A DNA stretch of 64,000 nt from Gammaproteobacteria bacterium. Lineage in GTDB: Bacteria > Pseudomonadota > Gammaproteobacteria > Eutrophobiales > Eutrophobiaceae. Where the stretch lies: positions 160,001 to 224,000 of the forward strand of contig CBDCDS010000003.1 of assembly GCA_965215365.1 (NCBI GenBank), in the 5' to 3' direction. Every line of letters starts with the position of its first letter. Positions within the stretch are counted from its first letter, which is position 1. Shown here in pieces: positions 1-64,000 of the stretch. Position numbers and translations under genes: made by a program. A model generated the notes under the pieces. The model saw only the letters and a list, made by a program, of their open reading frames with translations. It searched no databases and was not told the origin of the DNA.

Positions 1-711
1 CTGGCCTACATCAAGGTCAACGACCTGCAGCAAGGCGGCGCCGGGTTGCAGTCGCCGATCCTGAAATTCCTGCCCGCAGCCACGGTGCAGGCGCTGCTGC
101 AACGCGTACAGGCAGAAAGTGGCGACCTGGTATTTTTCGGCGCCGACAAGGCGCGCATCGTCAATGACTCGCTGGCGGCATTGCGGGTGCGGCTGGGCGA
201 GGACCTGGGCCTGCTGCAAGGCGACTGGGCGCCGCTATGGGTGGTGGATTTTCCGCTGTTCGAGTACAACGAACCGGAGCGGCGCTGGGATTCACTGCAT
301 CACCCGTTTACCGCGCCCCAGCAAACGCCGGGGGACACCGATCTGCATGACAGTCTGGCGCGCGCCTATGACCTGGTGCTGAACGGCATGGAACTGGGTG
401 GCGGCTCCATGCGTATCCATGATCCGGCCCTGCAGCTGCAAGCGCTGGAGCTACTGGGCATCGACGAGCAACAGGCCCGGGACAAGTTCGGGTTCCTGCT
501 CGACGCTCTGTCCTACGGCTGCCCGCCACACGGTGGCATCGCCCTGGGGCTGGACCGCATCGTCATGATTATGGCCGGCGCGCGCGGCATCCGCGACGTG
601 ATTGCCTTTCCCAAGACCCAGACCGCCGGTTGTCTGCTTACCGCCGCCCCCGCGCCCGCCTCGTCCGCACAGCTGCGCGAGCTGGGCCTGCGGCCAGTCG
701 GCGCATCGTGA
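1..711 (+). CDS. aspS: Aspartate--tRNA ligase, C-terminal part (5' end outside window)
   Basis: Frame open from base 1 (LAYIKVND...); motifs [57 protein letters not shown]. Confidence 0.97.
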
Positions 712-742
712 AGCGCCGAACGGGGGTTGGGAATACGCAAGC

Positions 743-3700
743 ATGTTGAGATCATCTTTGCTCTTGTGCCTGCCGGTTGTCATTGTTGCTGTTTTGTCTG
801 GCGCACCGGCAATGGCCGAGACCAGTAATGAACAACAGGAGGCGACAGCTGATGAAGCGTCGGCGCCGGCTGATGACGCTGGCGCGCACCAGGACTCTGA
901 GCAAGCCGCAACGACAGCGACCGCCGCTGATGCGCACACAGCCGCCAAGGCGGCGCGACCATCCGTGCCGGTGCATCACGAAGAAATCATCGTTACCGGC
1001 TCGCGCATCCGCCGCGACACATTTTCCACGGCGCTGCCGCTGACGGTCATCACCCGGGAAGGCGCGGCGTTGGCGGGGTTGTCCGATACCGCCGAGATGC
1101 TGCAATCCAGCGCCCTGGCTTCCGGCGCGCAAATCGACAACTCGTTCGGCGGTCTGGTGGTGTCCGGCGGTCCCGGCGTGAACAGCTTCGGGTTGCGCAG
1201 TCTCGACCCGGGCCGCACCTTGATCCTGGTCAACGGCCGACGCTTTACCCCGGCCGGCACGCGCGGTCAGGTCAACAACATTGACCTCAACTCCATCCCG
1301 GATGTAGCCATCGATCGCATTGAAATCCTCAAGGACGGCGCCTCCTCGATCTACGGCGCCGATGCCATTGCCGGGGTGGTGAACATCATCACTCGCAAGC
1401 GTTTCGATGAGTTCGTGGTCGAAGGCTACTATCAGGACGAGCTGGATTACGGCAGCGTGAGCGGACTGTTCGGCAAGACCTGGGACCGGGGTTTCATCGA
1501 CGCCGCGCTGGAGTTTTCCAGCTTGGGGCCGGTGGGACGGGACCAACAGGACTACAGCTACTGTGATGAACGGCCGTTGACTGACGGCGGCGTACACCCT
1601 TCGGTGTATGCACCCACTCGCAACGCCCGTTGTTTCGGCGAGCTCAATGGCTTCGTGGATGTGCACGGCGTGGGCGCGCCCTTCTCCCTGGTACGCGACC
1701 CCAATGCCAACCTAGGCGGCACCGGCCTACCCTGGCGCAGGTTGGGCGAGTTGGATGGCGCCCGGGTTGCCGAGGAAGGCTACCGCTATGACCTGAACTG
1801 GGCCGCAGAGCAGATGATACCCAGGCGCCGGCGTATCCAGGCGTACAGCGACGGCCTCATGGACTTCGACCTGGGCAAGTTGTTGGGGACGGTGAGCGCC
1901 AGCTATGAATTCTATTTCACCCACCGCGACGAAACCCTCAATAACGGGCACCGCCAGTTCTTCCCCTTTGTCCATCCCGACAACCCCACTAATCCGTTCG
2001 GGCCGTTCGGCGGCACCGCCCAGCCGGTGGTAATGAGCCACAACATGTTGAATCCGGTCCGGGAAGTGCGCAATGACGTTGCTGCGCTGCGGCTGGCGCT
2101 GGAAGGCGACTCAGGTGAGCTGTCCTGGGTGGTTGACGGTAGCTATTCCTGGAGCCGTGGCGAGTGGCGCTACGATACCTGGCTCAAGGACAAGGTGGCG
2201 CGCGCTCTGTCTGCCGCAATCGGGCCGGACGGGGACCTGGAATGCGTGCTGGACCCGCAGCAGTTGTTGTGGGCTGCCGGTTTTGAACAATTCACGGTGG
2301 ACCGGGTCCTGGCCGAGGGGCCTGATCCCGATTGTGTGCCGTTGGATCTGATCCGAGAGGAGGCGCTGCGCGACGGCAATGTCTCTCCCGCGGCGGCGGC
2401 TTACCTCAGCGAAGAAGTGGCAGTGAAGACCGGCTACGACCTCTGGACCGCAGGGGTTGCGTTGGAAGGGCGGCTGTTTGACCTGCCGGCCGGTGAGGCG
2501 CGCGCAGTGCTGGGGATGGACTGGCGCAGCCGCAGCCTCAACGACCGCCCGCCCGCCGCGTCGATAGAAGACAACCAGTGGGGTTTCACCGCCGCCGGCA
2601 TCACCCGCGGCGGCGACCGCATTATCGAGGGCTATACGGAAGTGGAAGCGCCGTTGCTCTCCGGCTTCAAGCTGGGCCGGTTCAGTCTGGCTGAGGAGCT
2701 TACGGTAAATGGCTCGTTTCGCTATACCCATTACAGTTCCTATGGCAGCGATACCACCTGGCGCCTGTTACTCAATTACGCGCCGAACCCGGTGCTGCGC
2801 CTGCGCACTGCGTTGGGCACCTCGTTTCGGGCGCCGGCGCTATACCACTTGAATCTGGCCCGGCAGACGGATTTCGTCACCTCCGACGCCGACCCCTGTG
2901 ACCGCTTCCGTGACCCGGAGCAAGACCTGGACCCGGGCAGCAATATCTACCAGAACTGCGCCATGCTCGAAGAGCAGGGCCTGATTCCGCCGGGCTACAC
3001 CTCCAACTCCAGCATCCGGGTAGTGCGCGGCGGGAATGCCGACCTGCAGGCAGAGACCTCGGATTCCTGGACTTTGGGATTCGTATTGACGCCGGACCTG
3101 GCCGGACGCTTCCCGGCGCTGGGCCTGAACCTCAGTCTGGCCCTTGACTACTACGATATCAAGCTGGAAAATTCCATCTCCAGGCTCAGTGCCGGTTCGA
3201 TCCTGTCGCGCTGTTACAATTCGCAGAATTTCAGCGCTGAAGAGTGCCTGCTGGTGGGCGCCCGTAACCGTAATGGCGAGCTGATTGGGGTCAATTCCTC
3301 GTTTATCAACATCGCAGTGGAGCGCTCGCGCGGCTATGACATCACCGTGCGCGCCGATCGCGAATTCCCCTTCGGCGACCTGAGTGTGGATATCCTGGCC
3401 GCGCGCCTGCTGGCCTACCAGTATGGCTTGGGCGATGACAAACCCACCAATTACGCCGGGCGCCATGCTTATGCCAGCTGGCGCGGGGAGCTGGACGCAG
3501 TGTTCAGGTGGCGTGATTTTGCCTTTATCTGGACCACCGACTACGTCGGTGCCACGGACGAGGAGCCGGTGTATGCGTTACCCGATGATGATAGCGTTAC
3601 CAACCTGTTCAAGGCCGGCGACCGGTTCTACCATAACCTGTCGGTGCGTTATCGCGATCCAAACCGGCGCTTCCAGTTTATTGTGGGCGTGCGCAACGTG

Positions 3701-3850
3701 TTCGACGTGACTCCGCCGGTGGTGGGATGGAGCGGTTTCAGCCCGTCCACCGGCACGAATGTAGCCTACAACATCCCGCTGGGCGCCGGTTACAGCTTGT
3801 TCGATCGCCGGTTTTTCGCGTCGTTCAGTTATGATCTGTCTTCATTATGA
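743..3850 (+). CDS. TonB-dependent receptor
   Basis: ATG at 743 gives a signal peptide (MLRSSLLLCLPVVIVAVLSGAPAMA); TonB box EEIIVTGSRI; plug motifs RTLILVNGRR and IEILKDGASSIYGADAIAGVVNIIT; beta-barrel C-terminus. Confidence 0.93.
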   Translation: MLRSSLLLCLPVVIVAVLSGAPAMAETSNEQQEATADEASAPADDAGAHQDSEQAATTATAADAHTAAKAARPSVPVHHEEIIVTGSRIRRDTFSTALPLTVITREGAALAGLSDTAEMLQSSALASGAQIDNSFGGLVVSGGPGVNSFGLRSLDPGRTLILVNGRRFTPAGTRGQVNNIDLNSIPDVAIDRIEILKDGASSIYGADAIAGVVNIITRKRFDEFVVEGYYQDELDYGSVSGLFGKTWDRGFIDAALEFSSLGPVGRDQQDYSYCDERPLTDGGVHPSVYAPTRNARCFGELNGFVDVHGVGAPFSLVRDPNANLGGTGLPWRRLGELDGARVAEEGYRYDLNWAAEQMIPRRRRIQAYSDGLMDFDLGKLLGTVSASYEFYFTHRDETLNNGHRQFFPFVHPDNPTNPFGPFGGTAQPVVMSHNMLNPVREVRNDVAALRLALEGDSGELSWVVDGSYSWSRGEWRYDTWLKDKVARALSAAIGPDGDLECVLDPQQLLWAAGFEQFTVDRVLAEGPDPDCVPLDLIREEALRDGNVSPAAAAYLSEEVAVKTGYDLWTAGVALEGRLFDLPAGEARAVLGMDWRSRSLNDRPPAASIEDNQWGFTAAGITRGGDRIIEGYTEVEAPLLSGFKLGRFSLAEELTVNGSFRYTHYSSYGSDTTWRLLLNYAPNPVLRLRTALGTSFRAPALYHLNLARQTDFVTSDADPCDRFRDPEQDLDPGSNIYQNCAMLEEQGLIPPGYTSNSSIRVVRGGNADLQAETSDSWTLGFVLTPDLAGRFPALGLNLSLALDYYDIKLENSISRLSAGSILSRCYNSQNFSAEECLLVGARNRNGELIGVNSSFINIAVERSRGYDITVRADREFPFGDLSVDILAARLLAYQYGLGDDKPTNYAGRHAYASWRGELDAVFRWRDFAFIWTTDYVGATDEEPVYALPDDDSVTNLFKAGDRFYHNLSVRYRDPNRRFQFIVGVRNVFDVTPPVVGWSGFSPSTGTNVAYNIPLGAGYSLFDRRFFASFSYDLSSL

Positions 3851-5889
3851 CAGTAGTTCCCGCTATCCTTGCCGCCGCCATTTTTTCGACCCTGTCACTG
3901 CAAGCGGGCGCCGACGCCGCGCCGGAGCCCCCCTCCCTGGAAGAATTTGCCATGCGCCCGCTGCTGCGCGATGTGGATCTGTCCCCGTCCGGCGAGCATC
4001 TGGCGGTCATGCGCTTGCCTGGCCGCGGGCAAAACTACGTGGTGGACGTGTATGAGACCGCGCGGCTGGAACGCGACCCCCATACCCTGGGCTCTGAGCA
4101 CATGGACATCGTTGGGGTCAACTGGGCCAACAATGAACGCCTGCTGATCCGCACGCGCCAGCCGGTGGAAGTACCGGGGCGCCGCGTCGGCTACAACTCC
4201 GCCGGCATCGGCGGCCCCGGCAAGGTCAAGACCTTCGCCTGGAAGTTACTGTCCGTGGGTCTGGACGGCGGGCGCTGGGTGGAGTTGCCGAGCAAGTCCA
4301 ACATCGCCCGCTTTGCCTTTGAGACCTACGTGCAGCGCCTGTTCAGCCCGCGGGTGGTGAGCCGCCTGCCGGCGGAGGATGACCAGGTGTTGATAGAGTG
4401 GTTCAACGCCGAAGAGAACGGCGCCGAGGTGTTCAAGGTGAACGTCAACAACGGCCAGCCGCAACCGGTGTTCAAGTATTCGGCGGATTACGGCGGCTAC
4501 GAGTTCGACCAAGACGGCAACGCCCGCGTGCGCGGCCGCATCAACCGCAACGACAACACCATCACTCTGCAATTCCGCACCGGCAGCGACGGCGCCTGGA
4601 GTGCCTGGAGCGACTGGCTCACCTGGGATGTGGACGAAGACCGCTATGTGGACTTCCTGGGATTTGAACCCCCGGATTATAACCGGGCTTATGTGCGCTG
4701 GGCCCGAGGCCGCGACACGGAAGGCATCTACCTGTTTGATATGGAACACCCCGAGGCCGAACCGGAGTTGCTGTTCGCCACCAACCGCTACGATGCCAGC
4801 GACATTGTGCGCGCCTGCATCTCGCCGGCCTGTGTGGACGGGGCTGAGCCGCCGCAACTGGTGGGTTTTTACTATGTGGGCGACGCCCCCACTATTCACT
4901 ACATTGACCCGGCTGCCGCGGCGCTGCAGCAATCCATCGACGCCGCGCTGCCACCCGGCAACTTCAACAAAATCCACGACCGGGCAGCGCAGGACAAGTA
5001 CATCATCGTGCACGCCATGGGGCCGCGCGAACCGGGGCGTTACTACCTGTTGGAAGACAAGTCCCGTATTCGCCTGCTTGGCCGCGCCGCAACGCTGGAG
5101 CCTGAACAGCTGGGCGAGCGCAAGGTGATCGGGTACGAAGCCCGCGACGGCATGAAGCTGAACGCGGTGCTGACGCTGCCCCCCCGCGGTGAACCGCCCT
5201 ATCCGGCCATCGCTCATCCGCACGGTGGCCCGCGCAGCCGCGATGCGCTGCACTGGAACTCGTCGTTCTGGGACGAGTGGCCACAGGTGCTGGCTACGCG
5301 CGGCTACGCCGTGCTGCAACCCAACTTTCGCGGCTCCACCGGCTTCGGCTTTGAGTATTACACCGCCGGCAACAAGCAGTGGGGTTACAAGATGCAGGAC
5401 GATGTCGATGACGGCATGAACTACCTGGTCGAGCAAGGCCTGGCCGACCCGCAACGCCTGGCTATCTTCGGCTGGAGTTACGGCGGTTACTCGGCCATGG
5501 TGGGCGCCATGCGCGAGCCCAACATCTACCGCTGCGCCATCGCCGGCGCCGGCGTCAGCAGCATGGAACTGATTGCCAAGGAAGAATGGAGTTACCGCTT
5601 TCGCGATGTCATCCAGAAATGGCGCGGCGGCCTCTCACCGATACAGCATATAGACGCCGTAAACATCCCCGTGCTGCTGGTACACGGCGACCGCGACCTG
5701 ATCGTGCCCATCAAACACAGTGACCTGTTCGCGCTGGAACTGGACCAGCGCAACAAACCCTACAAATACCTCAAACTGGTGGACGCCGCCCACCGGGTGG
5801 ACACCCTGAACTACCAACATAACCTGGATTTCTACCGCACCCTGCTGGGCTTCCTGGCCGAAGACTGCGGTATCGCCCCTGCCTTGTAA
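3847..5889 (+). CDS. S9 family prolyl oligopeptidase / dipeptidyl aminopeptidase, secreted
   Basis: Signal peptide; HGGP, NFRGSTGFG, nucleophile GWSYGG, HGDRDLIVP and a C-terminal His; ATGA overlap with the receptor stop. Confidence 0.92.
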   Translation: MTVVPAILAAAIFSTLSLQAGADAAPEPPSLEEFAMRPLLRDVDLSPSGEHLAVMRLPGRGQNYVVDVYETARLERDPHTLGSEHMDIVGVNWANNERLLIRTRQPVEVPGRRVGYNSAGIGGPGKVKTFAWKLLSVGLDGGRWVELPSKSNIARFAFETYVQRLFSPRVVSRLPAEDDQVLIEWFNAEENGAEVFKVNVNNGQPQPVFKYSADYGGYEFDQDGNARVRGRINRNDNTITLQFRTGSDGAWSAWSDWLTWDVDEDRYVDFLGFEPPDYNRAYVRWARGRDTEGIYLFDMEHPEAEPELLFATNRYDASDIVRACISPACVDGAEPPQLVGFYYVGDAPTIHYIDPAAAALQQSIDAALPPGNFNKIHDRAAQDKYIIVHAMGPREPGRYYLLEDKSRIRLLGRAATLEPEQLGERKVIGYEARDGMKLNAVLTLPPRGEPPYPAIAHPHGGPRSRDALHWNSSFWDEWPQVLATRGYAVLQPNFRGSTGFGFEYYTAGNKQWGYKMQDDVDDGMNYLVEQGLADPQRLAIFGWSYGGYSAMVGAMREPNIYRCAIAGAGVSSMELIAKEEWSYRFRDVIQKWRGGLSPIQHIDAVNIPVLLVHGDRDLIVPIKHSDLFALELDQRNKPYKYLKLVDAAHRVDTLNYQHNLDFYRTLLGFLAEDCGIAPAL

Positions 5890-5965
5890 CGACGGCAGGG
5901 TCAAGGTAACGGCGCGGCAGCAAGGGCCGCCAGTGACGTTGTTTACTTTGTCGATAGCGATGCTA

Positions 5966-7696
5966 TCAGCGGATTAGCAACCGTGTGTCACCAATCTGTA
6001 TGTTTTTCCATTCCGGTTCGACCACCCGGATATCGTCATTCTCCAGCGCCGCGATAAAGTTGTCCATATCGCCCTGGTCATCGGCATAAATATGACCGGT
6101 GACCTCCCATTGCCCGGCAGTTTCCTGGTAAACAGTGCCCGATATGTATCCATACTTAACTGTCACCAGCACAAAATTAACCACATTTTGCTTGAGCGGC
6201 AGCCGTAAAAGGTGGCAGCTGTTTGCCATACAGTGTTGCAGCTCGCTACGCAGCGCCGCAGACAACTTTTCGGGTGCCTGTAAGCCCTCCGGTATGAGTG
6301 AAATATAGTCCTGTACGGGCAGGTTTTGCAGCCATGTTTCAGCATTGCTCTGTGCAATCGCCGCGGCCAGCTCATCCGAGTGGGCAAGGGCCTCAACGCG
6401 CGCATCCTTGACCAATTCCGCCAGCGCCGTATTTCCAGGTTTACCCAGGCCACGCATCAGGTAGTCCAAATCAAACCTGTTGACTGAGGTTGTGCCGCTG
6501 AGCAGACGCTCAACCTGATTGTTGGCAACTATCTTTTGAATGAATAAAAACGGCGTATTGCTCAGCACCAGCACTGCGATGACCACGCCCAACATGCTGG
6601 TATTGATCCGGCCAAGATAGTTTGTCCAGCGTTCCCGCCGCAGCGCGATAGCAAGCGCATAACAAACTGCATAACCGCCTGCAATCAGGCCGGCGATAAC
6701 GCCCCAGACGCGCGCCGGTGTCAAACCGTACTGATCAATACGCAGCCACAGCGAATACCCGGCTAACAGCAGAAAAACCGGCAGCGCCAGCAGGGCCGTG
6801 CGAATCAGCAGTCGCCACGCCACTGTCTGGCTCTGGTCGCTGCCATATTGAACCGAAGCATTGGTAAAAAACAGCAGAAATGCAGCCAACCAGAGGAGAA
6901 TAAATGCTGAGATTTTCGTGTTCCAAAGCGGTTGCAGGCCGGTAAAGGGCAATACCATCAGGAAACAGAGACTGATAAATGCCAACATGGGCAGCAACCC
7001 GCCAATGGCAATATGCAATACCCGATACAATATTGTGACCATGGCAAGCCGCTGTCTGACCACTATGGCGCCGTAGGCAATCACCGCACCGGAGACAGGA
7101 AGAATGAACCAGGGCTCGCCCAGGGTCTTCCAGAACAGGTCAATTTCAACTGTCCTGAACAGCCATGCCCCCAGTAACAGCACAATCCAAAACAGGCCCA
7201 GATAGGCGCTGGTGAGCAACACCACAAAGAAGTTATGCCAAGAATATTTGAACAGCAACGGGTAGGCCGGCACGCCGTTGCGCTGCTCAAGCAGGGCGCG
7301 CACAACAATGGTTGACAGGCACCAGCAAAGCGCCTGGGTAAAGGCAAAGGGAGTCTCAATCCCGCGCCCGCAATTTCCGGGGGGAGCATTGCCGCATTGC
7401 CCTCCGGTATAGGCTGCAACCAGCGCCAGGACCAGGCCGTAACACCCTGTCAACAGCCACAAACGTGAATCCCGCAGGTCTTGCGCGACAGCTGTCAGCA
7501 TCCAGGGCAAGCCGGTGGCCAGTGACAAAAACACAAACTGCAGGGAATGAGGAGTGGTATCAGGGAGGCGCTCAAGCAGCAGGTAGAGTATGACTCCCTG
7601 CAGCAACCCGGTGGCTACCAGCAGGCGTCTTGTTAACGGATCGATATGATCCTGCCAGTTTTCCGTATCAGCGCGTTGCATTGATCTTGCGGTCAC
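5966..7696 (-). CDS. DUF4153-like polytopic membrane protein
   Basis: About 10 hydrophobic segments; LWLRIDQYGLTPARVW and FDLDYL motifs typical of DUF4153. Confidence 0.75.
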   Translation of the reverse strand: MTARSMQRADTENWQDHIDPLTRRLLVATGLLQGVILYLLLERLPDTTPHSLQFVFLSLATGLPWMLTAVAQDLRDSRLWLLTGCYGLVLALVAAYTGGQCGNAPPGNCGRGIETPFAFTQALCWCLSTIVVRALLEQRNGVPAYPLLFKYSWHNFFVVLLTSAYLGLFWIVLLLGAWLFRTVEIDLFWKTLGEPWFILPVSGAVIAYGAIVVRQRLAMVTILYRVLHIAIGGLLPMLAFISLCFLMVLPFTGLQPLWNTKISAFILLWLAAFLLFFTNASVQYGSDQSQTVAWRLLIRTALLALPVFLLLAGYSLWLRIDQYGLTPARVWGVIAGLIAGGYAVCYALAIALRRERWTNYLGRINTSMLGVVIAVLVLSNTPFLFIQKIVANNQVERLLSGTTSVNRFDLDYLMRGLGKPGNTALAELVKDARVEALAHSDELAAAIAQSNAETWLQNLPVQDYISLIPEGLQAPEKLSAALRSELQHCMANSCHLLRLPLKQNVVNFVLVTVKYGYISGTVYQETAGQWEVTGHIYADDQGDMDNFIAALENDDIRVVEPEWKNIQIGDTRLLIR

Positions 7697-7705
7697 CTCA
7701 AAAAA

Positions 7706-8104
7706 TCAGCTTTGCTCCCACGGCAACCCGTGAAAGCGCCAGCCGTTCAGGTTGCCGCGCCGCCGTTGTTGGTCCAGGTCACCCTCAAAGCCTTCGGCAA
7801 TATTCACAGTATGCCGGTAGCCCTGCGCCTCCAGCAGTTGCGCCGCCAGCATGGAGCGCTTGCCACTGCGGCACAGCGTGAGGACGGTGGCATCCTTGCT
7901 GCCCTCGCCCAGTTGTGCGCTGACCTTGTCGGTAAAATCCGGGTCATTCTGCCATAACGGCGGCTCCTGTAACGGCACATTAACCGCGCCAACAGGATGG
8001 CCGATTAAATTAAACTCAAGCCCGCAGCGCACATCCAACAATATCGCATCCGAGTTTTCCCGCAGCATGTCCCAGGCTTGATCCGGGGTGACTTCTGTGA
8101 CCAT
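7706..8104 (-). CDS. Rhodanese-like sulfurtransferase
   Basis: LLDVR, GHPVGAVNVP, active loop CRSGKRS, GFEGDLD...GWRFHGLPW; SD AAGGAG upstream. Confidence 0.92.
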   Translation of the reverse strand: MVTEVTPDQAWDMLRENSDAILLDVRCGLEFNLIGHPVGAVNVPLQEPPLWQNDPDFTDKVSAQLGEGSKDATVLTLCRSGKRSMLAAQLLEAQGYRHTVNIAEGFEGDLDQQRRRGNLNGWRFHGLPWEQS

Positions 8105-8275
8105 GTGTTTGTTCTCCTTGGTTAGGTTTCAGGATTGATGGTGTCATGTTACCACAGCGTTGAAACAGGATGAGTAGTCACAGTGATGATCAACATCTGT
8201 TGTCGCTGAGCAAAATTCCCCTGACATGTTCGCTCATTTTGTACATAGTTTCTGAGGGCGGCGGGTTAGAGGCGC

Positions 8276-9481
8276 CTAAATGATACTATTCTGACCCAAC
8301 TGCTCAATTTCTGCGTCGTCGTAGCCCAGCAATCCCCGGTAAATTTCATCGTTATGCTGCCCCAGTGCCGCGCCGGGCCATTTTATCCTGCCCGGGGTGG
8401 CCGACAGCCTAGGGAAGACGTTCTGCATCTTCAATTTGTCATATTTTGGGTGCGCCACATCGACGATAGTGTCCCGGGCGATGAAGTGCTCATCTGCCAG
8501 CATCTCTGGCGCGCGGTAGATGCGTCCCGCCGGCACCCCGTGTTGTTCCAGCAAGGCCAGCAACGCGCCGGCCTCATGGCGTTCGCTCCAAGCGCAAATG
8601 ATTTCATCCAGCGCTGCTTGATTATTGCCGCGGGCAATGTGCGAACTGAAGCGCTGGTCTGCTGCAAGCTCCGGCTGGCCCATGGCGTCGCACAGGCGGG
8701 CGAATACGGAATCCTGGTTGGCGCCCATGATGATCATCTCCTTATCTGCGGTGGGATAGACGTTGGACGGTGCCACCTTGTCCAAGATAGCGCCGGTGCG
8801 TTCACGGATGGCGCCAAGCTGGGTATATTCCGGCACCGTTGACTCCATGACCCCCAGCACTGCCTCGAAAATTGCCGAATCCACCACCTGGCCAACGCCG
8901 CTGCGCTGACGGGATTGCAGCGCCGAGAGCGCGCCGATGGTGGCAAACATGGCCGCCAGCGAATCGCCGATGCTGAGACCTACGCGGCTGGGCGGCGTGG
9001 AGGGATCGCCGACAATATAACGCAACCCGCCCATGGCCTCGCCGATGCCACCATAGCCGGCGCGGGTGGAGTAGGGCCCGTCCTGCCCGTAGCCCGATAC
9101 CCTGACCATAATGAGCCCCGGGTTAATTGCGGCCAGCTCCGGGTAGCCCAGGCCCCATTTCTCCATGGTGCCGGGCCGGAAATTTTCCAGTAGGATGTCC
9201 GCCTTCCCGACTAGTTCCCTGAAGATGGCCTGGCCCTGCTCAACCCGGACATCCAGGGTAATACATTTTTTGTTGCGCGCAACAATCGGCCACCACAACG
9301 GCTCGCCCTTGCCCCAGTCCCGCATCGGGTCGCCGCGCCCGGGCAGTTCGATCTTGATCACCTCGGCGCCCAAATCTGCCAGTAATTGCCCGCAGAACGG
9401 CCCGGCAATGAGTTGCCCGAGTTCGATTACGCGCACGCCTTCTAGGGCGCCGGGGGCGGTATCGTGCTGATTGCTGCTCAT
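8276..9481 (-). CDS. CaiB/BaiF family (class III) CoA-transferase
   Basis: IAGPFCGQLLADLGAEVIKIE, ENFRPG, GYGQDGPY, catalytic Asp in SIGDSLA, LGQHNDE. Confidence 0.94.
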   Translation of the reverse strand: MSSNQHDTAPGALEGVRVIELGQLIAGPFCGQLLADLGAEVIKIELPGRGDPMRDWGKGEPLWWPIVARNKKCITLDVRVEQGQAIFRELVGKADILLENFRPGTMEKWGLGYPELAAINPGLIMVRVSGYGQDGPYSTRAGYGGIGEAMGGLRYIVGDPSTPPSRVGLSIGDSLAAMFATIGALSALQSRQRSGVGQVVDSAIFEAVLGVMESTVPEYTQLGAIRERTGAILDKVAPSNVYPTADKEMIIMGANQDSVFARLCDAMGQPELAADQRFSSHIARGNNQAALDEIICAWSERHEAGALLALLEQHGVPAGRIYRAPEMLADEHFIARDTIVDVAHPKYDKLKMQNVFPRLSATPGRIKWPGAALGQHNDEIYRGLLGYDDAEIEQLGQNSII

Positions 9482-9689
9482 AGCGTTTTGTTAAGCTCAC
9501 TTGGAAAAATCGGGAAGGTCAGGCAGCATACTACAAGGTACTGTCTGAATTGTCATGCGGAACAGCGGAATTGCTGGGACTGTCAGAGTGGGAATGGAAA
9601 TTTGTTCCGCAATAATACACGAGATATTGTAAAATACCCCATTGTAAACTGTGCTACCAATCACTGTTCACTAAACAGATCGCTATTTT

Positions 9690-10134
9690 CAACTTTTCAC
9701 GCCTCGAAACGTTGTCAGACTGCTCATTGAAATGGTTGACCCCGGCACAGAGGACAAGGTGATTGATCCCGCTTGTGGCAGCGGAGGCTTTCTTGTTGAA
9801 GCAATCAGGAACGTCTGGAAACGTATTGAAGACCGAGGTAAGTTATATGATTGGCTCATGACAGAGGTTTTGAAAGAACAACAGGGGGCTGCAAAGAATA
9901 ACTTTCGGGGTATCGATAAGGACAATTTTCTGAGTAAAGTTGCCAAGGCGTACATGGCAATCATAGGCGATGGTCGCGGAGGTATTTTTTGCGAAAACAG
10001 TCTTGATACGCCGGCGCACTGGAAAAATCTCACGCAAGAACATATTCCTCTTGATTATTTCGATGTGGTAGTGACCAATCCGCCTTTCGGAAAAAAAGCT
10101 GAAAATAGATGATGGTTCCATATTGGACTCCTAG
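9690..10134 (+). pseudogene. Fragment of an N6-adenine DNA methyltransferase (HsdM / N6_Mtase-like)
   Basis: In-frame QLFTPRNVVRLLIEMVDP upstream of the 9732 ATG, DPACGSGGFL (motif I), VTNPPFG (motif IV); frame breaks at an A7 run (continues LKIDDGSILDS* in the next frame); both termini missing; AT-richer than flanks. Confidence 0.85.
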
Positions 10135-10161
10135 ACCAGATAAAATGCCACGCCATGTAAC

Positions 10162-11118
10162 ATGACCAGCAACGTGATCATCAACAGAATCGGTATTCTT
10201 GGCGGTGGCGGTTTTGTCGGACGCACACTGGCGGCGGGGTTGTGCGCGGCCGGTTATGAGTTGAAAATATTCACGCGCCGCCGCTCCGCAAAACACTTGA
10301 GATTGAACGCGTTGCCAAACCTTGAGATGGTGGAGCTGGATGTACACGACCCGGCGCAGTTATCTGCCGGGCTCGCCGGCTGCGATGCCGTGGTCAATCT
10401 GGTCGGGATTCTGAACGCGCGGGGAACGAGTAGAGGCGGATTTCATCATGCCCATGTCGAACTGGCCGACAAGGTCATCCGCGCCTGCCAGGAAAACGGC
10501 AGCGCCCGCCTGTTGCACATGAGCGCAATTAACGCCGATGCCACAGGTGGCGCCAGCCATTATCTGCGCAGCAAGGGGTTGGCCGAAGATAATGTCCATG
10601 CCGCGCCAGACCTGCAGGTTACCAGTTACCGGCCCTCGGTGATATTTGGCCCCGAAGACAGTTTCTTCAACCGATTTGCGGCGCTGTTACGATGGATGCC
10701 GGGGGTCTTCCCACTGGCCTGTGCCAGAGCGCGGTTTGCCCCGGTGTTTGTGGAGGACGTCGCCAGGGCTATGGTCGATACACTGGCAGACCGCGCGCAT
10801 TATGGTAAACGTTACGACCTGTGTGGCCCGCGCAGCTATACGTTGCAAGAACTGGTCGAATTGACCGCCCGCTGTAGCGGCCGCAACAGGATCATCATGC
10901 CGCTGCCCGATTTTGCCGCGCGCATACAGGGCCTTGGCTTTGATCTGGCCGGTTTCGTATTCCATGCCCTGGGCATTGAACAGCCGTTCTCCACGGACAA
11001 TTACCGCTCAATGCAGGTTGATGCTGTGTGCCGGCACAACGGCTTCGCTGAGCTGGGTATCACGCCCGCGGCGCTTGAGGACATTGTGCCCGCATACCTG
11101 AGCAAGCGCCCGCGCTGA
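10162..11118 (+). CDS. NAD-dependent epimerase/dehydratase, NDUFA9-like SDR
   Basis: GGGGFVG Rossmann motif, VVNLVGIL, SHYLRSKGLAE, RPSVIFGPEDSFFNRFA. Confidence 0.9.
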   Translation: MTSNVIINRIGILGGGGFVGRTLAAGLCAAGYELKIFTRRRSAKHLRLNALPNLEMVELDVHDPAQLSAGLAGCDAVVNLVGILNARGTSRGGFHHAHVELADKVIRACQENGSARLLHMSAINADATGGASHYLRSKGLAEDNVHAAPDLQVTSYRPSVIFGPEDSFFNRFAALLRWMPGVFPLACARARFAPVFVEDVARAMVDTLADRAHYGKRYDLCGPRSYTLQELVELTARCSGRNRIIMPLPDFAARIQGLGFDLAGFVFHALGIEQPFSTDNYRSMQVDAVCRHNGFAELGITPAALEDIVPAYLSKRPR

Positions 11119-11128
11119 GCCGGTACTG

Positions 11129-12361
11129 ATGCAGATTTATCAGGTCGGCGGCGCAGTGCGGGATGAACTCCTGGGATTGGAGATAAAAGACCGCGATTGG
11201 GTCGTAGTCGGTGCCACGCCCGCGGCGATGACGGCTCTGGGATACCGGGCGGTCGGCAAGGATTTCCCGGTTTTCATCCATCCCGACACCGGTGAGGAGT
11301 ACGCGTTGGCCCGCACCGAACGTAAAACCGGGCCGGGCTACCGGGGATTTATCTTCAACACCTCCGCCAGCATTACCTTGGAACAGGACTTGCAGCGCCG
11401 GGACATTACTATCAATGCCATCGCCAGGGATGAACAGGGCGATCTGATCGACCCGTTCAATGGCCGCGCGGACCTAGAACGAAAAATCATCCGCCACGTC
11501 TCGGACGCATTTATCGAAGACCCGCTGCGGGTGTTGCGGGTGGCCCGCTTTGCCGCACAATTCGACTTTGCCATCGCTACCGAAACCGGGGCGTTACTCA
11601 AGGAGCTCAGCGCCATGGGAGAACTGGAGACCCTGGCACCGGAACGCATCTGGACAGAAACGGAAAAGGCCCTGCACACGCCTCGACCCCGGCGTTATTT
11701 TGAGGTACTGCGGCAATGCGGGGCGCTGGCCGCGCTGCTGCCCGAGATCGACGACCTATTCGGCGTCCCGCAGACCGCCCTTCATCACCCGGAGATCGAC
11801 AGCGGTGTGCATACGTTCATGGCACTGGAGCAGGCGGCAATCCTCAGCGACGCGGCCGCAGTGCGCTTTGGCGCGCTGGTGCACGACCTCGGCAAGGCGA
11901 CCACGCCCCGGCAGCTGTGGCCCAAACACCACGGCCACGAGGCACGCGGGGTCACTTTGGTCAATAGGCTGTGCAAGCGCCTGCGCGTGCCCAACCGCTA
12001 CCGCGAGCTTGGCGTGCTGGCCTCCCGCCATCATCTGGAATGTCATCGCATTGCAGAACTGAAGCCAACCACCATCCTGGACAAGCTGGAACGGCTTGAT
12101 GCCTGGCGCCGCCCGGAACGCTTTGAGCAGTTCCTGCTGGTCTGCGAAGCCGATGCGCGCGGGCGCAAAGGTAAAGAACATGAGGACTACCCACAGGCCG
12201 CTCTGTTCAGGAGCTACCGCGACGCATGCCACGCCATTGATACCAATTCCTCGGATTTCAATGACCTGCAAGGCGCACAGATTGCAGAACGCCTGCGCGT
12301 CAAACGGATTGCGGCCATCAGACGGCTGAAGACGCAAAAAATGCCCGGCTCTGCGATATAA
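11129..12361 (+). CDS. cca: Multifunctional CCA tRNA nucleotidyltransferase with HD domain
   Basis: MQIYQVGGAVRDELLG, DRDWVVVG, EDPLRVLRVARF, HHPEIDSGVH, HDLGK. Confidence 0.97.
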   Translation: MQIYQVGGAVRDELLGLEIKDRDWVVVGATPAAMTALGYRAVGKDFPVFIHPDTGEEYALARTERKTGPGYRGFIFNTSASITLEQDLQRRDITINAIARDEQGDLIDPFNGRADLERKIIRHVSDAFIEDPLRVLRVARFAAQFDFAIATETGALLKELSAMGELETLAPERIWTETEKALHTPRPRRYFEVLRQCGALAALLPEIDDLFGVPQTALHHPEIDSGVHTFMALEQAAILSDAAAVRFGALVHDLGKATTPRQLWPKHHGHEARGVTLVNRLCKRLRVPNRYRELGVLASRHHLECHRIAELKPTTILDKLERLDAWRRPERFEQFLLVCEADARGRKGKEHEDYPQAALFRSYRDACHAIDTNSSDFNDLQGAQIAERLRVKRIAAIRRLKTQKMPGSAI

Positions 12362-12391
12362 TGGCGCAGTGTCATTTCCGGAGCCACTCTG

Positions 12392-14110
12392 ATGCGTAAT
12401 TACCTTCATATCGACCTGCACAATCGTACTGTTCAAGCCGTTGCACAAACCGGGGAAGAACTGGTGCGGGTGGGGCGCTATCTGATCGCCAAGACCTTGC
12501 TTGCCGAGAACATTGCCGGTGTCGATGCCCTGTCACCCGATAACCCGTTGATTTTCTCTGCCGGACCCTTTGCCGGCACCAACTTCTCCAACGCCAACCG
12601 CACCAGCGTCGGCTGCAAGAGCCCGCTCACGGGCGGCATCAAGGAAGCCAACGCCGGCGGTACCCTAGGTGTGGCGCTGGGCCAGTTGCACCTGTCGGGC
12701 TTCACCTTGCATGGGGCCGCCGCTGACTGGGTGATCATCCACCTGCGCAAAGATGGCAGTGTCAGCTTCGACCCTGCTGCGGATTTCATGGGCCTGGGCA
12801 ACTTTGAGACGGCGGCCCGGTTGCATGAGAAATACGGCAAAAAAGTCAGTCTGGCACTGTGCGGTCCGGTGGGTGAATATCAGGGGTTGCTGGCCGGGAT
12901 TGCCGTGAGTGACACCGACCGGCGGCCTGCCCGGCTGGCTGCACGTGGGGGCGTGGGCGCAGTCATGGGCAGCAAGAAGGTGAAGGCCGTGGTGGCCGAC
13001 CTGAACCGCATGCCGACGCTGCATGAGCGTAAAAAGGTCATGGGCGCAGTGCGCAGCTATGCGGACAAACTGGGTAAGGACGCAATGATCGACAGCTTCA
13101 AGCGCTTCGGCACTGCCGCCATGGCGGACTATACCAACCATGTGGGCGGTCTGCCGGTGCGTAATTTTTCTGCCGGGCGTCTGGTCGATACCAATGTCGA
13201 AGCCATGAAAATGGGCGGCGATTTCATCCGTGAGCAAAATCTCGCCCGCGGCGGTGAGCAGGAACATGCCTGCATGCCCGGTTGCCTGATCCAGTGCAGT
13301 AACGTTTACGCCGACGCCGATGGCAACGAGGTAGTCTCGCCAGTGGAGTACGAGACTCTGGGGCTGCTGGGCACCAACTGCGGCATCAAGGAACCTGATG
13401 CTCTGGCTCGACTGAATGCCGTTGCCAACGACTTGGGTATCGACACCATCGAAGCCGGCGCTATGGTGGGCGTGCTCATGGAAGCCGGTCTGGCTGAGTT
13501 CGGCGATGTGGATTTTGCCCACAACGTGCTGGAACAGGTTCGCACCGGCACCGAACAGGGCCGGTTGTGGGCGCAAGGCACGGCCGCGGTCGGGGCACAC
13601 TATGGCGTCAAACGGGTGCCGGTCATCAAACGTCAGGCCATCAGCGCCTACGACCCGCGCGTCATCGAGGTCACCGGCGTCACCATGATGCTCACCGCCC
13701 AGGGCGCCGACCATACCGCCGGCAACGTCCCGAAAATGGAAACCGCAGACAAGTCCCTGGCTGAGATCGCCGATGCCAGCCACGACGCGCAGGTAGTCAC
13801 CGCAGCCACCGATTCCTTAGGATTTTGCATATTCGGCCGCAGCGTGACCAATGCCCAACTGGAGCTGCTCACAGACGCCATTAACGCCGCGGTGGGGACT
13901 GAGCTGCAACCCGCCTTCTTCCACGCACTGGGTCGGGAGACCCTGCGCCTAGAACGGGAGTTCAACCGGGCCGCCGGCTTCACCGAGGCCGATGATGAGC
14001 TACCCGAGTTCTTCTACACCGAAGCACTGGAGCCGAGCAACCGCGTGGCCCGCTTTCATGCCAGGGAGGTCAACGAATTTGCCGACAACTGGTGGCGGCA
14101 ACAGGACTGA
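12392..14110 (+). CDS. Aldehyde:ferredoxin oxidoreductase (W/Mo-pterin AOR family)
   Basis: KSPLTGGIKEANAGG, ARGGVGAVMGSKKVKA, CMPGCLIQC Fe-S ligands, EYET, NDLGIDTIE, GADH, DSLGFC. Confidence 0.9.
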   Translation: MRNYLHIDLHNRTVQAVAQTGEELVRVGRYLIAKTLLAENIAGVDALSPDNPLIFSAGPFAGTNFSNANRTSVGCKSPLTGGIKEANAGGTLGVALGQLHLSGFTLHGAAADWVIIHLRKDGSVSFDPAADFMGLGNFETAARLHEKYGKKVSLALCGPVGEYQGLLAGIAVSDTDRRPARLAARGGVGAVMGSKKVKAVVADLNRMPTLHERKKVMGAVRSYADKLGKDAMIDSFKRFGTAAMADYTNHVGGLPVRNFSAGRLVDTNVEAMKMGGDFIREQNLARGGEQEHACMPGCLIQCSNVYADADGNEVVSPVEYETLGLLGTNCGIKEPDALARLNAVANDLGIDTIEAGAMVGVLMEAGLAEFGDVDFAHNVLEQVRTGTEQGRLWAQGTAAVGAHYGVKRVPVIKRQAISAYDPRVIEVTGVTMMLTAQGADHTAGNVPKMETADKSLAEIADASHDAQVVTAATDSLGFCIFGRSVTNAQLELLTDAINAAVGTELQPAFFHALGRETLRLEREFNRAAGFTEADDELPEFFYTEALEPSNRVARFHAREVNEFADNWWRQQD

Positions 14111-14124
14111 TGATGTTTTTGTTA

Positions 14125-14182
14125 GCCCGCAGATCTCACCAAGTGATGCGAAGATCGCGCCGGATTGGTTCTGCCTGCGGGT
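14125..14182 (+). mobile_element. 58-bp left module of MITE family 1, TA on both sides
   Basis: TA-gcccgcagatctcaccaagtg...ttggttctgcctgcgggt-TA; matches the first 58 bp of the elements at 18765-19490; abuts the TBDR stop codon. Confidence 0.85.
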
Positions 14183-16443
14183 TAAAACGAATACCGGCCC
14201 TGTATCCCCCAGGTTGGCGGCTCGTTGACCGTGCCGGTGAAGGTGGTGGAATTGTAATCCATGAAGTCGAAACTCACTACCGGGGCTTCTTCATTGGTGA
14301 TGTTGCGGCCATAAGCGGAAACCTCCCAGCTGCCGTCGCCGCTGAGGTAGCCCAGGCGCAGCCCCCCTTCAATGCGATCATCGAAGGTAAATTCAACCGA
14401 GTCATATAATTTATCGCTGATCTCGCTACGGAAGAACCAGTCCGTCAGGATATACACCTCTCCCCCCAGGGCCGGTTGCCCGTAGCGAAATACCAGATTG
14501 CCTATCCAGTCCGGGGCATTCGGCAGGGTGTTGCCGTCGATCAGGTATTCACCGGCGACCTCAGGATTAGGCTCATCCAGCACCGTGCAGGCGGCACCAC
14601 AAATCGCCACGCCTAGGTCAGGGTCACTGATTTCTGTTTCGTTCAAGCTCAAGCCGGCGGTAATAAGCACACGCTCGTTCGGGGAAAATTCCAGGTCGAC
14701 CTCGAAACCGTGGCCGATGGTCTTGTCGGCGTTAATCAACCCTATGGTGTTGAAGCCGCCGCCGATAACCGCCAGTTGTTGATCGGACATCTCATAATAG
14801 TAGCCGCTGAGGTTCAAGCGCATCCTGTTGCCAAGCAGGTAGCTTTTGATGCCACCTTCCACCGACCAGATGGTTTCGGACTCGCCGACATCCGGCACGG
14901 AATTGCGCGCCAGCACACTGGGCGCCCGATAACCGCGGGAGAAGCGCGTGTACAGGTTGACCTCATCATTCACGCTGAAGGTCAGGCTGAGGTCGCCGGT
15001 CACTTCGCTGTCCGCCACCTCGGTGAGGTAGGAACCGGCGTCGATGTCGCCATTGGCTTCGGTATAAATGGCCATATGCTCCTTGTCGTCATCGGAATAA
15101 CGCAGGCCCAGCTGCAACAGCAGCCGCTCGGTGAGGTCGTAGTCGATGGAGCCGAACAGGGCCCAGGCATTGGTCTCCTGGAACTGTTGCGCCGTCAACG
15201 GCGGCACCGTCAAGGGCGGCGCGCCGAATACCGGAAACGACGATGCCGAGATCTGATTCACGCCGATATCCTCATAGAAATAGTAAAAACCCACCAGCCA
15301 GTCGAGCCGCCCCCACTCATTGCTGGCAAATCGCAGTTCCTGGGTGAACTGATCATGCGCGGCCATGATATCGCCCGTCTCCAGCGCCCAGTTGTCGCCG
15401 AACATCAGGACCTCGCGCAAGAAGGGAACATTGCCGGGGAAAATGGGGCCGCCGATGGCACCGCCGTCCACATCTCCCCGGTTATCGTGATCGAAGACGT
15501 TATGGTAGCCGGTAATTGATGTCATCGTCACTGCGCCAAAATCATGCGTGATAGTGCCGATAATGTTCCACTGCTCCAGTTCTGAGGCCGCGCGCTCAAG
15601 GGAATCATGGGCCAGTACGTGCCGATCGACGCCGGTAAAGCCCTCACCTTTGGTGAACAGACCGGCCAGAAAACCGTTCGGCCCGTGGAACATATTGTGA
15701 TAACCGACATTCAACAGCACACTGGTGTCGGCGCTGGCATCCCACTGCAACTGCACGCGCCCGGCGATTTCTTCAAAGCCGCCAAAAGCATCGTTCTCCT
15801 CATAGCCTACGGCGATGTTATCAATGTAGTGGCCACGACCGTTGTAGAATATTGAGACCCGACCGCTGAGCGACTCGCCCAGCGCGCCGCCCAGCGCCGC
15901 TTCGACGTTGCGAAAATCATACCGGCCGTAGGACACATCAAGATAGCCCTCGGTTTCTTGCGTGGGGCGCGCCGACTCAAACTTGACCACGCCGGCGGGG
16001 GTATTACGTCCGAATAAGGTGCCCTGGGGGCCGCGCAGGATCTCCACCGATTCGATATCAAACAGCGGAAACGCCTTGGCGGAGACATTCTCCAGCACCA
16101 TGTCGTCATAGACTACCGATACCGGCTGTGAGGCGTTCTGGTCAAACGAAATGTTGCCCAGCCCGCGAATATAGAAGCGCGGTGCCACGCGCCCGTTGGA
16201 AGTCTCCACATACAGGCTGGGCACCCGCGCAGTCAGAGCCAGCACATCGACGCCAGAACCCATGATAACGTTAAAATTCTCTTCGCTTAACGTGGCCACG
16301 GAGATCGGCACATCCTGGATATTCTGTGCGCGTTTCTGCGCAGTGACCACGATTTCTTCCAGTACCGCAGCCTGGGTGGGCAGCGCCAGAGCGCAGCACA
16401 GAGTAGAGTAGAACAGTGTTAAGAGGGTACGATTGCTTGACAT
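14182..16443 (-). CDS. TonB-dependent receptor
   Basis: SD AGGAG before ATG 16443; signal peptide; LEEIVVTAQKRAQNIQDVPISV, FYIRGLG, VEILRGPQGTLFGRNTPAG; terminal Phe (RYSF). Confidence 0.94.
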   Translation of the reverse strand: MSSNRTLLTLFYSTLCCALALPTQAAVLEEIVVTAQKRAQNIQDVPISVATLSEENFNVIMGSGVDVLALTARVPSLYVETSNGRVAPRFYIRGLGNISFDQNASQPVSVVYDDMVLENVSAKAFPLFDIESVEILRGPQGTLFGRNTPAGVVKFESARPTQETEGYLDVSYGRYDFRNVEAALGGALGESLSGRVSIFYNGRGHYIDNIAVGYEENDAFGGFEEIAGRVQLQWDASADTSVLLNVGYHNMFHGPNGFLAGLFTKGEGFTGVDRHVLAHDSLERAASELEQWNIIGTITHDFGAVTMTSITGYHNVFDHDNRGDVDGGAIGGPIFPGNVPFLREVLMFGDNWALETGDIMAAHDQFTQELRFASNEWGRLDWLVGFYYFYEDIGVNQISASSFPVFGAPPLTVPPLTAQQFQETNAWALFGSIDYDLTERLLLQLGLRYSDDDKEHMAIYTEANGDIDAGSYLTEVADSEVTGDLSLTFSVNDEVNLYTRFSRGYRAPSVLARNSVPDVGESETIWSVEGGIKSYLLGNRMRLNLSGYYYEMSDQQLAVIGGGFNTIGLINADKTIGHGFEVDLEFSPNERVLITAGLSLNETEISDPDLGVAICGAACTVLDEPNPEVAGEYLIDGNTLPNAPDWIGNLVFRYGQPALGGEVYILTDWFFRSEISDKLYDSVEFTFDDRIEGGLRLGYLSGDGSWEVSAYGRNITNEEAPVVSFDFMDYNSTTFTGTVNEPPTWGIQGRYSF

Positions 16444-16612
16444 CAGATTTCTCCTGGCAGGGCGTCTCAGTCTCGGTGGTGGCCTACGGCGGGATAATAC
16501 ACCGCCTGCCGCGCATTGCAAGCGCAAATGCTGCGCTGATTTGCGTTGCCGTGGGTCACCTGAAAAAAACAGAGGTTCCCGTAACAGACCCAAGCCCGAG
16601 GCGCGGCTGTGG

Positions 16613-17335
16613 CTATCCCCGGTCGGACAGTAACGCCGCTTCCAGCGCCACCAGGATCATCTGGTCGAGGCTGGTCTGGCGTGCTTCCACCGACAGTCCG
16701 GTCAGCGTCCGGGCGTCGTCGGTAACAGTACAAAGTGCGACCGCTTTGGCGCCATATTCGGCGGCCACTCCATAAATGCCGGCTACTTCCATCTCCACCA
16801 CCGGCACGTTCAGCCGTTCCATCACGTCCCACATCTCCTGACCCGGCGGCGGGTAAAAGAGGTCCGAAGAGAACACGTTCGCCACCCGGAAGGGCGCCTC
16901 CTGCGCCGTTGCTGCGCTGACCACGCTTTGCAACAGGTCGTAATCGGCCAGGGCTGCAAAATCAAAGCCGTTGAAACGGATCCGGTTTACGTTGGAGTCG
17001 GTGGACGCCCCCATGGCAATGACGATGTCCCGCAGCTGCACCGCCGCTGAGATGGTGCCGCAACTCCCGACACGGATGATGCGCTGCACGCCATAAGCAT
17101 TGATCAATTCGGTACAATACATACAGGCCGAAGGAATGCCCACGCCATGCGCCACGACCGAAATCCTCATGCCTTTATAAAAACCGGTGAACCCCAGCAT
17201 GTTACGCACATCGGTTACCTGGCGCGCCTCAGTAAGATAGTTCTCTGCGATATATTGCGCCCGTAACGGGTCCCCGGGCATCAGCGCCATCTCGGCAAAA
17301 TCCCCCAGCGCGGCGTTAAAGATGCTTGCAGTCAT
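16613..17335 (-). CDS. deoD: Purine nucleoside phosphorylase (DeoD type)
   Basis: LMPGDPLRAQYIAENYL, VRNMLGFTG, HGVGIPS, IIRVGSCG, VEME. Confidence 0.95.
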   Translation of the reverse strand: MTASIFNAALGDFAEMALMPGDPLRAQYIAENYLTEARQVTDVRNMLGFTGFYKGMRISVVAHGVGIPSACMYCTELINAYGVQRIIRVGSCGTISAAVQLRDIVIAMGASTDSNVNRIRFNGFDFAALADYDLLQSVVSAATAQEAPFRVANVFSSDLFYPPPGQEMWDVMERLNVPVVEMEVAGIYGVAAEYGAKAVALCTVTDDARTLTGLSVEARQTSLDQMILVALEAALLSDRG

Positions 17336-17410
17336 GTTGTTGCCTCAGTTTTTCGGTGTTGATCTTCCACCTGAAAATATTACCATGCAACTTCAACCTG
17401 CGCTTGCAAC

Positions 17411-17920
17411 ATGAACAGCATACCGAAAATCACCGCCGAACCTTTGCAGGTGGATAATTTTTCTGAGTTTGGAGCGGTCATCCAAAGGCCGCCTGCGGGG
17501 GTTCGCCGATATTACAATGAACTTCTCGAGAATAGCCGCGCAGATGCACGGGTTGACCTGTCCCTTGCCTCAATCGCGCCGGTCGGCAATTTACCCATGC
17601 GTGCGACCGTGATGGAACGCCACCCGTTTTCCAGTCAGACTTTCCTGCCATTGCAAGCCTCCAGATATTTAGTCATTGTCGCGCCGGATAATGACGACGG
17701 GAGCCCGGACTTAACACGAGTCAGGGCGTTTGTGTCCGGGAGCGATCAGGGCATTACCTACCGCTGCGGCGTCTGGCACCATGGCATGACCGTGCTTGAT
17801 GAGACTGCGGTGATGGCTATAGTAATGTGGTGTGACGGCAGTAGCAAAGATGAGGAGCTTGTGACGCTTGAGACGCCCTTTGACGTTGAACCTCTCCGAA
17901 AGGCTCAGCGGCGGTCGTGA
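17411..17920 (+). CDS. allA: Ureidoglycolate lyase
   Basis: FSEFGAVI, MERHPFSSQTFLPL, YLVIVAP, QGITYRCGVWHH. Confidence 0.88.
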   Translation: MNSIPKITAEPLQVDNFSEFGAVIQRPPAGVRRYYNELLENSRADARVDLSLASIAPVGNLPMRATVMERHPFSSQTFLPLQASRYLVIVAPDNDDGSPDLTRVRAFVSGSDQGITYRCGVWHHGMTVLDETAVMAIVMWCDGSSKDEELVTLETPFDVEPLRKAQRRS

Positions 17921-17922
17921 AC

Positions 17923-17999
17923 TGGCGCCCTGGAGAGGATTCGAACCTCTGACCTTCCGCTTAGGAGGCGGACGCTCTATCCTGCTGAGCTACCAGGGC
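17923..17999 (-). tRNA. tRNA-Arg (anticodon CCT)
   Basis: Reverse complement GCCCTGGTAGCTCAGCAGGATAGAGCGTCCGCCTCCTAAGCGGAAGGTCAGAGGTTCGAATCCTCTCCAGGGCGCCA: 77 nt, T-loop TTCGAAT, anticodon loop CTCCTAA, encoded CCA. Confidence 0.97.
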
Positions 18000-18090
18000 A
18001 TGTTTGTAGGCAGTACGGCTGTGCGACCTCCAAGCATATCATCTATCGTTTCGCCTTGAGTTAAAATGAGTCAATAATCGTTCTGTCTTG

Positions 18091-18765
18091 ATGCAAAAAT
18101 ATTCAGTTATCATCCCCGCGCTGAATGAAGCGGCTTATATCGGCCCGACTCTGGCGCGGTTGCAGGCCGCGCGCGCCCGCGGGCATGAGGTCATCCTGGT
18201 GGACGGCGGCAGCAGCGACAATACCTGCGCCATTGCCGCGGGCGCGGCTGACCGCATCGTACAATGTGAACCGGGCCGCAGCCGGCAGATGAATTACGGC
18301 GCCCGCTGTGCCTCCGGTGAGGTCTTTGTTTTTCTCCACGCCGACACACTGGCGCCGGTAGCCTTCGACCGTCTCCTCGATGCGCGTGGTGTCGGCGCGC
18401 ATAACTGGGGGAGTTTCGATGTCAGGTTGTCCGGCAACCATTTCATGTTCCGTTGTATTGAAAGGCTGATGAATCTGCGTTCCCGCGCAACCGGTATCAT
18501 CATGGGAGACCAGGCCATCTTTACCGGCCGGCGCCTGTTCTGGCAACTGAACGGCTATGCCGACATCCCGTTAATGGAAGACATTGAATTGAGCGGCCGG
18601 CTGAAGAAAGTTTCTGCGCCTATCCGTATCGAACAACCGGTTGTCAGCTCGTCTCGCCGCTGGGAACGACACGGGATAGTCAAAACCACCCTACTGTGCT
18701 GGATACTGAGGGGCCGGTATGCAATCGGCGCCGACCCGCAACGCCTTGTTAAATACTATCATTAA
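18091..18765 (+). CDS. GT2 glycosyltransferase, TIGR04283-like (arsenosugar-associated family)
   Basis: SVIIPALNEA, VDGGSSD, FLHADT, GDQAIF, PLMEDIEL, SSRRWERHG. Confidence 0.85.
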   Translation: MQKYSVIIPALNEAAYIGPTLARLQAARARGHEVILVDGGSSDNTCAIAAGAADRIVQCEPGRSRQMNYGARCASGEVFVFLHADTLAPVAFDRLLDARGVGAHNWGSFDVRLSGNHFMFRCIERLMNLRSRATGIIMGDQAIFTGRRLFWQLNGYADIPLMEDIELSGRLKKVSAPIRIEQPVVSSSRRWERHGIVKTTLLCWILRGRYAIGADPQRLVKYYH

Positions 18766-19490
18766 CCCGTATCTCTCACCGGGTGATGCGAAGATCGCGC
18801 CGGATTGGTTCTGCCTGTGGGTGCCTGCGACGATGAGCATAGCGGTAGCTATGGTTGAACAAGCACGTGCCCACAGGCAGAACCAAGACCCGCGAGGGCG
18901 CATCAAGCGCAGTGGGTTAGGTGGAAAGAGCAGCAGTATTACCATAACTTATTGAGAGTAATCATGTTGCACGAGACAACAAGCGGCTTGGTGAGAGATG
19001 CGGGTTAACCCGCATCTCTCACCGGGTGATGCGAAGATCGCGCCGGATTGGTTCTGCCTGCGGGTGCCGGCGACGATGAGCATAGCGGTAGCTATGGTTG
19101 AACAAGCACGTGCCCACAGGCAGAACCAAGACCCGCGAGGGCGCATCAAGCGCAGTGGGTTAGGTGGAAAGAGCAGCAGTATTACCATAGTTTATTGAGA
19201 GTAATCATGTTGCACGAGACAACAAGCGGCTTGGTGAGAGATGCGGGTTAACCCGCATCTCTCACCGAGTGATGCGAAGATCGCGCCGGATTGGTTCTGC
19301 CTGCGGGTGCCTGCGACCGAAACCATAGTGGTTCTCTGGTTGAGGAAGCACGTGCCCGCAGGCAGAACCAAGACCAGCGAGGGCGCATCAAGCGCAGTGG
19401 GTTAGGTGGAAAGAGCAGCAGCATTACCATAACTTATTGAGAGTAATCATGTTGCACGAGACAACAAGCGGCTTGGTGAGAGATGCGGGT
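18765..19490 (+). mobile_element. Three tandem copies of MITE family 1 (18765-19005, 19008-19248, 19251-19490) separated by TA
   Basis: 243-bp period; terminal inverted repeats acccgcatctctcacc / ggtgagagatgcgggt; TA at every junction and flank; internal inverted repeat ttggttctgcctgyggg / cccrcaggcagaaccaa; no transposase. Confidence 0.92.
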
Positions 19491-20154
19491 TAAGCAGACC
19501 GCATTGCTGGTGTTCACGAAAACGCCTGTACCGGGCACAGTGAAAACCCGCTTGCTGTCGGTGCTGGACGCGCAGCAGGCCGCCGCCATCCATGCCGAAT
19601 TATTGTGCTTTACCCTGGAGGTGGCGCGCCGCGCCGCCGTGAGTACTGTCGAACTGTGGTGCACACCGACCCGGCGGCATCCGCTTCTGCAAGGTCTTGC
19701 GCGCAGGTTTGCAGTGACGCTGCAGACACAGTCTGGCGCCGACCTGGGGGAACGTATGGACGCCGCCATGACGCGGACGCTGGCAAGCCACCGGCAGGTG
19801 CTGCTTGTGGGCAGTGACTGCGTGGACCTCAGCCCGGAGGATATCAACCTTGCCCTGGAACAACTGGCCGCGGGCAGCGAGGTGGCGCTGGGGCCGGCCC
19901 TGGATGGGGGTTATTACCTGATCGGGCTGTCCAAGCCGCAACGGCGCCTGTTTGAAGGCATCGACTGGGGCACCGATCGAGTCCTGCAGCAGACCCGCGC
20001 GCGAGTGGCGCAGTTGGGGTTAAGTTTGTTTGAACTGCCGCCGCGCCGGGATTTGGATCGCCCTGAGGACTTGCGCTATTTCCGGCCGCACGCGCCGACC
20101 GGGGAAGTCATTGCCCGGCAGGCGGGTTTTCTTCCTTGGGCGCGTAATCCTTGA
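19483..20154 (+). CDS. TIGR04282 / DUF2064-like glycosyl/nucleotidyltransferase; start codon lies in the MITE end
   Basis: FTKTPVPGTVKTRL, QSGADLGERM, VGSDC, LGPALDGGYYLIG, WGTDRV, DLDRPEDL; typical partner of TIGR04283. Confidence 0.87.
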   Translation: MRVKQTALLVFTKTPVPGTVKTRLLSVLDAQQAAAIHAELLCFTLEVARRAAVSTVELWCTPTRRHPLLQGLARRFAVTLQTQSGADLGERMDAAMTRTLASHRQVLLVGSDCVDLSPEDINLALEQLAAGSEVALGPALDGGYYLIGLSKPQRRLFEGIDWGTDRVLQQTRARVAQLGLSLFELPPRRDLDRPEDLRYFRPHAPTGEVIARQAGFLPWARNP

Positions 20155-20608
20155 TAAATTGCCGCGCCAGTTTTTTCGCTTCCTCCAGTTCTTCCGCCGA
20201 CAGGTTCTGTTCAGCTGTGGTGAGCGCGGCCATGGACTTCTTGTGCTCCTGCTCAGCGCCGGCGCGGTACCAGGCATACGCGTACTCGTAGTCTTTAGGC
20301 ACCCCTCTACCCTTCATGTAAAGCTCAGCTAGGTTATACTGGGCCTGTTTGATACCTTGTTCCGCAGCCTTGCGGAACCAACCCGCCGCTTCATCGTAAC
20401 TCTGTTCCACGCCGTGCCCGCGCAAATACATCATGGCGACATAGTATTGGGCAAGGCCGTGGTCAGCGGTTTCTGCAAGCGAACGCATGGTGTTGTAGGC
20501 CTGCTCATATTCCCCCCTGGAATAGGCAAACACACCGCTATAGAAGTCGGCAAACGCGGCGGGCGCGGACCAACACGCGAGCACAAAGACCAGCAAAAGT
20601 TTTTTCAT
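20108..20608 (-). CDS. Secreted Sel1-repeat protein
   Basis: Signal peptide; AQYYVAMMYLRGHGVEQSYDEAAGWFRKAAEQG and AQYNLAELYMKGRGVPKDYEYAYAW. Confidence 0.9.
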   Translation of the reverse strand: MKKLLLVFVLACWSAPAAFADFYSGVFAYSRGEYEQAYNTMRSLAETADHGLAQYYVAMMYLRGHGVEQSYDEAAGWFRKAAEQGIKQAQYNLAELYMKGRGVPKDYEYAYAWYRAGAEQEHKKSMAALTTAEQNLSAEELEEAKKLARQFIKDYAPKEENPPAGQ

Positions 20609-20615
20609 GGGTGGG

Positions 20616-20621
20616 ATTATA
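20616..20621 (-). promoter_or_regulatory. -10 box TATAAT 7 nt before the Sel1 gene ATG (possible leaderless transcript)
   Basis: Minus strand ggcTATAATcccacccATG; no SD. Confidence 0.5.
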
Positions 20622-20683
20622 GCCTATATTTTTTTCGGCGCCGGCGTTCAGTATTCTCGTGTGCGCGGGAATGAACCTGGGTC

Positions 20684-21352
20684 TCAACCCGGTTGATTGG
20701 TAAAAAAGGTCTTGATCTGGTTAGCCAGAGACTTGCAGGCGTTTTCTTGGACGCGGGCCAGTAGTGGCACCGGGATGATGACTGCCGGCATGAATGAGGT
20801 GCCTTTGGTTTCGGCGTTGATCTTGCCGGATAGGGCCAGTTCTTTGAAATCCCAGATACTGGCCTCGTAGTTGGCCTCATCCTTCCAGTAAGCAAACCCG
20901 AAACAACCGCCGCCGCCCGGTCCTACGGCGCAGGACACGGAGCCGGATTTATCCGTTCTTTCGGTGGCGCCGTCTATCCAGACGAAGTAGCGCAGGTTGA
21001 AATCGTTGAATTTCGAGGCAATCGCGGGGATTTGCGCCAGCCGGCCCAGGTTTTTCACGTCCATAGGCGCGGTGCTGGTCTCAAAATAGGGGTACATGCT
21101 GTCGACAAATTCCTGTTCCGGGATCACGTTGATGTCGGACTGGCCCTGGCGTAGCGATTGGCCGACACAACTGATGAAGTCATTCTCGGTTTCATAGCCG
21201 GAACTGTGCCGCCGTCCCAGCACCACGATGGCCTCGCCCCCGGCGATCATTGCCGTCGGCGCTTCCCGGTGCTCGTCGATCACGGTCGTGCTTTTGCAGC
21301 CAGACAGCAAGGCTGTGGCGAAGAGGACAGTGACGGCGGTCGGTATGTTCAC
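20684..21352 (-). CDS. Hypothetical lipoprotein of the VWA/ExbB operon
   Basis: Lipobox LLSGC; co-oriented with the operon; SCAVGPGGGGCFGF motif. Confidence 0.8.
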   Translation of the reverse strand: MNIPTAVTVLFATALLSGCKSTTVIDEHREAPTAMIAGGEAIVVLGRRHSSGYETENDFISCVGQSLRQGQSDINVIPEQEFVDSMYPYFETSTAPMDVKNLGRLAQIPAIASKFNDFNLRYFVWIDGATERTDKSGSVSCAVGPGGGGCFGFAYWKDEANYEASIWDFKELALSGKINAETKGTSFMPAVIIPVPLLARVQENACKSLANQIKTFFTNQPG

Positions 21353-21369
21353 GCTCGTAGCCTATTCAG

Positions 21370-21559
21370 GTTATTCATCCACAGATAACGCAGATAGTTA
21401 TTCATCCACAGATAACGCAGATTAACGCAGATTATTTCAGGAATCTTCGGTCGCATGTGCAAAAGGAGAACAAGTAGTGGCGCTTAACAATGCCCATGCC
21501 CTCCGTATTTTCTGTAATGAAAAACTATCTGCGTTAATCTGCGTTATCTGTGGATGAAT
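21370..21559. repeat. Inverted-repeat element built from 9/10-nt CGCAGAT units (family 2, copy A)
   Basis: Perfect 33-bp IR 21400-21432 / 21527-21559 (attcatccacagataacgcagattaacgcagat) around a 94-bp core; 26-bp tandem duplication at 21370-21395 / 21397-21422. Confidence 0.9.
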
Positions 21560-22163
21560 CAAACTGCTCCAGCCAGGCGCTGACGTTTGCCACTTTCGAA
21601 AAGCCAAGCGCAAATCTGGCGCCGGCGTCGCGTAAGGCCTGGTTGACCGCAGCGTTAAGGCCCTTGTTGCGGCTTTTCATAAATTCGGTGGAAGATTTGC
21701 CGTAACCGGTCACCGACCAGTTGGCAATGGCGCTGCCGTCCCGGTTGTAGAGTTCCACGTGGTACTTGATCCAGGCCTCGTAGAAGTCCGTCTTAGTCTC
21801 TGCTGGCAGGGCAAACTGCATTTCTGAGATGCTGGGCAGCAACACTGCGTGCACCTCGACCCGGGTGTTGGTTGTTGGCACTTCCGTGACCTCAGCGAAC
21901 ATGGCAGTCAGGATTTGCTGAAACAGGGCCAGATGGGAGGCGCCGCTGTCGATCTTCCATTCGGGCCGGTCTTCGGAATCTTCCTCGTAAACGTAATTAC
22001 GCAACTCGTCCGTATAGACTACCCCCATTTTCACCGGCAGGCGGGAGACGACCGGACTGGGAATCTCGCTGTCCACCCGCAACGACATGGACTGTTGGCA
22101 GGCAGTGAGGAACAACGCCAGCCCGAGCGGGGCAATGAGTTTATACAACACCTGTATGCGCAT
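21534..22163 (-). CDS. Hypothetical lipoprotein; last codons and stop come from repeat element A
   Basis: Lipobox FLTAC; C-terminal SSTDNAD* is read from the IR arm. Confidence 0.8.
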   Translation of the reverse strand: MRIQVLYKLIAPLGLALFLTACQQSMSLRVDSEIPSPVVSRLPVKMGVVYTDELRNYVYEEDSEDRPEWKIDSGASHLALFQQILTAMFAEVTEVPTTNTRVEVHAVLLPSISEMQFALPAETKTDFYEAWIKYHVELYNRDGSAIANWSVTGYGKSSTEFMKSRNKGLNAAVNQALRDAGARFALGFSKVANVSAWLEQFDSSTDNAD

Positions 22164-22187
22164 ATTCACAGATTAGCACAAATACAA

Positions 22188-22325
22188 TCCGCAGATGACG
22201 CAGATGGGCGCAGATATTTTCGATGATTCATGGATGCTTTAGGTTGCCCCCTGCATTGACGATGGCGAGCAGAAAAATTTTGAAATTCCTGAAAATAATC
22301 TGCGTTCATCTGCGGCATCTGCGGA
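22188..22325. repeat. Inverted-repeat element, family 2, copy B
   Basis: Arms tccgcagatgacgcagatgggcgcagat (22188-22215) and atctgcgttcatctgcggcatctgcgga (22298-22325), 3 mismatches; core unlike copy A; abuts the VWA gene stop. Confidence 0.85.
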
Positions 22326-23330
22326 CTAAAATGCCCGGCCTGGCTCGTTCAGACCTACATAAGCCCCGCCGTTCTCGTGAGTGAGTTGGCGCATGAGGGC
22401 GGCGAAATGCCTGTTAGTCAGCTGGAAGTGTTCGGGGGCGCTGGCGGGAACCGGGAAGCCAACTGCGTGGATGCGCACTTTGGTGTTGCCGTGCTGGTCT
22501 TTCGGGTTGATGCGTTCCACCGCGTCCAGCACTTGCCTGATTGAACCGGAAAATTCATCGCCGTACACGTAAATGCTGATCTTCTTGCCGGGGTCGTAAA
22601 ACGTGCGGATCGCTTGGGTAATCCCCTCCACCGGGCTGCTGTTGCTGAAGGTGCGCCAACTGCGCAAAGTCCTGATGATGACCCGGCGCCGGCCTTCGGT
22701 GTCGGGTATCCATCTGCGCCGGTATTGGGAGAACAGGTACTCACCCATGTCGCTCATGATCTGTATGCCTTGCAGGCGGGGATAGACGTCCAGAGTGGTG
22801 ATTAACTGCTTGATCATGTTTTCCCAGTGACTGTTGACCATGCTGCCTGAGGTGTCGATGATGAAGATGACGTACTCGCTGTCCACCGGAATGCCGCCGA
22901 TCAGGCCGCTCTGCGCCCGATCGGTCTGCGCCAGCAAGCGTTTCATCTCCGCCGTCAGAGTTTGCAGGGCCAGTTCAAATTCACCCTTGATGATCTCGCC
23001 CACGGCAGAATCGTCGCGCACGCTGTTATAGCGCAGCTCCTCTTGCACCAGTTCCGCCTCCAGGCGCGCCACCCGTTGCCGCCACTCGGAACGCTGTTCG
23101 TGTTTGGCGTTCAGTTCCCGGTCCAGAACTTTCGCCTCGCCGCGAATTTCAAACAACTGGATCTGTAATTCCCGCACGATGCCTTGCAGAGATTCCTGGG
23201 CGCGCTCCAGGATGGGGCTGTCACCGGTTTTGGCGATCATCAGCAACAAGATGATAGCGCCGAAGCCGCAGGTGATGACGTCCAGGAAGGAAATGCTGAA
23301 CGCCTCGTTCTCGCGCCGTTTTTTCCTCAT
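22326..23330 (-). CDS. Membrane-anchored coiled-coil + VWA domain protein
   Basis: N-terminal TM SFLDVITCGFGAIILLLMI; coiled coil; MIDAS FIIDTSGSM. Confidence 0.85.
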   Translation of the reverse strand: MRKKRRENEAFSISFLDVITCGFGAIILLLMIAKTGDSPILERAQESLQGIVRELQIQLFEIRGEAKVLDRELNAKHEQRSEWRQRVARLEAELVQEELRYNSVRDDSAVGEIIKGEFELALQTLTAEMKRLLAQTDRAQSGLIGGIPVDSEYVIFIIDTSGSMVNSHWENMIKQLITTLDVYPRLQGIQIMSDMGEYLFSQYRRRWIPDTEGRRRVIIRTLRSWRTFSNSSPVEGITQAIRTFYDPGKKISIYVYGDEFSGSIRQVLDAVERINPKDQHGNTKVRIHAVGFPVPASAPEHFQLTNRHFAALMRQLTHENGGAYVGLNEPGRAF

Positions 23331-24412
23331 GGCCAGTCCTCGCTGGGGATGAGGAAGGCGCCGTTGGTGCTCATGGCCAGACGCCAGAAGGCAAAAGCCG
23401 CGTTGGGGTCGCCTTCCATGGGCGCCAGGATCACATTCATCGGTATGCCACCGGGCAGACGTTCTACCGCCCGGGTAAACAAGTCCAAGCGTTGCTTGCC
23501 AGTGATGGTCGCCCCGCGTACCCGTTTGGAACCCTGAGTAGGCAAGCCGTCGGTGATCAGATAGACGTTATCGGGCCGGGGCCGCAGCTTACTGATAGTA
23601 ACAAAGGCCTGCTCCAGATTAGTGCCGCCTTCCGGCACGATCCGGCCCAGGGCTTCGATCATCGCGTTCAATTTCGCCTTGTTGCTGACCTCCAGCCACT
23701 TCCCGGCCAGCCCCGGTAACAATGCGCGCGCTTTTGTATTGAACACGTAGATCTGGTACTGGCTGTCCCTGGGCAGCCGCGCGCTGAGCCAGTCCACCAT
23801 CCTTAACGTCTGCACCCATTTCGGCGCGTTGCGTTTTACGCCGTCACGCATGTTGCGAAAGCGGATGATATTGACGATGGTATCGTCCAGCATGCTGCTG
23901 GAGACATCCAGCAGGATGAGGATACGCTTGCCGTCCAGCTTCAGCCCGGTCAGATACTCGCGCTTGCCGTCACCGACCAGACGCCGGACATCGCTGCCGC
24001 GGTCCTTCAGATCTTCCTGCAACTGTTGCTTCTGTTCCTCCAGTTGCTTGATGTTGAGCTTCAGTTGCTCCAGCTCTACGCTGCTGGTAGTCTCCGACAG
24101 TTGTTCGATCAAGGCGCGCGTCTCCTCTATTTTCGCCATAATGCGCCGCGCCATGCCCTGCGCCACGACCAGTTCCTCGTCGATTTCCGAGATGGTGTTG
24201 CGGGTTTTGGCGAGGTTCTGCCGGCCTTCCAGTATTTCCTCTTCCAGCAACATCACCTCAGCGGTCTGCTCCCGGTTATTAACGGGAATGGGCACGTTGG
24301 TATCGACGTTATGCTTGATGATGAGGAACAACAGCACCGCCGAGCCGAAGCCGCAGGACATGATGTCCAGAAACGATAGGCTGAAGGGAGTAAGCAGTCT
24401 GCGGTTACGCAC
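23327..24412 (-). CDS. Membrane-anchored coiled-coil + VWA domain protein (paralog)
   Basis: SFLDIMSCGFGSAVLLFLII; MIDAS LLDVSSSM, GGTNL, LITDGLP. Confidence 0.87.
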   Translation of the reverse strand: MRNRRLLTPFSLSFLDIMSCGFGSAVLLFLIIKHNVDTNVPIPVNNREQTAEVMLLEEEILEGRQNLAKTRNTISEIDEELVVAQGMARRIMAKIEETRALIEQLSETTSSVELEQLKLNIKQLEEQKQQLQEDLKDRGSDVRRLVGDGKREYLTGLKLDGKRILILLDVSSSMLDDTIVNIIRFRNMRDGVKRNAPKWVQTLRMVDWLSARLPRDSQYQIYVFNTKARALLPGLAGKWLEVSNKAKLNAMIEALGRIVPEGGTNLEQAFVTISKLRPRPDNVYLITDGLPTQGSKRVRGATITGKQRLDLFTRAVERLPGGIPMNVILAPMEGDPNAAFAFWRLAMSTNGAFLIPSEDWP

Positions 24413-25719
24413 TATGTCAGGACTCTGATCAGCGCGAATTCACGGTCGCAGTGGGCAAAGCTGATGGTGTCGCCCGGCCTGAGGTCGGTATTGCTTGCGG
24501 CGGCCCGACCGTTGACGTAAACCGCGCCATGGCTTGCCGGAAACAGGGTTGCCGTGGCGTCGTTCAGGGCTACCGAGCAAAGCGGGTTGTGGCTGTCGGA
24601 CTGCACCGGCGCGCCCTGCGCAGACAGGTATAGCGGCATCGCCCCCAGCGGATAGGCCTCGACGCCGGCTAGGATATGGGTTGGGCTGGCTTGTTGTGCC
24701 AAGACTGCCGGCGCGGTAACGCCAATTGCCGGCTGTGCAGTGGCCGCAAGCTGAGTGACGAAGTAAATCGCTGCGCCGGCCTTGCGCTGTTGCTGCACAT
24801 AGTCCATACAACCGGCATATACGGCGCACACGTCCAAGGTATCGACCTGCGGGGTGACTCGCGTCAGCTGTTCGACAACAGCCGGCAAGCCGGCCAGACG
24901 CGGGTGCAGCAACGCCACCCGGTCGCTCTCGACGGCAGCGCTGAGCTTGTCGTACAACGGTTGTAACGCCGCCACCAGTTGCTCCCGGCCCACCCGGGCC
25001 TGGTAACGGGCCTGCTCAAATTCAATATCGACCTGCGTCTCAGCCCCCTGCGCCAGTTCGCGCAGACATTGCGCCATGCGGTTGCACAAGGCCTGTTCCG
25101 TTACTGCGTGGTGCAGGGGGTCAAAACGGGATTGCCGAATGAACAGGTCGGCAACATGGTTGACGCAGCTATCCTGAATTTCCAGCAACCCGACTTCATT
25201 GACAACCTGCACCGCCGTGCGCTGCACCGTGTCTGACACCTCCAGGGAAGTCATTACAGTCTGATGCAGGTGGATATCCAAGTGCACGTAACTCCCGGCA
25301 CCGGCCGTCGCCGCCAGCGCCGCGACAGCGCTGTCCACCAGACCCACCGCAGTAAACGGGGAGGCCTCCAACAGCCCCAGCAGCAGGGCCAGTTGCTCCG
25401 CGCTGAAACTACCCGGCACCGCCAGCGCCACCTGCTCCACCCCATCCGCCATTTCATGCAAAGACAGCAAATGGGCGTAGGCCAGATCGGCATTATGCCG
25501 CGCCAGTTTCGAGTGGTGCTTGAAGCCATCCTGATTAAGATCACTCCAAAACCGGCTGAAGGTATTACGCGGGTCAATATGGGTAGCCGCCAACGCCGCC
25601 CGCCCCAGCTCAACCCGATCCTCTTTGAGCACCGCAATGCCGGGGCTACTCACCACGACCTCACCGCCCCGGAAGAGCGTTACTCCGGCATCGTTGAGTT
25701 CAATGACGGCGGTGTTCAT
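24412..25719 (-). CDS. Hypothetical protein: degenerate Hsp70/actin-like fold plus C-terminal FHA-like domain
   Basis: AVIELNDAG, VALAVPGSFSAEQ...GLVDSAVAA and VHLDIHL resemble Hsp70 motifs; SHGAVYVNG...LRPGDTISF resembles FHA. Confidence 0.65.
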   Translation of the reverse strand: MNTAVIELNDAGVTLFRGGEVVVSSPGIAVLKEDRVELGRAALAATHIDPRNTFSRFWSDLNQDGFKHHSKLARHNADLAYAHLLSLHEMADGVEQVALAVPGSFSAEQLALLLGLLEASPFTAVGLVDSAVAALAATAGAGSYVHLDIHLHQTVMTSLEVSDTVQRTAVQVVNEVGLLEIQDSCVNHVADLFIRQSRFDPLHHAVTEQALCNRMAQCLRELAQGAETQVDIEFEQARYQARVGREQLVAALQPLYDKLSAAVESDRVALLHPRLAGLPAVVEQLTRVTPQVDTLDVCAVYAGCMDYVQQQRKAGAAIYFVTQLAATAQPAIGVTAPAVLAQQASPTHILAGVEAYPLGAMPLYLSAQGAPVQSDSHNPLCSVALNDATATLFPASHGAVYVNGRAAASNTDLRPGDTISFAHCDREFALIRVLT

Positions 25720-25728
25720 TTATATGCT

Positions 25729-25776
25729 TACCGCACCTGCAAATGCCGCAGCAGGTTGACGTCGCAGTAATGCTGT
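25729..25776. repeat. 48-bp direct repeat, copy 1 (3' end of the exbB/motA-like gene)
   Basis: taccgcacctgcaaatgccgcagcaggttgacgtcgcagtaatgctgt, identical to 27122-27169. Confidence 0.95.
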
Positions 25777-25874
25777 ACGAGAAGGAAAGTTATTTTATTC
25801 ATTGACAAACCTTTGTAGATGTGTCACAAAGTGGGTGTTGTAATTCCGAATTCCAAACACACTAGGAGACGAGT

Positions 25875-26457
25875 ATGACACAACTGACACACTACCTCAA
25901 AAATCGGGGGGGGGGGGGGTAACCCTGTAGCCGAGAAAATATCCGCAACGAAAGCTGCCCCTGTACCGGGAGCAGCGTTCCTGATTTTCGTGCTGGCGCT
26001 GCCCGCCGGTGGGGCGCTGGCCAACACGACTACCGGGATGATCGACGGCAATTATGCCGTGCAGTTGCCGGCCGGTATTTACATGCGCAACTCGAGGGGG
26101 TACACAACGGTCTGTATTCAAATCACTGGCAGTGGCAGCACTGCGACAGGGACAATTAAGGCCCGCAGGCACAATGGCACGTGGGAGAGTCTCACCGGCT
26201 CTAGGACGGTCACGTTACTCGGATTGGGCGTAGAAAACCCCTCAAATGACCAACTGGGAAGAAGAGAACGTGCTTGGCTGGCATCTTGGGGCCCCAGACC
26301 CACAAACTGGAACGGCAACAATCGCCGCTTTGATGAACATGGCTGGAGAGGCCACTTGACAAGCGGAAATGTATTGCGCGTTGCAGTGGATAATCATATC
26401 CTGAAAATGACCGGAGATGGCCGATTACCCATGACCCATGGGAGCAGCTGCCCGTAG
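25875..26457 (+). pseudogene. Secreted hypothetical protein frameshifted at a G14 tract (candidate phase-variable gene)
   Basis: SD AGGAG + ATG 25875 reads MTQLTHYLKNRGGGG*; G run 25906-25919; the next frame is open from there to 26457 with hydrophobic signal AFLIFVLALPAGGALA. Confidence 0.7.
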
Positions 26458-26476
26458 TAACTCGAACAACAAACCT

Positions 26477-26519
26477 TGATGGGGAGTCAGTCCTGAATTA
26501 ACCGACTGGCTCCTCATCA
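26477..26519 (+). terminator. Stem-loop downstream of the poly-G gene
   Basis: tgatggggagtcagtc / gactggctcctcatca, 16-bp stem with two G-U pairs; no clear U tract. Confidence 0.5.
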
Positions 26520-26537
26520 CTGTAAAGGCCACCTCTA

Positions 26538-26694
26538 ACCCGCAGCTCTCACCAAGTCGCTTGTTGCGTTGTGAAAAATGATTGCTCTCAATAAGTTATG
26601 GTAATACTGCTGCTCTTTCCACCTAACACGGTGCGCTTGATCCGCCCTCGCCAGTCTTGGTTCTGCCTGCGGGCAAACCCGCAGCTCTCACCAA
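26538..26694 (-). mobile_element. 137-bp right module of MITE family 1 (26538-26674) plus terminal stub (26677-26694)
   Basis: TA-acccgcagctctcaccaagtcgc...ttggttctgcctgcgggc, reverse-oriented match to the right part of the 241-bp element, then acccgcagctctcaccaa. Confidence 0.85.
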
Positions 26695-26698
26695 ATTA

Positions 26699-26938
26699 TC
26701 AGGCAACATGTATTTCCTCCCGGATGACCCGACGCAGAGTGCTTTCAAGGGGTTCACCCTGACGCTGCACATGGTGGCGTAGCGCGTCATTTATCAGGGA
26801 TTGATAATTTCCACCGCCCCGTACCTGATCCTTGACCCATTGAATAATATCCGGATCAAGTCGAATCGTAATACGTTCTTTCGCAGTTTTAACTATTGCC
26901 CCGCGTCTGCCTTCACTGAAATCATAATGTTCTCTCAT
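26699..26938 (-). CDS. brnA: BrnA family antitoxin
   Basis: MREHYDFSEGRRG...KERITIRLDPDIIQW...GGNYQSLINDALR. Confidence 0.85.
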   Translation of the reverse strand: MREHYDFSEGRRGAIVKTAKERITIRLDPDIIQWVKDQVRGGGNYQSLINDALRHHVQRQGEPLESTLRRVIREEIHVA

Positions 26939-26942
26939 AGTA

Positions 26943-27092
26943 TCAAGCCTCATATTGTCTGCGCTCTTGTTTGTTTGCCTTACGCGCCGAGATAAGACGA
27001 ACAATGTCTCCCGCCCGTTGCATACTCACAACTACCAATACCTGTAGATTGAAATCCAGTCCAATCGTGATAAGCCACTGCTCGTTGGCAGA
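26943..27092 (-). pseudogene. brnT: BrnT toxin, C-terminal half only
   Basis: NEQWLITIGLDFNLQVLVVVSMQRAGDIVRLISARKANKQERRQYEA*; in-frame TGA upstream, N-terminal half absent. Confidence 0.8.
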
Positions 27093-27120
27093 TCAGATAA
27101 ACTGTCGTTCCGAGCGTTAC

Positions 27121-27924
27121 CTACCGCACCTGCAAATGCCGCAGCAGGTTGACGTCGCAGTAATGCTGTGTATCCAGTACCAGTCGTTCCTGTAACAACT
27201 GTAGCTGGTGCATCAGGAACATGATGAAAATGCTGATGATCAAGGCGATGAAGGTGGAATTGAAGGCCACGCCCAGGCTCACGGTCACGCCGACAATATC
27301 CCCTTCCACAGCGCGGTGGGCCTGCCCTAAGGCCGCGCCGATGCCGCGCACTGTACCGATGAAGCCAATGGAAGGTATCGCCCAGATGATGTACCTGATC
27401 ATGGAAAGTTCGGAATCCAGCCGGTCGGATTCGGTATCACAGACCTCCCTGATGGCCGAGGACACATCCTGAATAGCCGCAGTGGAACCAAAGCGTTGCA
27501 ATGCCGCCTGCAGGGCGCGCGGCAACAGGTATTCCCGCTCATCCTGCGCCAACGCCTGCAACGGGCGCAGGTACTGGCGGGTATCCTCCGGCAAAATGGT
27601 AGCGCCGGGCGGCAACTCCAGCAGCGCGCGACCTAACAAGCGTCTTTCAGCGAGCGCCACCCTGGCTTTCCAGCCAATAATGGCAATGACCCACAGAGCT
27701 AGGATAAAACAGGCCTCTTGCTCAAAGTCTTTGATCACGATAAACACAGAGCGTTGTACCTCGTAGCCCTCCCCGACCTCCTGTTGCAAACGCTGCTCCT
27801 CCAGCAACGCCTCCGCATTCGGTCGCACTACCGCCACGTACAATGCATGCACGATAATGATCGCGGCGATCAAGGTAAACAACTGGTAGAAAAAATCTGT
27901 AGTCTGGTTGAGTCTCACAGTCAC
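27121..27924 (-). CDS. MotA/TolQ/ExbB proton channel family protein
   Basis: Four TM segments; WAIPSIGFIGTVRGIG and SLGVAFNSTFIAL match ExbB/TolQ TM2-TM3. Confidence 0.9.
   Translation of the reverse strand: MTVRLNQTTDFFYQLFTLIAAIIIVHALYVAVVRPNAEALLEEQRLQQEVGEGYEVQRSVFIVIKDFEQEACFILALWVIAIIGWKARVALAERRLLGRALLELPPGATILPEDTRQYLRPLQALAQDEREYLLPRALQAALQRFGSTAAIQDVSSAIREVCDTESDRLDSELSMIRYIIWAIPSIGFIGTVRGIGAALGQAHRAVEGDIVGVTVSLGVAFNSTFIALIISIFIMFLMHQLQLLQERLVLDTQHYCDVNLLRHLQVR
27122..27169. repeat. 48-bp direct repeat, copy 2
   Basis: Identical to 25729-25776; encodes QHYCDVNLLRHLQVR up to the stop. Confidence 0.95.
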
Positions 27925-27931
27925 ACCATGG

Positions 27932-28225
27932 TTATATGTCCACCGGAAAGTCTATGGAGTAATCCTCGGAAACTTCCTCGGTCGGGTCGAAGAGTTCTGG
28001 CGCGACTTGGGCTGCTTCCTCTTCATCCTGCTGTTCAGTAGTTTCCTGTTTTGCTTGTGCGGAGTTAGGTTCAGTGCCGTCGGGAACCTCTTGCGCTACC
28101 GCCGTAACAGCAGCAAACAAAACAAGCAAAAGAGCCGTTCTATAACATCGCAGAATACCTTTGCGCTTTTGGCTATCTACTATTTTCAATTTACGAACAT
28201 GATTTGTGTTCTTCGCAGCTTCCAT
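27932..28225 (-). CDS. Small exported acidic protein of the operon (start uncertain)
   Basis: Signal-like TALLLVLFAAVTAVAQ; acidic tail FDPTEEVSEDYSIDFPVDI. Confidence 0.65.
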   Translation of the reverse strand: MEAAKNTNHVRKLKIVDSQKRKGILRCYRTALLLVLFAAVTAVAQEVPDGTEPNSAQAKQETTEQQDEEEAAQVAPELFDPTEEVSEDYSIDFPVDI

Positions 28226-28330
28226 TTATTCTTCCAGTAAAGTTTCAATTTCACGGGCTAGGGCGGGCAGGTTTGTACGACATCCCATACCACGAATGTC
28301 GTACAGATACTTCCGCGCTTCAAGTTTCAT
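28226..28330 (-). pseudogene. Internally deleted HepT/DUF86 (HEPN) toxin remnant
   Basis: SD GAGG + MKLEARKYLYDI joined to (shifted frame) VVWDVVQT / NLPALAREIETLLEE*; central RxxxxH region absent. Confidence 0.6.
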
Positions 28331-28393
28331 AAGGTAACCTCTAAAAATACCCTCCGTGGACGCAACCCTCGCCCCATAATTCCAATGATGCGT

Positions 28394-28713
28394 TCAGCGC
28401 GGGATTAGCCTGCACGACAAATCTTGCAGGCGTTTCACCAGTGCTGGAGAAAGGTACAAAGATTCAACCGTTTCATCTTCATTCCCCAATAGGGTAGCCT
28501 GACTTGATCTGCCAGCATAAACCGGCAGGTGTTTCAGACCAAGACTCCCAGGTAGTTTTTTTCCATGCACCCTGTTTCCCGTTTGCCCATCATAACTTAC
28601 GATGTAGGAAATATTGTCATCTTTCAACTCAAATCCGGTCAAGAGATGCACATTGTCATGCCTTACGTGAAGTTGGCCTTCGTTTCCCTTATTACCTCGA
28701 TGCTGTCCTTTTG
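28394..28713 (-). pseudogene. C-terminal fragment of a Dam-like DNA adenine methylase
   Basis: SYIVSYDGQTG...AGRSSQATLLG...ESLYLSPAL resembles the C-terminus of a Dam-family subgroup; no DPPY or SAM motif; frame begins at a palindrome. Confidence 0.55.
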
Positions 28714-28742
28714 AGGGTGCCTCTAATTAATAGAGGCACCCT
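28714..28742. repeat. 29-bp palindrome (collapsed IS/MITE ends or terminator)
   Basis: AGGGTGCCTCTA-attaa-TAGAGGCACCCT directly at the MTase stop codon. Confidence 0.7.
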
Positions 28743-30379
28743 TATCTTTTAACTCGGTAAGTTCCATTGACGGTTTTTTCGATGTTAAGTTGTTGAAGAT
28801 AGCGCGCCTCATCGAAATCGGTTGCACCTTTTAGAAACTGGTTGTGAATCGGAAGTGACTCCAGATCACCTCTTAGTATTTTGTGCGTGTTGAATATGCT
28901 TGAAAACACCCAATTCATAAAATCACTACTCAAAATATCCCCCAGCATCTTCGTTGAAACAGGGAAGGTTGCATCAGGAATCAATATATTTGCACTATTA
29001 AGGACAGCCCTCTGTTTGTCATCATAAAAGAAACACAGTTTCGATGAAATGAACTTGTAGATAAGCTTTTCCTTTGCCTCGTACATCGTCAGTGGTGCTA
29101 CTTGCTGGTACAGACGCATATCGGACGGGATGAAGCTGGTGGCATCCTTCAATTTTCCTTTTAGAATATCAGCGCCTTTATAAACTGGAATATGGCCGCT
29201 TTGAGGTGAAGACTTTACAAACTTTTTATTGTTGCCCGTAACAATACCCAAGCCCCACGATGCTTGATTCTTGAGCGTTGTGTATGGCACTGACAGCAGG
29301 TGTTGCAATGTTATTGCATCTTCGTCATCACAATACAAATTCAGTATCGACTTTGGATTGCATGAGAATGAGTCACTGAATCTTTTGAATCTGATGCCCT
29401 CAGCTTCGCATGAAATACTGGAACGAGGAGTGGAAGGGGTTTTCCCAAGAATGATGCCCTGTGCATTTGTTACAAGTCCCTTGAATACCTTTCCGTAGTC
29501 AATCAATCGTTCGATAGAAAGCTGAAGGGCTTTAATGCGCGCATCTTCAAAAGCAGCGATATTAAAAAAGGCCTCGGGCAAAAGTAATCCAAGCCTTCCA
29601 TTCACATTGAGGCAGCGCAGACAAGCAAAGAAAAACAGGGAACAAGTGTCTATGCTGGACCCTGCTCCCAGCCTCCAACCTAGGGCCTCTCTTGTTTGCC
29701 TGTCAATCTTCTTGCCCCATGGTGGATTTGTGTATATATGGTCAAAACAGGAGGTTTCTTTGCGTAACGACGTATCAAGGAAATCGGCAATCCTGATATT
29801 TTCACTTTTGTGGCCGGTTGTCTTATAGATTCTGGTTTTTGTTATTTCGACTGCAACCGGGTCAATATCATATCCATAAATATTTTCCGGCCTGAAACCC
29901 AACTCTATTGCGCGCATGATGAAATTTCCGGAACCACAGCACGGATCACAGAACGAGTTGTTCAGGACATCATTTTCCGGTGGCGCGAACAGATCGCGCA
30001 CAACCCCTTCCGGCGTATAGTAGATTCCTTCTTTGTTGCGATAGGAGTCAGATAAACTCGATTCATACTCCATACCAATTTTACCTGACGAACCGGCAGA
30101 TAAACTGATATCATTGAGAAACTTTGACACAGTTTTGTCGTGGTCATGCCAGTCTTTCAGTGACTTATTGGCCCGTTGGGTCAACTTTGCCTTGCCGGAC
30201 ATATCAGCCTTGAACTGCTCCAATGATTCAAGAGTGACCCTTCCTTTCCCCGCCGATTCCAGATATTTCGTCTTTATCCAATTACGAATCGTCGCAGTGG
30301 AAACACCCAGACGAATCGCTGATTCCTCAATAGCGATCGCCGGAGGATCAACTCCACCAAACAGATTGCATTGTTCCAA
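28742..30379 (-). CDS. N6-adenine DNA methyltransferase (gamma class, TaqI-like) with N-terminal HTH
   Basis: SAIRLGVSTATIRNW (HTH); GIYYTP, DPCCGSGNF (motif I), YTNPPW (motif IV); AT-rich relative to flanks. Confidence 0.9.
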   Translation of the reverse strand: MEQCNLFGGVDPPAIAIEESAIRLGVSTATIRNWIKTKYLESAGKGRVTLESLEQFKADMSGKAKLTQRANKSLKDWHDHDKTVSKFLNDISLSAGSSGKIGMEYESSLSDSYRNKEGIYYTPEGVVRDLFAPPENDVLNNSFCDPCCGSGNFIMRAIELGFRPENIYGYDIDPVAVEITKTRIYKTTGHKSENIRIADFLDTSLRKETSCFDHIYTNPPWGKKIDRQTREALGWRLGAGSSIDTCSLFFFACLRCLNVNGRLGLLLPEAFFNIAAFEDARIKALQLSIERLIDYGKVFKGLVTNAQGIILGKTPSTPRSSISCEAEGIRFKRFSDSFSCNPKSILNLYCDDEDAITLQHLLSVPYTTLKNQASWGLGIVTGNNKKFVKSSPQSGHIPVYKGADILKGKLKDATSFIPSDMRLYQQVAPLTMYEAKEKLIYKFISSKLCFFYDDKQRAVLNSANILIPDATFPVSTKMLGDILSSDFMNWVFSSIFNTHKILRGDLESLPIHNQFLKGATDFDEARYLQQLNIEKTVNGTYRVKR

Positions 30380-30391
30380 TTTTTCTACCTT

Positions 30392-30838
30392 TTATCGTTT
30401 TATGGGGTCAAATAACGGGTTGCGAGTCAACAGGGATGGGAAACGGCTGAAGTCCTTGTCCGCGGTGAATAACTCACTGACTCCGTGAGAGAGACAGATG
30501 GTGGCAATACGCGCATCATGAATCTCCGGGCCTCGGGCTCTGCCGTCCGTTATCAATGAGTCCAACCGCGCCAGGTGATCGGCGGCTTCACCTATCATGA
30601 CCAGAGACGGGGATGCAAGCCAGGCGCCTACCTGCTCAAGAGCCTGCGGCGCGGTAGAAGGCGGATCATAGATCCGGGGATGCGTTGCAATAGCTAGGAA
30701 TTCGTGGACGCACGGCCACGGTATTGCCCAAGCATGTTGTGCCTGGGCAAGACTTGTTACTACGTCTCTTGCGCGTTGATGCCATTCGCTGTCCTGCCGG
30801 TGTGCATAAACCAGTATATTTGTGTCAACGGCGATCAA
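30392..30838 (-). CDS. vapC: VapC / PIN-domain toxin
   Basis: TTG start overlapping the antitoxin stop; IAVDTNILVYAH, HEFLA, HDARIA, TADKDFSRF. Confidence 0.9.
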   Translation of the reverse strand: MIAVDTNILVYAHRQDSEWHQRARDVVTSLAQAQHAWAIPWPCVHEFLAIATHPRIYDPPSTAPQALEQVGAWLASPSLVMIGEAADHLARLDSLITDGRARGPEIHDARIATICLSHGVSELFTADKDFSRFPSLLTRNPLFDPIKR

Positions 30839-31080
30839 TTGCCGCGGTCCTCGTAGGCGGCGTGTCTGACAGATGCCCAAGGCTTGTCCCTGAATTCGGC
30901 CCGCAACCCGTTCCCGGCCACGCTCCTGTCTGCCAGACGGAACAATTCGGCCCGCTTGGCTTCCTGCAGGGCATAACGGAGGCCTTGTTCAACGAGCGCT
31001 CGAAAAGTAGTGCCGCGTTTCGCCGCAAGCGCCTTGGCTTCCAGCGCCAGCGCATCGGATAAATCAATGGTTGTCTTCAT
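30835..31080 (-). CDS. vapB: VapB family antitoxin
   Basis: MKTTIDLSDALALEAKALAAKRGTTFRALVEQGLR, RHH-type, coupled to vapC. Confidence 0.85.
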   Translation of the reverse strand: MKTTIDLSDALALEAKALAAKRGTTFRALVEQGLRYALQEAKRAELFRLADRSVAGNGLRAEFRDKPWASVRHAAYEDRGN

Positions 31081-31223
31081 GCTGTAAACCCATATCAGAT
31101 GATATGGGAGACCATATACTACATTGGATGGTCCTGTCAAGAGCATGTTCATGTTTTCTTTTTCTTGCCACCAGTGCCATATCGTCCGTATAATACACAC
31201 TCGGACAAATGTAAGGAATGCGC

Positions 31224-31502
31224 ATGCGTTTTGAATGGAATCGGGCAAAGAACGAGATCAATATCCGCAAGCACGGAATCGACTTTGCAGATGTAGGGGA
31301 GATGTTTGATCATCCGACATTGATCTTGCAGGATGTCCGTAAAGACTATGGAGAAGAGCGTTGGGTTGCCATTGGACAACTGCAATCGTTGCTATGCGTT
31401 GTTGTCTATACCGAACGCCCCGGTGATGTGCTGCGCGTTATTTCCGCCAGAAAGGCGACTCAATATGAAAGACAACGCTATGAAAAAAGGATCAAGAACT
31501 GA
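31224..31502 (+). CDS. brnT: BrnT family toxin
   Basis: MRFEWNRAKNEINIRKHGIDF...DYGEERWVAIG...VVYTER...RVISARKAT; SD AAGGA. Confidence 0.92.
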   Translation: MRFEWNRAKNEINIRKHGIDFADVGEMFDHPTLILQDVRKDYGEERWVAIGQLQSLLCVVVYTERPGDVLRVISARKATQYERQRYEKRIKN

Positions 31503-31610
31503 TTGGAAGCGGCTAAGGCAAATGAAGGATGAGACTATTGATACCGGCGATATTCCAGAACTGGATGATGAGTTCTTTCGACGGGCAGAAGTAAAGACCA
31601 TGCCCAAGCT
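31480..31610 (+). pseudogene. brnA: BrnA antitoxin N-terminal half (RHH C-terminus lost)
   Basis: MKKGSRTDWKRLRQMKDETIDTGDIPELDDEFFRRA followed by unrelated sequence; no TLRLD...YQT.IN segment. Confidence 0.7.
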
Positions 31611-31707
31611 CGCAGGCCCATGGGGCATCTTTGAAAAGTTGAGCAGTCTTCTGCATATCCGGTTTGATAATGAGGGAAAACCGGTCAGCAAATCATCCCC
31701 ACTCCCC

Positions 31708-33762
31708 TCAATACGCGAATCGGGCAATTCTGAAACCTAAGTCATTTCTGGCTGCGCTGTCGTAGTCGCGGTGGGACAGGCGTAGTTCGGTGACGGTGCT
31801 GTGGCGCCAGCTGGCGCCGCGGATGACATGGAGGTCGCCACGGTCCGGCCCCATGGGATTGAGTTCGGCTTTTTTGTCGGTACTGACTACTACGTCATAG
31901 ACATCGTTGACCCACTCTGCGACATTGCCGCCTAAGTCGAACAGGCCCTTGTCGTTGGCGGGGAAGCTGCCTACCGGCGCGCTGACGATGTGCCCGTCAT
32001 CGTACTCGCCGATGATACGCCCCAGCAGGGTGGCGGCCTTGCGGTCGGCGTAGTTGCCGCTGTTGGCTGCGGGCGGCATGGCGGCGCCCCAGGGGAACTT
32101 GAGGGTGGCGCCCGTGCCGGTGGTGCGCGCCGCCCAGGCCCACTCCGCCTCGGTGGGTAAACGGTAGCCGTCGGCGGTTTTGTCAAACCCGGTGATGTTA
32201 CCGTTTTCCTCAAGATAGAACGGCGCCAGGGACGCCTCTTTGCTCAACCAGTTGCAATACTGCGCGGCCTGCTCCCAGCTCAGGTTCACCGCCGGCTGGT
32301 TATCCCCGTTCAGGCTGTTGCCCTGTACACTGCCAGAGGAAAAATCCTTGCTGAACAAGCGGTACTCCCGGTTCGTGACTTCTTTCAGACTCAGGTAAAA
32401 CGGGCGTGTGAGTTGCACGTTGCGAATGGTTTCATTGGCCCGGCGTCCCGGTTCCCGGCGCGAGGCGCCCAGGGTGACCGGGCCCGGGTAAAACAGCTTG
32501 AGGCGTGGCCCGCCCGGCGCCTCAATGACTGGCTTGAGAGCTTCCAGCTTGGCTTGTTTGACGGTCTTTAAGGTCACATTCAACTGCTGTTCCACACCGG
32601 GCAGGGGGGTGAGTGCGGTCTTATAATCCACATAGCCCGGCTTGCGCACTTCGATGTTGTGGGCACGCGTGGATAAACGCAAGGCGCCATCGGTGACTGC
32701 GGCCAAGGCGCCGTCCACATACACTGCAGCGTCGGCCGGTTTGATCTTCACGGCCACGCGCACCCACTCAGGCTGTAAGTTGACGGACACTCTTTTCTGC
32801 TCGCCCGAACGCGCCTGCACCGACATGGAGGCAGGTTGGTAGCCCTGTTTGAACAGACGCACTTGCGCGGTTTCTCCCGGTGTCAAAGGAACCTCCAGCG
32901 GCGTCAACCCCAGGAAATTGCCGTTTAAGGTGGCATTCGCCCGCGCCGGGTCGGAAACCAGGAACAAGGTGGCATCCGCCGCTTCCAGCCTGATATCAGT
33001 CAGCTCCTGCGGCTCGCCGGCGACTACGGCAATCGTGTCCTGCCAGGCCTTATAGCCGTTCGCCCGCACCGTCAGCTCATGCCTGCCTTCCAATAATTCC
33101 ACCGTGAGCGGAGTTGTGCCAAGCAGGTCTGCGCCGCTGAACACCTGCGCCTGCGGCGGCGTCGATGCCAGCCTGAGCATCGCCCAGGCCGGTTTCAATG
33201 CAGCGCTGAAACGCTGTTCCCGATCCAGCCCTGCCAGCATGACCGTCGCACGCAACGGCAAATAGCGTTCTGCCTTGATCTCAACCCGATACTCGCCAGG
33301 TACAAGGTCGCTGAGCAGCAACGGCGTCTCCCCCCTGGCCACGTTATCTAAGAACACGGTCGCGCCGGTAACGGCGCCGGTGTCTATATGCAGGTGTCCG
33401 GGCAGTTGCTCCAGCCGGTAAACATAATGCTGTGCCGCGGCGTCGGTGACGACCAGGGTTTCCTGCAACGGCTGGTAGCCTACGGCAGTCAGCGTCAGGT
33501 CATAAGTCCCGGCGCGCACTAGGTAGCGCTTGCCCAGTTGCAGTTGTAATAGGCCGGAAATATCGATGTTGGCAGCGGGCGGTTCCGTTTCAATATACAC
33601 TGCCCTGGTGGTCAACATGAACCAGACACAGCCGGCCGCGCCGACGAGTAACGCGCCGAGCAGGCACAGGCGCAGGTTGATCCTGAGCGACCAACCGGAT
33701 TTTTTTGACGAAAGCGGCTCGAATTTTGCCGCGTCAATACGGGCATCGGCACTAACCCGCAT
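31708..33762 (-). CDS. Membrane-anchored PEGA-repeat + FGE-sulfatase (SUMF1-fold) protein; present start lies in the MITE end
   Basis: TM helix, several PEGA repeats (LGTTPL, GYKAW), C-terminal EVTN, RLPTEAEWAWAAR, GLFDLGGNVAEW, LGFRIAR. Confidence 0.9.
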   Translation of the reverse strand: MRVSADARIDAAKFEPLSSKKSGWSLRINLRLCLLGALLVGAAGCVWFMLTTRAVYIETEPPAANIDISGLLQLQLGKRYLVRAGTYDLTLTAVGYQPLQETLVVTDAAAQHYVYRLEQLPGHLHIDTGAVTGATVFLDNVARGETPLLLSDLVPGEYRVEIKAERYLPLRATVMLAGLDREQRFSAALKPAWAMLRLASTPPQAQVFSGADLLGTTPLTVELLEGRHELTVRANGYKAWQDTIAVVAGEPQELTDIRLEAADATLFLVSDPARANATLNGNFLGLTPLEVPLTPGETAQVRLFKQGYQPASMSVQARSGEQKRVSVNLQPEWVRVAVKIKPADAAVYVDGALAAVTDGALRLSTRAHNIEVRKPGYVDYKTALTPLPGVEQQLNVTLKTVKQAKLEALKPVIEAPGGPRLKLFYPGPVTLGASRREPGRRANETIRNVQLTRPFYLSLKEVTNREYRLFSKDFSSGSVQGNSLNGDNQPAVNLSWEQAAQYCNWLSKEASLAPFYLEENGNITGFDKTADGYRLPTEAEWAWAARTTGTGATLKFPWGAAMPPAANSGNYADRKAATLLGRIIGEYDDGHIVSAPVGSFPANDKGLFDLGGNVAEWVNDVYDVVVSTDKKAELNPMGPDRGDLHVIRGASWRHSTVTELRLSHRDYDSAARNDLGFRIARFAY

Positions 33763-33995
33763 ATCTCACCAAGTCGCTTGTTGCCTTGTGAAGCATGATT
33801 GCTCTCAATAAGTTATGATAATACTGCTGCTCTTTCCACCTGACACACTGCGCTTGATGCGCCCTCGCTGGTCTTGGTTCTGCCTGCGGGCACGTGCTTG
33901 TTCAACCATAGCTACCGCTATGGTTTCGGGCGCAGGCACCCGCAGGCAGAACCAATCCGGCGCGATCTTCGCATCACTTGGTGAGATATGCGGGC
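33755..33995 (-). mobile_element. Full-length 241-bp MITE family 1 copy (reverse orientation)
   Basis: TA-acccgcatatctcacc...ggtgagatatgcgggc; colinear with the tandem copies on the minus strand. Confidence 0.92.
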
Positions 33996-34012
33996 TGGGG
34001 TCAGTCATCAAC

Positions 34013-35629
34013 TCAGTCCCCCAATGCGATCTTTTCGCTGCTGCTGACCAGCACCGGCCCCATGGCTTTATCCGGGTCTATAAAAAACTCCACGCGCACA
34101 TCGCGATAGCCGTCGCGGTGGCCGACTGCCACGTAATGGCCGGGACGCAATGACAGCACTTTGTTGGTAAAAACGCCCAGCTCACCCACCTTGTAGAGGG
34201 TGACCCGGGTCAGGTTATCGGAGTGAAGTTCGACGGTGACCGGGGTGGCCGCCAGTGTGAGCAGGCGAGTGAGCTTGTCCAGTTGCGCGGACAATATCGG
34301 ACCGGGTTCGGGCAAGGCCAGGATGGCATTGAGAAAACCGGCTACGTCACTGTACACGGCCTCATCAAACAAGCGCTGCGGTTGCGCCAGTATTTGCTCC
34401 AGTCGGGTATGTATTTGCGCGCGCGAGGTGGCGCGCTGTTGCCCTTCCAAGGCATTGCCCAAGCTGCTGTTTAACTTCAAGGCCGCGTTATAAGAAGCGA
34501 TTGCGCCTTGCCAGTCTTCCTGCTGTTCCGCGTCTTGTGCCTGTTTCAGGGCCGCATTGACCTGCGTTGAGGTGAGGCGTTGCGTGGCCTGTTCAATGCC
34601 GTCACGCGCTGCGCGTGAGCGCGGCTTCAGCTTGAGCGCCTGACTGAATGCGGCCCGCGCCGGTTCGTGGCGTTCCTGTTCCAATAAGCGGAAGCCAGAG
34701 GACATGGCAAGATTGAAGGCGTTATCGTTGATGCGGGCTGTTGTCAGGTCCAGCTGTTGTCTGGCGCGCGTGGACTGAGCATCTACGTCCAGCGCCTGTT
34801 GATAGATGTCGCGGGCCCGTTCGGGTTTGTCGTCCCGCAACAAGGCATCGCCTTGCTCGAGCAGCGCCATGAGCCGGGGCAGGTTTTGCGTGCGCTCCAG
34901 GCCCAGCAGCGCCTCCCGGTCGATGGGGTCGATGGCCAGGGCGACCTTAAACGCAGCGGCGGCGGCATCAGCAGCGCCAGCGGCCAACGCCGCATTGCCG
35001 GCTGCCATACTGTCGGCAAACAATTGCTCGATACCCTCCAGTAATCCGTTCAGGAGGTCTAGGGCGGTGGCATAGTGGTCGTGCGCCTGGGCAAAATTCT
35101 GGCGGCTGTAGTCGGCGTCTCCCGCTTGCGCGTGTTCCAGCGCGCGCGCGTACTCCTTCTTGCCCCATAGGGTTACGCCTCGCTCCTCCAGGGTTTTCTG
35201 GGCATCCAGCAATTCCTGCAGCAACGCTTGGCTGTCTTTGCGCACCGAGAACTGTTGCGCTCTACTCCACGGGGTATCTGCCGTGGCGGGCGCACCTGCT
35301 GCCGGTGGCGGGGTTTGCCTTGTGGCTTGAGCCGCGCGCGGGGCGGCGACAACGGGTTTGCCGTGGCGCGCAGCGCTGCCGCTTTCGATAGTCGGGTTTT
35401 CGATAACCGGGGACGGCAGCCAGCGCGGGAATAACAGGAACATGACGCTCACGACGCACAACAGCGCGCCGCCGCCCAGCCATAACCATGGGCGCGCAAG
35501 CAACTGTCGGCCAGGAAAATGTGAGCCAGACGCACGCCCGCGTTTTGAGTCCTTGCCGCCGGCAGCAGCAGTCAGGTCAACCGCAGCCGGCTTTATCGGG
35601 ACAAAACCAGGCTCTGTACTTCCTGTCAT
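34013..35629 (-). CDS. Membrane-anchored TPR-repeat protein
   Basis: One TM, Pro/Ala linker, TPR-like repeats (AFKVALAIDP, YQQALDVDA, FSQALKLKP); C-terminal LRPGHYVAVGHRDGYRDVR. Confidence 0.82.
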   Translation of the reverse strand: MTGSTEPGFVPIKPAAVDLTAAAGGKDSKRGRASGSHFPGRQLLARPWLWLGGGALLCVVSVMFLLFPRWLPSPVIENPTIESGSAARHGKPVVAAPRAAQATRQTPPPAAGAPATADTPWSRAQQFSVRKDSQALLQELLDAQKTLEERGVTLWGKKEYARALEHAQAGDADYSRQNFAQAHDHYATALDLLNGLLEGIEQLFADSMAAGNAALAAGAADAAAAAFKVALAIDPIDREALLGLERTQNLPRLMALLEQGDALLRDDKPERARDIYQQALDVDAQSTRARQQLDLTTARINDNAFNLAMSSGFRLLEQERHEPARAAFSQALKLKPRSRAARDGIEQATQRLTSTQVNAALKQAQDAEQQEDWQGAIASYNAALKLNSSLGNALEGQQRATSRAQIHTRLEQILAQPQRLFDEAVYSDVAGFLNAILALPEPGPILSAQLDKLTRLLTLAATPVTVELHSDNLTRVTLYKVGELGVFTNKVLSLRPGHYVAVGHRDGYRDVRVEFFIDPDKAMGPVLVSSSEKIALGD

Positions 35630-36810
35630 TGTCCGGCATCAACGACAGTCCCGGTTTCCGTTGCATGGATCTCCTTGAGGATGCGGCGCCATTGGCCGTA
35701 TTGCTCATTGACTGTACCGGACAGAGTCACCGTGCGATCCTCCAGTTCTATGGAGTGTGGCTGTATTTCCGAATCCAGCGATGCGGAAATTTCTTCCAGC
35801 GCTTCGACATGGATTTTCGCTTCCTCACGCTTTTGCAGGCCGCTTTGTATTGCCGTAGCACCGGCGAGGATGCCGACCGCACCTGCCGTGTTTGCAGTCT
35901 CGCTGTCAACCCCTTGCGCCAAGATGCCGGCCAGCACTGCCAGCGTGCCGCCGATCAGACGGGCACTCGCCTGGGACTTGACCTCCCGCAACGCCTGACT
36001 CTCCAGGTAAAACGCCTCGCGCCACTCCCGGTACGGCGCCTCCATCTGATTGACAAACGAGGCATAGTACTGTTGCAAGGTATCGACAAAGATAGAGTCG
36101 CGCTCGCGGATCTGGCGCAGCTGCTGCATGGCCGGGTCGCCCGCCGCGGGCAGGCGCTTGATGGCGTAGCGCCCTTTCTCATCCGGCGCCAGATAATTGT
36201 GGAACAGTTCGGGCGAGAAGTCGCGGGCAAATTTCAGTTCGGCAACGGTGCGTATCGTCCTGATCTCCCCGGCGCTGAGCAGGCTGCGATAAGCCAGCAT
36301 ATCGTTCGCGATCCGGTTATAGATTTTCTGAAACGGTTCGCGCTTGTTGGCCGTGCGGTCATCGTAAGAATACTTGCCGGCCACTGCCGTGTATTTCTTG
36401 CTGAACCAGCGCTTGCCGGTGGCATCTTCCACGCTTATGCGTAACCACAGGTTTTCCCCGTCTGACTTGAGGATTTCCCCGTCCACCCACACGTCCATTT
36501 CACTGAGCCGGTCCGGTATCACCCGCACTACGCCCCAGTTACCGCTGTGTTGCAGGGTGTCCATCAGCTGGTACGGGACGAACCGGGCCTCTGCTGCGCG
36601 GATTTCCGGAAACACGCCTTCTTGCTCGGCACTGATGGCGTCGGTGCCGGGATTGAAGATGCCGACACCCACATCCAGCAACAGTTCTTCAGGCGTTGCC
36701 TGCGCCTCTAAGGTTACCTGCTCGTAGCTGGTGGTCTTTACCGTGGTGGTGTTACAACCGATCAGGCCGAAGCACAGCGCGACGACCACTGCAATCTGAT
36801 TTGTTCTCAT
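35626..36810 (-). CDS. Hypothetical lipoprotein with glycine-zipper-like segment
   Basis: Lipobox LIGC; GGTLAVLAGILAQG...AGAVGILAGATAI. Confidence 0.8.
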   Translation of the reverse strand: MRTNQIAVVVALCFGLIGCNTTTVKTTSYEQVTLEAQATPEELLLDVGVGIFNPGTDAISAEQEGVFPEIRAAEARFVPYQLMDTLQHSGNWGVVRVIPDRLSEMDVWVDGEILKSDGENLWLRISVEDATGKRWFSKKYTAVAGKYSYDDRTANKREPFQKIYNRIANDMLAYRSLLSAGEIRTIRTVAELKFARDFSPELFHNYLAPDEKGRYAIKRLPAAGDPAMQQLRQIRERDSIFVDTLQQYYASFVNQMEAPYREWREAFYLESQALREVKSQASARLIGGTLAVLAGILAQGVDSETANTAGAVGILAGATAIQSGLQKREEAKIHVEALEEISASLDSEIQPHSIELEDRTVTLSGTVNEQYGQWRRILKEIHATETGTVVDAGQ

Positions 36811-37700
36811 CTTGAATCTCGCTTGTACTTACGGTATTCATCCCACAATTTTTCCCTTAACTCGGGATCCTGCTCTTTCATGGCGGCCTCGCGCAACTGG
36901 CGCGCGATGATGTCGTCATCCCTGGCGTCAGCCAGGTCCGGCGGCACCTGACTGTGGCTGGGCGTTGAAATATTCCCTTCACCCTTGACCGCAATGGGGT
37001 CACTGTCAACCAGTGCGGTTTGCAGCGGCTCCCCGGCCGCCCCGCCGCTGGCGGCATCAGCCGCGGCCAGGGCCTCGTCTTCGCCATAGCCACCGCTGCC
37101 TTCCTGGTCGGCCCGTTCATTGTTGGCCTGCTGTTCGCTTAGCATCACCCGGTCAAATTCCGCAAAACCCTGTTGCAGTTGTGTACCCAGCGCCTGCTTC
37201 CGTTCCGCGTCGGTTGTTGCCGGACTGCCGGCGCCGGCGGACCCGGGCTCGGCGCCGGTCGCATCCTGCCCGGCGGCATCCGGCCGGCGCTCCAGCGCCT
37301 GCAAGGCTGCGGCTAGGATTTCGTCCTCGGTCTGTTCCCGCCCACCGGCGCCAGCGGCTGTTGCCCCGGGCGGCTGTGGCCGCCCACCGGTCGGCATCGG
37401 CGTCCGTGCGCCAGCGCCGCCGGCAGCCGTGGCCCCGGGTTGCGGCGTCGGCAGGGAGCTCGTACCCGGCGCCGGCGCACCTGGCGTAGCGCCCGCCGCC
37501 GGCGCCGAACCGGGAGCCGGCAAGCCGGGGAGGCCCGCCGCCGGCACCTGAACGGATGGTGCGGACGGAGCGGATGACCCCGTTGACGGCGCCCCCGGCA
37601 CGCTTGGCGCCCCGGAGGAACGAGTGACAGGCGTGGTGTTACAGCCGGCAACCAGCGCCAGAACAAACATTACGGCCATGAATGGTAATGTTTTTTTCAT
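36807..37700 (-). CDS. Pro/Ala/Gly-rich lipoprotein with helical C-terminus
   Basis: Lipobox LVAGC; low-complexity linker; DDDIIARQLREAAMKEQDPELREKLWDEYRKYK. Confidence 0.78.
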   Translation of the reverse strand: MKKTLPFMAVMFVLALVAGCNTTPVTRSSGAPSVPGAPSTGSSAPSAPSVQVPAAGLPGLPAPGSAPAAGATPGAPAPGTSSLPTPQPGATAAGGAGARTPMPTGGRPQPPGATAAGAGGREQTEDEILAAALQALERRPDAAGQDATGAEPGSAGAGSPATTDAERKQALGTQLQQGFAEFDRVMLSEQQANNERADQEGSGGYGEDEALAAADAASGGAAGEPLQTALVDSDPIAVKGEGNISTPSHSQVPPDLADARDDDIIARQLREAAMKEQDPELREKLWDEYRKYKRDSR

Positions 37701-37721
37701 AATGAACACCCTGATTACTTA

Positions 37722-37736
37722 GCCCGCATATCTCAC
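37722..37736 (+). repeat. Isolated terminal stub of MITE family 1
   Basis: TA-gcccgcatatctcac just upstream of the operon's first gene. Confidence 0.6.
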
Positions 37737-37804
37737 AGATGGTTTCTCTACCAAGGCCAATGATAAGACATTCACATGACGCTGACAATATCCACCGCCC
37801 CTTG

Positions 37805-37813
37805 TGCTATAAT
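37805..37813 (+). promoter_or_regulatory. Extended -10 promoter TGcTATAAT, 6 nt before ATG 37820
   Basis: Perfect TGnTATAAT; no SD; spacing fits a leaderless mRNA. Confidence 0.6.
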
Positions 37814-37819
37814 TTGCAC

Positions 37820-38614
37820 ATGAGGGCATTGTCCCAGATAAAACGATTCCCGGCAGTGTTGCTGCTGACGCTGGTTACATTCAGCCATGGTTTCGCGGCG
37901 CCGTTCAATTATACTTGGCGCATTGAGGAGCTTGCCAAAACCAATGCCGAGGCCGTTGAATTGCGCGACCGCAACAACCGCCTGCTGCGGCGCGTCGACA
38001 CAAAACAGATGATCTACCTGTACTCGGTGATGCAGGCCTTGGAGCAAGTCTCGGAGTTGCGCTCGGAATTGCTGATCACCGATGGCGAACAGCCTAATGC
38101 GTTTGCCACCAAAGGCATGGCAGAACGGCTGCCGGCGGAAAATGGTGATGGGAATAATACCGGAGCCAAGACGGAGGAGGCCGTGATGCAGGGCCGCGCG
38201 CTTGCCGACGCCAAGCCGATTGACAAAGACAATGCCGTGGAGATCAATATCATCGGCATCAATTTCGCCATGCTGGATTTGCTGGGCCTGGATGTGCACA
38301 TGGCCGCCGCTCTGATCGGTCACGAACTGGGGCACCTGAAGCTGAACCACGGCGAGGATCATAAAAATCGGCGCCGGAGTGACATCCGCACTGCCGGCAA
38401 CACCCGTTACAGCCGTGACAACGAGCGCGAGGCAGATTATCTGGGTGCTATCTGGGCGGTAGAAGCCGGCTATGACCCACAAGGGGCGGTACGTTTGCAG
38501 GAATTGCTTTACAAGAAAACCAAGCACCTGTCGGGAGGATTTTCCGGCACCCACCCATCGTCGATAGAGCGCCTGACCAAGCTGAAGTCGCTGGCGCGCC
38601 GGTTGTCCGAGTGA
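37820..38614 (+). CDS. M48 family metallopeptidase, secreted
   Basis: Signal peptide; PNAFA, HELGH, YSRDNEREAD, AGYDP, THPS...R. Confidence 0.9.
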   Translation: MRALSQIKRFPAVLLLTLVTFSHGFAAPFNYTWRIEELAKTNAEAVELRDRNNRLLRRVDTKQMIYLYSVMQALEQVSELRSELLITDGEQPNAFATKGMAERLPAENGDGNNTGAKTEEAVMQGRALADAKPIDKDNAVEINIIGINFAMLDLLGLDVHMAAALIGHELGHLKLNHGEDHKNRRRSDIRTAGNTRYSRDNEREADYLGAIWAVEAGYDPQGAVRLQELLYKKTKHLSGGFSGTHPSSIERLTKLKSLARRLSE

Positions 38615-38702
38615 CCGGTATTGCCTGTGTCTTGCCGAGGGCCGGTTGACAGGCCGGGCACGACCGCCGACGCCGGGTGGCGCAGTGCCGGCGGCCTGAG
38701 AC

Positions 38703-41399
38703 ATGCGCGCTAGCGCCGCTACCATTATCTGCGCCAACACGCGTTTGGCGCGCCACTTGCGCCGGCGCCATGCGCAAGCGCAGCTGCACGGCGGCCACCG
38801 CGCCTGGGAGAGCCCGGATATCCTGCCCTGGCAGGCCTGGCTGCAGCGTTGTCGGGATGTGCGCGGCGATGATTATGGCACACTGCTGAACGAGGCGCAG
38901 GAGCGCGCGTTGTGGCAGCAGCTCATCGACGGCTCCGCCGCGCGGGATAACCTGTTACAGACGGCAGCGGTGGCGACCCAGGCGGCCGCAGCCTGGCAGT
39001 CTCTGCGGGCCTACCAGGTGCCGATTTTTCCCGCAGACATGCCCTTGAATGAAGATGCCGGCGCGTTCAAACTCTGGGCTGAGGAGTTCCGCGCACAGTG
39101 TCGGCGCCAGGGCTGGACTGACCACGCCACGCTGGTCGATGAATTGTCCGGTGCTGCCCCGGCGGCGGACATCTTCGGGAAGGAACTGGAGCTGGTCGGC
39201 TTTGACCGTTTCACACCGCAACAACAGACCTTGTTTGACCAGCTCAGGCACAGTGGTGTGTCCATTCGGGAACACCAGCATGAGGCTCGGAACGAGTCCG
39301 TGCGGCTGCTGAATTTTGCCGACATTGATGCAGAAATCCAGGCCGCGGCGCACTGGGCGCGCCGCGCCGTCGAAGCCGACGGGGAACTGACCATCGGTAT
39401 TATCACGCCGCAGTTACGCAACTTGCGCAGGCGTATCCGTTACAGCTTCGAGGATGTGCTGGTGCCGGCACAGCTGCGTTACCAGGCTGAGGCCGCTCCC
39501 GCGCCCTTCAGCATCTCCCTGGGACAGTCGCTGACCGACTACCCGTTGCTGCATGTAGTCTTTGCCCTGCTCAGTTTAAGCAAAGCCCCGCTGCCGCTGG
39601 AGACGCTGGGCGTATTGCTGCACACGCCGTTTATCCGTGGCTCTGAGCGGGAACAGGGCGCGCGCGCATTACTGGATGAAAGGCTGCGTTCCCGCAAGCA
39701 ACCGGCACTGCCCTGGAACGACCTGCTATACCTGATTGATAACAGCGGGGAAAGCGGCCAACCCGTCCCGATTCTGGCCGGGATGTTGCGCGCCACCCGC
39801 GCCGTGCTGGAGGAACTGCCGGGGCGCCAGTCGCCAGAGGGCTGGGCAGATAGTTTTGCACGCCTGCTTGAGGTGCTGGGCTGGCCCGGTGAGCGGGTGC
39901 TTGACAGTGCCGAATACCAACTGACCCGGGCCTGGTACAAGGCGCTGGACGGGCTGGTTTCGCTGCGTCTGATCAGGGCGCAGATGAACCGCAGCGAAGC
40001 ACTGTCCTGGTTGCGGCGCATTGCTGAGGGCACCGGTTTCCAACCGGAAACCGCGGAAACGCCGATTCAGGTTCTTGACCCACAGGGCGCCGCCGCCATG
40101 GCGTTTGACCGGGTCTGGATGCTGGGCCTGACTGAAGAGTCCTGGCCGCCGCGTGCTCACCCCAATCCCTTCATCCCGGTGGCGTTGCAGAAACAATACG
40201 GCCTGCCCGGCGCCGATGCCGGGGCGGAGTTGGAACGGTCCAGAGCCTTGCAGGCGGCTTTGGTGCGTTCCACGCAACATCTGGTATTCAGCCACGCCCG
40301 CCTAGATGAAGACCGGCCACTGCTGGCCAGCCCCTTGTTGCAGGAAGTGGGACATGTTCCCGAACCGGAAGCGAAGTCCACCGGCAAGCCACAATCAGGC
40401 GCAACGGAACAGGACGGCGGCATGGACTCGGTGGTGATATTTAACGCCCGCAGGCTGGAAACCATAGAAGACACCCAGGCGCCGCCAGTGCGTGGTCGTT
40501 ATGGCGCCGGCGGCGCGGCGCTGTTCCAGGACCAGTCCCAATGCCCGCTGCGCGCGTTCGCCCGGCGGCGGCTGGGTTCCAGGGGGCTGGACACCACCGA
40601 CATAGGCGCCGATGCCATGCAGCGCGGCGCGCTGCTGCATGAGCTGCTGCAAAATGTCTGGTCGGAACTGCGCAGCCAGGAACGTCTCAAGGCCCTGTCC
40701 GAAGCGGAACTCGAAGCGTTTATCCAGGCCCAAACCGATGCTTTGTTGCAGGGTTATCGCACGCGTTATCCCCTGGTCTATACGCCCCGCTTCGCGGCGT
40801 TGGAAGCCGCGCGGCTGGCGCGCATGTTACGGCAGTGGCTGGCGCTGGAACTGGAACGGGCGCCGTTTACCGTTGCCGAGGTGGAAGTCAGGACCCCTTC
40901 GATCGTCGGCGAGGTGGAGTTTTCCACACGGCTGGACCGGGTGGATGTGCTGGAAGACGGACGTCACGTGATTATCGATTACAAGAGCGGCAGCGCGTCC
41001 GTCAATAAATGGGCCGGCGCCCGCCCCGATGAGCCGCAACTGCCGCTGTACGCAGTAACCTACCCGGAGCCGGTGGCGGCGCTCACCTTTGCTATGCTCA
41101 GGCACGGAGATAAATTCGGTTTCGAGGGTCTGGCCGCAGACGCTGGCCTGTTGCCGGACACGGCGGAATTTACCAGTGACAAGCGGGCAAGGCAGGTGCT
41201 GGTCGAACTGGAAACCCTGAGCGGCGCGGAAACATCCGACTGGGCAAGCCTGTTCGACTACTGGCGCAAGGCGCTGGAGCAGCTGGCGCAGGAATTTCGC
41301 GCCGGGGTAGCGACCGTCACCCCCCAGCCCGGCGCCTGCCAGTGGTGCGACCAGCAACCACTGTGCCGCATCCATGAGGTTGACCAGAGTCATGACTAA
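38703..41399 (+). CDS. addB: AddB-like helicase/nuclease subunit (PD-(D/E)XK nuclease with Fe-S staple)
   Basis: C-terminal QCPLRAFA, RGALLH, RLDRVD, IIDYKSG, PQLPLY, CQWC..PLC; coupled to a UvrD helicase. Confidence 0.82.
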   Translation: MRASAATIICANTRLARHLRRRHAQAQLHGGHRAWESPDILPWQAWLQRCRDVRGDDYGTLLNEAQERALWQQLIDGSAARDNLLQTAAVATQAAAAWQSLRAYQVPIFPADMPLNEDAGAFKLWAEEFRAQCRRQGWTDHATLVDELSGAAPAADIFGKELELVGFDRFTPQQQTLFDQLRHSGVSIREHQHEARNESVRLLNFADIDAEIQAAAHWARRAVEADGELTIGIITPQLRNLRRRIRYSFEDVLVPAQLRYQAEAAPAPFSISLGQSLTDYPLLHVVFALLSLSKAPLPLETLGVLLHTPFIRGSEREQGARALLDERLRSRKQPALPWNDLLYLIDNSGESGQPVPILAGMLRATRAVLEELPGRQSPEGWADSFARLLEVLGWPGERVLDSAEYQLTRAWYKALDGLVSLRLIRAQMNRSEALSWLRRIAEGTGFQPETAETPIQVLDPQGAAAMAFDRVWMLGLTEESWPPRAHPNPFIPVALQKQYGLPGADAGAELERSRALQAALVRSTQHLVFSHARLDEDRPLLASPLLQEVGHVPEPEAKSTGKPQSGATEQDGGMDSVVIFNARRLETIEDTQAPPVRGRYGAGGAALFQDQSQCPLRAFARRRLGSRGLDTTDIGADAMQRGALLHELLQNVWSELRSQERLKALSEAELEAFIQAQTDALLQGYRTRYPLVYTPRFAALEAARLARMLRQWLALELERAPFTVAEVEVRTPSIVGEVEFSTRLDRVDVLEDGRHVIIDYKSGSASVNKWAGARPDEPQLPLYAVTYPEPVAALTFAMLRHGDKFGFEGLAADAGLLPDTAEFTSDKRARQVLVELETLSGAETSDWASLFDYWRKALEQLAQEFRAGVATVTPQPGACQWCDQQPLCRIHEVDQSHD

Positions 41400-44300
41400 C
41401 CCCCCTGTCGATCAGGCAATGCGGGAACGGGTGTTAAACCCGGAACAGTCCTTTATCGTGCAGGCGCCGGCGGGGTCGGGCAAGACCGAGTTGCTGGTGC
41501 GGCGTTTCCTGTGCCTGCTGGCGGTGGTGGCGGTGCCGGAAGAGATCGTCGCCATTACCTTCACGCGCAAGGCTGCGGCGGAGATGCGTAAACGCATCAT
41601 CGAAGCGCTGCAAAACGCTGCCAACACAGGCAAGACCAAGCGTGAGGCGAACGGCGCCGGGGAGGAGTCACTGCAACTCGCCGACGCGGTTTTGGCAAGA
41701 GATGCAGAGCTCGGTTGGCAACTGCTGCAAAATCCGTCCCGTCTGAAAATCCAGACCATCGATTCGTTTTGCGCGACGCTGACCCGGCAAATGCCGTTAC
41801 TGGCGCAACTCGGCGGACAACCGGAGCTGGCCGAAGATCCCCGCGACCTGTACCGGGAGGCGGCGACCAACACCCTGAAACTGCTGGATGAAAACACCAC
41901 GCAGGGCGGGGAACAGTCAGGCAATAGCGTCGCCGTCGAGATCCTGCTCGAGCGCCTCGATAACAACCTGCCCAGCGTCAGGGACATGCTCATTACCATG
42001 CTGCAAAAACGCGACCAGTGGCTGCGTCACCTGGTCGAACAACGCCCGGATCGGGCGGTCATGGAGCAGGCGCTCAAGCACAGCGTGGAAGCCTCGCTGA
42101 AGGATGTACGAAACGCCTTGTCGAAGGCCGATGCGGAGGAACTGGCTGACTGCGCCGGTTACGCCGCAGACAATCTTGGCGAAGATAATCCCTGTTCGAG
42201 TAGGGGTTTGCCCGACACTAATGCGGACGCCCGGCAGGACTGGCAGTTCATTGCCGACTTGTGCCTGACCCAACGAGGCGAGTGGCGTAGAAGTGTAACC
42301 GTCAATCAGGGATTCCCGCCGGGCAGGGACGGTAAGGACATGAAAGAGCAGTTCACTGACCTGCTGCAGCGGTTCGCCGCACAACCGCGCCTGTTGGAGC
42401 TGTTCCGGGAACTACGCGTGCTGCCCCCCACTACATACCAGGATGACGAATGGCTGGCGCTCAAGGGGTTGTACGTGTTGCTGACGCGTGCCAAAGAGCA
42501 GTTACGCCGGTTGTGTGCAGCGCGCAATCAGGTGGACTTCATTGGTCTGGCCGAGGCTGCCAGTCAGGCGCTGGAGGATGACGACAGCCCCACCGATCTG
42601 GCACTGTACCTGGACTACCGCATCCGCCACATCCTGGTGGATGAGTACCAGGACGTGTCTATCAACCAGCAGGAGTTACTGGAAAAACTGACTGCGGGCT
42701 GGGCTGCAGAAGACGGCCACAGCCTGTTCCTAGTAGGCGACCCCATGCAGTCCATCTACCGTTTTCGCAAGGCCGAAGTGGGGGTATTCCTGAATACCTG
42801 GCAGCAACAGCGACTGGGGCAGGTACGCATCGAAGCGGTAGCAATAGAGGTCAACTTCCGCTCCGCCCCGGCGCTGGTGAACTGGGTCAACCGCGCATTC
42901 GCCCAAGTACTGCCGGATGTGCCGGACAGCGCCCGCGGCGCCGTCGATTTTGCGCCGGCGCAGGCGTTTCGTGAACTCTCAGGCACAACCGGAGTGTATG
43001 TGCATCCCGTGCTGATACCGAAAATGGACAAGGATGGAGACCCGGCCGCGGCCAAGGCGCAGGCAGACGCGCAGGAAGCGCAACGGGTATTGCAGCAGAT
43101 TGAAACCATCCGGGCGGAGTCCCCCTCCGAAAGCATTGCCATACTGGTGCGCGCCCGCACCCATCTCAGCACCATCATGCCGTTGTTGGCGGAACGAAAA
43201 ATACCTTTTCGCGCGCTGGCTATCGAGCCGCTGGGCGAGCGTCCGGTAGTCCAGGATTTGCTGACTCTGACCCGCGCCCTGCGCCACCAGGCCGACCGCG
43301 TGGCTTGGCTGGGGTTGCTACGCGCGCCCTGGTGTGGGCTCACTCTGGCGGACTTGCTGGCGTTGGCGGGGGACAGCAGCGACCAGACCATCTGGCAATG
43401 TCTGCAGGATGAGCAGCGGCGGGCGGCGCTCAGCGCGGCAGGGCGCCAGCGGCTGGAACGCTTGTATGCGCTCCTCTCCCAGGCGTTTGCGCGGCAGGGC
43501 CGATTGCCGTTCCGCCGTTGGGTGGAAGGCTTGTGGCTGAACCTGGGCGGTCCGGCGACCCTTGAAACCGATACCGACCTGCGTGACGCCCGACGCTATT
43601 TTGAGCTGTTGGATGAACTGGAGCAGGGCGGCGACCGGCCCGGTCAGGAGGCGCTGGCGCAACGGGTCACCGAGCTGTATGCCGGCGCTGATACCCACGC
43701 TGATGACAGGTTGCAGATAATGACTGTGCACGGCGCCAAGGGGCTGGAGTTCGACCATGTCATCCTGCCCGGACTGCAACGCACCGCACGGCCTGACTCA
43801 AAGCAACTGCTGGTGTGGTCGGAGAATCCTTATCCGACCCGTTCTGACCCGACCCGTCCTGACCTGCTGCTGGCACCGGTCAAAGCCAGTGAGGAAGCCG
43901 CCTCCCCGATCTATGATTTTATCGCCAGCCTGGAACAAAGAAAGCAGCGTTACGAACAAGGACGCCTGTTGTACGTGGCCGCCACCCGGGCACGCAAGCA
44001 ACTGCACCTGATCGGTAGCGTTAAGGTGCAGGAAGGAGAGCTGGTAGCACCCTCAGACAAGACACCGCTGGGGCAGCTGTGGCCGGTGGTGGCAAATGTA
44101 TTTCAAGCCGCTATTAACGTGGAATTGCCGAACATCGATCCGGGCCAGTCGGCGGCAGTGCCGCGGCCGGCGTTGCTGCGACGCCTGCCTGCAGATTGGC
44201 AGTTGCCGCAGCCGCCGCCGAGTACACAGTGGACCCCGGCGCCGGTAACGGGCACGGTCCAGGAAGACATCGGTGCCGAAGGTGAGCCCATCGAATACCA

Positions 44301-44859
44301 ATGGGCCGGACGCGCCATCAAGCATGTCGGCAGTGTTGTGCATCGGTATTTGCAGCTGATGACTGACCGGGGGAACGACCCTTGGGACACGGATAAAATT
44401 CGCGCCCACCGACCGCAGTACCGGACGGCCTTAGCTACCCTGGGCGTGCCCGCAGCGGAGCTCGACAGTGCCGGTGCCTGGGTGGAACAGGCCCTGAACG
44501 GTATCCTGGCAGACCCTAAGGGGCAGTGGTTGCTGGCCGCACACAAAGAAGAGCAGAGCGAGTATGCACTCAGCGGCGTTTACGGGGGCGCGGTCATCAA
44601 CATCGTCATAGACCGGACTTTTGTTGACGAGGCCGACACCCGTTGGATCGTTGATTACAAGGCCTCCCGCCACGAATCCCGCGATGTCGAACAATTCCTG
44701 AACCTGCAACAGGAGCGTTACCGCGCGCAGTTGGAAAAATATGCGGCAGTGATGGCTGCCCTGGAGCACCGACCGATCCGGCTTGGGTTGTATTTTCCGC
44801 TGCTGCGTGGTTGGCGCGAGTGGTGTTACACTGTGCAGAACAGTGAACGGCATGAATGA
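41392..44859 (+). CDS. addA: AddA-like UvrD helicase-nuclease
   Basis: APAGSGKT, ITFTRKAAAEM, VDEYQD, VGDPMQSIYRFR, TVHGAKGLEF, YVAATRA, IDR...IVDYK. Confidence 0.88.
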   Translation: MTNPPVDQAMRERVLNPEQSFIVQAPAGSGKTELLVRRFLCLLAVVAVPEEIVAITFTRKAAAEMRKRIIEALQNAANTGKTKREANGAGEESLQLADAVLARDAELGWQLLQNPSRLKIQTIDSFCATLTRQMPLLAQLGGQPELAEDPRDLYREAATNTLKLLDENTTQGGEQSGNSVAVEILLERLDNNLPSVRDMLITMLQKRDQWLRHLVEQRPDRAVMEQALKHSVEASLKDVRNALSKADAEELADCAGYAADNLGEDNPCSSRGLPDTNADARQDWQFIADLCLTQRGEWRRSVTVNQGFPPGRDGKDMKEQFTDLLQRFAAQPRLLELFRELRVLPPTTYQDDEWLALKGLYVLLTRAKEQLRRLCAARNQVDFIGLAEAASQALEDDDSPTDLALYLDYRIRHILVDEYQDVSINQQELLEKLTAGWAAEDGHSLFLVGDPMQSIYRFRKAEVGVFLNTWQQQRLGQVRIEAVAIEVNFRSAPALVNWVNRAFAQVLPDVPDSARGAVDFAPAQAFRELSGTTGVYVHPVLIPKMDKDGDPAAAKAQADAQEAQRVLQQIETIRAESPSESIAILVRARTHLSTIMPLLAERKIPFRALAIEPLGERPVVQDLLTLTRALRHQADRVAWLGLLRAPWCGLTLADLLALAGDSSDQTIWQCLQDEQRRAALSAAGRQRLERLYALLSQAFARQGRLPFRRWVEGLWLNLGGPATLETDTDLRDARRYFELLDELEQGGDRPGQEALAQRVTELYAGADTHADDRLQIMTVHGAKGLEFDHVILPGLQRTARPDSKQLLVWSENPYPTRSDPTRPDLLLAPVKASEEAASPIYDFIASLEQRKQRYEQGRLLYVAATRARKQLHLIGSVKVQEGELVAPSDKTPLGQLWPVVANVFQAAINVELPNIDPGQSAAVPRPALLRRLPADWQLPQPPPSTQWTPAPVTGTVQEDIGAEGEPIEYQWAGRAIKHVGSVVHRYLQLMTDRGNDPWDTDKIRAHRPQYRTALATLGVPAAELDSAGAWVEQALNGILADPKGQWLLAAHKEEQSEYALSGVYGGAVINIVIDRTFVDEADTRWIVDYKASRHESRDVEQFLNLQQERYRAQLEKYAAVMAALEHRPIRLGLYFPLLRGWREWCYTVQNSERHE

Positions 44860-45015
44860 GCACTTTTACAAAACAATAAAGGTCGAAAATTTCGGGGGGA
44901 TAAAGTCCTTCTACCAGCCAAACACGGACAGTGTTTTGTTGTCTTATGGTGAATAAATCATTGGTCTTTGCTATGGTATATTGACTTTTAACCAATTCGG
45001 GTGGGATAAGCCATT

Positions 45016-45942
45016 ATGGCACTATTGGGAAACAAGGGTGTTTGCGTGCTGGGTTCGATCAATCAGGATGTCGTTGCTGTGGTAGATAAGCTGCCGCAAC
45101 CGGGGGAAACGGTTGTCGCCCGGCGCTTGACGTATTATCCGGGGGGCAAGGGCGCCAATCAGGCGGTGGCGGCGGCGCGTATGGGCGCCAGGACATTGAT
45201 GATCGGGGCGACGGGTGCCGATGAGGCGGGTAACGTGATGCGGGGTTTTTTACAGAATAACGGGGTGGATATCGCAATGGTCGATAGCAATCCCCGGCAG
45301 CCTACCGGACAGGCCTTTATCAACGTCTCCGCAGCCGGTGAAAATGCGATTGTCGTCGTTTCGGGCGCCAATGCTGCTTTGAGACCGGCCGCTATCCGGG
45401 CCAGGAAGTGGACCGGTTGCGGCATCTTTCTCGCCCAGTTGGAAAGTCCGGTCGAAACGGTAAAAGCATTTTTCTCCAGTGCTGCCGCCCGGCGTGGGAA
45501 AACCATACTGAATGCTGCGCCGGCACTCCCGGCAGGTGCCGGATTGTTTGCGCTGACCGATATTCTAATCCTCAATGAGTCCGAACTTGCTGCCTACGCG
45601 CAGCTGCCGGAAGCGCCCGCGGAAGTGGAGCGGGCGATTGCCGGCGCAAGAAAATTGATCGGGCGGGAGCGACTGGCCGTGATTGTCACCTTGGGTGAGA
45701 AGGGCGCGGTGGTGGTTGAGCGTGAACAGGACGCACTGCTCCCGGGGCGGCGGGCGCAGGTCAAGGACACGACCGGCGCCGGCGATTGTTTTTGCGGCAC
45801 ACTGGCTGCCGCCTTAGGTGATGGTTATGATTTGCTTGAGGCGGCCCGGTTGGCGGTGCTGGCAGCATCAATATCCGTAGAACATGCCGGGGCTGCAACC
45901 TCGAGCCCCGTGCGCGCGGAGGTCGAAAAGCTGATGCAATAG
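45016..45942 (+). CDS. rbsK: Ribokinase
   Basis: GSINQD, PGGKGANQAVAAAR, NESE, DTTGAGDCF. Confidence 0.92.
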   Translation: MALLGNKGVCVLGSINQDVVAVVDKLPQPGETVVARRLTYYPGGKGANQAVAAARMGARTLMIGATGADEAGNVMRGFLQNNGVDIAMVDSNPRQPTGQAFINVSAAGENAIVVVSGANAALRPAAIRARKWTGCGIFLAQLESPVETVKAFFSSAAARRGKTILNAAPALPAGAGLFALTDILILNESELAAYAQLPEAPAEVERAIAGARKLIGRERLAVIVTLGEKGAVVVEREQDALLPGRRAQVKDTTGAGDCFCGTLAAALGDGYDLLEAARLAVLAASISVEHAGAATSSPVRAEVEKLMQ

Positions 45943-45964
45943 TGCGCGACCCTGCGCCTCATTG

Positions 45965-46909
45965 CTACCTGCGCAAACGCCAGTGGTCGAACAGGACGGC
46001 GGCGATGATAACCCCACCGGTGATGAGCCGCTTGACCGGTTCCGTTGCCCCCAGTTGCGCTAGGCCGTTCTGCAACACGGCGATAATCAGCACGCCCATA
46101 AATGCGCCGGCCACCGAACCTCTGCCCCCCATCAGGCTGGTGCCGCCGATCACGGCGGCGGCGATAGCCGATAATTCGAGCCCGATGCCGGCATTGGGGT
46201 CGGCGGCGCCTAGGTAAGCGGCGTTGAACAAACCGCCCAGCCCCGCCAGACACCCGGATAACGCCAGCACCGAGATACGATAGGGATGTATCGGGATACC
46301 GGACATACGCGCGGCAGTCTGGTTAGTGCCGATGGCGACAATATACCGCCCGAACACAGTGTTACGTACCAGGAAATGAGCCAGGATGACTATTGATAGG
46401 GCAATAATCAAGGCCGGCGATACGCCGAGGCCGGCTATGGGCAACGATAATTTCTGAATGGAGGCGCCGATAAACAGGGTTTGTGAGCCGGTAGTCAGGT
46501 AGGCCAGGCCGCGCGCCATTTCCAGCATGCCTAAGGTGACGATAAACGACGGCAACGCAAACAGGCTGCTCAGGCAACCATTGACTAGCCCGCACAGGGT
46601 TCCCGTTATGAGGCCGAGTACCAGGGCCAGCGGCAACGGCAGCCCATAGATGACAACGGCCATGCCAGCCACCGCAGAGCTCAGACCGACGACTGAGCCG
46701 ACAGACAGGTCGATATGGCCGACAATCAATACCAGAGTCATGCCGACGGCGACTACCGTCAACGCCGGCAACTGGTTGAGTATTGCAGCAAACGTGGTCA
46801 GGGAAAAAAAGTTGTCCGAGGCGATGCCGAAAAAGACGATTAACAACGCCAGCGAACCGGCGGTAAAGTATTGCTGCAAACGTTGTTGAACCGTCATGAC
46901 GAGCATCAT
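45965..46909 (-). CDS. rbsC: Ribose-type ABC transporter permease
   Basis: IDLSVGS, PSFIVTLG, ELSAIAAAVIGGTSLMGGRG. Confidence 0.88.
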   Translation of the reverse strand: MMLVMTVQQRLQQYFTAGSLALLIVFFGIASDNFFSLTTFAAILNQLPALTVVAVGMTLVLIVGHIDLSVGSVVGLSSAVAGMAVVIYGLPLPLALVLGLITGTLCGLVNGCLSSLFALPSFIVTLGMLEMARGLAYLTTGSQTLFIGASIQKLSLPIAGLGVSPALIIALSIVILAHFLVRNTVFGRYIVAIGTNQTAARMSGIPIHPYRISVLALSGCLAGLGGLFNAAYLGAADPNAGIGLELSAIAAAVIGGTSLMGGRGSVAGAFMGVLIIAVLQNGLAQLGATEPVKRLITGGVIIAAVLFDHWRLRR

Positions 46910-48447
46910 GCAGTCAGCGCCGCTGGCCGGGCGCTCCTGTCGGCGGTGTATTCACTGAATGCTGCGGCCAGAATGGCGTTATAGTCCCATTCGTCCCGGC
47001 TGAACATTTTGACCGGCTTGCGATTGGACAATACCAGAATGCGATGACAGAGTTTCATCAGTTCCTCGATTTCACTGGAGACGATGATTAGGGTCCGGCC
47101 GCGGGCGGCCAGCTCCCGGAAAAGATCATGGAGAAAGTGTTTGGTGGGGATATCGACCCCGCGCGTGGGTTCGTTCAGAAGAAAAATATCGACGCCTTTA
47201 TGCAGCCAGCGACTCACCAGCACCTTTTGCTGGTTGCCGCCGCTCAGCCGCTCGATGTGCTGGTCTGCGTTCACGCGTTGTACCGATAATTGGTTCAACT
47301 GCTGCTCCGTTGCCCGATGTTCATCGGCAGAGTGGATAACGCCGAACCTGCCGGCATGTTGTTGCAGGCCCGGAAGAGTCAGGTTCAGACGGATGGATTG
47401 GCCGGTGAACAGTCCCTGCTGCTTGCGGTCTTCAGGCAAAAATCCGAGGCCCAGCTCTATGGCCTGACGCGGACTGTGCAGCCTGACCGGTGCATTGTCG
47501 GTGTAACGTGTGACCGTGCCGCGTGTGGGGCGCTTTAGCATGAAGATAGTTTCCAGCAACTCGGCCGGCCCGGAACCGGCCAGACCGCCGATACCAAGGA
47601 TTTCACCCGCACAACAATCGAAGGAAATGGGCTGAGGAAACCGCCGGGATTGCAGCCCGTCAATCGCCAGGGTTATCCCGCCGCGATTGACAGCGCCAGC
47701 GGCGACCGCGGCGTTATCCTTGCTCGCCCGTCCCGACATCAGGCGGATCATTGCATCCGGCGTGACGGTTCCCGCCGGGGAACTGTTGACCACCCGCCCG
47801 TCCCGTAATACGGAGACGGTGTCCGACACCTCCAGCACATCCTTGAGTCTATGGCTGATGTAAATGACGGACGCGCCGCCGGCGACCCGCTCACGTATGA
47901 GCTCATGCAGCCGTTGTGCCTGCGGTTCCGTCAAGGCCGCAGTGGGTTCATCCAGGATCAGCAGGCGGCTGTCAAAGGCCAGCGCCTTCGCCAGCTCCGT
48001 GAGTTGGCGTTGCGCCAGGGGGAGCCGCCTGACCGGTGTATTCGGGTCAACCATCTCCATGCCAACCCGCCGCATCATCTGTGCCGCCTCAGCCAGCAGT
48101 CGCGGGTAGCGAATGACCGCGTGGCGTGCGGGCAGGCGCCGCAGAAAAATATTCTCGGCAACAGACAGTGTATCGATAAGACTGAGCTCCTGAGCCGCCA
48201 GGGTGATGCCCCGGCGCTGAGCATCCCCGGCATTCCCCGGTGTATAGCTGGTGCCGTCCAGAAAAAGTTCGCCCCGGTCCCAACGGAGCAACCCGGACAG
48301 GATATTCATCAAGGTTGATTTGCCGGCCCCGTTCTCGCCGATCAACCCGTGCACTTCCCCCGGTTTGACGGTCATATTGACACCGGACAACACCGGCACC
48401 GAAAAGGATTTATGCAAATCGCTGATGCTGAGGCGGGCGGGCGGCAT
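46906..48447 (-). CDS. rbsA: Ribose-type ABC transporter ATPase (two NBDs)
   Basis: GENGAGKST, LDEPTAAL, PEDRK, LSGGNQQK, EPTRGVD. Confidence 0.9.
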   Translation of the reverse strand: MPPARLSISDLHKSFSVPVLSGVNMTVKPGEVHGLIGENGAGKSTLMNILSGLLRWDRGELFLDGTSYTPGNAGDAQRRGITLAAQELSLIDTLSVAENIFLRRLPARHAVIRYPRLLAEAAQMMRRVGMEMVDPNTPVRRLPLAQRQLTELAKALAFDSRLLILDEPTAALTEPQAQRLHELIRERVAGGASVIYISHRLKDVLEVSDTVSVLRDGRVVNSSPAGTVTPDAMIRLMSGRASKDNAAVAAGAVNRGGITLAIDGLQSRRFPQPISFDCCAGEILGIGGLAGSGPAELLETIFMLKRPTRGTVTRYTDNAPVRLHSPRQAIELGLGFLPEDRKQQGLFTGQSIRLNLTLPGLQQHAGRFGVIHSADEHRATEQQLNQLSVQRVNADQHIERLSGGNQQKVLVSRWLHKGVDIFLLNEPTRGVDIPTKHFLHDLFRELAARGRTLIIVSSEIEELMKLCHRILVLSNRKPVKMFSRDEWDYNAILAAAFSEYTADRSARPAALTA

Positions 48448-48510
48448 TGGCTGGCACTCTTACAACTTAATGCTGACGCGCTCAGTGGGCGAAACCAGTG
48501 GCTCGCACGG

Positions 48511-49458
48511 TTACAACGAGGCCCTGGTGATCAAATCCACAGCGGTTGCGAGATCGTCCGGTTCTCCTCCCTGCGCCAGCATATCAAGGGCATACTCAAT
48601 GCCGTACACTGCCAGCTGATCGGCATGCTGGTCGGCCGTTGCCAGCACGGCACCAGTTTTGAGCAACGCCTGTACCGCAGAAATATTGTCGAACCCGACG
48701 ACCTGTATGTCAGTGACCTTGCCGGCCTGACGCAAGGCCGACACCGCGCCCAGCGCCATGCTGTCATTGGCGCACAGGATGGCCTTGAGTTGCGGAAACC
48801 GCACTAGGATCCCGGCCGTGATCTCCGCCGCCCGGGTCTGCTCCCAGAACGCGCTTTGTACGGTGACGATTTCCAGCCCGTGGGCGTGGGCGGCCTCTTC
48901 AAAGCCGGCGCGGCGCTGTTGGGAATTGTACGCGGTGGGGACGCCTTCCAGAATGGCAACCTGATCATTTTCCGCCAGATACCCGGCCAGATAATTCCCT
49001 ACCAGGCGCGCCCCGGCGCGATTGTCGGGGCCGACAAAAGGCACGTTGAGCGCGTATTGAGCCAGCACCTCGGCATCCAGTCTGTTATCTATGTTGACGA
49101 TAATGATGCCGGCCTGATGCGCCCGGGCCAGCGCTGGCACCAGCGCCTTGGAATCTGCCGGCGCAATGACTATGGCAGCGGCGCCGGCGGCGATCATCTG
49201 GTCGATCAAGGCGACCTGTTGTGCCAGGTCGCTCTCGTTTTTTATGCCGTTGACAAGCAGGCGGTAAGGCACGCGCTGGGCGGCGTGGTGCTGTTTTGCG
49301 CCCTCTGCCATGGTGCTGAAGAACTCGTTTGCGAGCGATTTCATTACTAGGGCAATGACCGGTTGGCCTGAGGTTTCAGCGGGCGCCGGCGCGACTTGTT
49401 CACGGCCGTCGCCACAGCCTGCCAACACCAGCAGGAGCAGGATGTTAATTTTTTTCAC
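48511..49458 (-). CDS. rbsB: Ribose-type ABC substrate-binding lipoprotein
   Basis: Lipobox LAGC; MKSLANEFF, APADSKAL, NDSMALGA, VVGFD. Confidence 0.85.
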   Translation of the reverse strand: MKKINILLLLVLAGCGDGREQVAPAPAETSGQPVIALVMKSLANEFFSTMAEGAKQHHAAQRVPYRLLVNGIKNESDLAQQVALIDQMIAAGAAAIVIAPADSKALVPALARAHQAGIIIVNIDNRLDAEVLAQYALNVPFVGPDNRAGARLVGNYLAGYLAENDQVAILEGVPTAYNSQQRRAGFEEAAHAHGLEIVTVQSAFWEQTRAAEITAGILVRFPQLKAILCANDSMALGAVSALRQAGKVTDIQVVGFDNISAVQALLKTGAVLATADQHADQLAVYGIEYALDMLAQGGEPDDLATAVDLITRASL

Positions 49459-49629
49459 GTTCTACCCGTTACTTGGTTGCTATGTAAGTTTCACCTGCCC
49501 TGGCTTGTTTACGTCCCTGTCACTGGATACCGGCCAATCCCTGGCCGGGGAGCCTACCCCGGCATGTCGTCAGCCGGGGATGAACCTGCATGCGTGCGGC
49601 GCCTTGCCCATGAAGGTTTGCAGCTTCGT

Positions 49630-50721
49630 TTATTCTGCAAACAGCAGTTGTTCATACACCTGCCAGAATTTCTCCTCGTCAAGCCTGAGTATAACCTCTG
49701 CGGCCTGCGCCGAGAACGGTCTGAAGGGCTTCATAAAGCTGACCTCGGTGGCGACCGGGGCGGCGAGCGAACGTCCGTAACCCGGGCCATGATTGGCATC
49801 TACGCTGACCCAATATTCCTCACTTTCCCGCACCAGTTGCGGTTGCGCGATATAGGCAGCCACTAGGGCATCCCAGACCGGTAGCTGAAAATCGGGATTT
49901 TCCTTCATTTTTTCACCGAACTTGGGCGTCAAAAACTTCGTCACCATAAAATGGTCCGCATACTCTGCGCGGGTAAAACGCTCATAGAGTGACTGGTCGA
50001 ATAAAATCCGGTCGGTGGCATCCAGTGGGATGATGACGTGGCGTATAGGTTCGGCCAGTACTATCTGCGCCGCTTCTGCGTCAAACCACCAGTTGAACTC
50101 CGCCGCGGTAGTCACATTGCCCCAGATAAAGAAGGCGCCGCCCATATAAATTATTGTTTTGATCCGGGCGACTATATCCGGCGCCTTGCGCACGGCCAGC
50201 GCCAGGTTTGTCAACGGCCCGATAGCCGCAATCGTGATCTCGCCCGGATTGTTCCTGACCGCGTCGATGATGAAATCAACGGCATGTACGGATTGCGCGC
50301 GTGCCTGCTGCGGCAACCCGTCGGGGGGCGGCTGCACTTCTTGCTCCCGGTCCCAGGCGCCGGCATAAATGGCGCCGTAAAGCGCCCGGTCATGTTGTTG
50401 AAATTTCTCCTGTGAATGCAGCAGCGGTTGCTGCGCGCCCGGGAACACGGGTATTTCAGTTGCCAGCCCCAGCCGTTCCAGCGCTTTTAAGGCATCGACT
50501 TCCAGTTGCGCCAGCCAATCATTACCGGCAACCAGGGTCACGCCCAGCAGTTCAATCTGCCCGGCCTTATGCAGGTTGGCCAGCATCACCAACGCCTCGT
50601 GGTCGTCCGAATAATGAGACAGGTCGGTATCCAGAATGATCTTCTGTTGCGCGCCTGCTGGCGCGGCAACAAGATACAGCATGAGCGCCAGATACCGGCC
50701 TCGAGTAAAAATTTTATTCAT
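49630..50721 (-). CDS. Nucleoside hydrolase with signal peptide
   Basis: IILDTD...DD Ca-binding motif, IGPLTNLA, MGG, AEFNWWFD, PLDAT, WD; N-terminal h-region and AGA-QQ cleavage site. Confidence 0.9.
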   Translation of the reverse strand: MNKIFTRGRYLALMLYLVAAPAGAQQKIILDTDLSHYSDDHEALVMLANLHKAGQIELLGVTLVAGNDWLAQLEVDALKALERLGLATEIPVFPGAQQPLLHSQEKFQQHDRALYGAIYAGAWDREQEVQPPPDGLPQQARAQSVHAVDFIIDAVRNNPGEITIAAIGPLTNLALAVRKAPDIVARIKTIIYMGGAFFIWGNVTTAAEFNWWFDAEAAQIVLAEPIRHVIIPLDATDRILFDQSLYERFTRAEYADHFMVTKFLTPKFGEKMKENPDFQLPVWDALVAAYIAQPQLVRESEEYWVSVDANHGPGYGRSLAAPVATEVSFMKPFRPFSAQAAEVILRLDEEKFWQVYEQLLFAE

Positions 50722-50734
50722 TAGCGTAAATTAA

Positions 50735-50748
50735 GTTAAACGGTTAAC
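50735..50748. promoter_or_regulatory. Candidate LacI-family operator GTTAAACGGTTAAC
   Basis: Near-palindrome with central CG, just upstream of the nucleoside hydrolase start; a similar site lies at 56797. Confidence 0.65.
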
Positions 50749-50760
50749 CTGTTGCCGCCC

Positions 50761-51696
50761 TCATAGGGCAATGGCTTCGTGATAACTCCGTTGGTAACGG
50801 TTGACAAACTCCTCCATACTGAAGGAATGGTTTTGCGCGCCTTTTGACTCGGCGCAAATGGCCCCCATCAGGTTGGCAATGCGTCCCGCCACGGGCCAGT
50901 CATAGTCGTTCAGAATACCGAAAATGATGCCGGCGCGGTAGGCATCGCCACAACCGGCAGGGTCGCAGGATGTCACTGGCAGCGCCGGCAGGGAAATTTT
51001 ACCGTGTCGGGTCATAATCACAGAACCGTTGCTGCCCTCGGTAATAATCAAGGCCTCACTCGTAGCAATGATCTGCTCTGCAACAAGTTTGGTTTTCTCG
51101 CGCAGAATGTCCCACTCATGCTCGTTCAGTATCACCCATCTGGCCAGCTCCAGGAGATAAGCGAGCTCATCCGCTTGCAGCAGGTGCACCACAGGCCCCG
51201 GGTCAAAAATAACAGGCACCCCTCGCTCGGTCAGGTGCGCGGCGTGATGCAGCATCCCGGCCACGGCATCCGGTGCCAGCACGCCCAAGTTGAAACCCGC
51301 GCCATAGTCCACGGTATTTCGATGTGAACCGGCCATGGCGCCGGGGTAGAAAATCACAATCTGGTTATGGTCTGCGTCCACGCTGATAAAATAGTGCGCA
51401 GTGCGCACCTCCGGCAAGGTCATAATATAGTCAAGGCGCATCCCTTTGCGTCGCATCCATGCGGCATACTCATCAAAGTCATACCCTACGGTCGCAGCCG
51501 GGTATGACTCACAACCCAACAGGTCCAGGTTGTGGCAGATGTTGGCCGCGCAGCCGCCGAACTCGCGCTGCATATCCGTCACATGGCAGGTAATGTTGAG
51601 CTTGGTCGTATCCTGTGGCAGAACATGACGTTGGTAATCCTCCGCGGACACGGTGATCGTGTCATAAGAAACCGAACCACATACCAATACCTTCAA
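50761..51696 (-). CDS. PfkB family kinase, bacterial adenosine/nucleoside kinase-like
   Basis: GSVSYD, EFGGCAANI, FDPG, NEHE, DPAGCGDAYRAG. Confidence 0.85.
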   Translation of the reverse strand: MKVLVCGSVSYDTITVSAEDYQRHVLPQDTTKLNITCHVTDMQREFGGCAANICHNLDLLGCESYPAATVGYDFDEYAAWMRRKGMRLDYIMTLPEVRTAHYFISVDADHNQIVIFYPGAMAGSHRNTVDYGAGFNLGVLAPDAVAGMLHHAAHLTERGVPVIFDPGPVVHLLQADELAYLLELARWVILNEHEWDILREKTKLVAEQIIATSEALIITEGSNGSVIMTRHGKISLPALPVTSCDPAGCGDAYRAGIIFGILNDYDWPVAGRIANLMGAICAESKGAQNHSFSMEEFVNRYQRSYHEAIAL

Positions 51697-51723
51697 GATA
51701 CCCTCCCCCGTCAGGCGTCCCGG

Positions 51724-52995
51724 TCAACCGGCCGGCACAAACACCAGACTGATGATCGTTGCCGTCAGGCAAGTGGTGATAAACGCCACTACCACACACT
51801 TCAGGCCGAGGCCGACGATTTCTGCGGTGCGTTCCGGCGCCATGGACGTCAGGCCGCCGATCATGATGGCAAGGCTGCCAAAATTACTGAAACTGCACAA
51901 GGCGTAAGTCATAATGAAGCGCGCAGGTTCACTCAGTGTCCCCGGCGCCAGCTCGGCCATGGTGATGTAAGCCACCAACTCGTTCACAATCACCTTGGTG
52001 CCAAGCAGGGAGCCGGCGATTTGCGCATCAGCCCAGGGGATTCCCATCAACCAGGCAAATGGTGCCATAAACCAGCCCAGTATTCGCTGTAGCGTCAAAT
52101 CCTCAGCGTAGGTCGGGATGAATGAGAGCAACGAGTTGGCCAAGGCGATGACTGATACAAATACTATCAACAAGCCAATCACGTTCAACAGTAATTTTAC
52201 CGCATCGACTGTGCCGCGCGTCAGGGCATCCAGAGAAGACCGGTACGGGTTATCCATATTGACCGCGGCAGTATCCTGGCTGCCGTCGCCTGGCACCATA
52301 ACCTTGGCCAGCATGATGGCGCCGGGGGCATTGATCACAGAGGCTACCAGCAGGTGACCAAAGGCATCGGGAATGAAATTTTGCAGGATGCTTCCCAGCA
52401 GCACCATGGTGGACCCGGCCAGGGTGGATAACCCTCCCGCCATGACCACAAACAGCTCGCTGCGCGTCAACTTCGGGATATACGGCTTCACCAGCAACGG
52501 CGCTTCGACCATCCCCATAAACACATTTGCAGCAGCCGAAATGCCGACCGCGCCGCTCACCTTGAAGGTCTTCCTGACAAAAAACGCAGCCCCCTTCACG
52601 ATCAACACCAGGACGCGCCAATGCCACAGGAGCGCCGACAGGGCGCCGACCATGAGCACTACCGGCAACGACTGCAAGCCAAAAATAAACGACGACCCCG
52701 GGCCGGTCGGCTCGAAAGGCAGCTCACCGCCACCGATGTAACCGAACACGAAACTGGTTCCTTCCAGGGTGGCATCCTGGAGCAGGCTGGCCGCGCGCGC
52801 CAGCAAAGCTAACAGCTGTTGCGCCCACGGCATGTTCATAAGTAACGCGGCCAGGATGAATTGGCAGGACAAGCCAACCATGACGATACGCCAGGGAAAC
52901 CGCGCCCGGTTTTCTGATAGCAACCAGGTCAGGCCAATGAAGGCGAACACGCCGATAAGACCTTGTGTGAACTGAGCTTGCATAAATCCGGTCAC
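51724..52995 (-). CDS. nupC: CNT/NupC nucleoside:cation symporter
   Basis: GTSFVFGY, AANVFMGMVEAPL, GTKVIVNELVAY, YALCSFSNFGS. Confidence 0.92.
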   Translation of the reverse strand: MTGFMQAQFTQGLIGVFAFIGLTWLLSENRARFPWRIVMVGLSCQFILAALLMNMPWAQQLLALLARAASLLQDATLEGTSFVFGYIGGGELPFEPTGPGSSFIFGLQSLPVVLMVGALSALLWHWRVLVLIVKGAAFFVRKTFKVSGAVGISAAANVFMGMVEAPLLVKPYIPKLTRSELFVVMAGGLSTLAGSTMVLLGSILQNFIPDAFGHLLVASVINAPGAIMLAKVMVPGDGSQDTAAVNMDNPYRSSLDALTRGTVDAVKLLLNVIGLLIVFVSVIALANSLLSFIPTYAEDLTLQRILGWFMAPFAWLMGIPWADAQIAGSLLGTKVIVNELVAYITMAELAPGTLSEPARFIMTYALCSFSNFGSLAIMIGGLTSMAPERTAEIVGLGLKCVVVAFITTCLTATIISLVFVPAG

Positions 52996-53093
52996 TTATT
53001 CAGCGGGGCGCCTGTGAGAATCAGAGGCTCTTTGCAGTAACAGAACAGCCGCATCGTACAGTCTTGCATACGTCAGGAATTCTGCGAGCAACA

Positions 53094-54245
53094 TTACGCC
53101 CGGTAAGGCACCAGCGTACTCAGAGACAGGGTATGTTGCAGCATTATTTCACCTTTTGCTCCCCTCACTTCCAACACTATCAGTGGGTCAACGAGGTCCC
53201 ACCGAATCTGAACCAGACCAAAGTTGCGCGCGTGGGCACTCTGTGCCTGAGCCCGGTTGGCCCAAACCCGGTTAGCATTCGGCCCCGGCGTCGGCCAGAA
53301 ATGGGTCAGGCCGCTGGAAGTCAGATCCCAGAGCGGATAGGGTACGTCTGTCGTTTCACAGGAGAGCTCGCCATAGTGAATATCGCCGCTCAGAAACAGC
53401 ACGCCGGCCGCGCCGGTGGTTGCAAGCAGCCGGATGAGACGTAACCGCTCGGTGGGAAAGTTGGCCCAGGACTCCCAACCCCGGAAGCCGGCGGCAAACG
53501 GAACACTGCTGCATATCAGGCGCAGGCGCGCCGGGCGCACCAGTTGTCGTTCCAGCCATAGCCACTGTGCCTCATGCAGCATCCGCGCCTCGGGCCCCGT
53601 ATCGGGCCGGTAAGGACCGAACCCGCTTGCTCTGGCCTGTGCCAACTCGCTTTCCGGCAAATGTCTCAGCGGCGACCGCCCGAAACGCGTATCCAACAGG
53701 ATGATCTGCACCCGGCGCTCAGGAGGGCCGTATTCATGGGCTGCATAAATGCCGCCCGGCTGACTGCGGTGCGGGTCACCCGTTGGCGCTTGCCAGAAAT
53801 CCAGGAATAACCGGCGCGCAGATTCTTTCAGGTCGAAGTCCGCGCCGCCGTCCCTGAGCCCATAGTCATGGTCGTCCCAGGTAGCCAGGATAGGGACTCG
53901 TTCACGGAATACCTGAAACTCCGGTACCAATGCAAACCGCTGGTAGGCCCTGCGCAGCGCCGTCATGGCGTCCGCCGGCCCCGCAACTTCCTCCTCTGCA
54001 TAGACCGTATCTCCGAGAAACAGGAACAAGTCAGGACTTGTTTGCAGGATCGCGTCCCAAACCTCCTGTGGTTCCCACGATTTACAGCAGGAACCCAAGG
54101 CAATGCGAGTGGAGGGCAGAAGAGCAGGGGGCGGAGCAGCGATATTGGCTGTTCTCGTTGCGCCGACAGAGAGGAATGGCAGGCCTGCCCCGAGTCCGGC
54201 AGCCAGGGCGCCGGTAAGAAACCGGCGCCGGTTATGGACAGGCAT
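53094..54245 (-). CDS. phoD: PhoD family alkaline phosphatase, Tat-exported
   Basis: Tat motif NRRRFL; GSC, LGDTVY, WDDHD, LLDTR, LSGDIH, SSG. Confidence 0.9.
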   Translation of the reverse strand: MPVHNRRRFLTGALAAGLGAGLPFLSVGATRTANIAAPPPALLPSTRIALGSCCKSWEPQEVWDAILQTSPDLFLFLGDTVYAEEEVAGPADAMTALRRAYQRFALVPEFQVFRERVPILATWDDHDYGLRDGGADFDLKESARRLFLDFWQAPTGDPHRSQPGGIYAAHEYGPPERRVQIILLDTRFGRSPLRHLPESELAQARASGFGPYRPDTGPEARMLHEAQWLWLERQLVRPARLRLICSSVPFAAGFRGWESWANFPTERLRLIRLLATTGAAGVLFLSGDIHYGELSCETTDVPYPLWDLTSSGLTHFWPTPGPNANRVWANRAQAQSAHARNFGLVQIRWDLVDPLIVLEVRGAKGEIMLQHTLSLSTLVPYRA

Positions 54246-54299
54246 GGACACAAAAAGAACCTTTGGTGTTAAAACTGGGGATCCCTACGCGAAGCGCAC

Positions 54300-56684
54300 T
54301 CAGAAAACGCCTTTTACCGTAAACGTAATACTGCGGGGGGCGCCGATGAAGTAGCGTCCGGCCCATTTTCTGTCAACGCCCAGCAGTTCCGGGGCGACTC
54401 CGGACAGATAATCCTTATTGGTGATGTTCTCCACATTCAAGGCAAAGGTGAGGCCGCGCAGGTAATCGAAATTCATCTTCCTGTTATAGGACATGTTCAG
54501 ACCGAATACCGTATAGCCTCGTATCCTTTCGTCCGACGACGTAACCTGGGCAACCTGTTCGGGGGGGCTGAAGGCGCCGCTGGCGAAGCTGAAGTCGGGC
54601 AGCAGACCGGTGGATGCCCGGGGATTGCCATAAAAGCCGGCGCGATCGCCGACATGGTTCATGTTAATGGAAAAATTGAAGTTTTCCGTGGGCTGCCAGG
54701 ACAATTCCATAAACAGTTTATCGTTGGGAATACCCACTAAGTCCTCGCCGTCACGGATAAAGCCGGCCGCAGGATTGCCGTCAGCGTCCAGGCTGCTCTC
54801 ATCGAGCACATACTCATGGGACTGGTGCGTGTAGGCGGCGTAGAGTTGAAAATCCTGATACCTGCCGTTAAAGGTAAACTCCACCCCTTCCACTTCTTTG
54901 CCCTGATCGAGGTTATCGGAAGCCAATGTATTGGCGGCGTCTACGGCAATGACTTCCTCTGATTCAAGCCGGAAATACTGCACACCCAGGGCCAGATTGT
55001 TGCTGGTATATCTGATGCCGGCATCAATGACGTCTGATTTATCCATAGTGTTGATTTCCTCGGCGGGGTCGGGCGGGTCGCCGGCGCCGTCTTCAAGCAC
55101 CGCATCGGAGACGGTTGCCGCATTCTCGGCATAGCCGGCAAAGACCTCCACTGCGTCGGTGATGGAAAAGACCGCGCCGACGTTGGGCAGGACGCCCGAA
55201 TCCGTTGACACACTATTGACGTAGTCAAACAAGCCGTCATCGGAATCCTGGATGGGCGCCGTGTAATCGACATCGTTGTCCATGTAAGACAGTCCCCACT
55301 CGACGCTCAGGCGCTCGTCAAACAAGGTGGATTTATTGCCGAAGTACAGCGTCCATACCTGATTATCCCACTCTTTGTCCTCACTGGTATGAAACGGCGT
55401 GCCGACATAATCAGGTCCGGCCATGGGGTTGACCAGCCGATGCCAGTGCCGCACCTGGCTGCGCTCGGCGTCCTCATACCAGACCCCCGCCTTCCAGTTC
55501 AGCAGCTCGTTGTGGGACCCGGCCACCTCAAAGATGGCGCCGTAGCGATCCATTTCATAGTGGTTATTGCGGTAGTAGAGCTGGCGGCCGGTCTCGTCGG
55601 TATTGTCAATCGGGTCCGGCACTGCGCCCTCATCACTGGCGTTCATAAAGCGACCGACGCCATCCTGGAAGTGGTAATAGGGCTTTAAGGTCATGGCAAT
55701 GGCATCCGTGAATGGCAGCATGAGTTCTGCATAGCTGAGGTTGTCCTCGCGGGCGTTGCCCCGAGTGGAGCGATGCAGGCGATCAACCAGCGGATTGCCG
55801 GTCCAGTCATCGGTATAACCATCGCTGTTCGGGTTCAGCGAAAAAGCCGGGTTGGTCGGGGCAAAGGCATCAAAGAAACAACGTCTGTTTTCGGCGGCAC
55901 AGGGTGTCTGCAACAGCGCAACGATATTGTAGCCACTGGCATCCCGGTCGTTATAACTGTGGCGCAGCTTCAGCACGGCGCCGTTGTCGAATTCCTTCAC
56001 CAGCTTGGCGTCGATGTGCAGGCGCTCGTTCACGCCGGTGCCTTCGCCAATCCAGACATCGGTATCCTGGAAGGACGCGCTCAAATAGGCAGTGGCACCG
56101 CCGAGTATCTCGCCGGTGTCATAGCGCAGGTAATACCGTTCATAACTGTGGCTGCCCAGGGAGAAGTCCATGCGCGCACCGGCCTCGCGGTCCGGGTCTT
56201 GCGTAACGTAGTTGATATGGCCGACCAGGGCCTGGCGCGAGGGGGAACCAGTCACACCGGCGGATTGCGAAACATCGATGCCGGCCAGATTGGCGGTATC
56301 CACAAAGCGGTTGGGCACGGCGCCGCCCCCCAAAGTGGTGCGGCCGTTGGGGATGCCATCAATGGAAAAACCGATATTGTCCTTGTTGAACCCGCGCATG
56401 TTGATAGTGCTGTCAAAGCCGCCGCCGCCCAAGGGGTCGGAGGCACCCACCTGGATCCCGGAAATCCGTTGCAACAGCTGCGCGGCGCCGGTTCCCGGCG
56501 GCAGCTCCTCGATGGTTGCTGCGTCAATCCTGATATTGGCACGGGTTTCACCGACACCCACCGATTGTCCGAAAACGACAATTTCTTCTATAGGGTCGCC
56601 GTCTTGCGCGTTGAGGACACCACTGCCGAGGAACAACATGCCCCCCAGAAGAGCACTTGAACTGCTGATCAGATGGTTAATCAT
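54300..56684 (-). CDS. TonB-dependent receptor (putative nucleotide/nucleoside uptake)
   Basis: Signal peptide, IEEIVVFG, INMRGF, IDGIP, NVENITNKDY, terminal Phe; first gene of the catabolic operon. Confidence 0.92.
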   Translation of the reverse strand: MINHLISSSSALLGGMLFLGSGVLNAQDGDPIEEIVVFGQSVGVGETRANIRIDAATIEELPPGTGAAQLLQRISGIQVGASDPLGGGGFDSTINMRGFNKDNIGFSIDGIPNGRTTLGGGAVPNRFVDTANLAGIDVSQSAGVTGSPSRQALVGHINYVTQDPDREAGARMDFSLGSHSYERYYLRYDTGEILGGATAYLSASFQDTDVWIGEGTGVNERLHIDAKLVKEFDNGAVLKLRHSYNDRDASGYNIVALLQTPCAAENRRCFFDAFAPTNPAFSLNPNSDGYTDDWTGNPLVDRLHRSTRGNAREDNLSYAELMLPFTDAIAMTLKPYYHFQDGVGRFMNASDEGAVPDPIDNTDETGRQLYYRNNHYEMDRYGAIFEVAGSHNELLNWKAGVWYEDAERSQVRHWHRLVNPMAGPDYVGTPFHTSEDKEWDNQVWTLYFGNKSTLFDERLSVEWGLSYMDNDVDYTAPIQDSDDGLFDYVNSVSTDSGVLPNVGAVFSITDAVEVFAGYAENAATVSDAVLEDGAGDPPDPAEEINTMDKSDVIDAGIRYTSNNLALGVQYFRLESEEVIAVDAANTLASDNLDQGKEVEGVEFTFNGRYQDFQLYAAYTHQSHEYVLDESSLDADGNPAAGFIRDGEDLVGIPNDKLFMELSWQPTENFNFSINMNHVGDRAGFYGNPRASTGLLPDFSFASGAFSPPEQVAQVTSSDERIRGYTVFGLNMSYNRKMNFDYLRGLTFALNVENITNKDYLSGVAPELLGVDRKWAGRYFIGAPRSITFTVKGVF

Positions 56685-56796
56685 GGAGCTATCCCCCCTG
56701 ATAGTTATTGGTAAAGAAATCAGTCACCTAACAAAAACGGTCTCAACCTGCGTTGCTCACTTGGCGAAGATACTCAGTGCCTGATGAGAAATGTAA

Positions 56797-56810
56797 GTTA
56801 ATCGTTTAAG
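56797..56810. promoter_or_regulatory. Candidate LacI-family operator GTTAATCGTTTAAG
   Basis: Reverse complement CTTAAACGATTAAC matches the 50735 site at 12 of 14 positions; lies between the divergent TBDR and regulator genes. Confidence 0.65.
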
Positions 56811-56923
56811 CTAAAGTATAGCATACCGCTGTAAGAAAATGTAAAGGAAAATTTTCCAATTCCCGGTAAAATCCACAAATACGCTCTTGCCTTGCCCCGA
56901 ACCTGATAATTGATGACCGAACC

Positions 56924-57895
56924 ATGGCCAAGTTAAAAGATGTTGCCGCAAAAGCCGGCGTGTCCGTGGCGACGGTGTCTTACGTCCTGAATGATTCCGG
57001 CTCGGTGAGCAGAACGGTCAGAAACAAGGTGTTGGCTGCGGTTCGGACGCTGCAATATACGCCCAACCGCTCCGCGCAGGCAATGCGCACCGGGCGCACT
57101 AAAACCCTGGGACTGGTATTGCCGGACTTACTCAACCCGTTATTTCCCGAGATGGCCCAAGCCATTGAAAACACTGCCCGCAAGCTGGGTTATTCAACGT
57201 TTCTTGTCGATACGAAACTTTCCATTGATAGTGAAAGACAGGGTATCGAGTCGTTACTCAGACAAGGTGTAGAGGGCGTTATCTGGTTTCCGCAATCGCA
57301 ACAGAACACGGTGGAAGTTGCGTCAAGGCAGGTCCCCATTGTGGTGCTGGACCGTGAGCTGCCGGGCTTTGACGTGGTGCGCCCCGACCATGAAGCGGGC
57401 GGGCGCCTGCAAGCGGAATACCTGCTGCAAAAGGGACATAAACGGGTGGGGCTGTTATCTGGCCCCATGTCGGTTGACAATATGCGCCTGCGCCGGGATG
57501 CCTTTTATGAAGCGTTCGTCAACAAAGGGGACATTGTCTGGGAGCTTGAAAACCCCTTTTCGATAAAAATTTCCGAGGCAAATAAAGAGCAGTTACAGCG
57601 GAACCGACCGTCGGCGGTGGTGGCCGGCAATGATATTATCGCCGTAGGTGTCATCAAAACCTTAACCGAGGCAGGTATCGCAGTCCCCGAGCAGGTATCC
57701 GTAATCGGTTTCGATAATATTTCATGGTGTGAGGTGGTCACGCCAACCCTGACGACAATACGCATGCGCTTGCAGGATATTGCCGCAGATGCCATAAGGC
57801 TACTAATTCAGCGCATAAACTCTCCGGACGAGCCTGAACGCAAAGTCATTGTTGGGGTCGAACTGGCAGCGCGCGGTTCAGTCATACAAGTTTGA
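56924..57895 (+). CDS. LacI family transcriptional regulator (RbsR/PurR/CytR-like)
   Basis: KLKDVAAKAGVSVATVSYVLN, YTPNRSA, SVIGFDNI, PTLTT. Confidence 0.95.
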   Translation: MAKLKDVAAKAGVSVATVSYVLNDSGSVSRTVRNKVLAAVRTLQYTPNRSAQAMRTGRTKTLGLVLPDLLNPLFPEMAQAIENTARKLGYSTFLVDTKLSIDSERQGIESLLRQGVEGVIWFPQSQQNTVEVASRQVPIVVLDRELPGFDVVRPDHEAGGRLQAEYLLQKGHKRVGLLSGPMSVDNMRLRRDAFYEAFVNKGDIVWELENPFSIKISEANKEQLQRNRPSAVVAGNDIIAVGVIKTLTEAGIAVPEQVSVIGFDNISWCEVVTPTLTTIRMRLQDIAADAIRLLIQRINSPDEPERKVIVGVELAARGSVIQV

Positions 57896-57978
57896 CCTCA
57901 GTCCAAATTTAGTGTGAGTTGTATTTGATACCATAGCCCTTGAGACAATGCCCTGAAAGTAAATCAGGAGAGTACGGC

Positions 57979-58494
57979 GTGCCATTAAAAATAAACCCTT
58001 CATCTACTACTTACCCTGCGGCAGTGCCGCAGGAACGGCAGCCGCGAGTTCTACCGGGTTCGCGAGAACAAGCCTCGTCGCGTCAAAACGAAGGGATTAG
58101 TCTTGATCGGCTTGAGGCAAGTCCTGCTCGCTATACAACCAGCCTTCCTCATCATGCAGGCATGCCCGATACAATTATTAATATTGACGCACTGGAGCAA
58201 AATTTGCTCATTAAACCATTGCTGCAAGGTGCGCCTCCCAACACGGAAACCCGTAGCTTGGGCTCACTGAGCAGGTTGGGTATGGATCGGATGTCTGAAG
58301 AAGCCAAAGACGATAACAGGAGGATGGGGCAGGAAGGCATGTCACGAGACAGGTTTCACACCCTGTTTGGCCGTGACGCGAGTGAGCCGGGCGAGGCGCG
58401 TTCGATACGGTTTATTCCCTCGGAGTCGAGGCCGGGCCACCACGATAATCTTGCAGGTTTTTTACGCGTTAAGGAGGATCTTGGGATGGCCTGA
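57979..58494 (+). CDS. N-terminal segment of a large effector-like gene (apparent -1 frameshift near 58483)
   Basis: SD AGGAG + GTG 57979; Ser/Pro-rich N-terminus MPLKINPSSTTYPAAVP; the next frame is open from 58473. Confidence 0.6.
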   Translation: MPLKINPSSTTYPAAVPQERQPRVLPGSREQASSRQNEGISLDRLEASPARYTTSLPHHAGMPDTIINIDALEQNLLIKPLLQGAPPNTETRSLGSLSRLGMDRMSEEAKDDNRRMGQEGMSRDRFHTLFGRDASEPGEARSIRFIPSESRPGHHDNLAGFLRVKEDLGMA

Positions 58495-58589
58495 CTTACG
58501 CCGCTACATATCCTGTTGTTTCCTTTTCCGTCGATGGTCCAGAAGGCGACAAGCGGGAATATTTATACCTGAGAGGCTATTCGGGGAGG

Positions 58590-64000: not shown

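Follow-up and report, generated by a model that had tools for sequence, protein, structure and literature searches.

Two genes in the 64,000-nt window analysed here, a stretch of a gammaproteobacterial contig, are interrupted near their 5' ends by copies of one short repeat, and in both cases the end of that repeat brings an ATG into frame with what is left of the gene (Table 1). The first, a PEGA/FGE-sulfatase gene, carries a single copy, copy (a), after codon 4. Its original ATG at 34008 is still in place on the minus strand and reads ATG ACT GAC CCC AG before it enters the element, where the frame, 67 aa long, meets a stop at 33805. The element end at 33762 reads ATG CGG GTT AGT GCC GAT, that is, MRVSADARID. 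The ortholog in an element-free relative (L001) starts MTDPGTEARIKAAKF (MTDPGTEARIK) at the displaced ATG, preceded by identical sequence, and contigs of two runs (X7 and X9) link 33741 to 33997, with copy (a) absent. A preliminary description of this DNA had taken the insert to interrupt the start of the gene, MTDP to be the native beginning, now stopped within the element, and MRVSADARID to be the restart; all of this is borne out.

The second gene, of the DUF2064 (TIGR04282-like) family, is preceded by three copies in array (b), inserted at a TTAA that also contains the stop codon of the glycosyltransferase-2 gene upstream; in a relative, that gene ends CAT TGA at the equivalent site. When the array is excised in silico, the sequence ...ATC ATT AAG CAG is restored, and the last array end supplies the ATG at 19483 from which the gene reads MRVKQTALLVF, both as had been proposed. 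The native start was placed less well: instead of the TTG at 18746, it is more likely to be the ATG at 18719, in the same frame and likewise upstream of the insert. A matching ATG is present at four of the nine relatives' loci examined (G006, G005, G008 and G007), and element-free orthologs retain start codons 5' of the position of the triple insert. Independent MRV starts are found at this same site in two other genomes (G002 and G010).

Among ends in the window that do not face a gene start, CTG is found at 14125 and 26538 and ATA at 18765, as first described. The ATG of the solitary inverted repeat next to a gene start meets a stop after four codons, out of frame with the adjoining gene.

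Table 1. Repeat copies, genes and reading frames in the window
Feature	Position	Strand	Remarks
Mini-copy, about 60 bp	14121..14185	.	Left end reads CTG outward
Glycosyltransferase-2 gene upstream of array (b)	18088..18765	+	Stop TAA lies inside the duplicated TTAA and hence is kept
ORF from native start of DUF2064 gene	18719..18955	+	MQSAPTRNALLNTII...; enters copy 1 and stops there
Triple head-to-tail MITE array (b)	18762..19489	+	243+243+242 bp, joined by TTAA
Further ORFs in array	18998-19198, 19241-19405		Each starts at the ATG of an element end and stops inside the copy that follows
DUF2064 (TIGR04282-like) gene	19483..20154	+	Read from last element end, MRVKQTALLVFTK...
Half copy, then solo inverted repeat	26535..26695	.	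Both CTG outward
PEGA/FGE-sulfatase gene as now readable	31708..33762	-	From terminal element ATG 33762..33760, MRVSADARID...
MITE copy (a)	33753..33995	.	One 243-bp copy; core 33756-33994 plus flanking duplication bases
ORF from displaced native start, 67 codons	33805..34008	-	ATG at 34008, MTDP...
Solo inverted repeat, ATG type	37718..37738	-	Adjoins a gene start

The element and a related insertion sequence

The repeats are a non-autonomous MITE with IS1380-family ends. Each comprises a 239-bp core (modal lengths genome-wide, 239 and 238 bp) and a 4-bp YTAR duplication, making 243 bp, or 81 codons. The 15-nt sequence CCCGCAT(A/C)TCTCACC stands at both ends as the core of terminal inverted repeats of 15–20 bp; the flanking 4-mers, mainly TTAA or TTAG, are the same on both sides in 31 of 63 pairs; and empty sites occur in relatives as well as in the contigs of runs X7 and X9. 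The element occupies 214 repeat intervals in the genome and has no transposase gene, its ORFs being at most 84 aa and contained within the repeat. This genome (G000), one of the smallest in the set of 23 searched, contains 237 copies, versus 0–77 in relatives, and 17 head-to-tail junctions of less than 10 bp.

Read outward, each end runs GGTGA-GAT-ATG-CGG-G and then the duplicated YTAR: five bases that match the 16S tail, three more bases and an ATG, replaced by CTG at about a third of ends (174 ATG and 92 CTG among 277 in the whole genome). No start codon is available in either of the other two outward frames, and in one of them the duplication contributes a stop, TAA or TAG. Neither ATG nor CTG is tied to a given end of the element; each of the four possible pairings is found (14, 14, 7 and 7 of 47).

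By sequence, the ends match those of an IS1380-family insertion sequence carried by sister species, which does not bear out an origin from the IS5 family. Members of this family typically have ends that start with CC and make 4–5-bp duplications. In G006, an IS of ~1.77 kb has MITE-type ends, CCCGCATATCTCACC...GGTGAGATATGCGGG, bordered by CTAA and TTAG, and pairs of ends ~1.77 kb apart suggest copies in G003, G005 and G006. The G006 IS, at L095, is identical to the MITE over 20–22 nt at both ends, the likeness between the two being limited to ~20–22 bp per end, and its transposase scores 394 bits with NF033539 (cutoff 180) and E=1e-146 with PF13701. In G000, tblastn found no IS1380-type transposase homolog.

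Reading frames at the element ends

Genome-wide, ATG ends facing open frames judged 'coding-like' by a codon-usage filter, not by curated annotation, are distributed 32:4:8 by frame (chi-square p=1.6e-7), whereas CTG ends are distributed 7:6:7 (Fisher p=0.006 for ATG versus CTG). The bias recurs in two other species, in different genes (18:5:2 in total; 10:2:0 in G005 and 8:3:2 in G003). The whole excess is found where no ATG follows within 15 codons downstream: there, ATG ends number 24:0:2 and CTG ends 1:3:0, while ends situated just 5' of a native ATG have no clear frame bias (8:4:6 and 6:3:7). Across 822 long ORFs, the in-frame register contains 1876 YTAR sites and the other register 2168; with the two about equal, the frame of the target cannot account for the bias. 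Both described cases are real, as element-free relatives confirm, and the genome-wide counts exceed chance. The in-frame enrichment, whose absence the preliminary description had named as a refutation of its reading, is strong and depends on the ATG.

Fourteen of the interrupted genes, among them glyS, lnt, bamB, tolB, mreD, hisB and hldE, all single-copy, were checked against orthologs, and in all 14 the native start lies upstream of the insertion, which falls within about the first 20 codons. Proteins that would now begin in an element include GlyS, Lnt, BamB, TolB, MreD, HisB, HldE, MetF, RadA and PrlC. Their frames are open over the full length (711, 686 and 496 codons, for example), and the genes are single-copy save for one duplicated pair. 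Family profiles of HisB, PrlC, DeoC, RadA, GlyS, MetF and BamB align from residue 2–6 of the element-started proteins; residues 2–197 of HisB align with profile positions 2–197 of 197. An independent MRV start occurs at lnt in G003. For glyS, the loss of one base in an A-run had been considered necessary for the frame, and is ruled out by the genome's own far flank, ATGGCTACCTCTAA.

The best explanation overall, to which we give a probability of roughly 85%, is that in-frame ATG ends restart the genes they interrupt, and that out-of-frame insertions and those with CTG ends are purged. The element would land at nYT/ARn within about the first 20 codons, its ATG would come to lie in frame, and the protein would be remade as M-R-(V/A)-x plus its own remainder. 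An insertion that fell in the other frame, or that presented a CTG end, would destroy the gene and be lost, so that only in-frame ATG ends would persist inside coding regions. Comparison and statistics—orthologs in 14 of 14 genes, a frame bias that depends on ATG, and its replication in two other species—support the earlier proposal that the element end may serve as a portable start codon.

Alternatively, translation of these genes might begin farther downstream, at GTG, TTG or another codon, with the element ATG unused and out-of-frame ATGs, each with its ribosome site, purged as interfering. GTG or TTG is indeed present in codons 4–16 of 11 of the 25 genes with in-coding-region insertions, and ATG ends are rarer than CTG ends in the two other frames (12 of 158 versus 13 of 74, p=0.04). 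The other 14 of the 25, however, have no ATG, GTG or TTG there; a later start would remove conserved residues covered by the seven profiles; and interference by itself could explain a deficit in frames 1 and 2, but not the 24 in-frame coding insertions. We regard a downstream start as improbable.

Target preference in place of selection seems to us a little more improbable still. Were the transposase to favour codon-phased sites, or sites resembling ATGCGGG plus YTAR, in-frame ATGs would follow automatically. An element end with TTAA is indeed a favoured target, as the head-to-tail arrays show, and the same DUF2064 site is occupied in three species. In the element-free G006 and G005, moreover, bamB already begins ATGCGGGTTAAG, so that in this one of the 14 cases the frame match comes from likeness of the target. 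The native N-termini of the other 13 (MTDP, MATS, MSN, MQAIS, MTTKT and others) are unlike the element end, however, and neither the unbiased CTG ends of the same family nor the near-equal occurrence of YTAR in both open registers fits such a preference. Least credible of all is that the interrupted genes are dead, recent pseudogenes whose pattern has no functional meaning: the copies are young, and their abundance in one of the smallest genomes fits relaxed selection, but dead genes should have neither a frame bias nor an ATG/CTG bias, the frames of these single-copy genes are open throughout, and several of the genes (glyS, lnt, bamB and mreD) are essential in model Gram-negative bacteria.

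Proposed initiation beside a predicted stem

If in-frame ATG ends restart genes, ribosomes would have to initiate there, and intact, single-copy glyS, lnt, bamB and hisB imply that they do. The 16S tail ends GGATCACCTCCTTA, and its predicted duplex with the element end, at -7.7 kcal/mol, is stronger than 86% of those at 292 unambiguous starts in a genome that uses weak SDs in general. The pairing is not exceptional, being matched or bettered at 13–14% of real starts and at the same share of ATGs drawn at random, and the label 'SD-like' that the end was first given has only moderate support. Nor was the end sequence found to be better conserved at element-started genes (mean mismatches 0.20 versus 0.31, p=0.97); 20 of the 25 element-started copies have perfect cores, and the copies are young and alike.

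A further obstacle may be the element's own fold. In the read-through RNA, the two ends are predicted to pair (-143.8 kcal/mol, z=-9.8), so that GGUGA and AUG are hidden within a long stem. At such genes the far repeat was expected to be missing, leaving the element ATG accessible, but this was not seen: the partner repeat is still present in 16 of the 25 in-coding-region cases, versus 91 of 218 other ends. The 67-codon ORF that runs from the native start of the PEGA/FGE gene crosses the far inverted repeat and ends 43 nt before the element ATG. Ribosomes from a retained native start would thus translate the far repeat and stop ~43 nt short of the element ATG, melting the stem as they go and permitting a restart. 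This is the likely way past the paired ends, with loss of the far end as a possible alternative route.

More tentatively, and on balance doubtfully, the outward SD and ATG might be an adaptation of the IS1380-type lineage, not a chance by-product, through which insertions among the first codons of genes become survivable. A translational relay could then be at work, the 243-bp length holding the two frames in register and arrays handing ribosomes on from copy to copy, and the tendency of one arm, the A end, to face genes could reflect a further expression signal.

Related elements and significance

A close parallel is REP2 of Neisseria (Delihas 2011, PMC3184786), in which a ribosome-binding site and ATG are fused to ORFs, much as GGTGA-GAT-ATG is here in frame with 32 coding-like frames. 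In that account, REP2 is described with a promoter and 5' UTR and as having neither terminal inverted repeats nor target duplications. The MITE, in contrast, has inverted repeats, holds its start signal inside them, replaces native starts within coding sequences, and works from either end; as to a promoter of its own, copy (a) has one promoter-like candidate site (9 of 12 matches), array (b) has none, and inspection of the consensus by eye revealed no consistent promoter.

Mycobacterial MIRUs, as outlined in the same source (PMC3184786), are in-operon repeats with small ORFs that overlap the flanking stop and start codons, and resemble the succession of short ORFs in array (b). They differ in lying between genes, in being tandem units and, so far as that outline goes, in having no known transposase partner. 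Supply et al. (1997) reportedly described translational coupling for MIRUs. BOX, RUP and SPRITE, BRE, the MITEs of Anabaena and the Rickettsia palindromic elements are likewise small and non-autonomous and lie across the ends of genes (PMC3184786, PMC3049150). BOX provides 36 genes with their stop codon, and some small repeats lengthen genes at the 5' end or are found in frame within proteins. The accounts consulted, however, concern 3' ends, internal in-frame inserts or hypothetical ORFs that lack good SDs, and describe no frame-selected, genome-wide replacement of the native start codons of housekeeping genes. The present element is not an in-frame coding insert of the Rickettsia type: frames from the native starts meet stops within it, leaving ORFs of 67 and 78 codons. 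In the literature searched, main texts outside subscription journals, we found no report of a MITE end that replaces native start codons genome-wide.

In this one genome, at least two dozen genes appear to have received their start codon from a mobile element, including one for a subunit of a tRNA synthetase and others for envelope biogenesis, as do other genes in sister species. Automatic annotation may misplace such starts, or label the genes as broken. The element supplies an N-terminus, M-R-x-K/R/S/N, similar to the charged region with which a signal peptide begins, and it offers a natural model of translational restart beside a strong hairpin. Transposon insertions in coding sequences are usually taken as knock-outs; those that survive here suggest a route by which the host can tolerate them, and the donation of start codons helps to explain how a MITE could reach so high a copy number in a compact genome.

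Two genes whose frames open in a repeat

Two genes in the window now read from an ATG supplied by the end of a repeated element, and the preliminary description, which reported both, is confirmed. The 684-codon PEGA/FGE-sulfatase gene is one. From its native ATG the sequence reads ATG ACT GAC CCC AG before it runs into the element, where the frame stops after 67 codons; the near end of the element (GGTGAGAT ATG CGG GTT AGT GCC GAT) opens the gene anew as MRVSADARID. In an element-free relative (locus L001) the ortholog, 92% identical and preceded by the same upstream sequence as in the window, starts GGGGGACTGAGTTG ATG ACT GAC CCC GGC ACT GAG GCC CGC (MTDPGTEARIKAAKF). Contigs from two public sequencing runs (X7 and X9, about 2–6% divergent) join 33741 straight to 33997 and retain the native ATG at this empty site; those from two others (X5 and X6) end within the element. 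Judged by these relatives, the gene is truly interrupted inside its coding region.

The other, a 223-codon DUF2064 gene, now opens MRVKQTALLVF from the final end of three head-to-tail copies. This array, its MRVKQT start, and the three ends said to read CTG or ATA were all found on re-reading. The placing of the native start before the insert also stands, but its assignment to TTG is uncertain: four element-free relatives (G006, G005, G008 and G007) have an in-frame ATG at the position equivalent to 18719 (e.g. MQSAPTRNALSNTIIEQTALLVF). Either codon may be the native start, both are upstream of the insert, and this gene too is, on the comparison, truly interrupted inside its coding region. The GT2 gene upstream stops at the same place in relatives—CAT TGA there, CAT TAA in the window, where the stop falls within the duplicated TTAA. 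ORFs of 78, 66 and 54 codons, opened by the native ATG or by an element end, each extend into the following copy of the array. Element-end remnants occur at the same site in G002 (L020) and G010 (L024), reading MRVEQKT and MRVKKEV. This TTAA is occupied in three species, these two included, and empty in at least four, so that the site is a hot spot or has lost the element more than once.

Positions of elements, start codons and neighbouring features (in the window unless prefixed)
Feature	Position	Remark
Single copy, PEGA/FGE gene	33753-33995	243 bp
Native ATG, PEGA/FGE gene	34008	minus strand
Stop of the native frame	33805	inside element
Expected CTAG, far junction	33996-33999	
Triple array, DUF2064 gene	18762-19489	
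ATG from final end of array	19483	
Candidate native starts, DUF2064 gene	18719; 18746	ATG; TTG
CTG ends	14125; 26538	
ATA end	18765	
Direct repeat, 48 bp	25729-25776; 27122-27169	perfect, 1393 bp apart; unrelated to the element
Altered CTAG, mreD	G000:C3 near 903405	
Altered CTAG, radA	G000:C3 near 1872349	
Duplicated segment	G000:C3:572572-576108; 786276-788598	99% identical
IS locus L095	G006:C1:1022300-1024350	

At the far junction of the single copy, where a CTAG duplication is expected, its far copy is often CCAG or CTGG, as it is at mreD and radA; genome-wide there are five GCGGGCCAG and six GCGGGCTGG ends. Drift of CTAG to CCAG or CTGG is ascribed to very-short-patch repair, of which these junctions are reminiscent.

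The repeat family

Across the source genome, G000 (2.73 Mb, 58% G+C), of which the window is C3:160001-224000, 277 ends match GGTGAGATATGCGGGTTAA with at most four mismatches, about 7 being expected by chance on our arithmetic; the results hold at limits of two or three. The outward codon is ATG in 174, CTG in 92 and another in 11. Among 63 left-right pairs the core is 239 bp in 30 and 238 bp in 12, and the flanking four bases, chiefly TTAA or TTAG, are the same on both sides in 31; a 239-bp core with its 4-bp duplication thus makes 243 bp. Many copies are shortened or solo ends. The end pattern is present in 21 of the 23 genomes of the genus. G000 has by far the most ends (237 versus 0–77 in its 22 congeners), and few of the genomes searched are smaller (2.73 Mb versus 2.6–5.0 Mb).

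At L095, in the congener G006, two such ends lie 1.77 kb apart around a gene whose 474-aa product scores 394 bits against an IS1380 transposase model (cutoff 180; PF13701, E=1e-146), flanked by CTAA and TTAG. Together they make up an autonomous IS, about 1.77 kb long, that ends as the MITE does; end pairs so spaced occur in G003 and G005 too. MITE and IS are identical only in their terminal 20–22 bp, and no IS1380-type transposase of the L095 kind was found in G000. On sequence grounds the family is an IS1380-derived MITE rather than an IS5-derived one.

Native starts and frame bias

Twelve more in-frame genes, named from NCBIfam equivalog hits, were compared with up to five element-free relatives. 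As the preliminary reading of the ends as portable starts would have it, the insertion point falls downstream of the native start in all 14 genes, within roughly the first 20 codons. BamB is the exception in one respect: it begins ATGCGGGTTAAG already in G006 and G005, so the target there resembled an element end.

N-termini of twelve in-frame genes (a slash marks the junction)
Gene	Native	Now
GlyS	MATS/KKDLLF	MRVKKDLLF
PrlC	MS/NPLL	MRVNPLL
HldE	MQAIS/NSF	MRANSF
RadA	MTTKT/RARK	MRAKARK
MreD	TTG start overlapping mreC stop, ...GP/SGS	MRASGS
TolB	GTG start, MNVIKYF/SC	MRVSC
CinA-like	GTG start, ...PI/SAG	MRVSAG
HisB	MSNN/RQAAV in G006; ATG deleted in G000	MRARQAAV
DeoC	MTIHATDIA/RTIDH	MRASTIDH
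MetF	...HSL/KLSFEFF	MRAKLSFEFF
Lnt	TTG start about 20 codons upstream	MRASACRQGLL
BamB	MRVKPLV	MRVKPLV

Profile alignments of the element-started proteins begin at positions 1–6 (HisB residues 2–197 to positions 2–197 of 197), and codons 4–16 contain no ATG, GTG or TTG in 14 of 25 in-frame genes. All the named genes are single-copy except the CinA-like locus, which belongs, with the gene for a 424-aa neighbour, to a segment of two or more genes that is present twice, with an element at the CinA start in both copies. At its lnt start G003 carries a separate, independent element end (MRVKVLV).

Frame was counted at the 243 ends of G000 that do not adjoin another copy (158 ATG, 74 CTG, 11 other), frame 0 being that of the end's ATG. 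Outward open frames, taken in all three frames, were kept if they had at least 80 codons and a codon-usage score above 0.25 and best of six frames; one member of the sole paralog pair was left out. ATG ends gave 32:4:8 for frames 0:1:2 (chi-square p=1.6e-7), versus 7:6:7 for CTG ends (p=0.95; Fisher p=0.006 for frame 0 against the rest). Where no in-frame ATG lay within 15 codons downstream, the counts were 24:0:2 for ATG ends and 1:3:0 for CTG ends; where one did, the insertion being just upstream of the native start, they were 8:4:6 and 6:3:7. Placement of YTAR in genes cannot cause this bias, because 822 long ORFs contain 1876 instances of nYT/ARn, the register that would set the ATG in frame, against 2168 of YTA/Rnn. 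Some 34 other ends of ATG or CTG type precede a native ATG by anything from a few bases up to about 15 codons, and that ATG often overlaps the duplicated CTAA or TTAA; insertion thus seems to favour the interval between ribosome site and start codon.

The same count over the flanks of all 126 ends listed for two congeners, all ATG-like with no CTG variant seen, gave 10:2:0 in G005 and 8:3:2 in G003, together 18:5:2 (p=1.7e-4), and 14:1:1 with no ATG nearby. Their genes differ from the G000 set—GlnS-, GlmM- and AtpC-like among them, from N-termini read by eye rather than by family search—and the insertion events are thus independent.

Initiation and known parallels

The 16S rRNA of G000 ends GGATCACCTCCTTA, and its UCACC pairs with the GGUGA of the element at −7.7 kcal/mol, a value that surpasses those at 86% of 292 unambiguous starts, SDs being weak overall in this genome (mean −4.7). 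The GGUGA stands three bases from the AUG, reportedly the favoured aligned spacing. In read-through RNA, however, the full element is predicted to fold at −143.8 kcal/mol (z=−9.8), its ends paired and GGUGA and AUG hidden, and the partner repeat persists in 16 of the 25 in-frame cases; both would weigh against easy initiation. Translation itself might unmask the hidden ATG. As 243 is 81×3, the displaced native start still shares the frame, and ribosomes setting out from it would traverse the far repeat and halt 43 nt before the element ATG. The native start codon is kept, on our reading, in nine of 10 tested genes with both repeats and two of four without the far one, small counts for which the youth of the insertions alone may account. 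A promoter within the element is another possibility: the single copy has one promoter-like site (GTGTCA-17-TATTAT), but none was found in the triple array. Which arm faces the gene is biased as well. The A end, in which ...CAACAAGCGACTT precedes GGTGA (GGTGAG), outnumbers the other arm 42:14 facing genes, versus 54:68 elsewhere (p=1.7e-4, genome-wide), in in-gene and just-upstream insertions alike.

Repeats fused to genes are familiar. Passages of PMC3184786 describe MIRUs whose ends overlap flanking genes, as well as many other repeats that are joined in frame to ORFs. BOX elements, according to passages of Croucher et al. (PMC3049150), give 36 genes their stop codon and start hypothetical ORFs without good SDs. 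Among the texts reached by a full-text literature search, no report was found of a transposon inverted repeat replacing housekeeping-gene start codons with an ATG-dependent frame bias. Set beside the known cases, this makes the element a variant of repeat-ORF fusion, or of the portable start site, and the variant itself appears to be new. Comparative and statistical evidence from three genomes supports reading the MITE end as a portable start, from whose ATG, we infer, these genes are translated.

Follow-up and report, generated by a model that had tools for sequence, protein, structure and literature searches.

The window, a stretch of 64,000 nt, contains a cluster of 11 co-oriented genes (g01 to g11, on the minus strand from position 37709 down to 20684) that is real and widely conserved and encodes a putative cell-envelope machine. 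The cluster probably belongs to the family of the "TolQ-like motor with paired trans-pore-helix vWA proteins", working in the way proposed below. Besides a MotA/TolQ/ExbB-family protein and two paralogous proteins of TM-coiled-coil-vWA layout, it encodes four lipoproteins, one TM-TPR and one TM-PEGA-FGE-like protein, a protein of Hsp70-NBD/FHA-like type and a small, acidic secreted protein. A sequence-only reading had described an ion-driven envelope machine at this place, and all of the features it described were found, on the minus strand. The overlap of several genes that it had seen amounts to 4 or 1 nt at four junctions (g01/g02, g02/g03, g07/g08 and g08/g09, from the coordinates). It had also grouped a trailing Sel1 gene (20108-20608) with the cluster; this gene is not a member, because a Sel1 gene lies beside the cluster in 0/80 related loci. 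Missing from its description were the 435-aa g07, the small g05 and the inserted genes. The latter break up the operon in the present genome as toxin–antitoxin/methylase cassettes that, with MITE-like repeats, are held in two intergenic gaps: a BrnA-like antitoxin (26699-27004), a Type II DNA methyltransferase (28742-30379), a PIN/VapC toxin preceded by a small ORF (30392-31068) and BrnT on the plus strand (31218-31502). All of these are unrelated to the cluster, and none of the toxin–antitoxin/methylase genes is found at the corresponding sites in relatives. The GC content at 28-30 kb falls to 0.446.

The motor is represented by g06 (27121..27924; 267 aa), a channel subunit of the MotA/TolQ/ExbB family (PF01618, E 6.3e-15; 55.5 bits against a cut-off of 22.9), for which hydropathy suggests four TM segments. 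The protein scores well under the TolQ and ExbB equivalog cut-offs of NCBIfam. P184, G187, G190, T191, N222, S223 and T224 are invariant among 39 sequences, and T191 and T224 align with TolQ T145 and T178 in a profile alignment to TolQ (8odt) that is weak (E 0.029) and is the best PDB profile match. The family and the two retained pore threonines thus bear out the ExbB-like channel proposed from the sequence. As was also proposed, the operon has no TonB, ExbD or MotB gene: neither Pfam nor NCBIfam gives a match to these families in any cluster protein. The three ExbD-family genes of the genome all lie outside the cluster, each adjoining another MotA_ExbB gene.

The place of the ExbD/TolR/MotB partner appears to be taken by the two vWA proteins, a substitution that is supported at the level of sequence. 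VWA1 (g08; 23327..24412; Pfam VWA_3 and VWA_2) consists of a basic tail, a TM helix, a coiled coil of ~87 residues and a vWA domain, and ends in DWP, with the C-terminal WP kept in 83/83. Its paralogue VWA2 (g09; 22326..23330; weak Pfam VWA match, E 0.0077) has the same basic tail, TM helix, coiled coil and vWA domain. The hydrophobic helix spans residues 10-33 in VWA1, with Asp16 within SFLDIMSCGFG, and residues 10-36 in VWA2, with Asp17 within SFLDVITCGFG; the MIDAS residues are D169-x-S171-x-S173 and D159-T-S161-G-S163, respectively. Both proteins therefore have the architecture first read from the letters, and the TM Asp is kept family-wide: D16 of VWA1 is invariant in 44 sequences, D17 and the MIDAS residues of VWA2 in 41 (distant "type B" loci included in both sets), and among the representatives of the best 150 of 2359 clusters the Asp is present in 119 of the 121 that are N-terminally intact and the MIDAS motif in 144/150. 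Likeness to ExbD in the TM helix is at the motif level only: hhalign places Asp on Asp in an alignment of just 6 columns (probability 0.8%, E 0.069), and Pfam ExbD does not match the N-termini at E up to 1. The gene for VWA2 always lies directly downstream of that for VWA1 (77/77 genome loci and 64/64 metagenome loci). The predicted heterodimer, which had also been anticipated, reached ipSAE values of 0.81, 0.82 and 0.81 in three runs, compared with 0.00 for the best of three controls; the pass mark is one reached by 58/80 solved complexes and 2/110 mismatched pairs, and a pass does not separate heterodimer from homodimers, since close paralogues often pass too. In these models the partner pLDDT is 75-76, at least 67% of contacts are common to the runs, and the interface is formed by a heptad-spaced coiled coil (46-132 with 48-133) and head-to-head contacts.

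A core member of the cluster is the Hsp70-NBD/FHA protein g07 (24412..25719; 435 aa), which is cytoplasmic and combines an Hsp70-NBD-like part (1-~320) with a degenerate FHA-like C-terminal domain (~345-435). Its AF2 model (pLDDT 92.7) matches Hsp70 NBDs in Foldseek (E 1e-17), and residues 1-321 give Z scores of 29 to the Ssz1/Ssb1 NBD, 24 to MreB and 16.5 to PilM (VIA). The profile of g07 matches the EssC FHA domain (E 7e-4). The g07 of locus L136 is 31% identical end to end (E 3e-49), and its C-terminus is a Pfam FHA domain (7.6e-12). Pfam FHA is found in 7/11 distant orthologues and in 0/39 close ones. Some loci (L012, L132, L135, L138, L140 and L148) are without g07, so the gene is not strictly obligatory.

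Two further proteins are bitopic. The inner-membrane protein g03 (34013..35629) has, from hydropathy, a cytoplasmic tail of ~45 aa and a TM helix (47-76), followed by a Pro/Ala-rich linker, TPR repeats (TPR_2, E 1.1e-13) and a C-terminal beta domain. All four distant homologues tested (L136, L153, L164 and L168) have a Ser/Thr kinase domain as their cytoplasmic part (PF00069, E 1e-24 to 1e-31); Pfam finds no kinase domain on g03 of the window. The protein g04 (31708..33762) has a cytoplasmic tail, whose [IVLM]xPxxF motif is kept in 56/72, a TM helix (28-55), four PEGA beta-sandwich domains (PF08308, 1.8e-45) and an FGE-sulfatase-like domain (PF03781, 3.6e-39). The Cys after RGASW (RGxSW) is absent in g04 and in 63/63 orthologues that have the motif, the 9/72 without it under the regex used being left out. 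As the first reading had pointed out, the catalytic Cys pair near RGASW is missing, and the domain is therefore predicted, with support from the sequence, to be non-catalytic. The small secreted acidic protein g05 (27932..28225, an ORF without a convincing Pfam family) carries an invariant C-terminal motif (..EEVSEDYSIDFPVDI), and all 27 orthologues recovered end in [FY]PxDI.

The four lipoproteins were each recognised by a lipobox. In g01 (36807..37709, ORF), which has no Pfam or NCBIfam family, a low-complexity Pro/Ala/Gly-rich linker leads to a conserved C-terminal helix motif (..DDDIIARQLREAA..DPELREKLWDEYRKYK), and ARQ[LI]REAA is present within the last 70 residues of 60/61 orthologues. 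The 394-aa g02 (35626..36810; lipobox in 60/65 orthologues) is modelled with an N-domain of outer-membrane ring/plug lipoprotein fold, a long helical hairpin and a small C-terminal domain; the hairpin carries a Gly-rich low-confidence segment (AF2 model, pLDDT 75.3). Its Foldseek matches are weak (E 2e-4 to 1e-2) and include DUF330 XCC0632, the flagellar LPHT ring, FlgT, CsgG, PelC, LptE and the TolB N-domain. There is no Pfam family for g02, and the Atlas gives unnamed lipoprotein clusters only. The 211-aa g10 (21534..22169) has its lipobox in 69/75 orthologues and no Pfam or NCBIfam family. The 222-aa g11 (20684..21352) contains four further Cys (C62, C141, C150 and C206) that are invariant in an alignment of 34 sequences, and no Pfam family was found in any of the 34 members.

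The cluster stands above chance because distant genomes have its genes in the same order; this order is retained in about 60-77 public genome loci and is stable across genera and families. The vWA pair occurs in 21/22 genomes of the genus and in 22/300 evenly drawn genomes of the class (21/299 without the unpublished G063). A survey of gene neighbourhoods showed the co-occurrence expected of a functional unit in the sequence-only reading: g09 is present in 77/77 genome loci, g07 in 76/76, g06 in 71/72 and g04 in 67/68. The accessory genes co-occur tightly as well, a conclusion supported by counts of 64/66 for g03, 61/64 for g02, 59/63 assessable loci for g01, 71/73 for g10 and 67/72 for g11. 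In distant metagenome loci g07 is found in 48/53 and g06 in 38/40, whereas g10 is found in only 9/47; g11 is found in 1/40 distant loci. The "type B" loci yielded none of g01-g04, g10 and g11, which means that not every such cluster has the envelope frame.

In the proposed mechanism, g06 would form an ion-conducting MotA/TolQ/ExbB-type ring, presumably a pentamer, in the inner membrane. Inside this ring, in place of ExbD/TolR/MotB, the N-terminal helices of the two vWA proteins may pair, each contributing its invariant Asp; an AF3 model of this arrangement exists for relatives (PMC12204202), and the presumed 5:2 stoichiometry rests on that model. Proton flow via the Asp residues would turn the ring and the helix pair against each other. 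The predicted coiled coil, a parallel heterodimer ~87 residues long (about 13 nm at a rise of 0.15 nm per residue), would carry the two paired vWA heads, their metal-ion sites intact, deep into the periplasm, where they may grip an acidic ligand on the envelope side. This ligand could be the FGE-like domain of g04, the acidic C-terminus of g05, which is invariant, or the outer-membrane lipoproteins g01, g02, g10 and g11. The TPR protein g03, g04 with its PEGA array and FGE-like domain, and the lipoproteins, which co-occur, may be in contact as an envelope-spanning frame. The sole cytoplasmic protein, g07, would dock at the cytoplasmic side, probably on the [IVLM]xPxxF tails shared by g03 and g04 or on a g06 loop. 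This docking may be regulated by phosphorylation in those relatives whose g03 carries a kinase and whose g07 has a canonical FHA domain; the present lineage has no kinase, and its FHA domain is degenerate. Most likely the machine couples proton-motive force to a process at the outer membrane or cell surface, much as Tol-Pal does.

It is possible but unlikely that the machine is chiefly an envelope-state sensor or signalling device and not a work-performing motor, with the channel gating or powering sensing. Contact between outer-membrane lipoproteins, the FGE-like domain and the vWA domains would then be read out in the cytoplasm via FHA and, in relatives, the kinase, as in the TagQ/TagR/PpkA/Fha1 membrane-damage pathway (the threonine-phosphorylation pathway of the P. 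aeruginosa H1-T6SS). The two systems match in their domain types and in the compartments that these occupy: an outer-membrane lipoprotein, a non-catalytic, Cys-less FGE-like periplasmic domain, a membrane-tethered periplasmic vWA domain and a cytoplasmic FHA domain, joined in relatives of the cluster by a Hanks-type kinase, and each of the four distant homologues with Pkinase on the TPR protein is accompanied by a canonical FHA domain on g07. In P. aeruginosa, the TagQ/TagR/PpkA complex is described as arising after membrane damage, with the FGE domain of TagR modelled binding the periplasmic domain of PpkA (PMC13713981), whose sensor domain is given as a vWA domain (PMC3224232). Unlike that pathway, the cluster has no T6SS genes, its vWA domains are not fused to a kinase, and it has a MotA/TolQ-type channel; moreover, g03 of the window is without a kinase and the FHA domain is degenerate, Pfam FHA being absent from all 39 close orthologues. 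The invariant Asp and the pore threonines favour movement coupled to ions, for which a plain sensor would have no need. The sensor and motor readings are not fully exclusive of each other.

A role in adhesion or gliding, in which the vWA heads or their partners are moving adhesins as in Agl-Glt with the vWA lipoprotein CglB in Myxococcus, is improbable. A MotA/TolQ-family motor is described for Agl-Glt as well, as are TPR proteins, lipoproteins and a vWA domain (PMC9946355), and a gliding role has been suggested for the other vWA family (PMC12204202). However, Pfam and NCBIfam detect no Glt component homologue in the cluster, its vWA domains are tethered to the inner membrane and not surface-exposed, it encodes neither an outer-membrane barrel nor a surface adhesin, and its carriers include a 2.7-Mb genome and many planktonic-type marine lineages. 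An anti-phage system of the Zorya kind, with a MotAB-like membrane sensor and effectors, is very improbable indeed: Zorya likewise re-uses a MotA/MotB-type 5:2 unit, and toxin–antitoxin and methylase genes lie inside the cluster in the present genome, but no PADLOC family, ZorA/ZorB included, matches the seven core proteins tested (VWA1 gives coiled-coil noise only, E > 0.002), the cluster encodes neither a nuclease nor any other effector, its gene order is steady between genera and families, and relatives lack the toxin–antitoxin/methylase genes at these sites.

The preferred reading, a TolQ-like motor with paired vWA proteins, shares with the ExbB-ExbD-TonB, TolQ-TolR-TolA-Pal and MotA-MotB 5:2 motors a PF01618 channel subunit with two pore threonines and a partner whose short basic tail is followed by a single TM helix bearing an essential-type Asp. 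Like these motors, it appears to have envelope-spanning partners, including a TPR protein (cf. CpoB) and outer-membrane lipoproteins (cf. Pal). In contrast to them, the partner continues into the periplasm as a coiled coil with a vWA domain where they have an ExbD/TolR or OmpA-like domain, two different genes encode partners in place of one, no TonB/TolA-type protein with an SHLS helix is present, and a cytoplasmic Hsp70-NBD/FHA protein is added. In the T9SS core (GldK/PorK, GldL/PorL, GldM/PorM and GldN/PorN), too, a Cys-less FGE-like protein is combined with a proton-driven motor of the inner membrane whose dimeric bitopic partner reaches across the periplasm. GldK is the best NCBIfam match of g04, although the 113 bits scored fall short of the cut-off of 350; g04 is TM-anchored and not lipid-anchored, the cluster has no GldM/GldN-like proteins, and its carriers are Gammaproteobacteria. 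Tol-Pal and the TagQ/TagR/PpkA/Fha1 module are closer parallels than Agl-Glt, and the Agl-Glt analogy drawn in the sequence-only reading finds no specific support.

The closest description is that of tolQ-like genes with heterologous "TPH-vWA" pairs, with a conserved Asp, an AF3 5:2 model and a function given as unknown (Mol Biol Evol 2025;42:msaf138, PMC12204202, section 8, Fig. 4c-d; exemplar Idiomarina). Compared by description, both have a tolQ-like gene without an adjoining tolR/exbD/motB, a pair of unlike genes for TM-tethered vWA proteins, a conserved Asp in the trans-pore helix and conserved pore threonines, and both occur in Proteobacteria. The motor core was therefore already predicted computationally in 2025, and its inference from the window is not new; "uncharacterised" holds for the cluster experimentally but not computationally, and the match to a characterised system is half a match because the design has been published in this form. 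The TPH-vWA text of that paper makes no mention of Hsp70-NBD/FHA, PEGA-FGE, TPR or lipoprotein genes, nor of kinase variants and terminal motifs. Beyond that text, the present comparison places g07 in the core, finds a Ser/Thr kinase on the TPR protein together with a canonical FHA domain in relatives, and adds conserved terminal motifs on several partners.

The cluster lies on the minus strand of the window, within 20108-37709, and comprises eleven genes, numbered here in the order of transcription. It opens with two lipoprotein genes, g01 (36807-37709; with a low-complexity linker) and g02 (35626-36810). These are followed by g03 (34013-35629), encoding a cytoplasmic tail, a single TM helix, a Pro/Ala-rich linker and TPR repeats (Pfam TPR_2, 1.1e-13), and by g04 (31708-33762), encoding a tail, a TM helix, four PEGA repeats (Pfam, 1.8e-45) and an FGE-sulfatase-like domain (Pfam, 3.6e-39). 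The g05 product (27932-28225) is a small acidic secreted protein, g06 (27121-27924) belongs to the MotA/TolQ/ExbB family (PF01618) and g07 (24412-25719) has no family by sequence. VWA1, encoded by g08 (23327-24412), is a TM–coiled-coil–vWA protein (Pfam VWA_3, 7e-07), and VWA2, encoded by g09 (22326-23330), is its paralogue; g10 (21534-22169) and g11 (20684-21352) encode further lipoproteins. No cluster protein scored above any equivalog cut-off in an NCBIfam search. Both vWA proteins have an N-terminal basic tail and one hydrophobic helix containing SFLDI or SFLDV, and the MIDAS motif DxSxS is intact in both. The sequence-only reading had described the proteins in these terms, and the domains, basic tails, helices and MIDAS were all confirmed. 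It had also included a trailing Sel1 gene (PF08238, 3.2e-20), which is now placed outside the system because a counterpart is found in 0 of 80 related loci.

A scan for promoter-like sites found 16, against 9.6 +/- 3.3 expected; one of them lies 5' of g01 (37788-37760, minus strand) and is a match to consensus only. The divergent neighbour (37739-38614, plus strand) starts 30 nt from the g01 start and encodes a 291-aa protein with a signal-like N-terminus and an HELGH motif of the zinc-protease type. An Rfam search over 19000-39000 returned nothing beyond two mir-214 matches, both below threshold (30.6 and 30.5 bits; threshold 66.7); the one that sits on a repeat hairpin was treated as noise.

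The family is widespread. A VWA1 profile matched 2359 clusters (50% identity) at E <= 0.001 and 410 at E <= 1e-30, and a pattern scan of species genomes confirmed at least 573 of 590 candidate stretches. The best 80 of the species-genome stretches come from marine Gammaproteobacteria (among them Microbulbifer, Halieaceae, Cellvibrionaceae, Pseudoalteromonas denitrificans, Thalassomonas and Maricurvus), and cultured, non-pathogenic marine carriers include Microbulbifer, Halioglobus japonicus, Maricurvus nonylphenolicus KU41E and Pseudoalteromonas denitrificans DSM 6059. VWA1 is present in 21 of 22 same-genus genomes, in 24 of 41 related genomes and in 22 of 300 genomes sampled evenly across the class with one genome unscored (21 of 299 without the unpublished genome G063); its distribution in the class is patchy, across many families. 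Among ten diverse representatives, cluster members are named just 'VWA domain-containing protein' or 'hypothetical protein'.

The genes of the cluster also travel together, as had been proposed. Co-occurrence was counted at loci with sufficient flank only, using HMMs made from orthologues; these include genome-locus sequences, and the genome counts thus repeat the tblastn result and are no independent test. VWA2 follows VWA1 in 77/77 genome loci and 64/64 distant metagenome loci. The g07 gene is present in 76/76 genome and 48/53 metagenome loci, and g06 in 71/72 and 38/40. Counts for the remaining genes, given in the same order, are 67/68 and 13/24 for g04, 64/66 and 9/18 for g03, 61/64 and 7/15 for g02, 59/63 and 7/14 for g01, 71/73 and 9/47 for g10, and 67/72 and 1/40 for g11. 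Two layouts were distinguished: type A has the full gene set and includes the window, and type B has, of the window set, only g06-g07-g08-g09, to which are added a convergent TM-TPR gene, two secreted proteins without assignment and a DUF4136-like lipoprotein. The genes for g06, VWA1 and VWA2 form the invariant core, which g07 and a TPR protein accompany in nearly every case. Two related loci carry seemingly disrupted copies that could be pseudogenes or assembly errors: in L014 (12173-13488, genome G012) the g07 homologue matches as two pieces in differing frames (12173-12379 and 12394-13488), and in L017 (6315-7319) there is an internal stop within the VWA2 reading frame. The type B locus L109 has, directly downstream of VWA2 and on the opposite strand, a gene of the Porphyromonas-type peptidyl-arginine deiminase family (12104-13690; PF04371, 3.2e-25).

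The g06 protein matches PF01618 with an E of 6.3e-15 (55.5 bits, cut-off 22.9) and falls short of equivalog level both for tolQ (TIGR02796, 24.7 bits against 221) and for exbB2 (21.5 against 135). None of the cluster proteins belongs to the tolR, exbD or motB families (including PF02472 and a MotB/OmpA-like partner), in agreement with the sequence-only reading of an operon lacking an ExbD or MotB gene, and the three ExbD-family genes of the genome all sit away from the cluster. In these two respects, partner and equivalog score, the cluster does not match a canonical ExbBD, TolQR or MotAB unit. Hydropathy suggests four TM segments in g06, in a MotA-like topology. No variation occurs across 39 g06 sequences at P184, G187, G190, T191, N222, S223 and T224, and T191 and T224 align with T145 and T178 of E. 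coli TolQ (8odt) in a weak profile alignment (E 0.029). These TolQ residues are the ring threonines called essential in a study of periplasmic motors (PMC12204202). Single-sequence PDB searches with g06 and g07 gave nothing useful.

The two vWA proteins are adjacent paralogues, 22-28% identical across their first halves, and in the sequences compared, which cover type B loci as well, the helix Asp of each never varies (D16 in 44 sequences of VWA1, D17 in 41 of VWA2). Among the best 150 of the 2359 VWA1-profile clusters, 121 representatives show the G[FL]G motif of the helix after at least six residues, and the Asp stands at the fixed position in 119 of these 121; in the two that lack it the N-termini are aberrant. 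The 29 representatives outside this set are truncated, fragmentary or missed by the regex (FLD is visible in two). The TM Asp on which the proposed motor depended is thus conserved. With respect to SHLS, reading of residues 1-40 of VWA1 and VWA2 revealed no S-x3-H pattern. For the first 50 residues of either vWA protein, Pfam found nothing of the ExbD family even with E values up to 1, and an hhalign comparison of the N-termini with ExbD/TolR from the same genome fell short of significance, covering six columns (SFLDIM on PLIDVV, Asp over Asp) at a probability of 0.8%. These comparisons do not establish homology between the vWA helix and ExbD.

Structural modelling supports, and does not show, a pairing of the two proteins in a parallel coiled-coil stalk of ~13 nm with paired vWA heads. 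Models of VWA1 with VWA2 built from separate alignments gave ipSAE values of 0.81, 0.82 and 0.81, against 0.00 for the best of three controls; of 80 solved complexes, 58 attain the mark of the pair, as do 2 of 110 mismatched pairs. The partners have a pLDDT of 75-76, and at least 67% of contacts are common to the runs. The modelled contacts are heptad-spaced (VWA1 46-132, VWA2 48-133) and then involve the C-terminal faces of both vWA domains. Because VWA1 and VWA2 are paralogues, this result is also compatible with homodimers.

Several accessory proteins show conserved features of their own. The predicted N-domain of g02 is weakly similar in fold to FlgT, PelC, CsgG, LptE and DUF330, which are outer-membrane ring or plug lipoproteins (Foldseek E 2e-4 to 1e-2); the TM-scores are low because a single domain matches, and an Atlas search found nothing beyond unnamed lipoprotein clusters. 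A C-terminal helix motif is near-invariant in g01 (60/61), an acidic C-terminus is invariant in g05 (27/27), and four extra Cys are kept in g11, for which Pfam assigned no family in 34 orthologues. The formylglycine-generating enzyme has its catalytic Cys pair just after RGxSW. In g04 no Cys follows within 12 residues of this motif, either in the window protein or in 63/63 motif-bearing orthologues, which upholds the sequence-only reading of an FGE domain without the pair, and a catalytic FGE was rejected for g04. Membership of the T9SS, as its protein GldK/PorK, was likewise rejected: g04 reached 113.1 bits with TIGR03525, for which the cut-off is 350, and the match covered only the FGE-like part.

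The g07 protein, without a family by sequence, has a confidently predicted fold (pLDDT 92.7). Its residues 1-321 adopt the fold of an Hsp70 nucleotide-binding domain in the model (Foldseek E 1e-17), and over this segment the VIA comparison gave a Z of 29.3 to Ssz1 (rmsd 3.1 over 319 residues), with Z values of 29 for Ssz1/Ssb1, 24 for MreB and 16.5 for PilM. No substrate-binding domain is apparent in g07, which ends in an FHA-like region. The canonical Gly-rich phosphate motifs of Hsp70 are DLGTT and DLGGGT; at these positions the g07 consensus reads ELND and HLDLQLHQ, as judged by sequence comparison. ATPase activity of g07 is doubtful because this consensus appears to be without Gly-rich phosphate loops.

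The C-terminal ~90 residues of g07 show a weak profile similarity to FHA domains (EssC, 7e-4). PF00498 is found in 0 of 39 proteins (the window g07 and 38 close orthologues) and in 7 of 11 distant homologues; for six of these seven the E values range from 1e-10 to 1e-13, and for the seventh E is 3.5e-4. The window g07 is 31% identical end to end (E 3e-49) to a distant homologue with a canonical Pfam FHA domain, and aligns through that domain but without an SRxH-like stretch. All four distant type A metagenome loci tested (L136, L153, L164 and L168) encode a g03 homologue with an N-terminal Ser/Thr kinase domain, and all four have a canonical FHA domain on g07. The kinase is absent from g03 in the branch of the window. 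An [IVLM]xPxxF motif is common to the cytoplasmic tails of g04 (56/72) and g03 (30/65) and is found in 0/83 and 0/81 of the two vWA proteins. The PEGA-FGE protein of the four kinase-bearing loci has an extra cytoplasmic N-terminal part of ~130 residues with no Pfam match.

In the window, the operon is broken twice by insertions, between g04 and g05 (28.2-31.7 kb) and between g06 and g07 (25.7-27.1 kb), and the cluster genes are intact despite both. At both sites the cluster genes of the relatives L013 and L014 lie directly side by side, and in the relative L011 there is a gap of ~2.9 kb between g04 and g05 too. The first insertion (28226-31707) carries a Type II DNA methyltransferase (PADLOC PDLC03356, 3.4e-192; Pfam TaqI_C, N6_Mtase and Eco57I) with an HTH and a TaqI-like specificity domain, and no recognisable restriction enzyme adjoins it. 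The same insertion contains a PIN-domain VapC-like gene, and the small ORF ahead of that gene resembles VapB types only weakly. The opposite strand bears a BrnT toxin gene (6.7e-26) and, after it, a small ORF without a family. GC content falls to 0.446 at 28-30 kb, against 0.52-0.62 in the surroundings. The second insertion (25720-27120) contains a BrnA-like antitoxin gene (26699-27004; 1.9e-12) that has no BrnT partner as its neighbour, together with a copy of a repeat and ~1 kb in which no gene is convincing (weak ORFs, e.g. 25990-26457 on the plus strand).

A hairpin with a 14-bp stem lies at the 3' end of the methylase gene (28712-28744). A MITE-like intergenic repeat of ~240 bp, with terminal inverted repeats of ~18 nt and a hairpin inside, occupies the gap between g04 and g03 (33757-33994), and a partial copy lies at 26540-26690. 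Roughly at least 100 copies were counted in the 2.7-Mb genome by blastn; contig depth spikes ~100-fold at this repeat in four runs and assemblies break there. Its hairpin gave only a sub-threshold match to a miRNA model in Rfam. Other short intergenic repeats in the cluster (21390-21450, 22170-22230 and 28310-28360) have ~11, 9 and 30 genomic copies (blastn), and near them contigs from public runs end or join other repeat sites. Contigs from the four runs are broken at intergenic repeats, and none of them spans a deletion of the inserted cassettes.

Two other identities were rejected. Zorya, or any catalogued defence system, found no support in PADLOC, which assigned no family (including ZorA and ZorB) to six of the seven core proteins tested; VWA1 gave SMC-like coiled-coil matches only (E 0.002-0.007). 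A Bat aerotolerance operon (BatA-E), or a MoxR-vWA system, was dismissed because the BatC model scored 19.1 bits against a cut-off of 175 and no BatA, MoxR or DUF58 family occurs in the cluster.

Ion-driven 5:2 motors power flagella, TonB-dependent import, Tol-Pal, gliding and the T9SS, and Zorya defence. The present family would add a type of output in which the central 'axle' itself bears integrin-like, metal-dependent binding heads. A parallel for its accessory proteins exists in the H1-T6SS of P. aeruginosa, in which the outer-membrane lipoprotein TagQ, the FGE-like TagR, the kinase PpkA and the FHA protein Fha1 form one membrane-damage pathway, and the FGE domain of TagR has been modelled as binding the periplasmic domain of PpkA (PMC13713981), itself a vWA domain (PMC3224232). 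The cluster family has identical domain types in identical compartments, and the FGE-like domain of g04 accordingly comes first among the candidates for binding the vWA heads, as a lead by analogy and not a result. In a tentative and rather improbable reading, the cluster would be a proton-powered envelope probe uniting a Tol/Ton-type 5:2 motor with the lipoprotein/FGE-like/vWA/FHA(-kinase) module of T6SS activation. The vWA-tipped stalk would be turned or pulled by the motor against an outer-membrane lipoprotein ring, and the mechanical state of the link between stalk and ring would reach the cytoplasm via g07, with its Hsp70-like nucleotide-binding domain and FHA-like region. Phosphorylation might, in the branch of marine gammaproteobacteria, have given way to short docking motifs on the TPR and PEGA-FGE tails. 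Such a probe, if real, would link two systems regarded as unconnected. The mechanism of the motor family is open to direct testing, since the cluster occurs in cultured, non-pathogenic marine strains.

A full-text search of the literature found no characterised system of this kind, and only PMC12204202 ('Origin and Evolution of Bacterial Periplasmic Force Transducers') describes this design. According to the accessible text of that paper, TM-tethered vWA genes, mostly in heterologous pairs, are tightly linked to tolQ homologues without tolR or exbD; their TolR/ExbD-like trans-pore helix has a conserved Asp, and in AF3 models the Asp pair lies within the threonine ring. The family is reported across Proteobacteria and Verrucomicrobia, with its function not known, and g07, the PEGA-FGE protein, the lipoproteins and the kinase variants go unmentioned in that text. 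The kinase/FHA and FGE-like/vWA links offer concrete binding hypotheses beyond those it contains. The sequence-only interpretation of an ion-driven envelope motor with Asp-anchored vWA proteins was right in its core, the 5:2 stoichiometry being a prediction; the design is not new, having been anticipated in print (PMC12204202). The window cluster shares with this trans-pore-helix vWA family a tolQ-like gene, the lack of tolR, exbD and motB, a heterologous vWA pair, the helix Asp and the lack of SHLS, and it fits every feature checked of the published description, whose exemplar is from Idiomarina. It is a further case of a kind described by computation, to which the detail of the accessory parts is added here.
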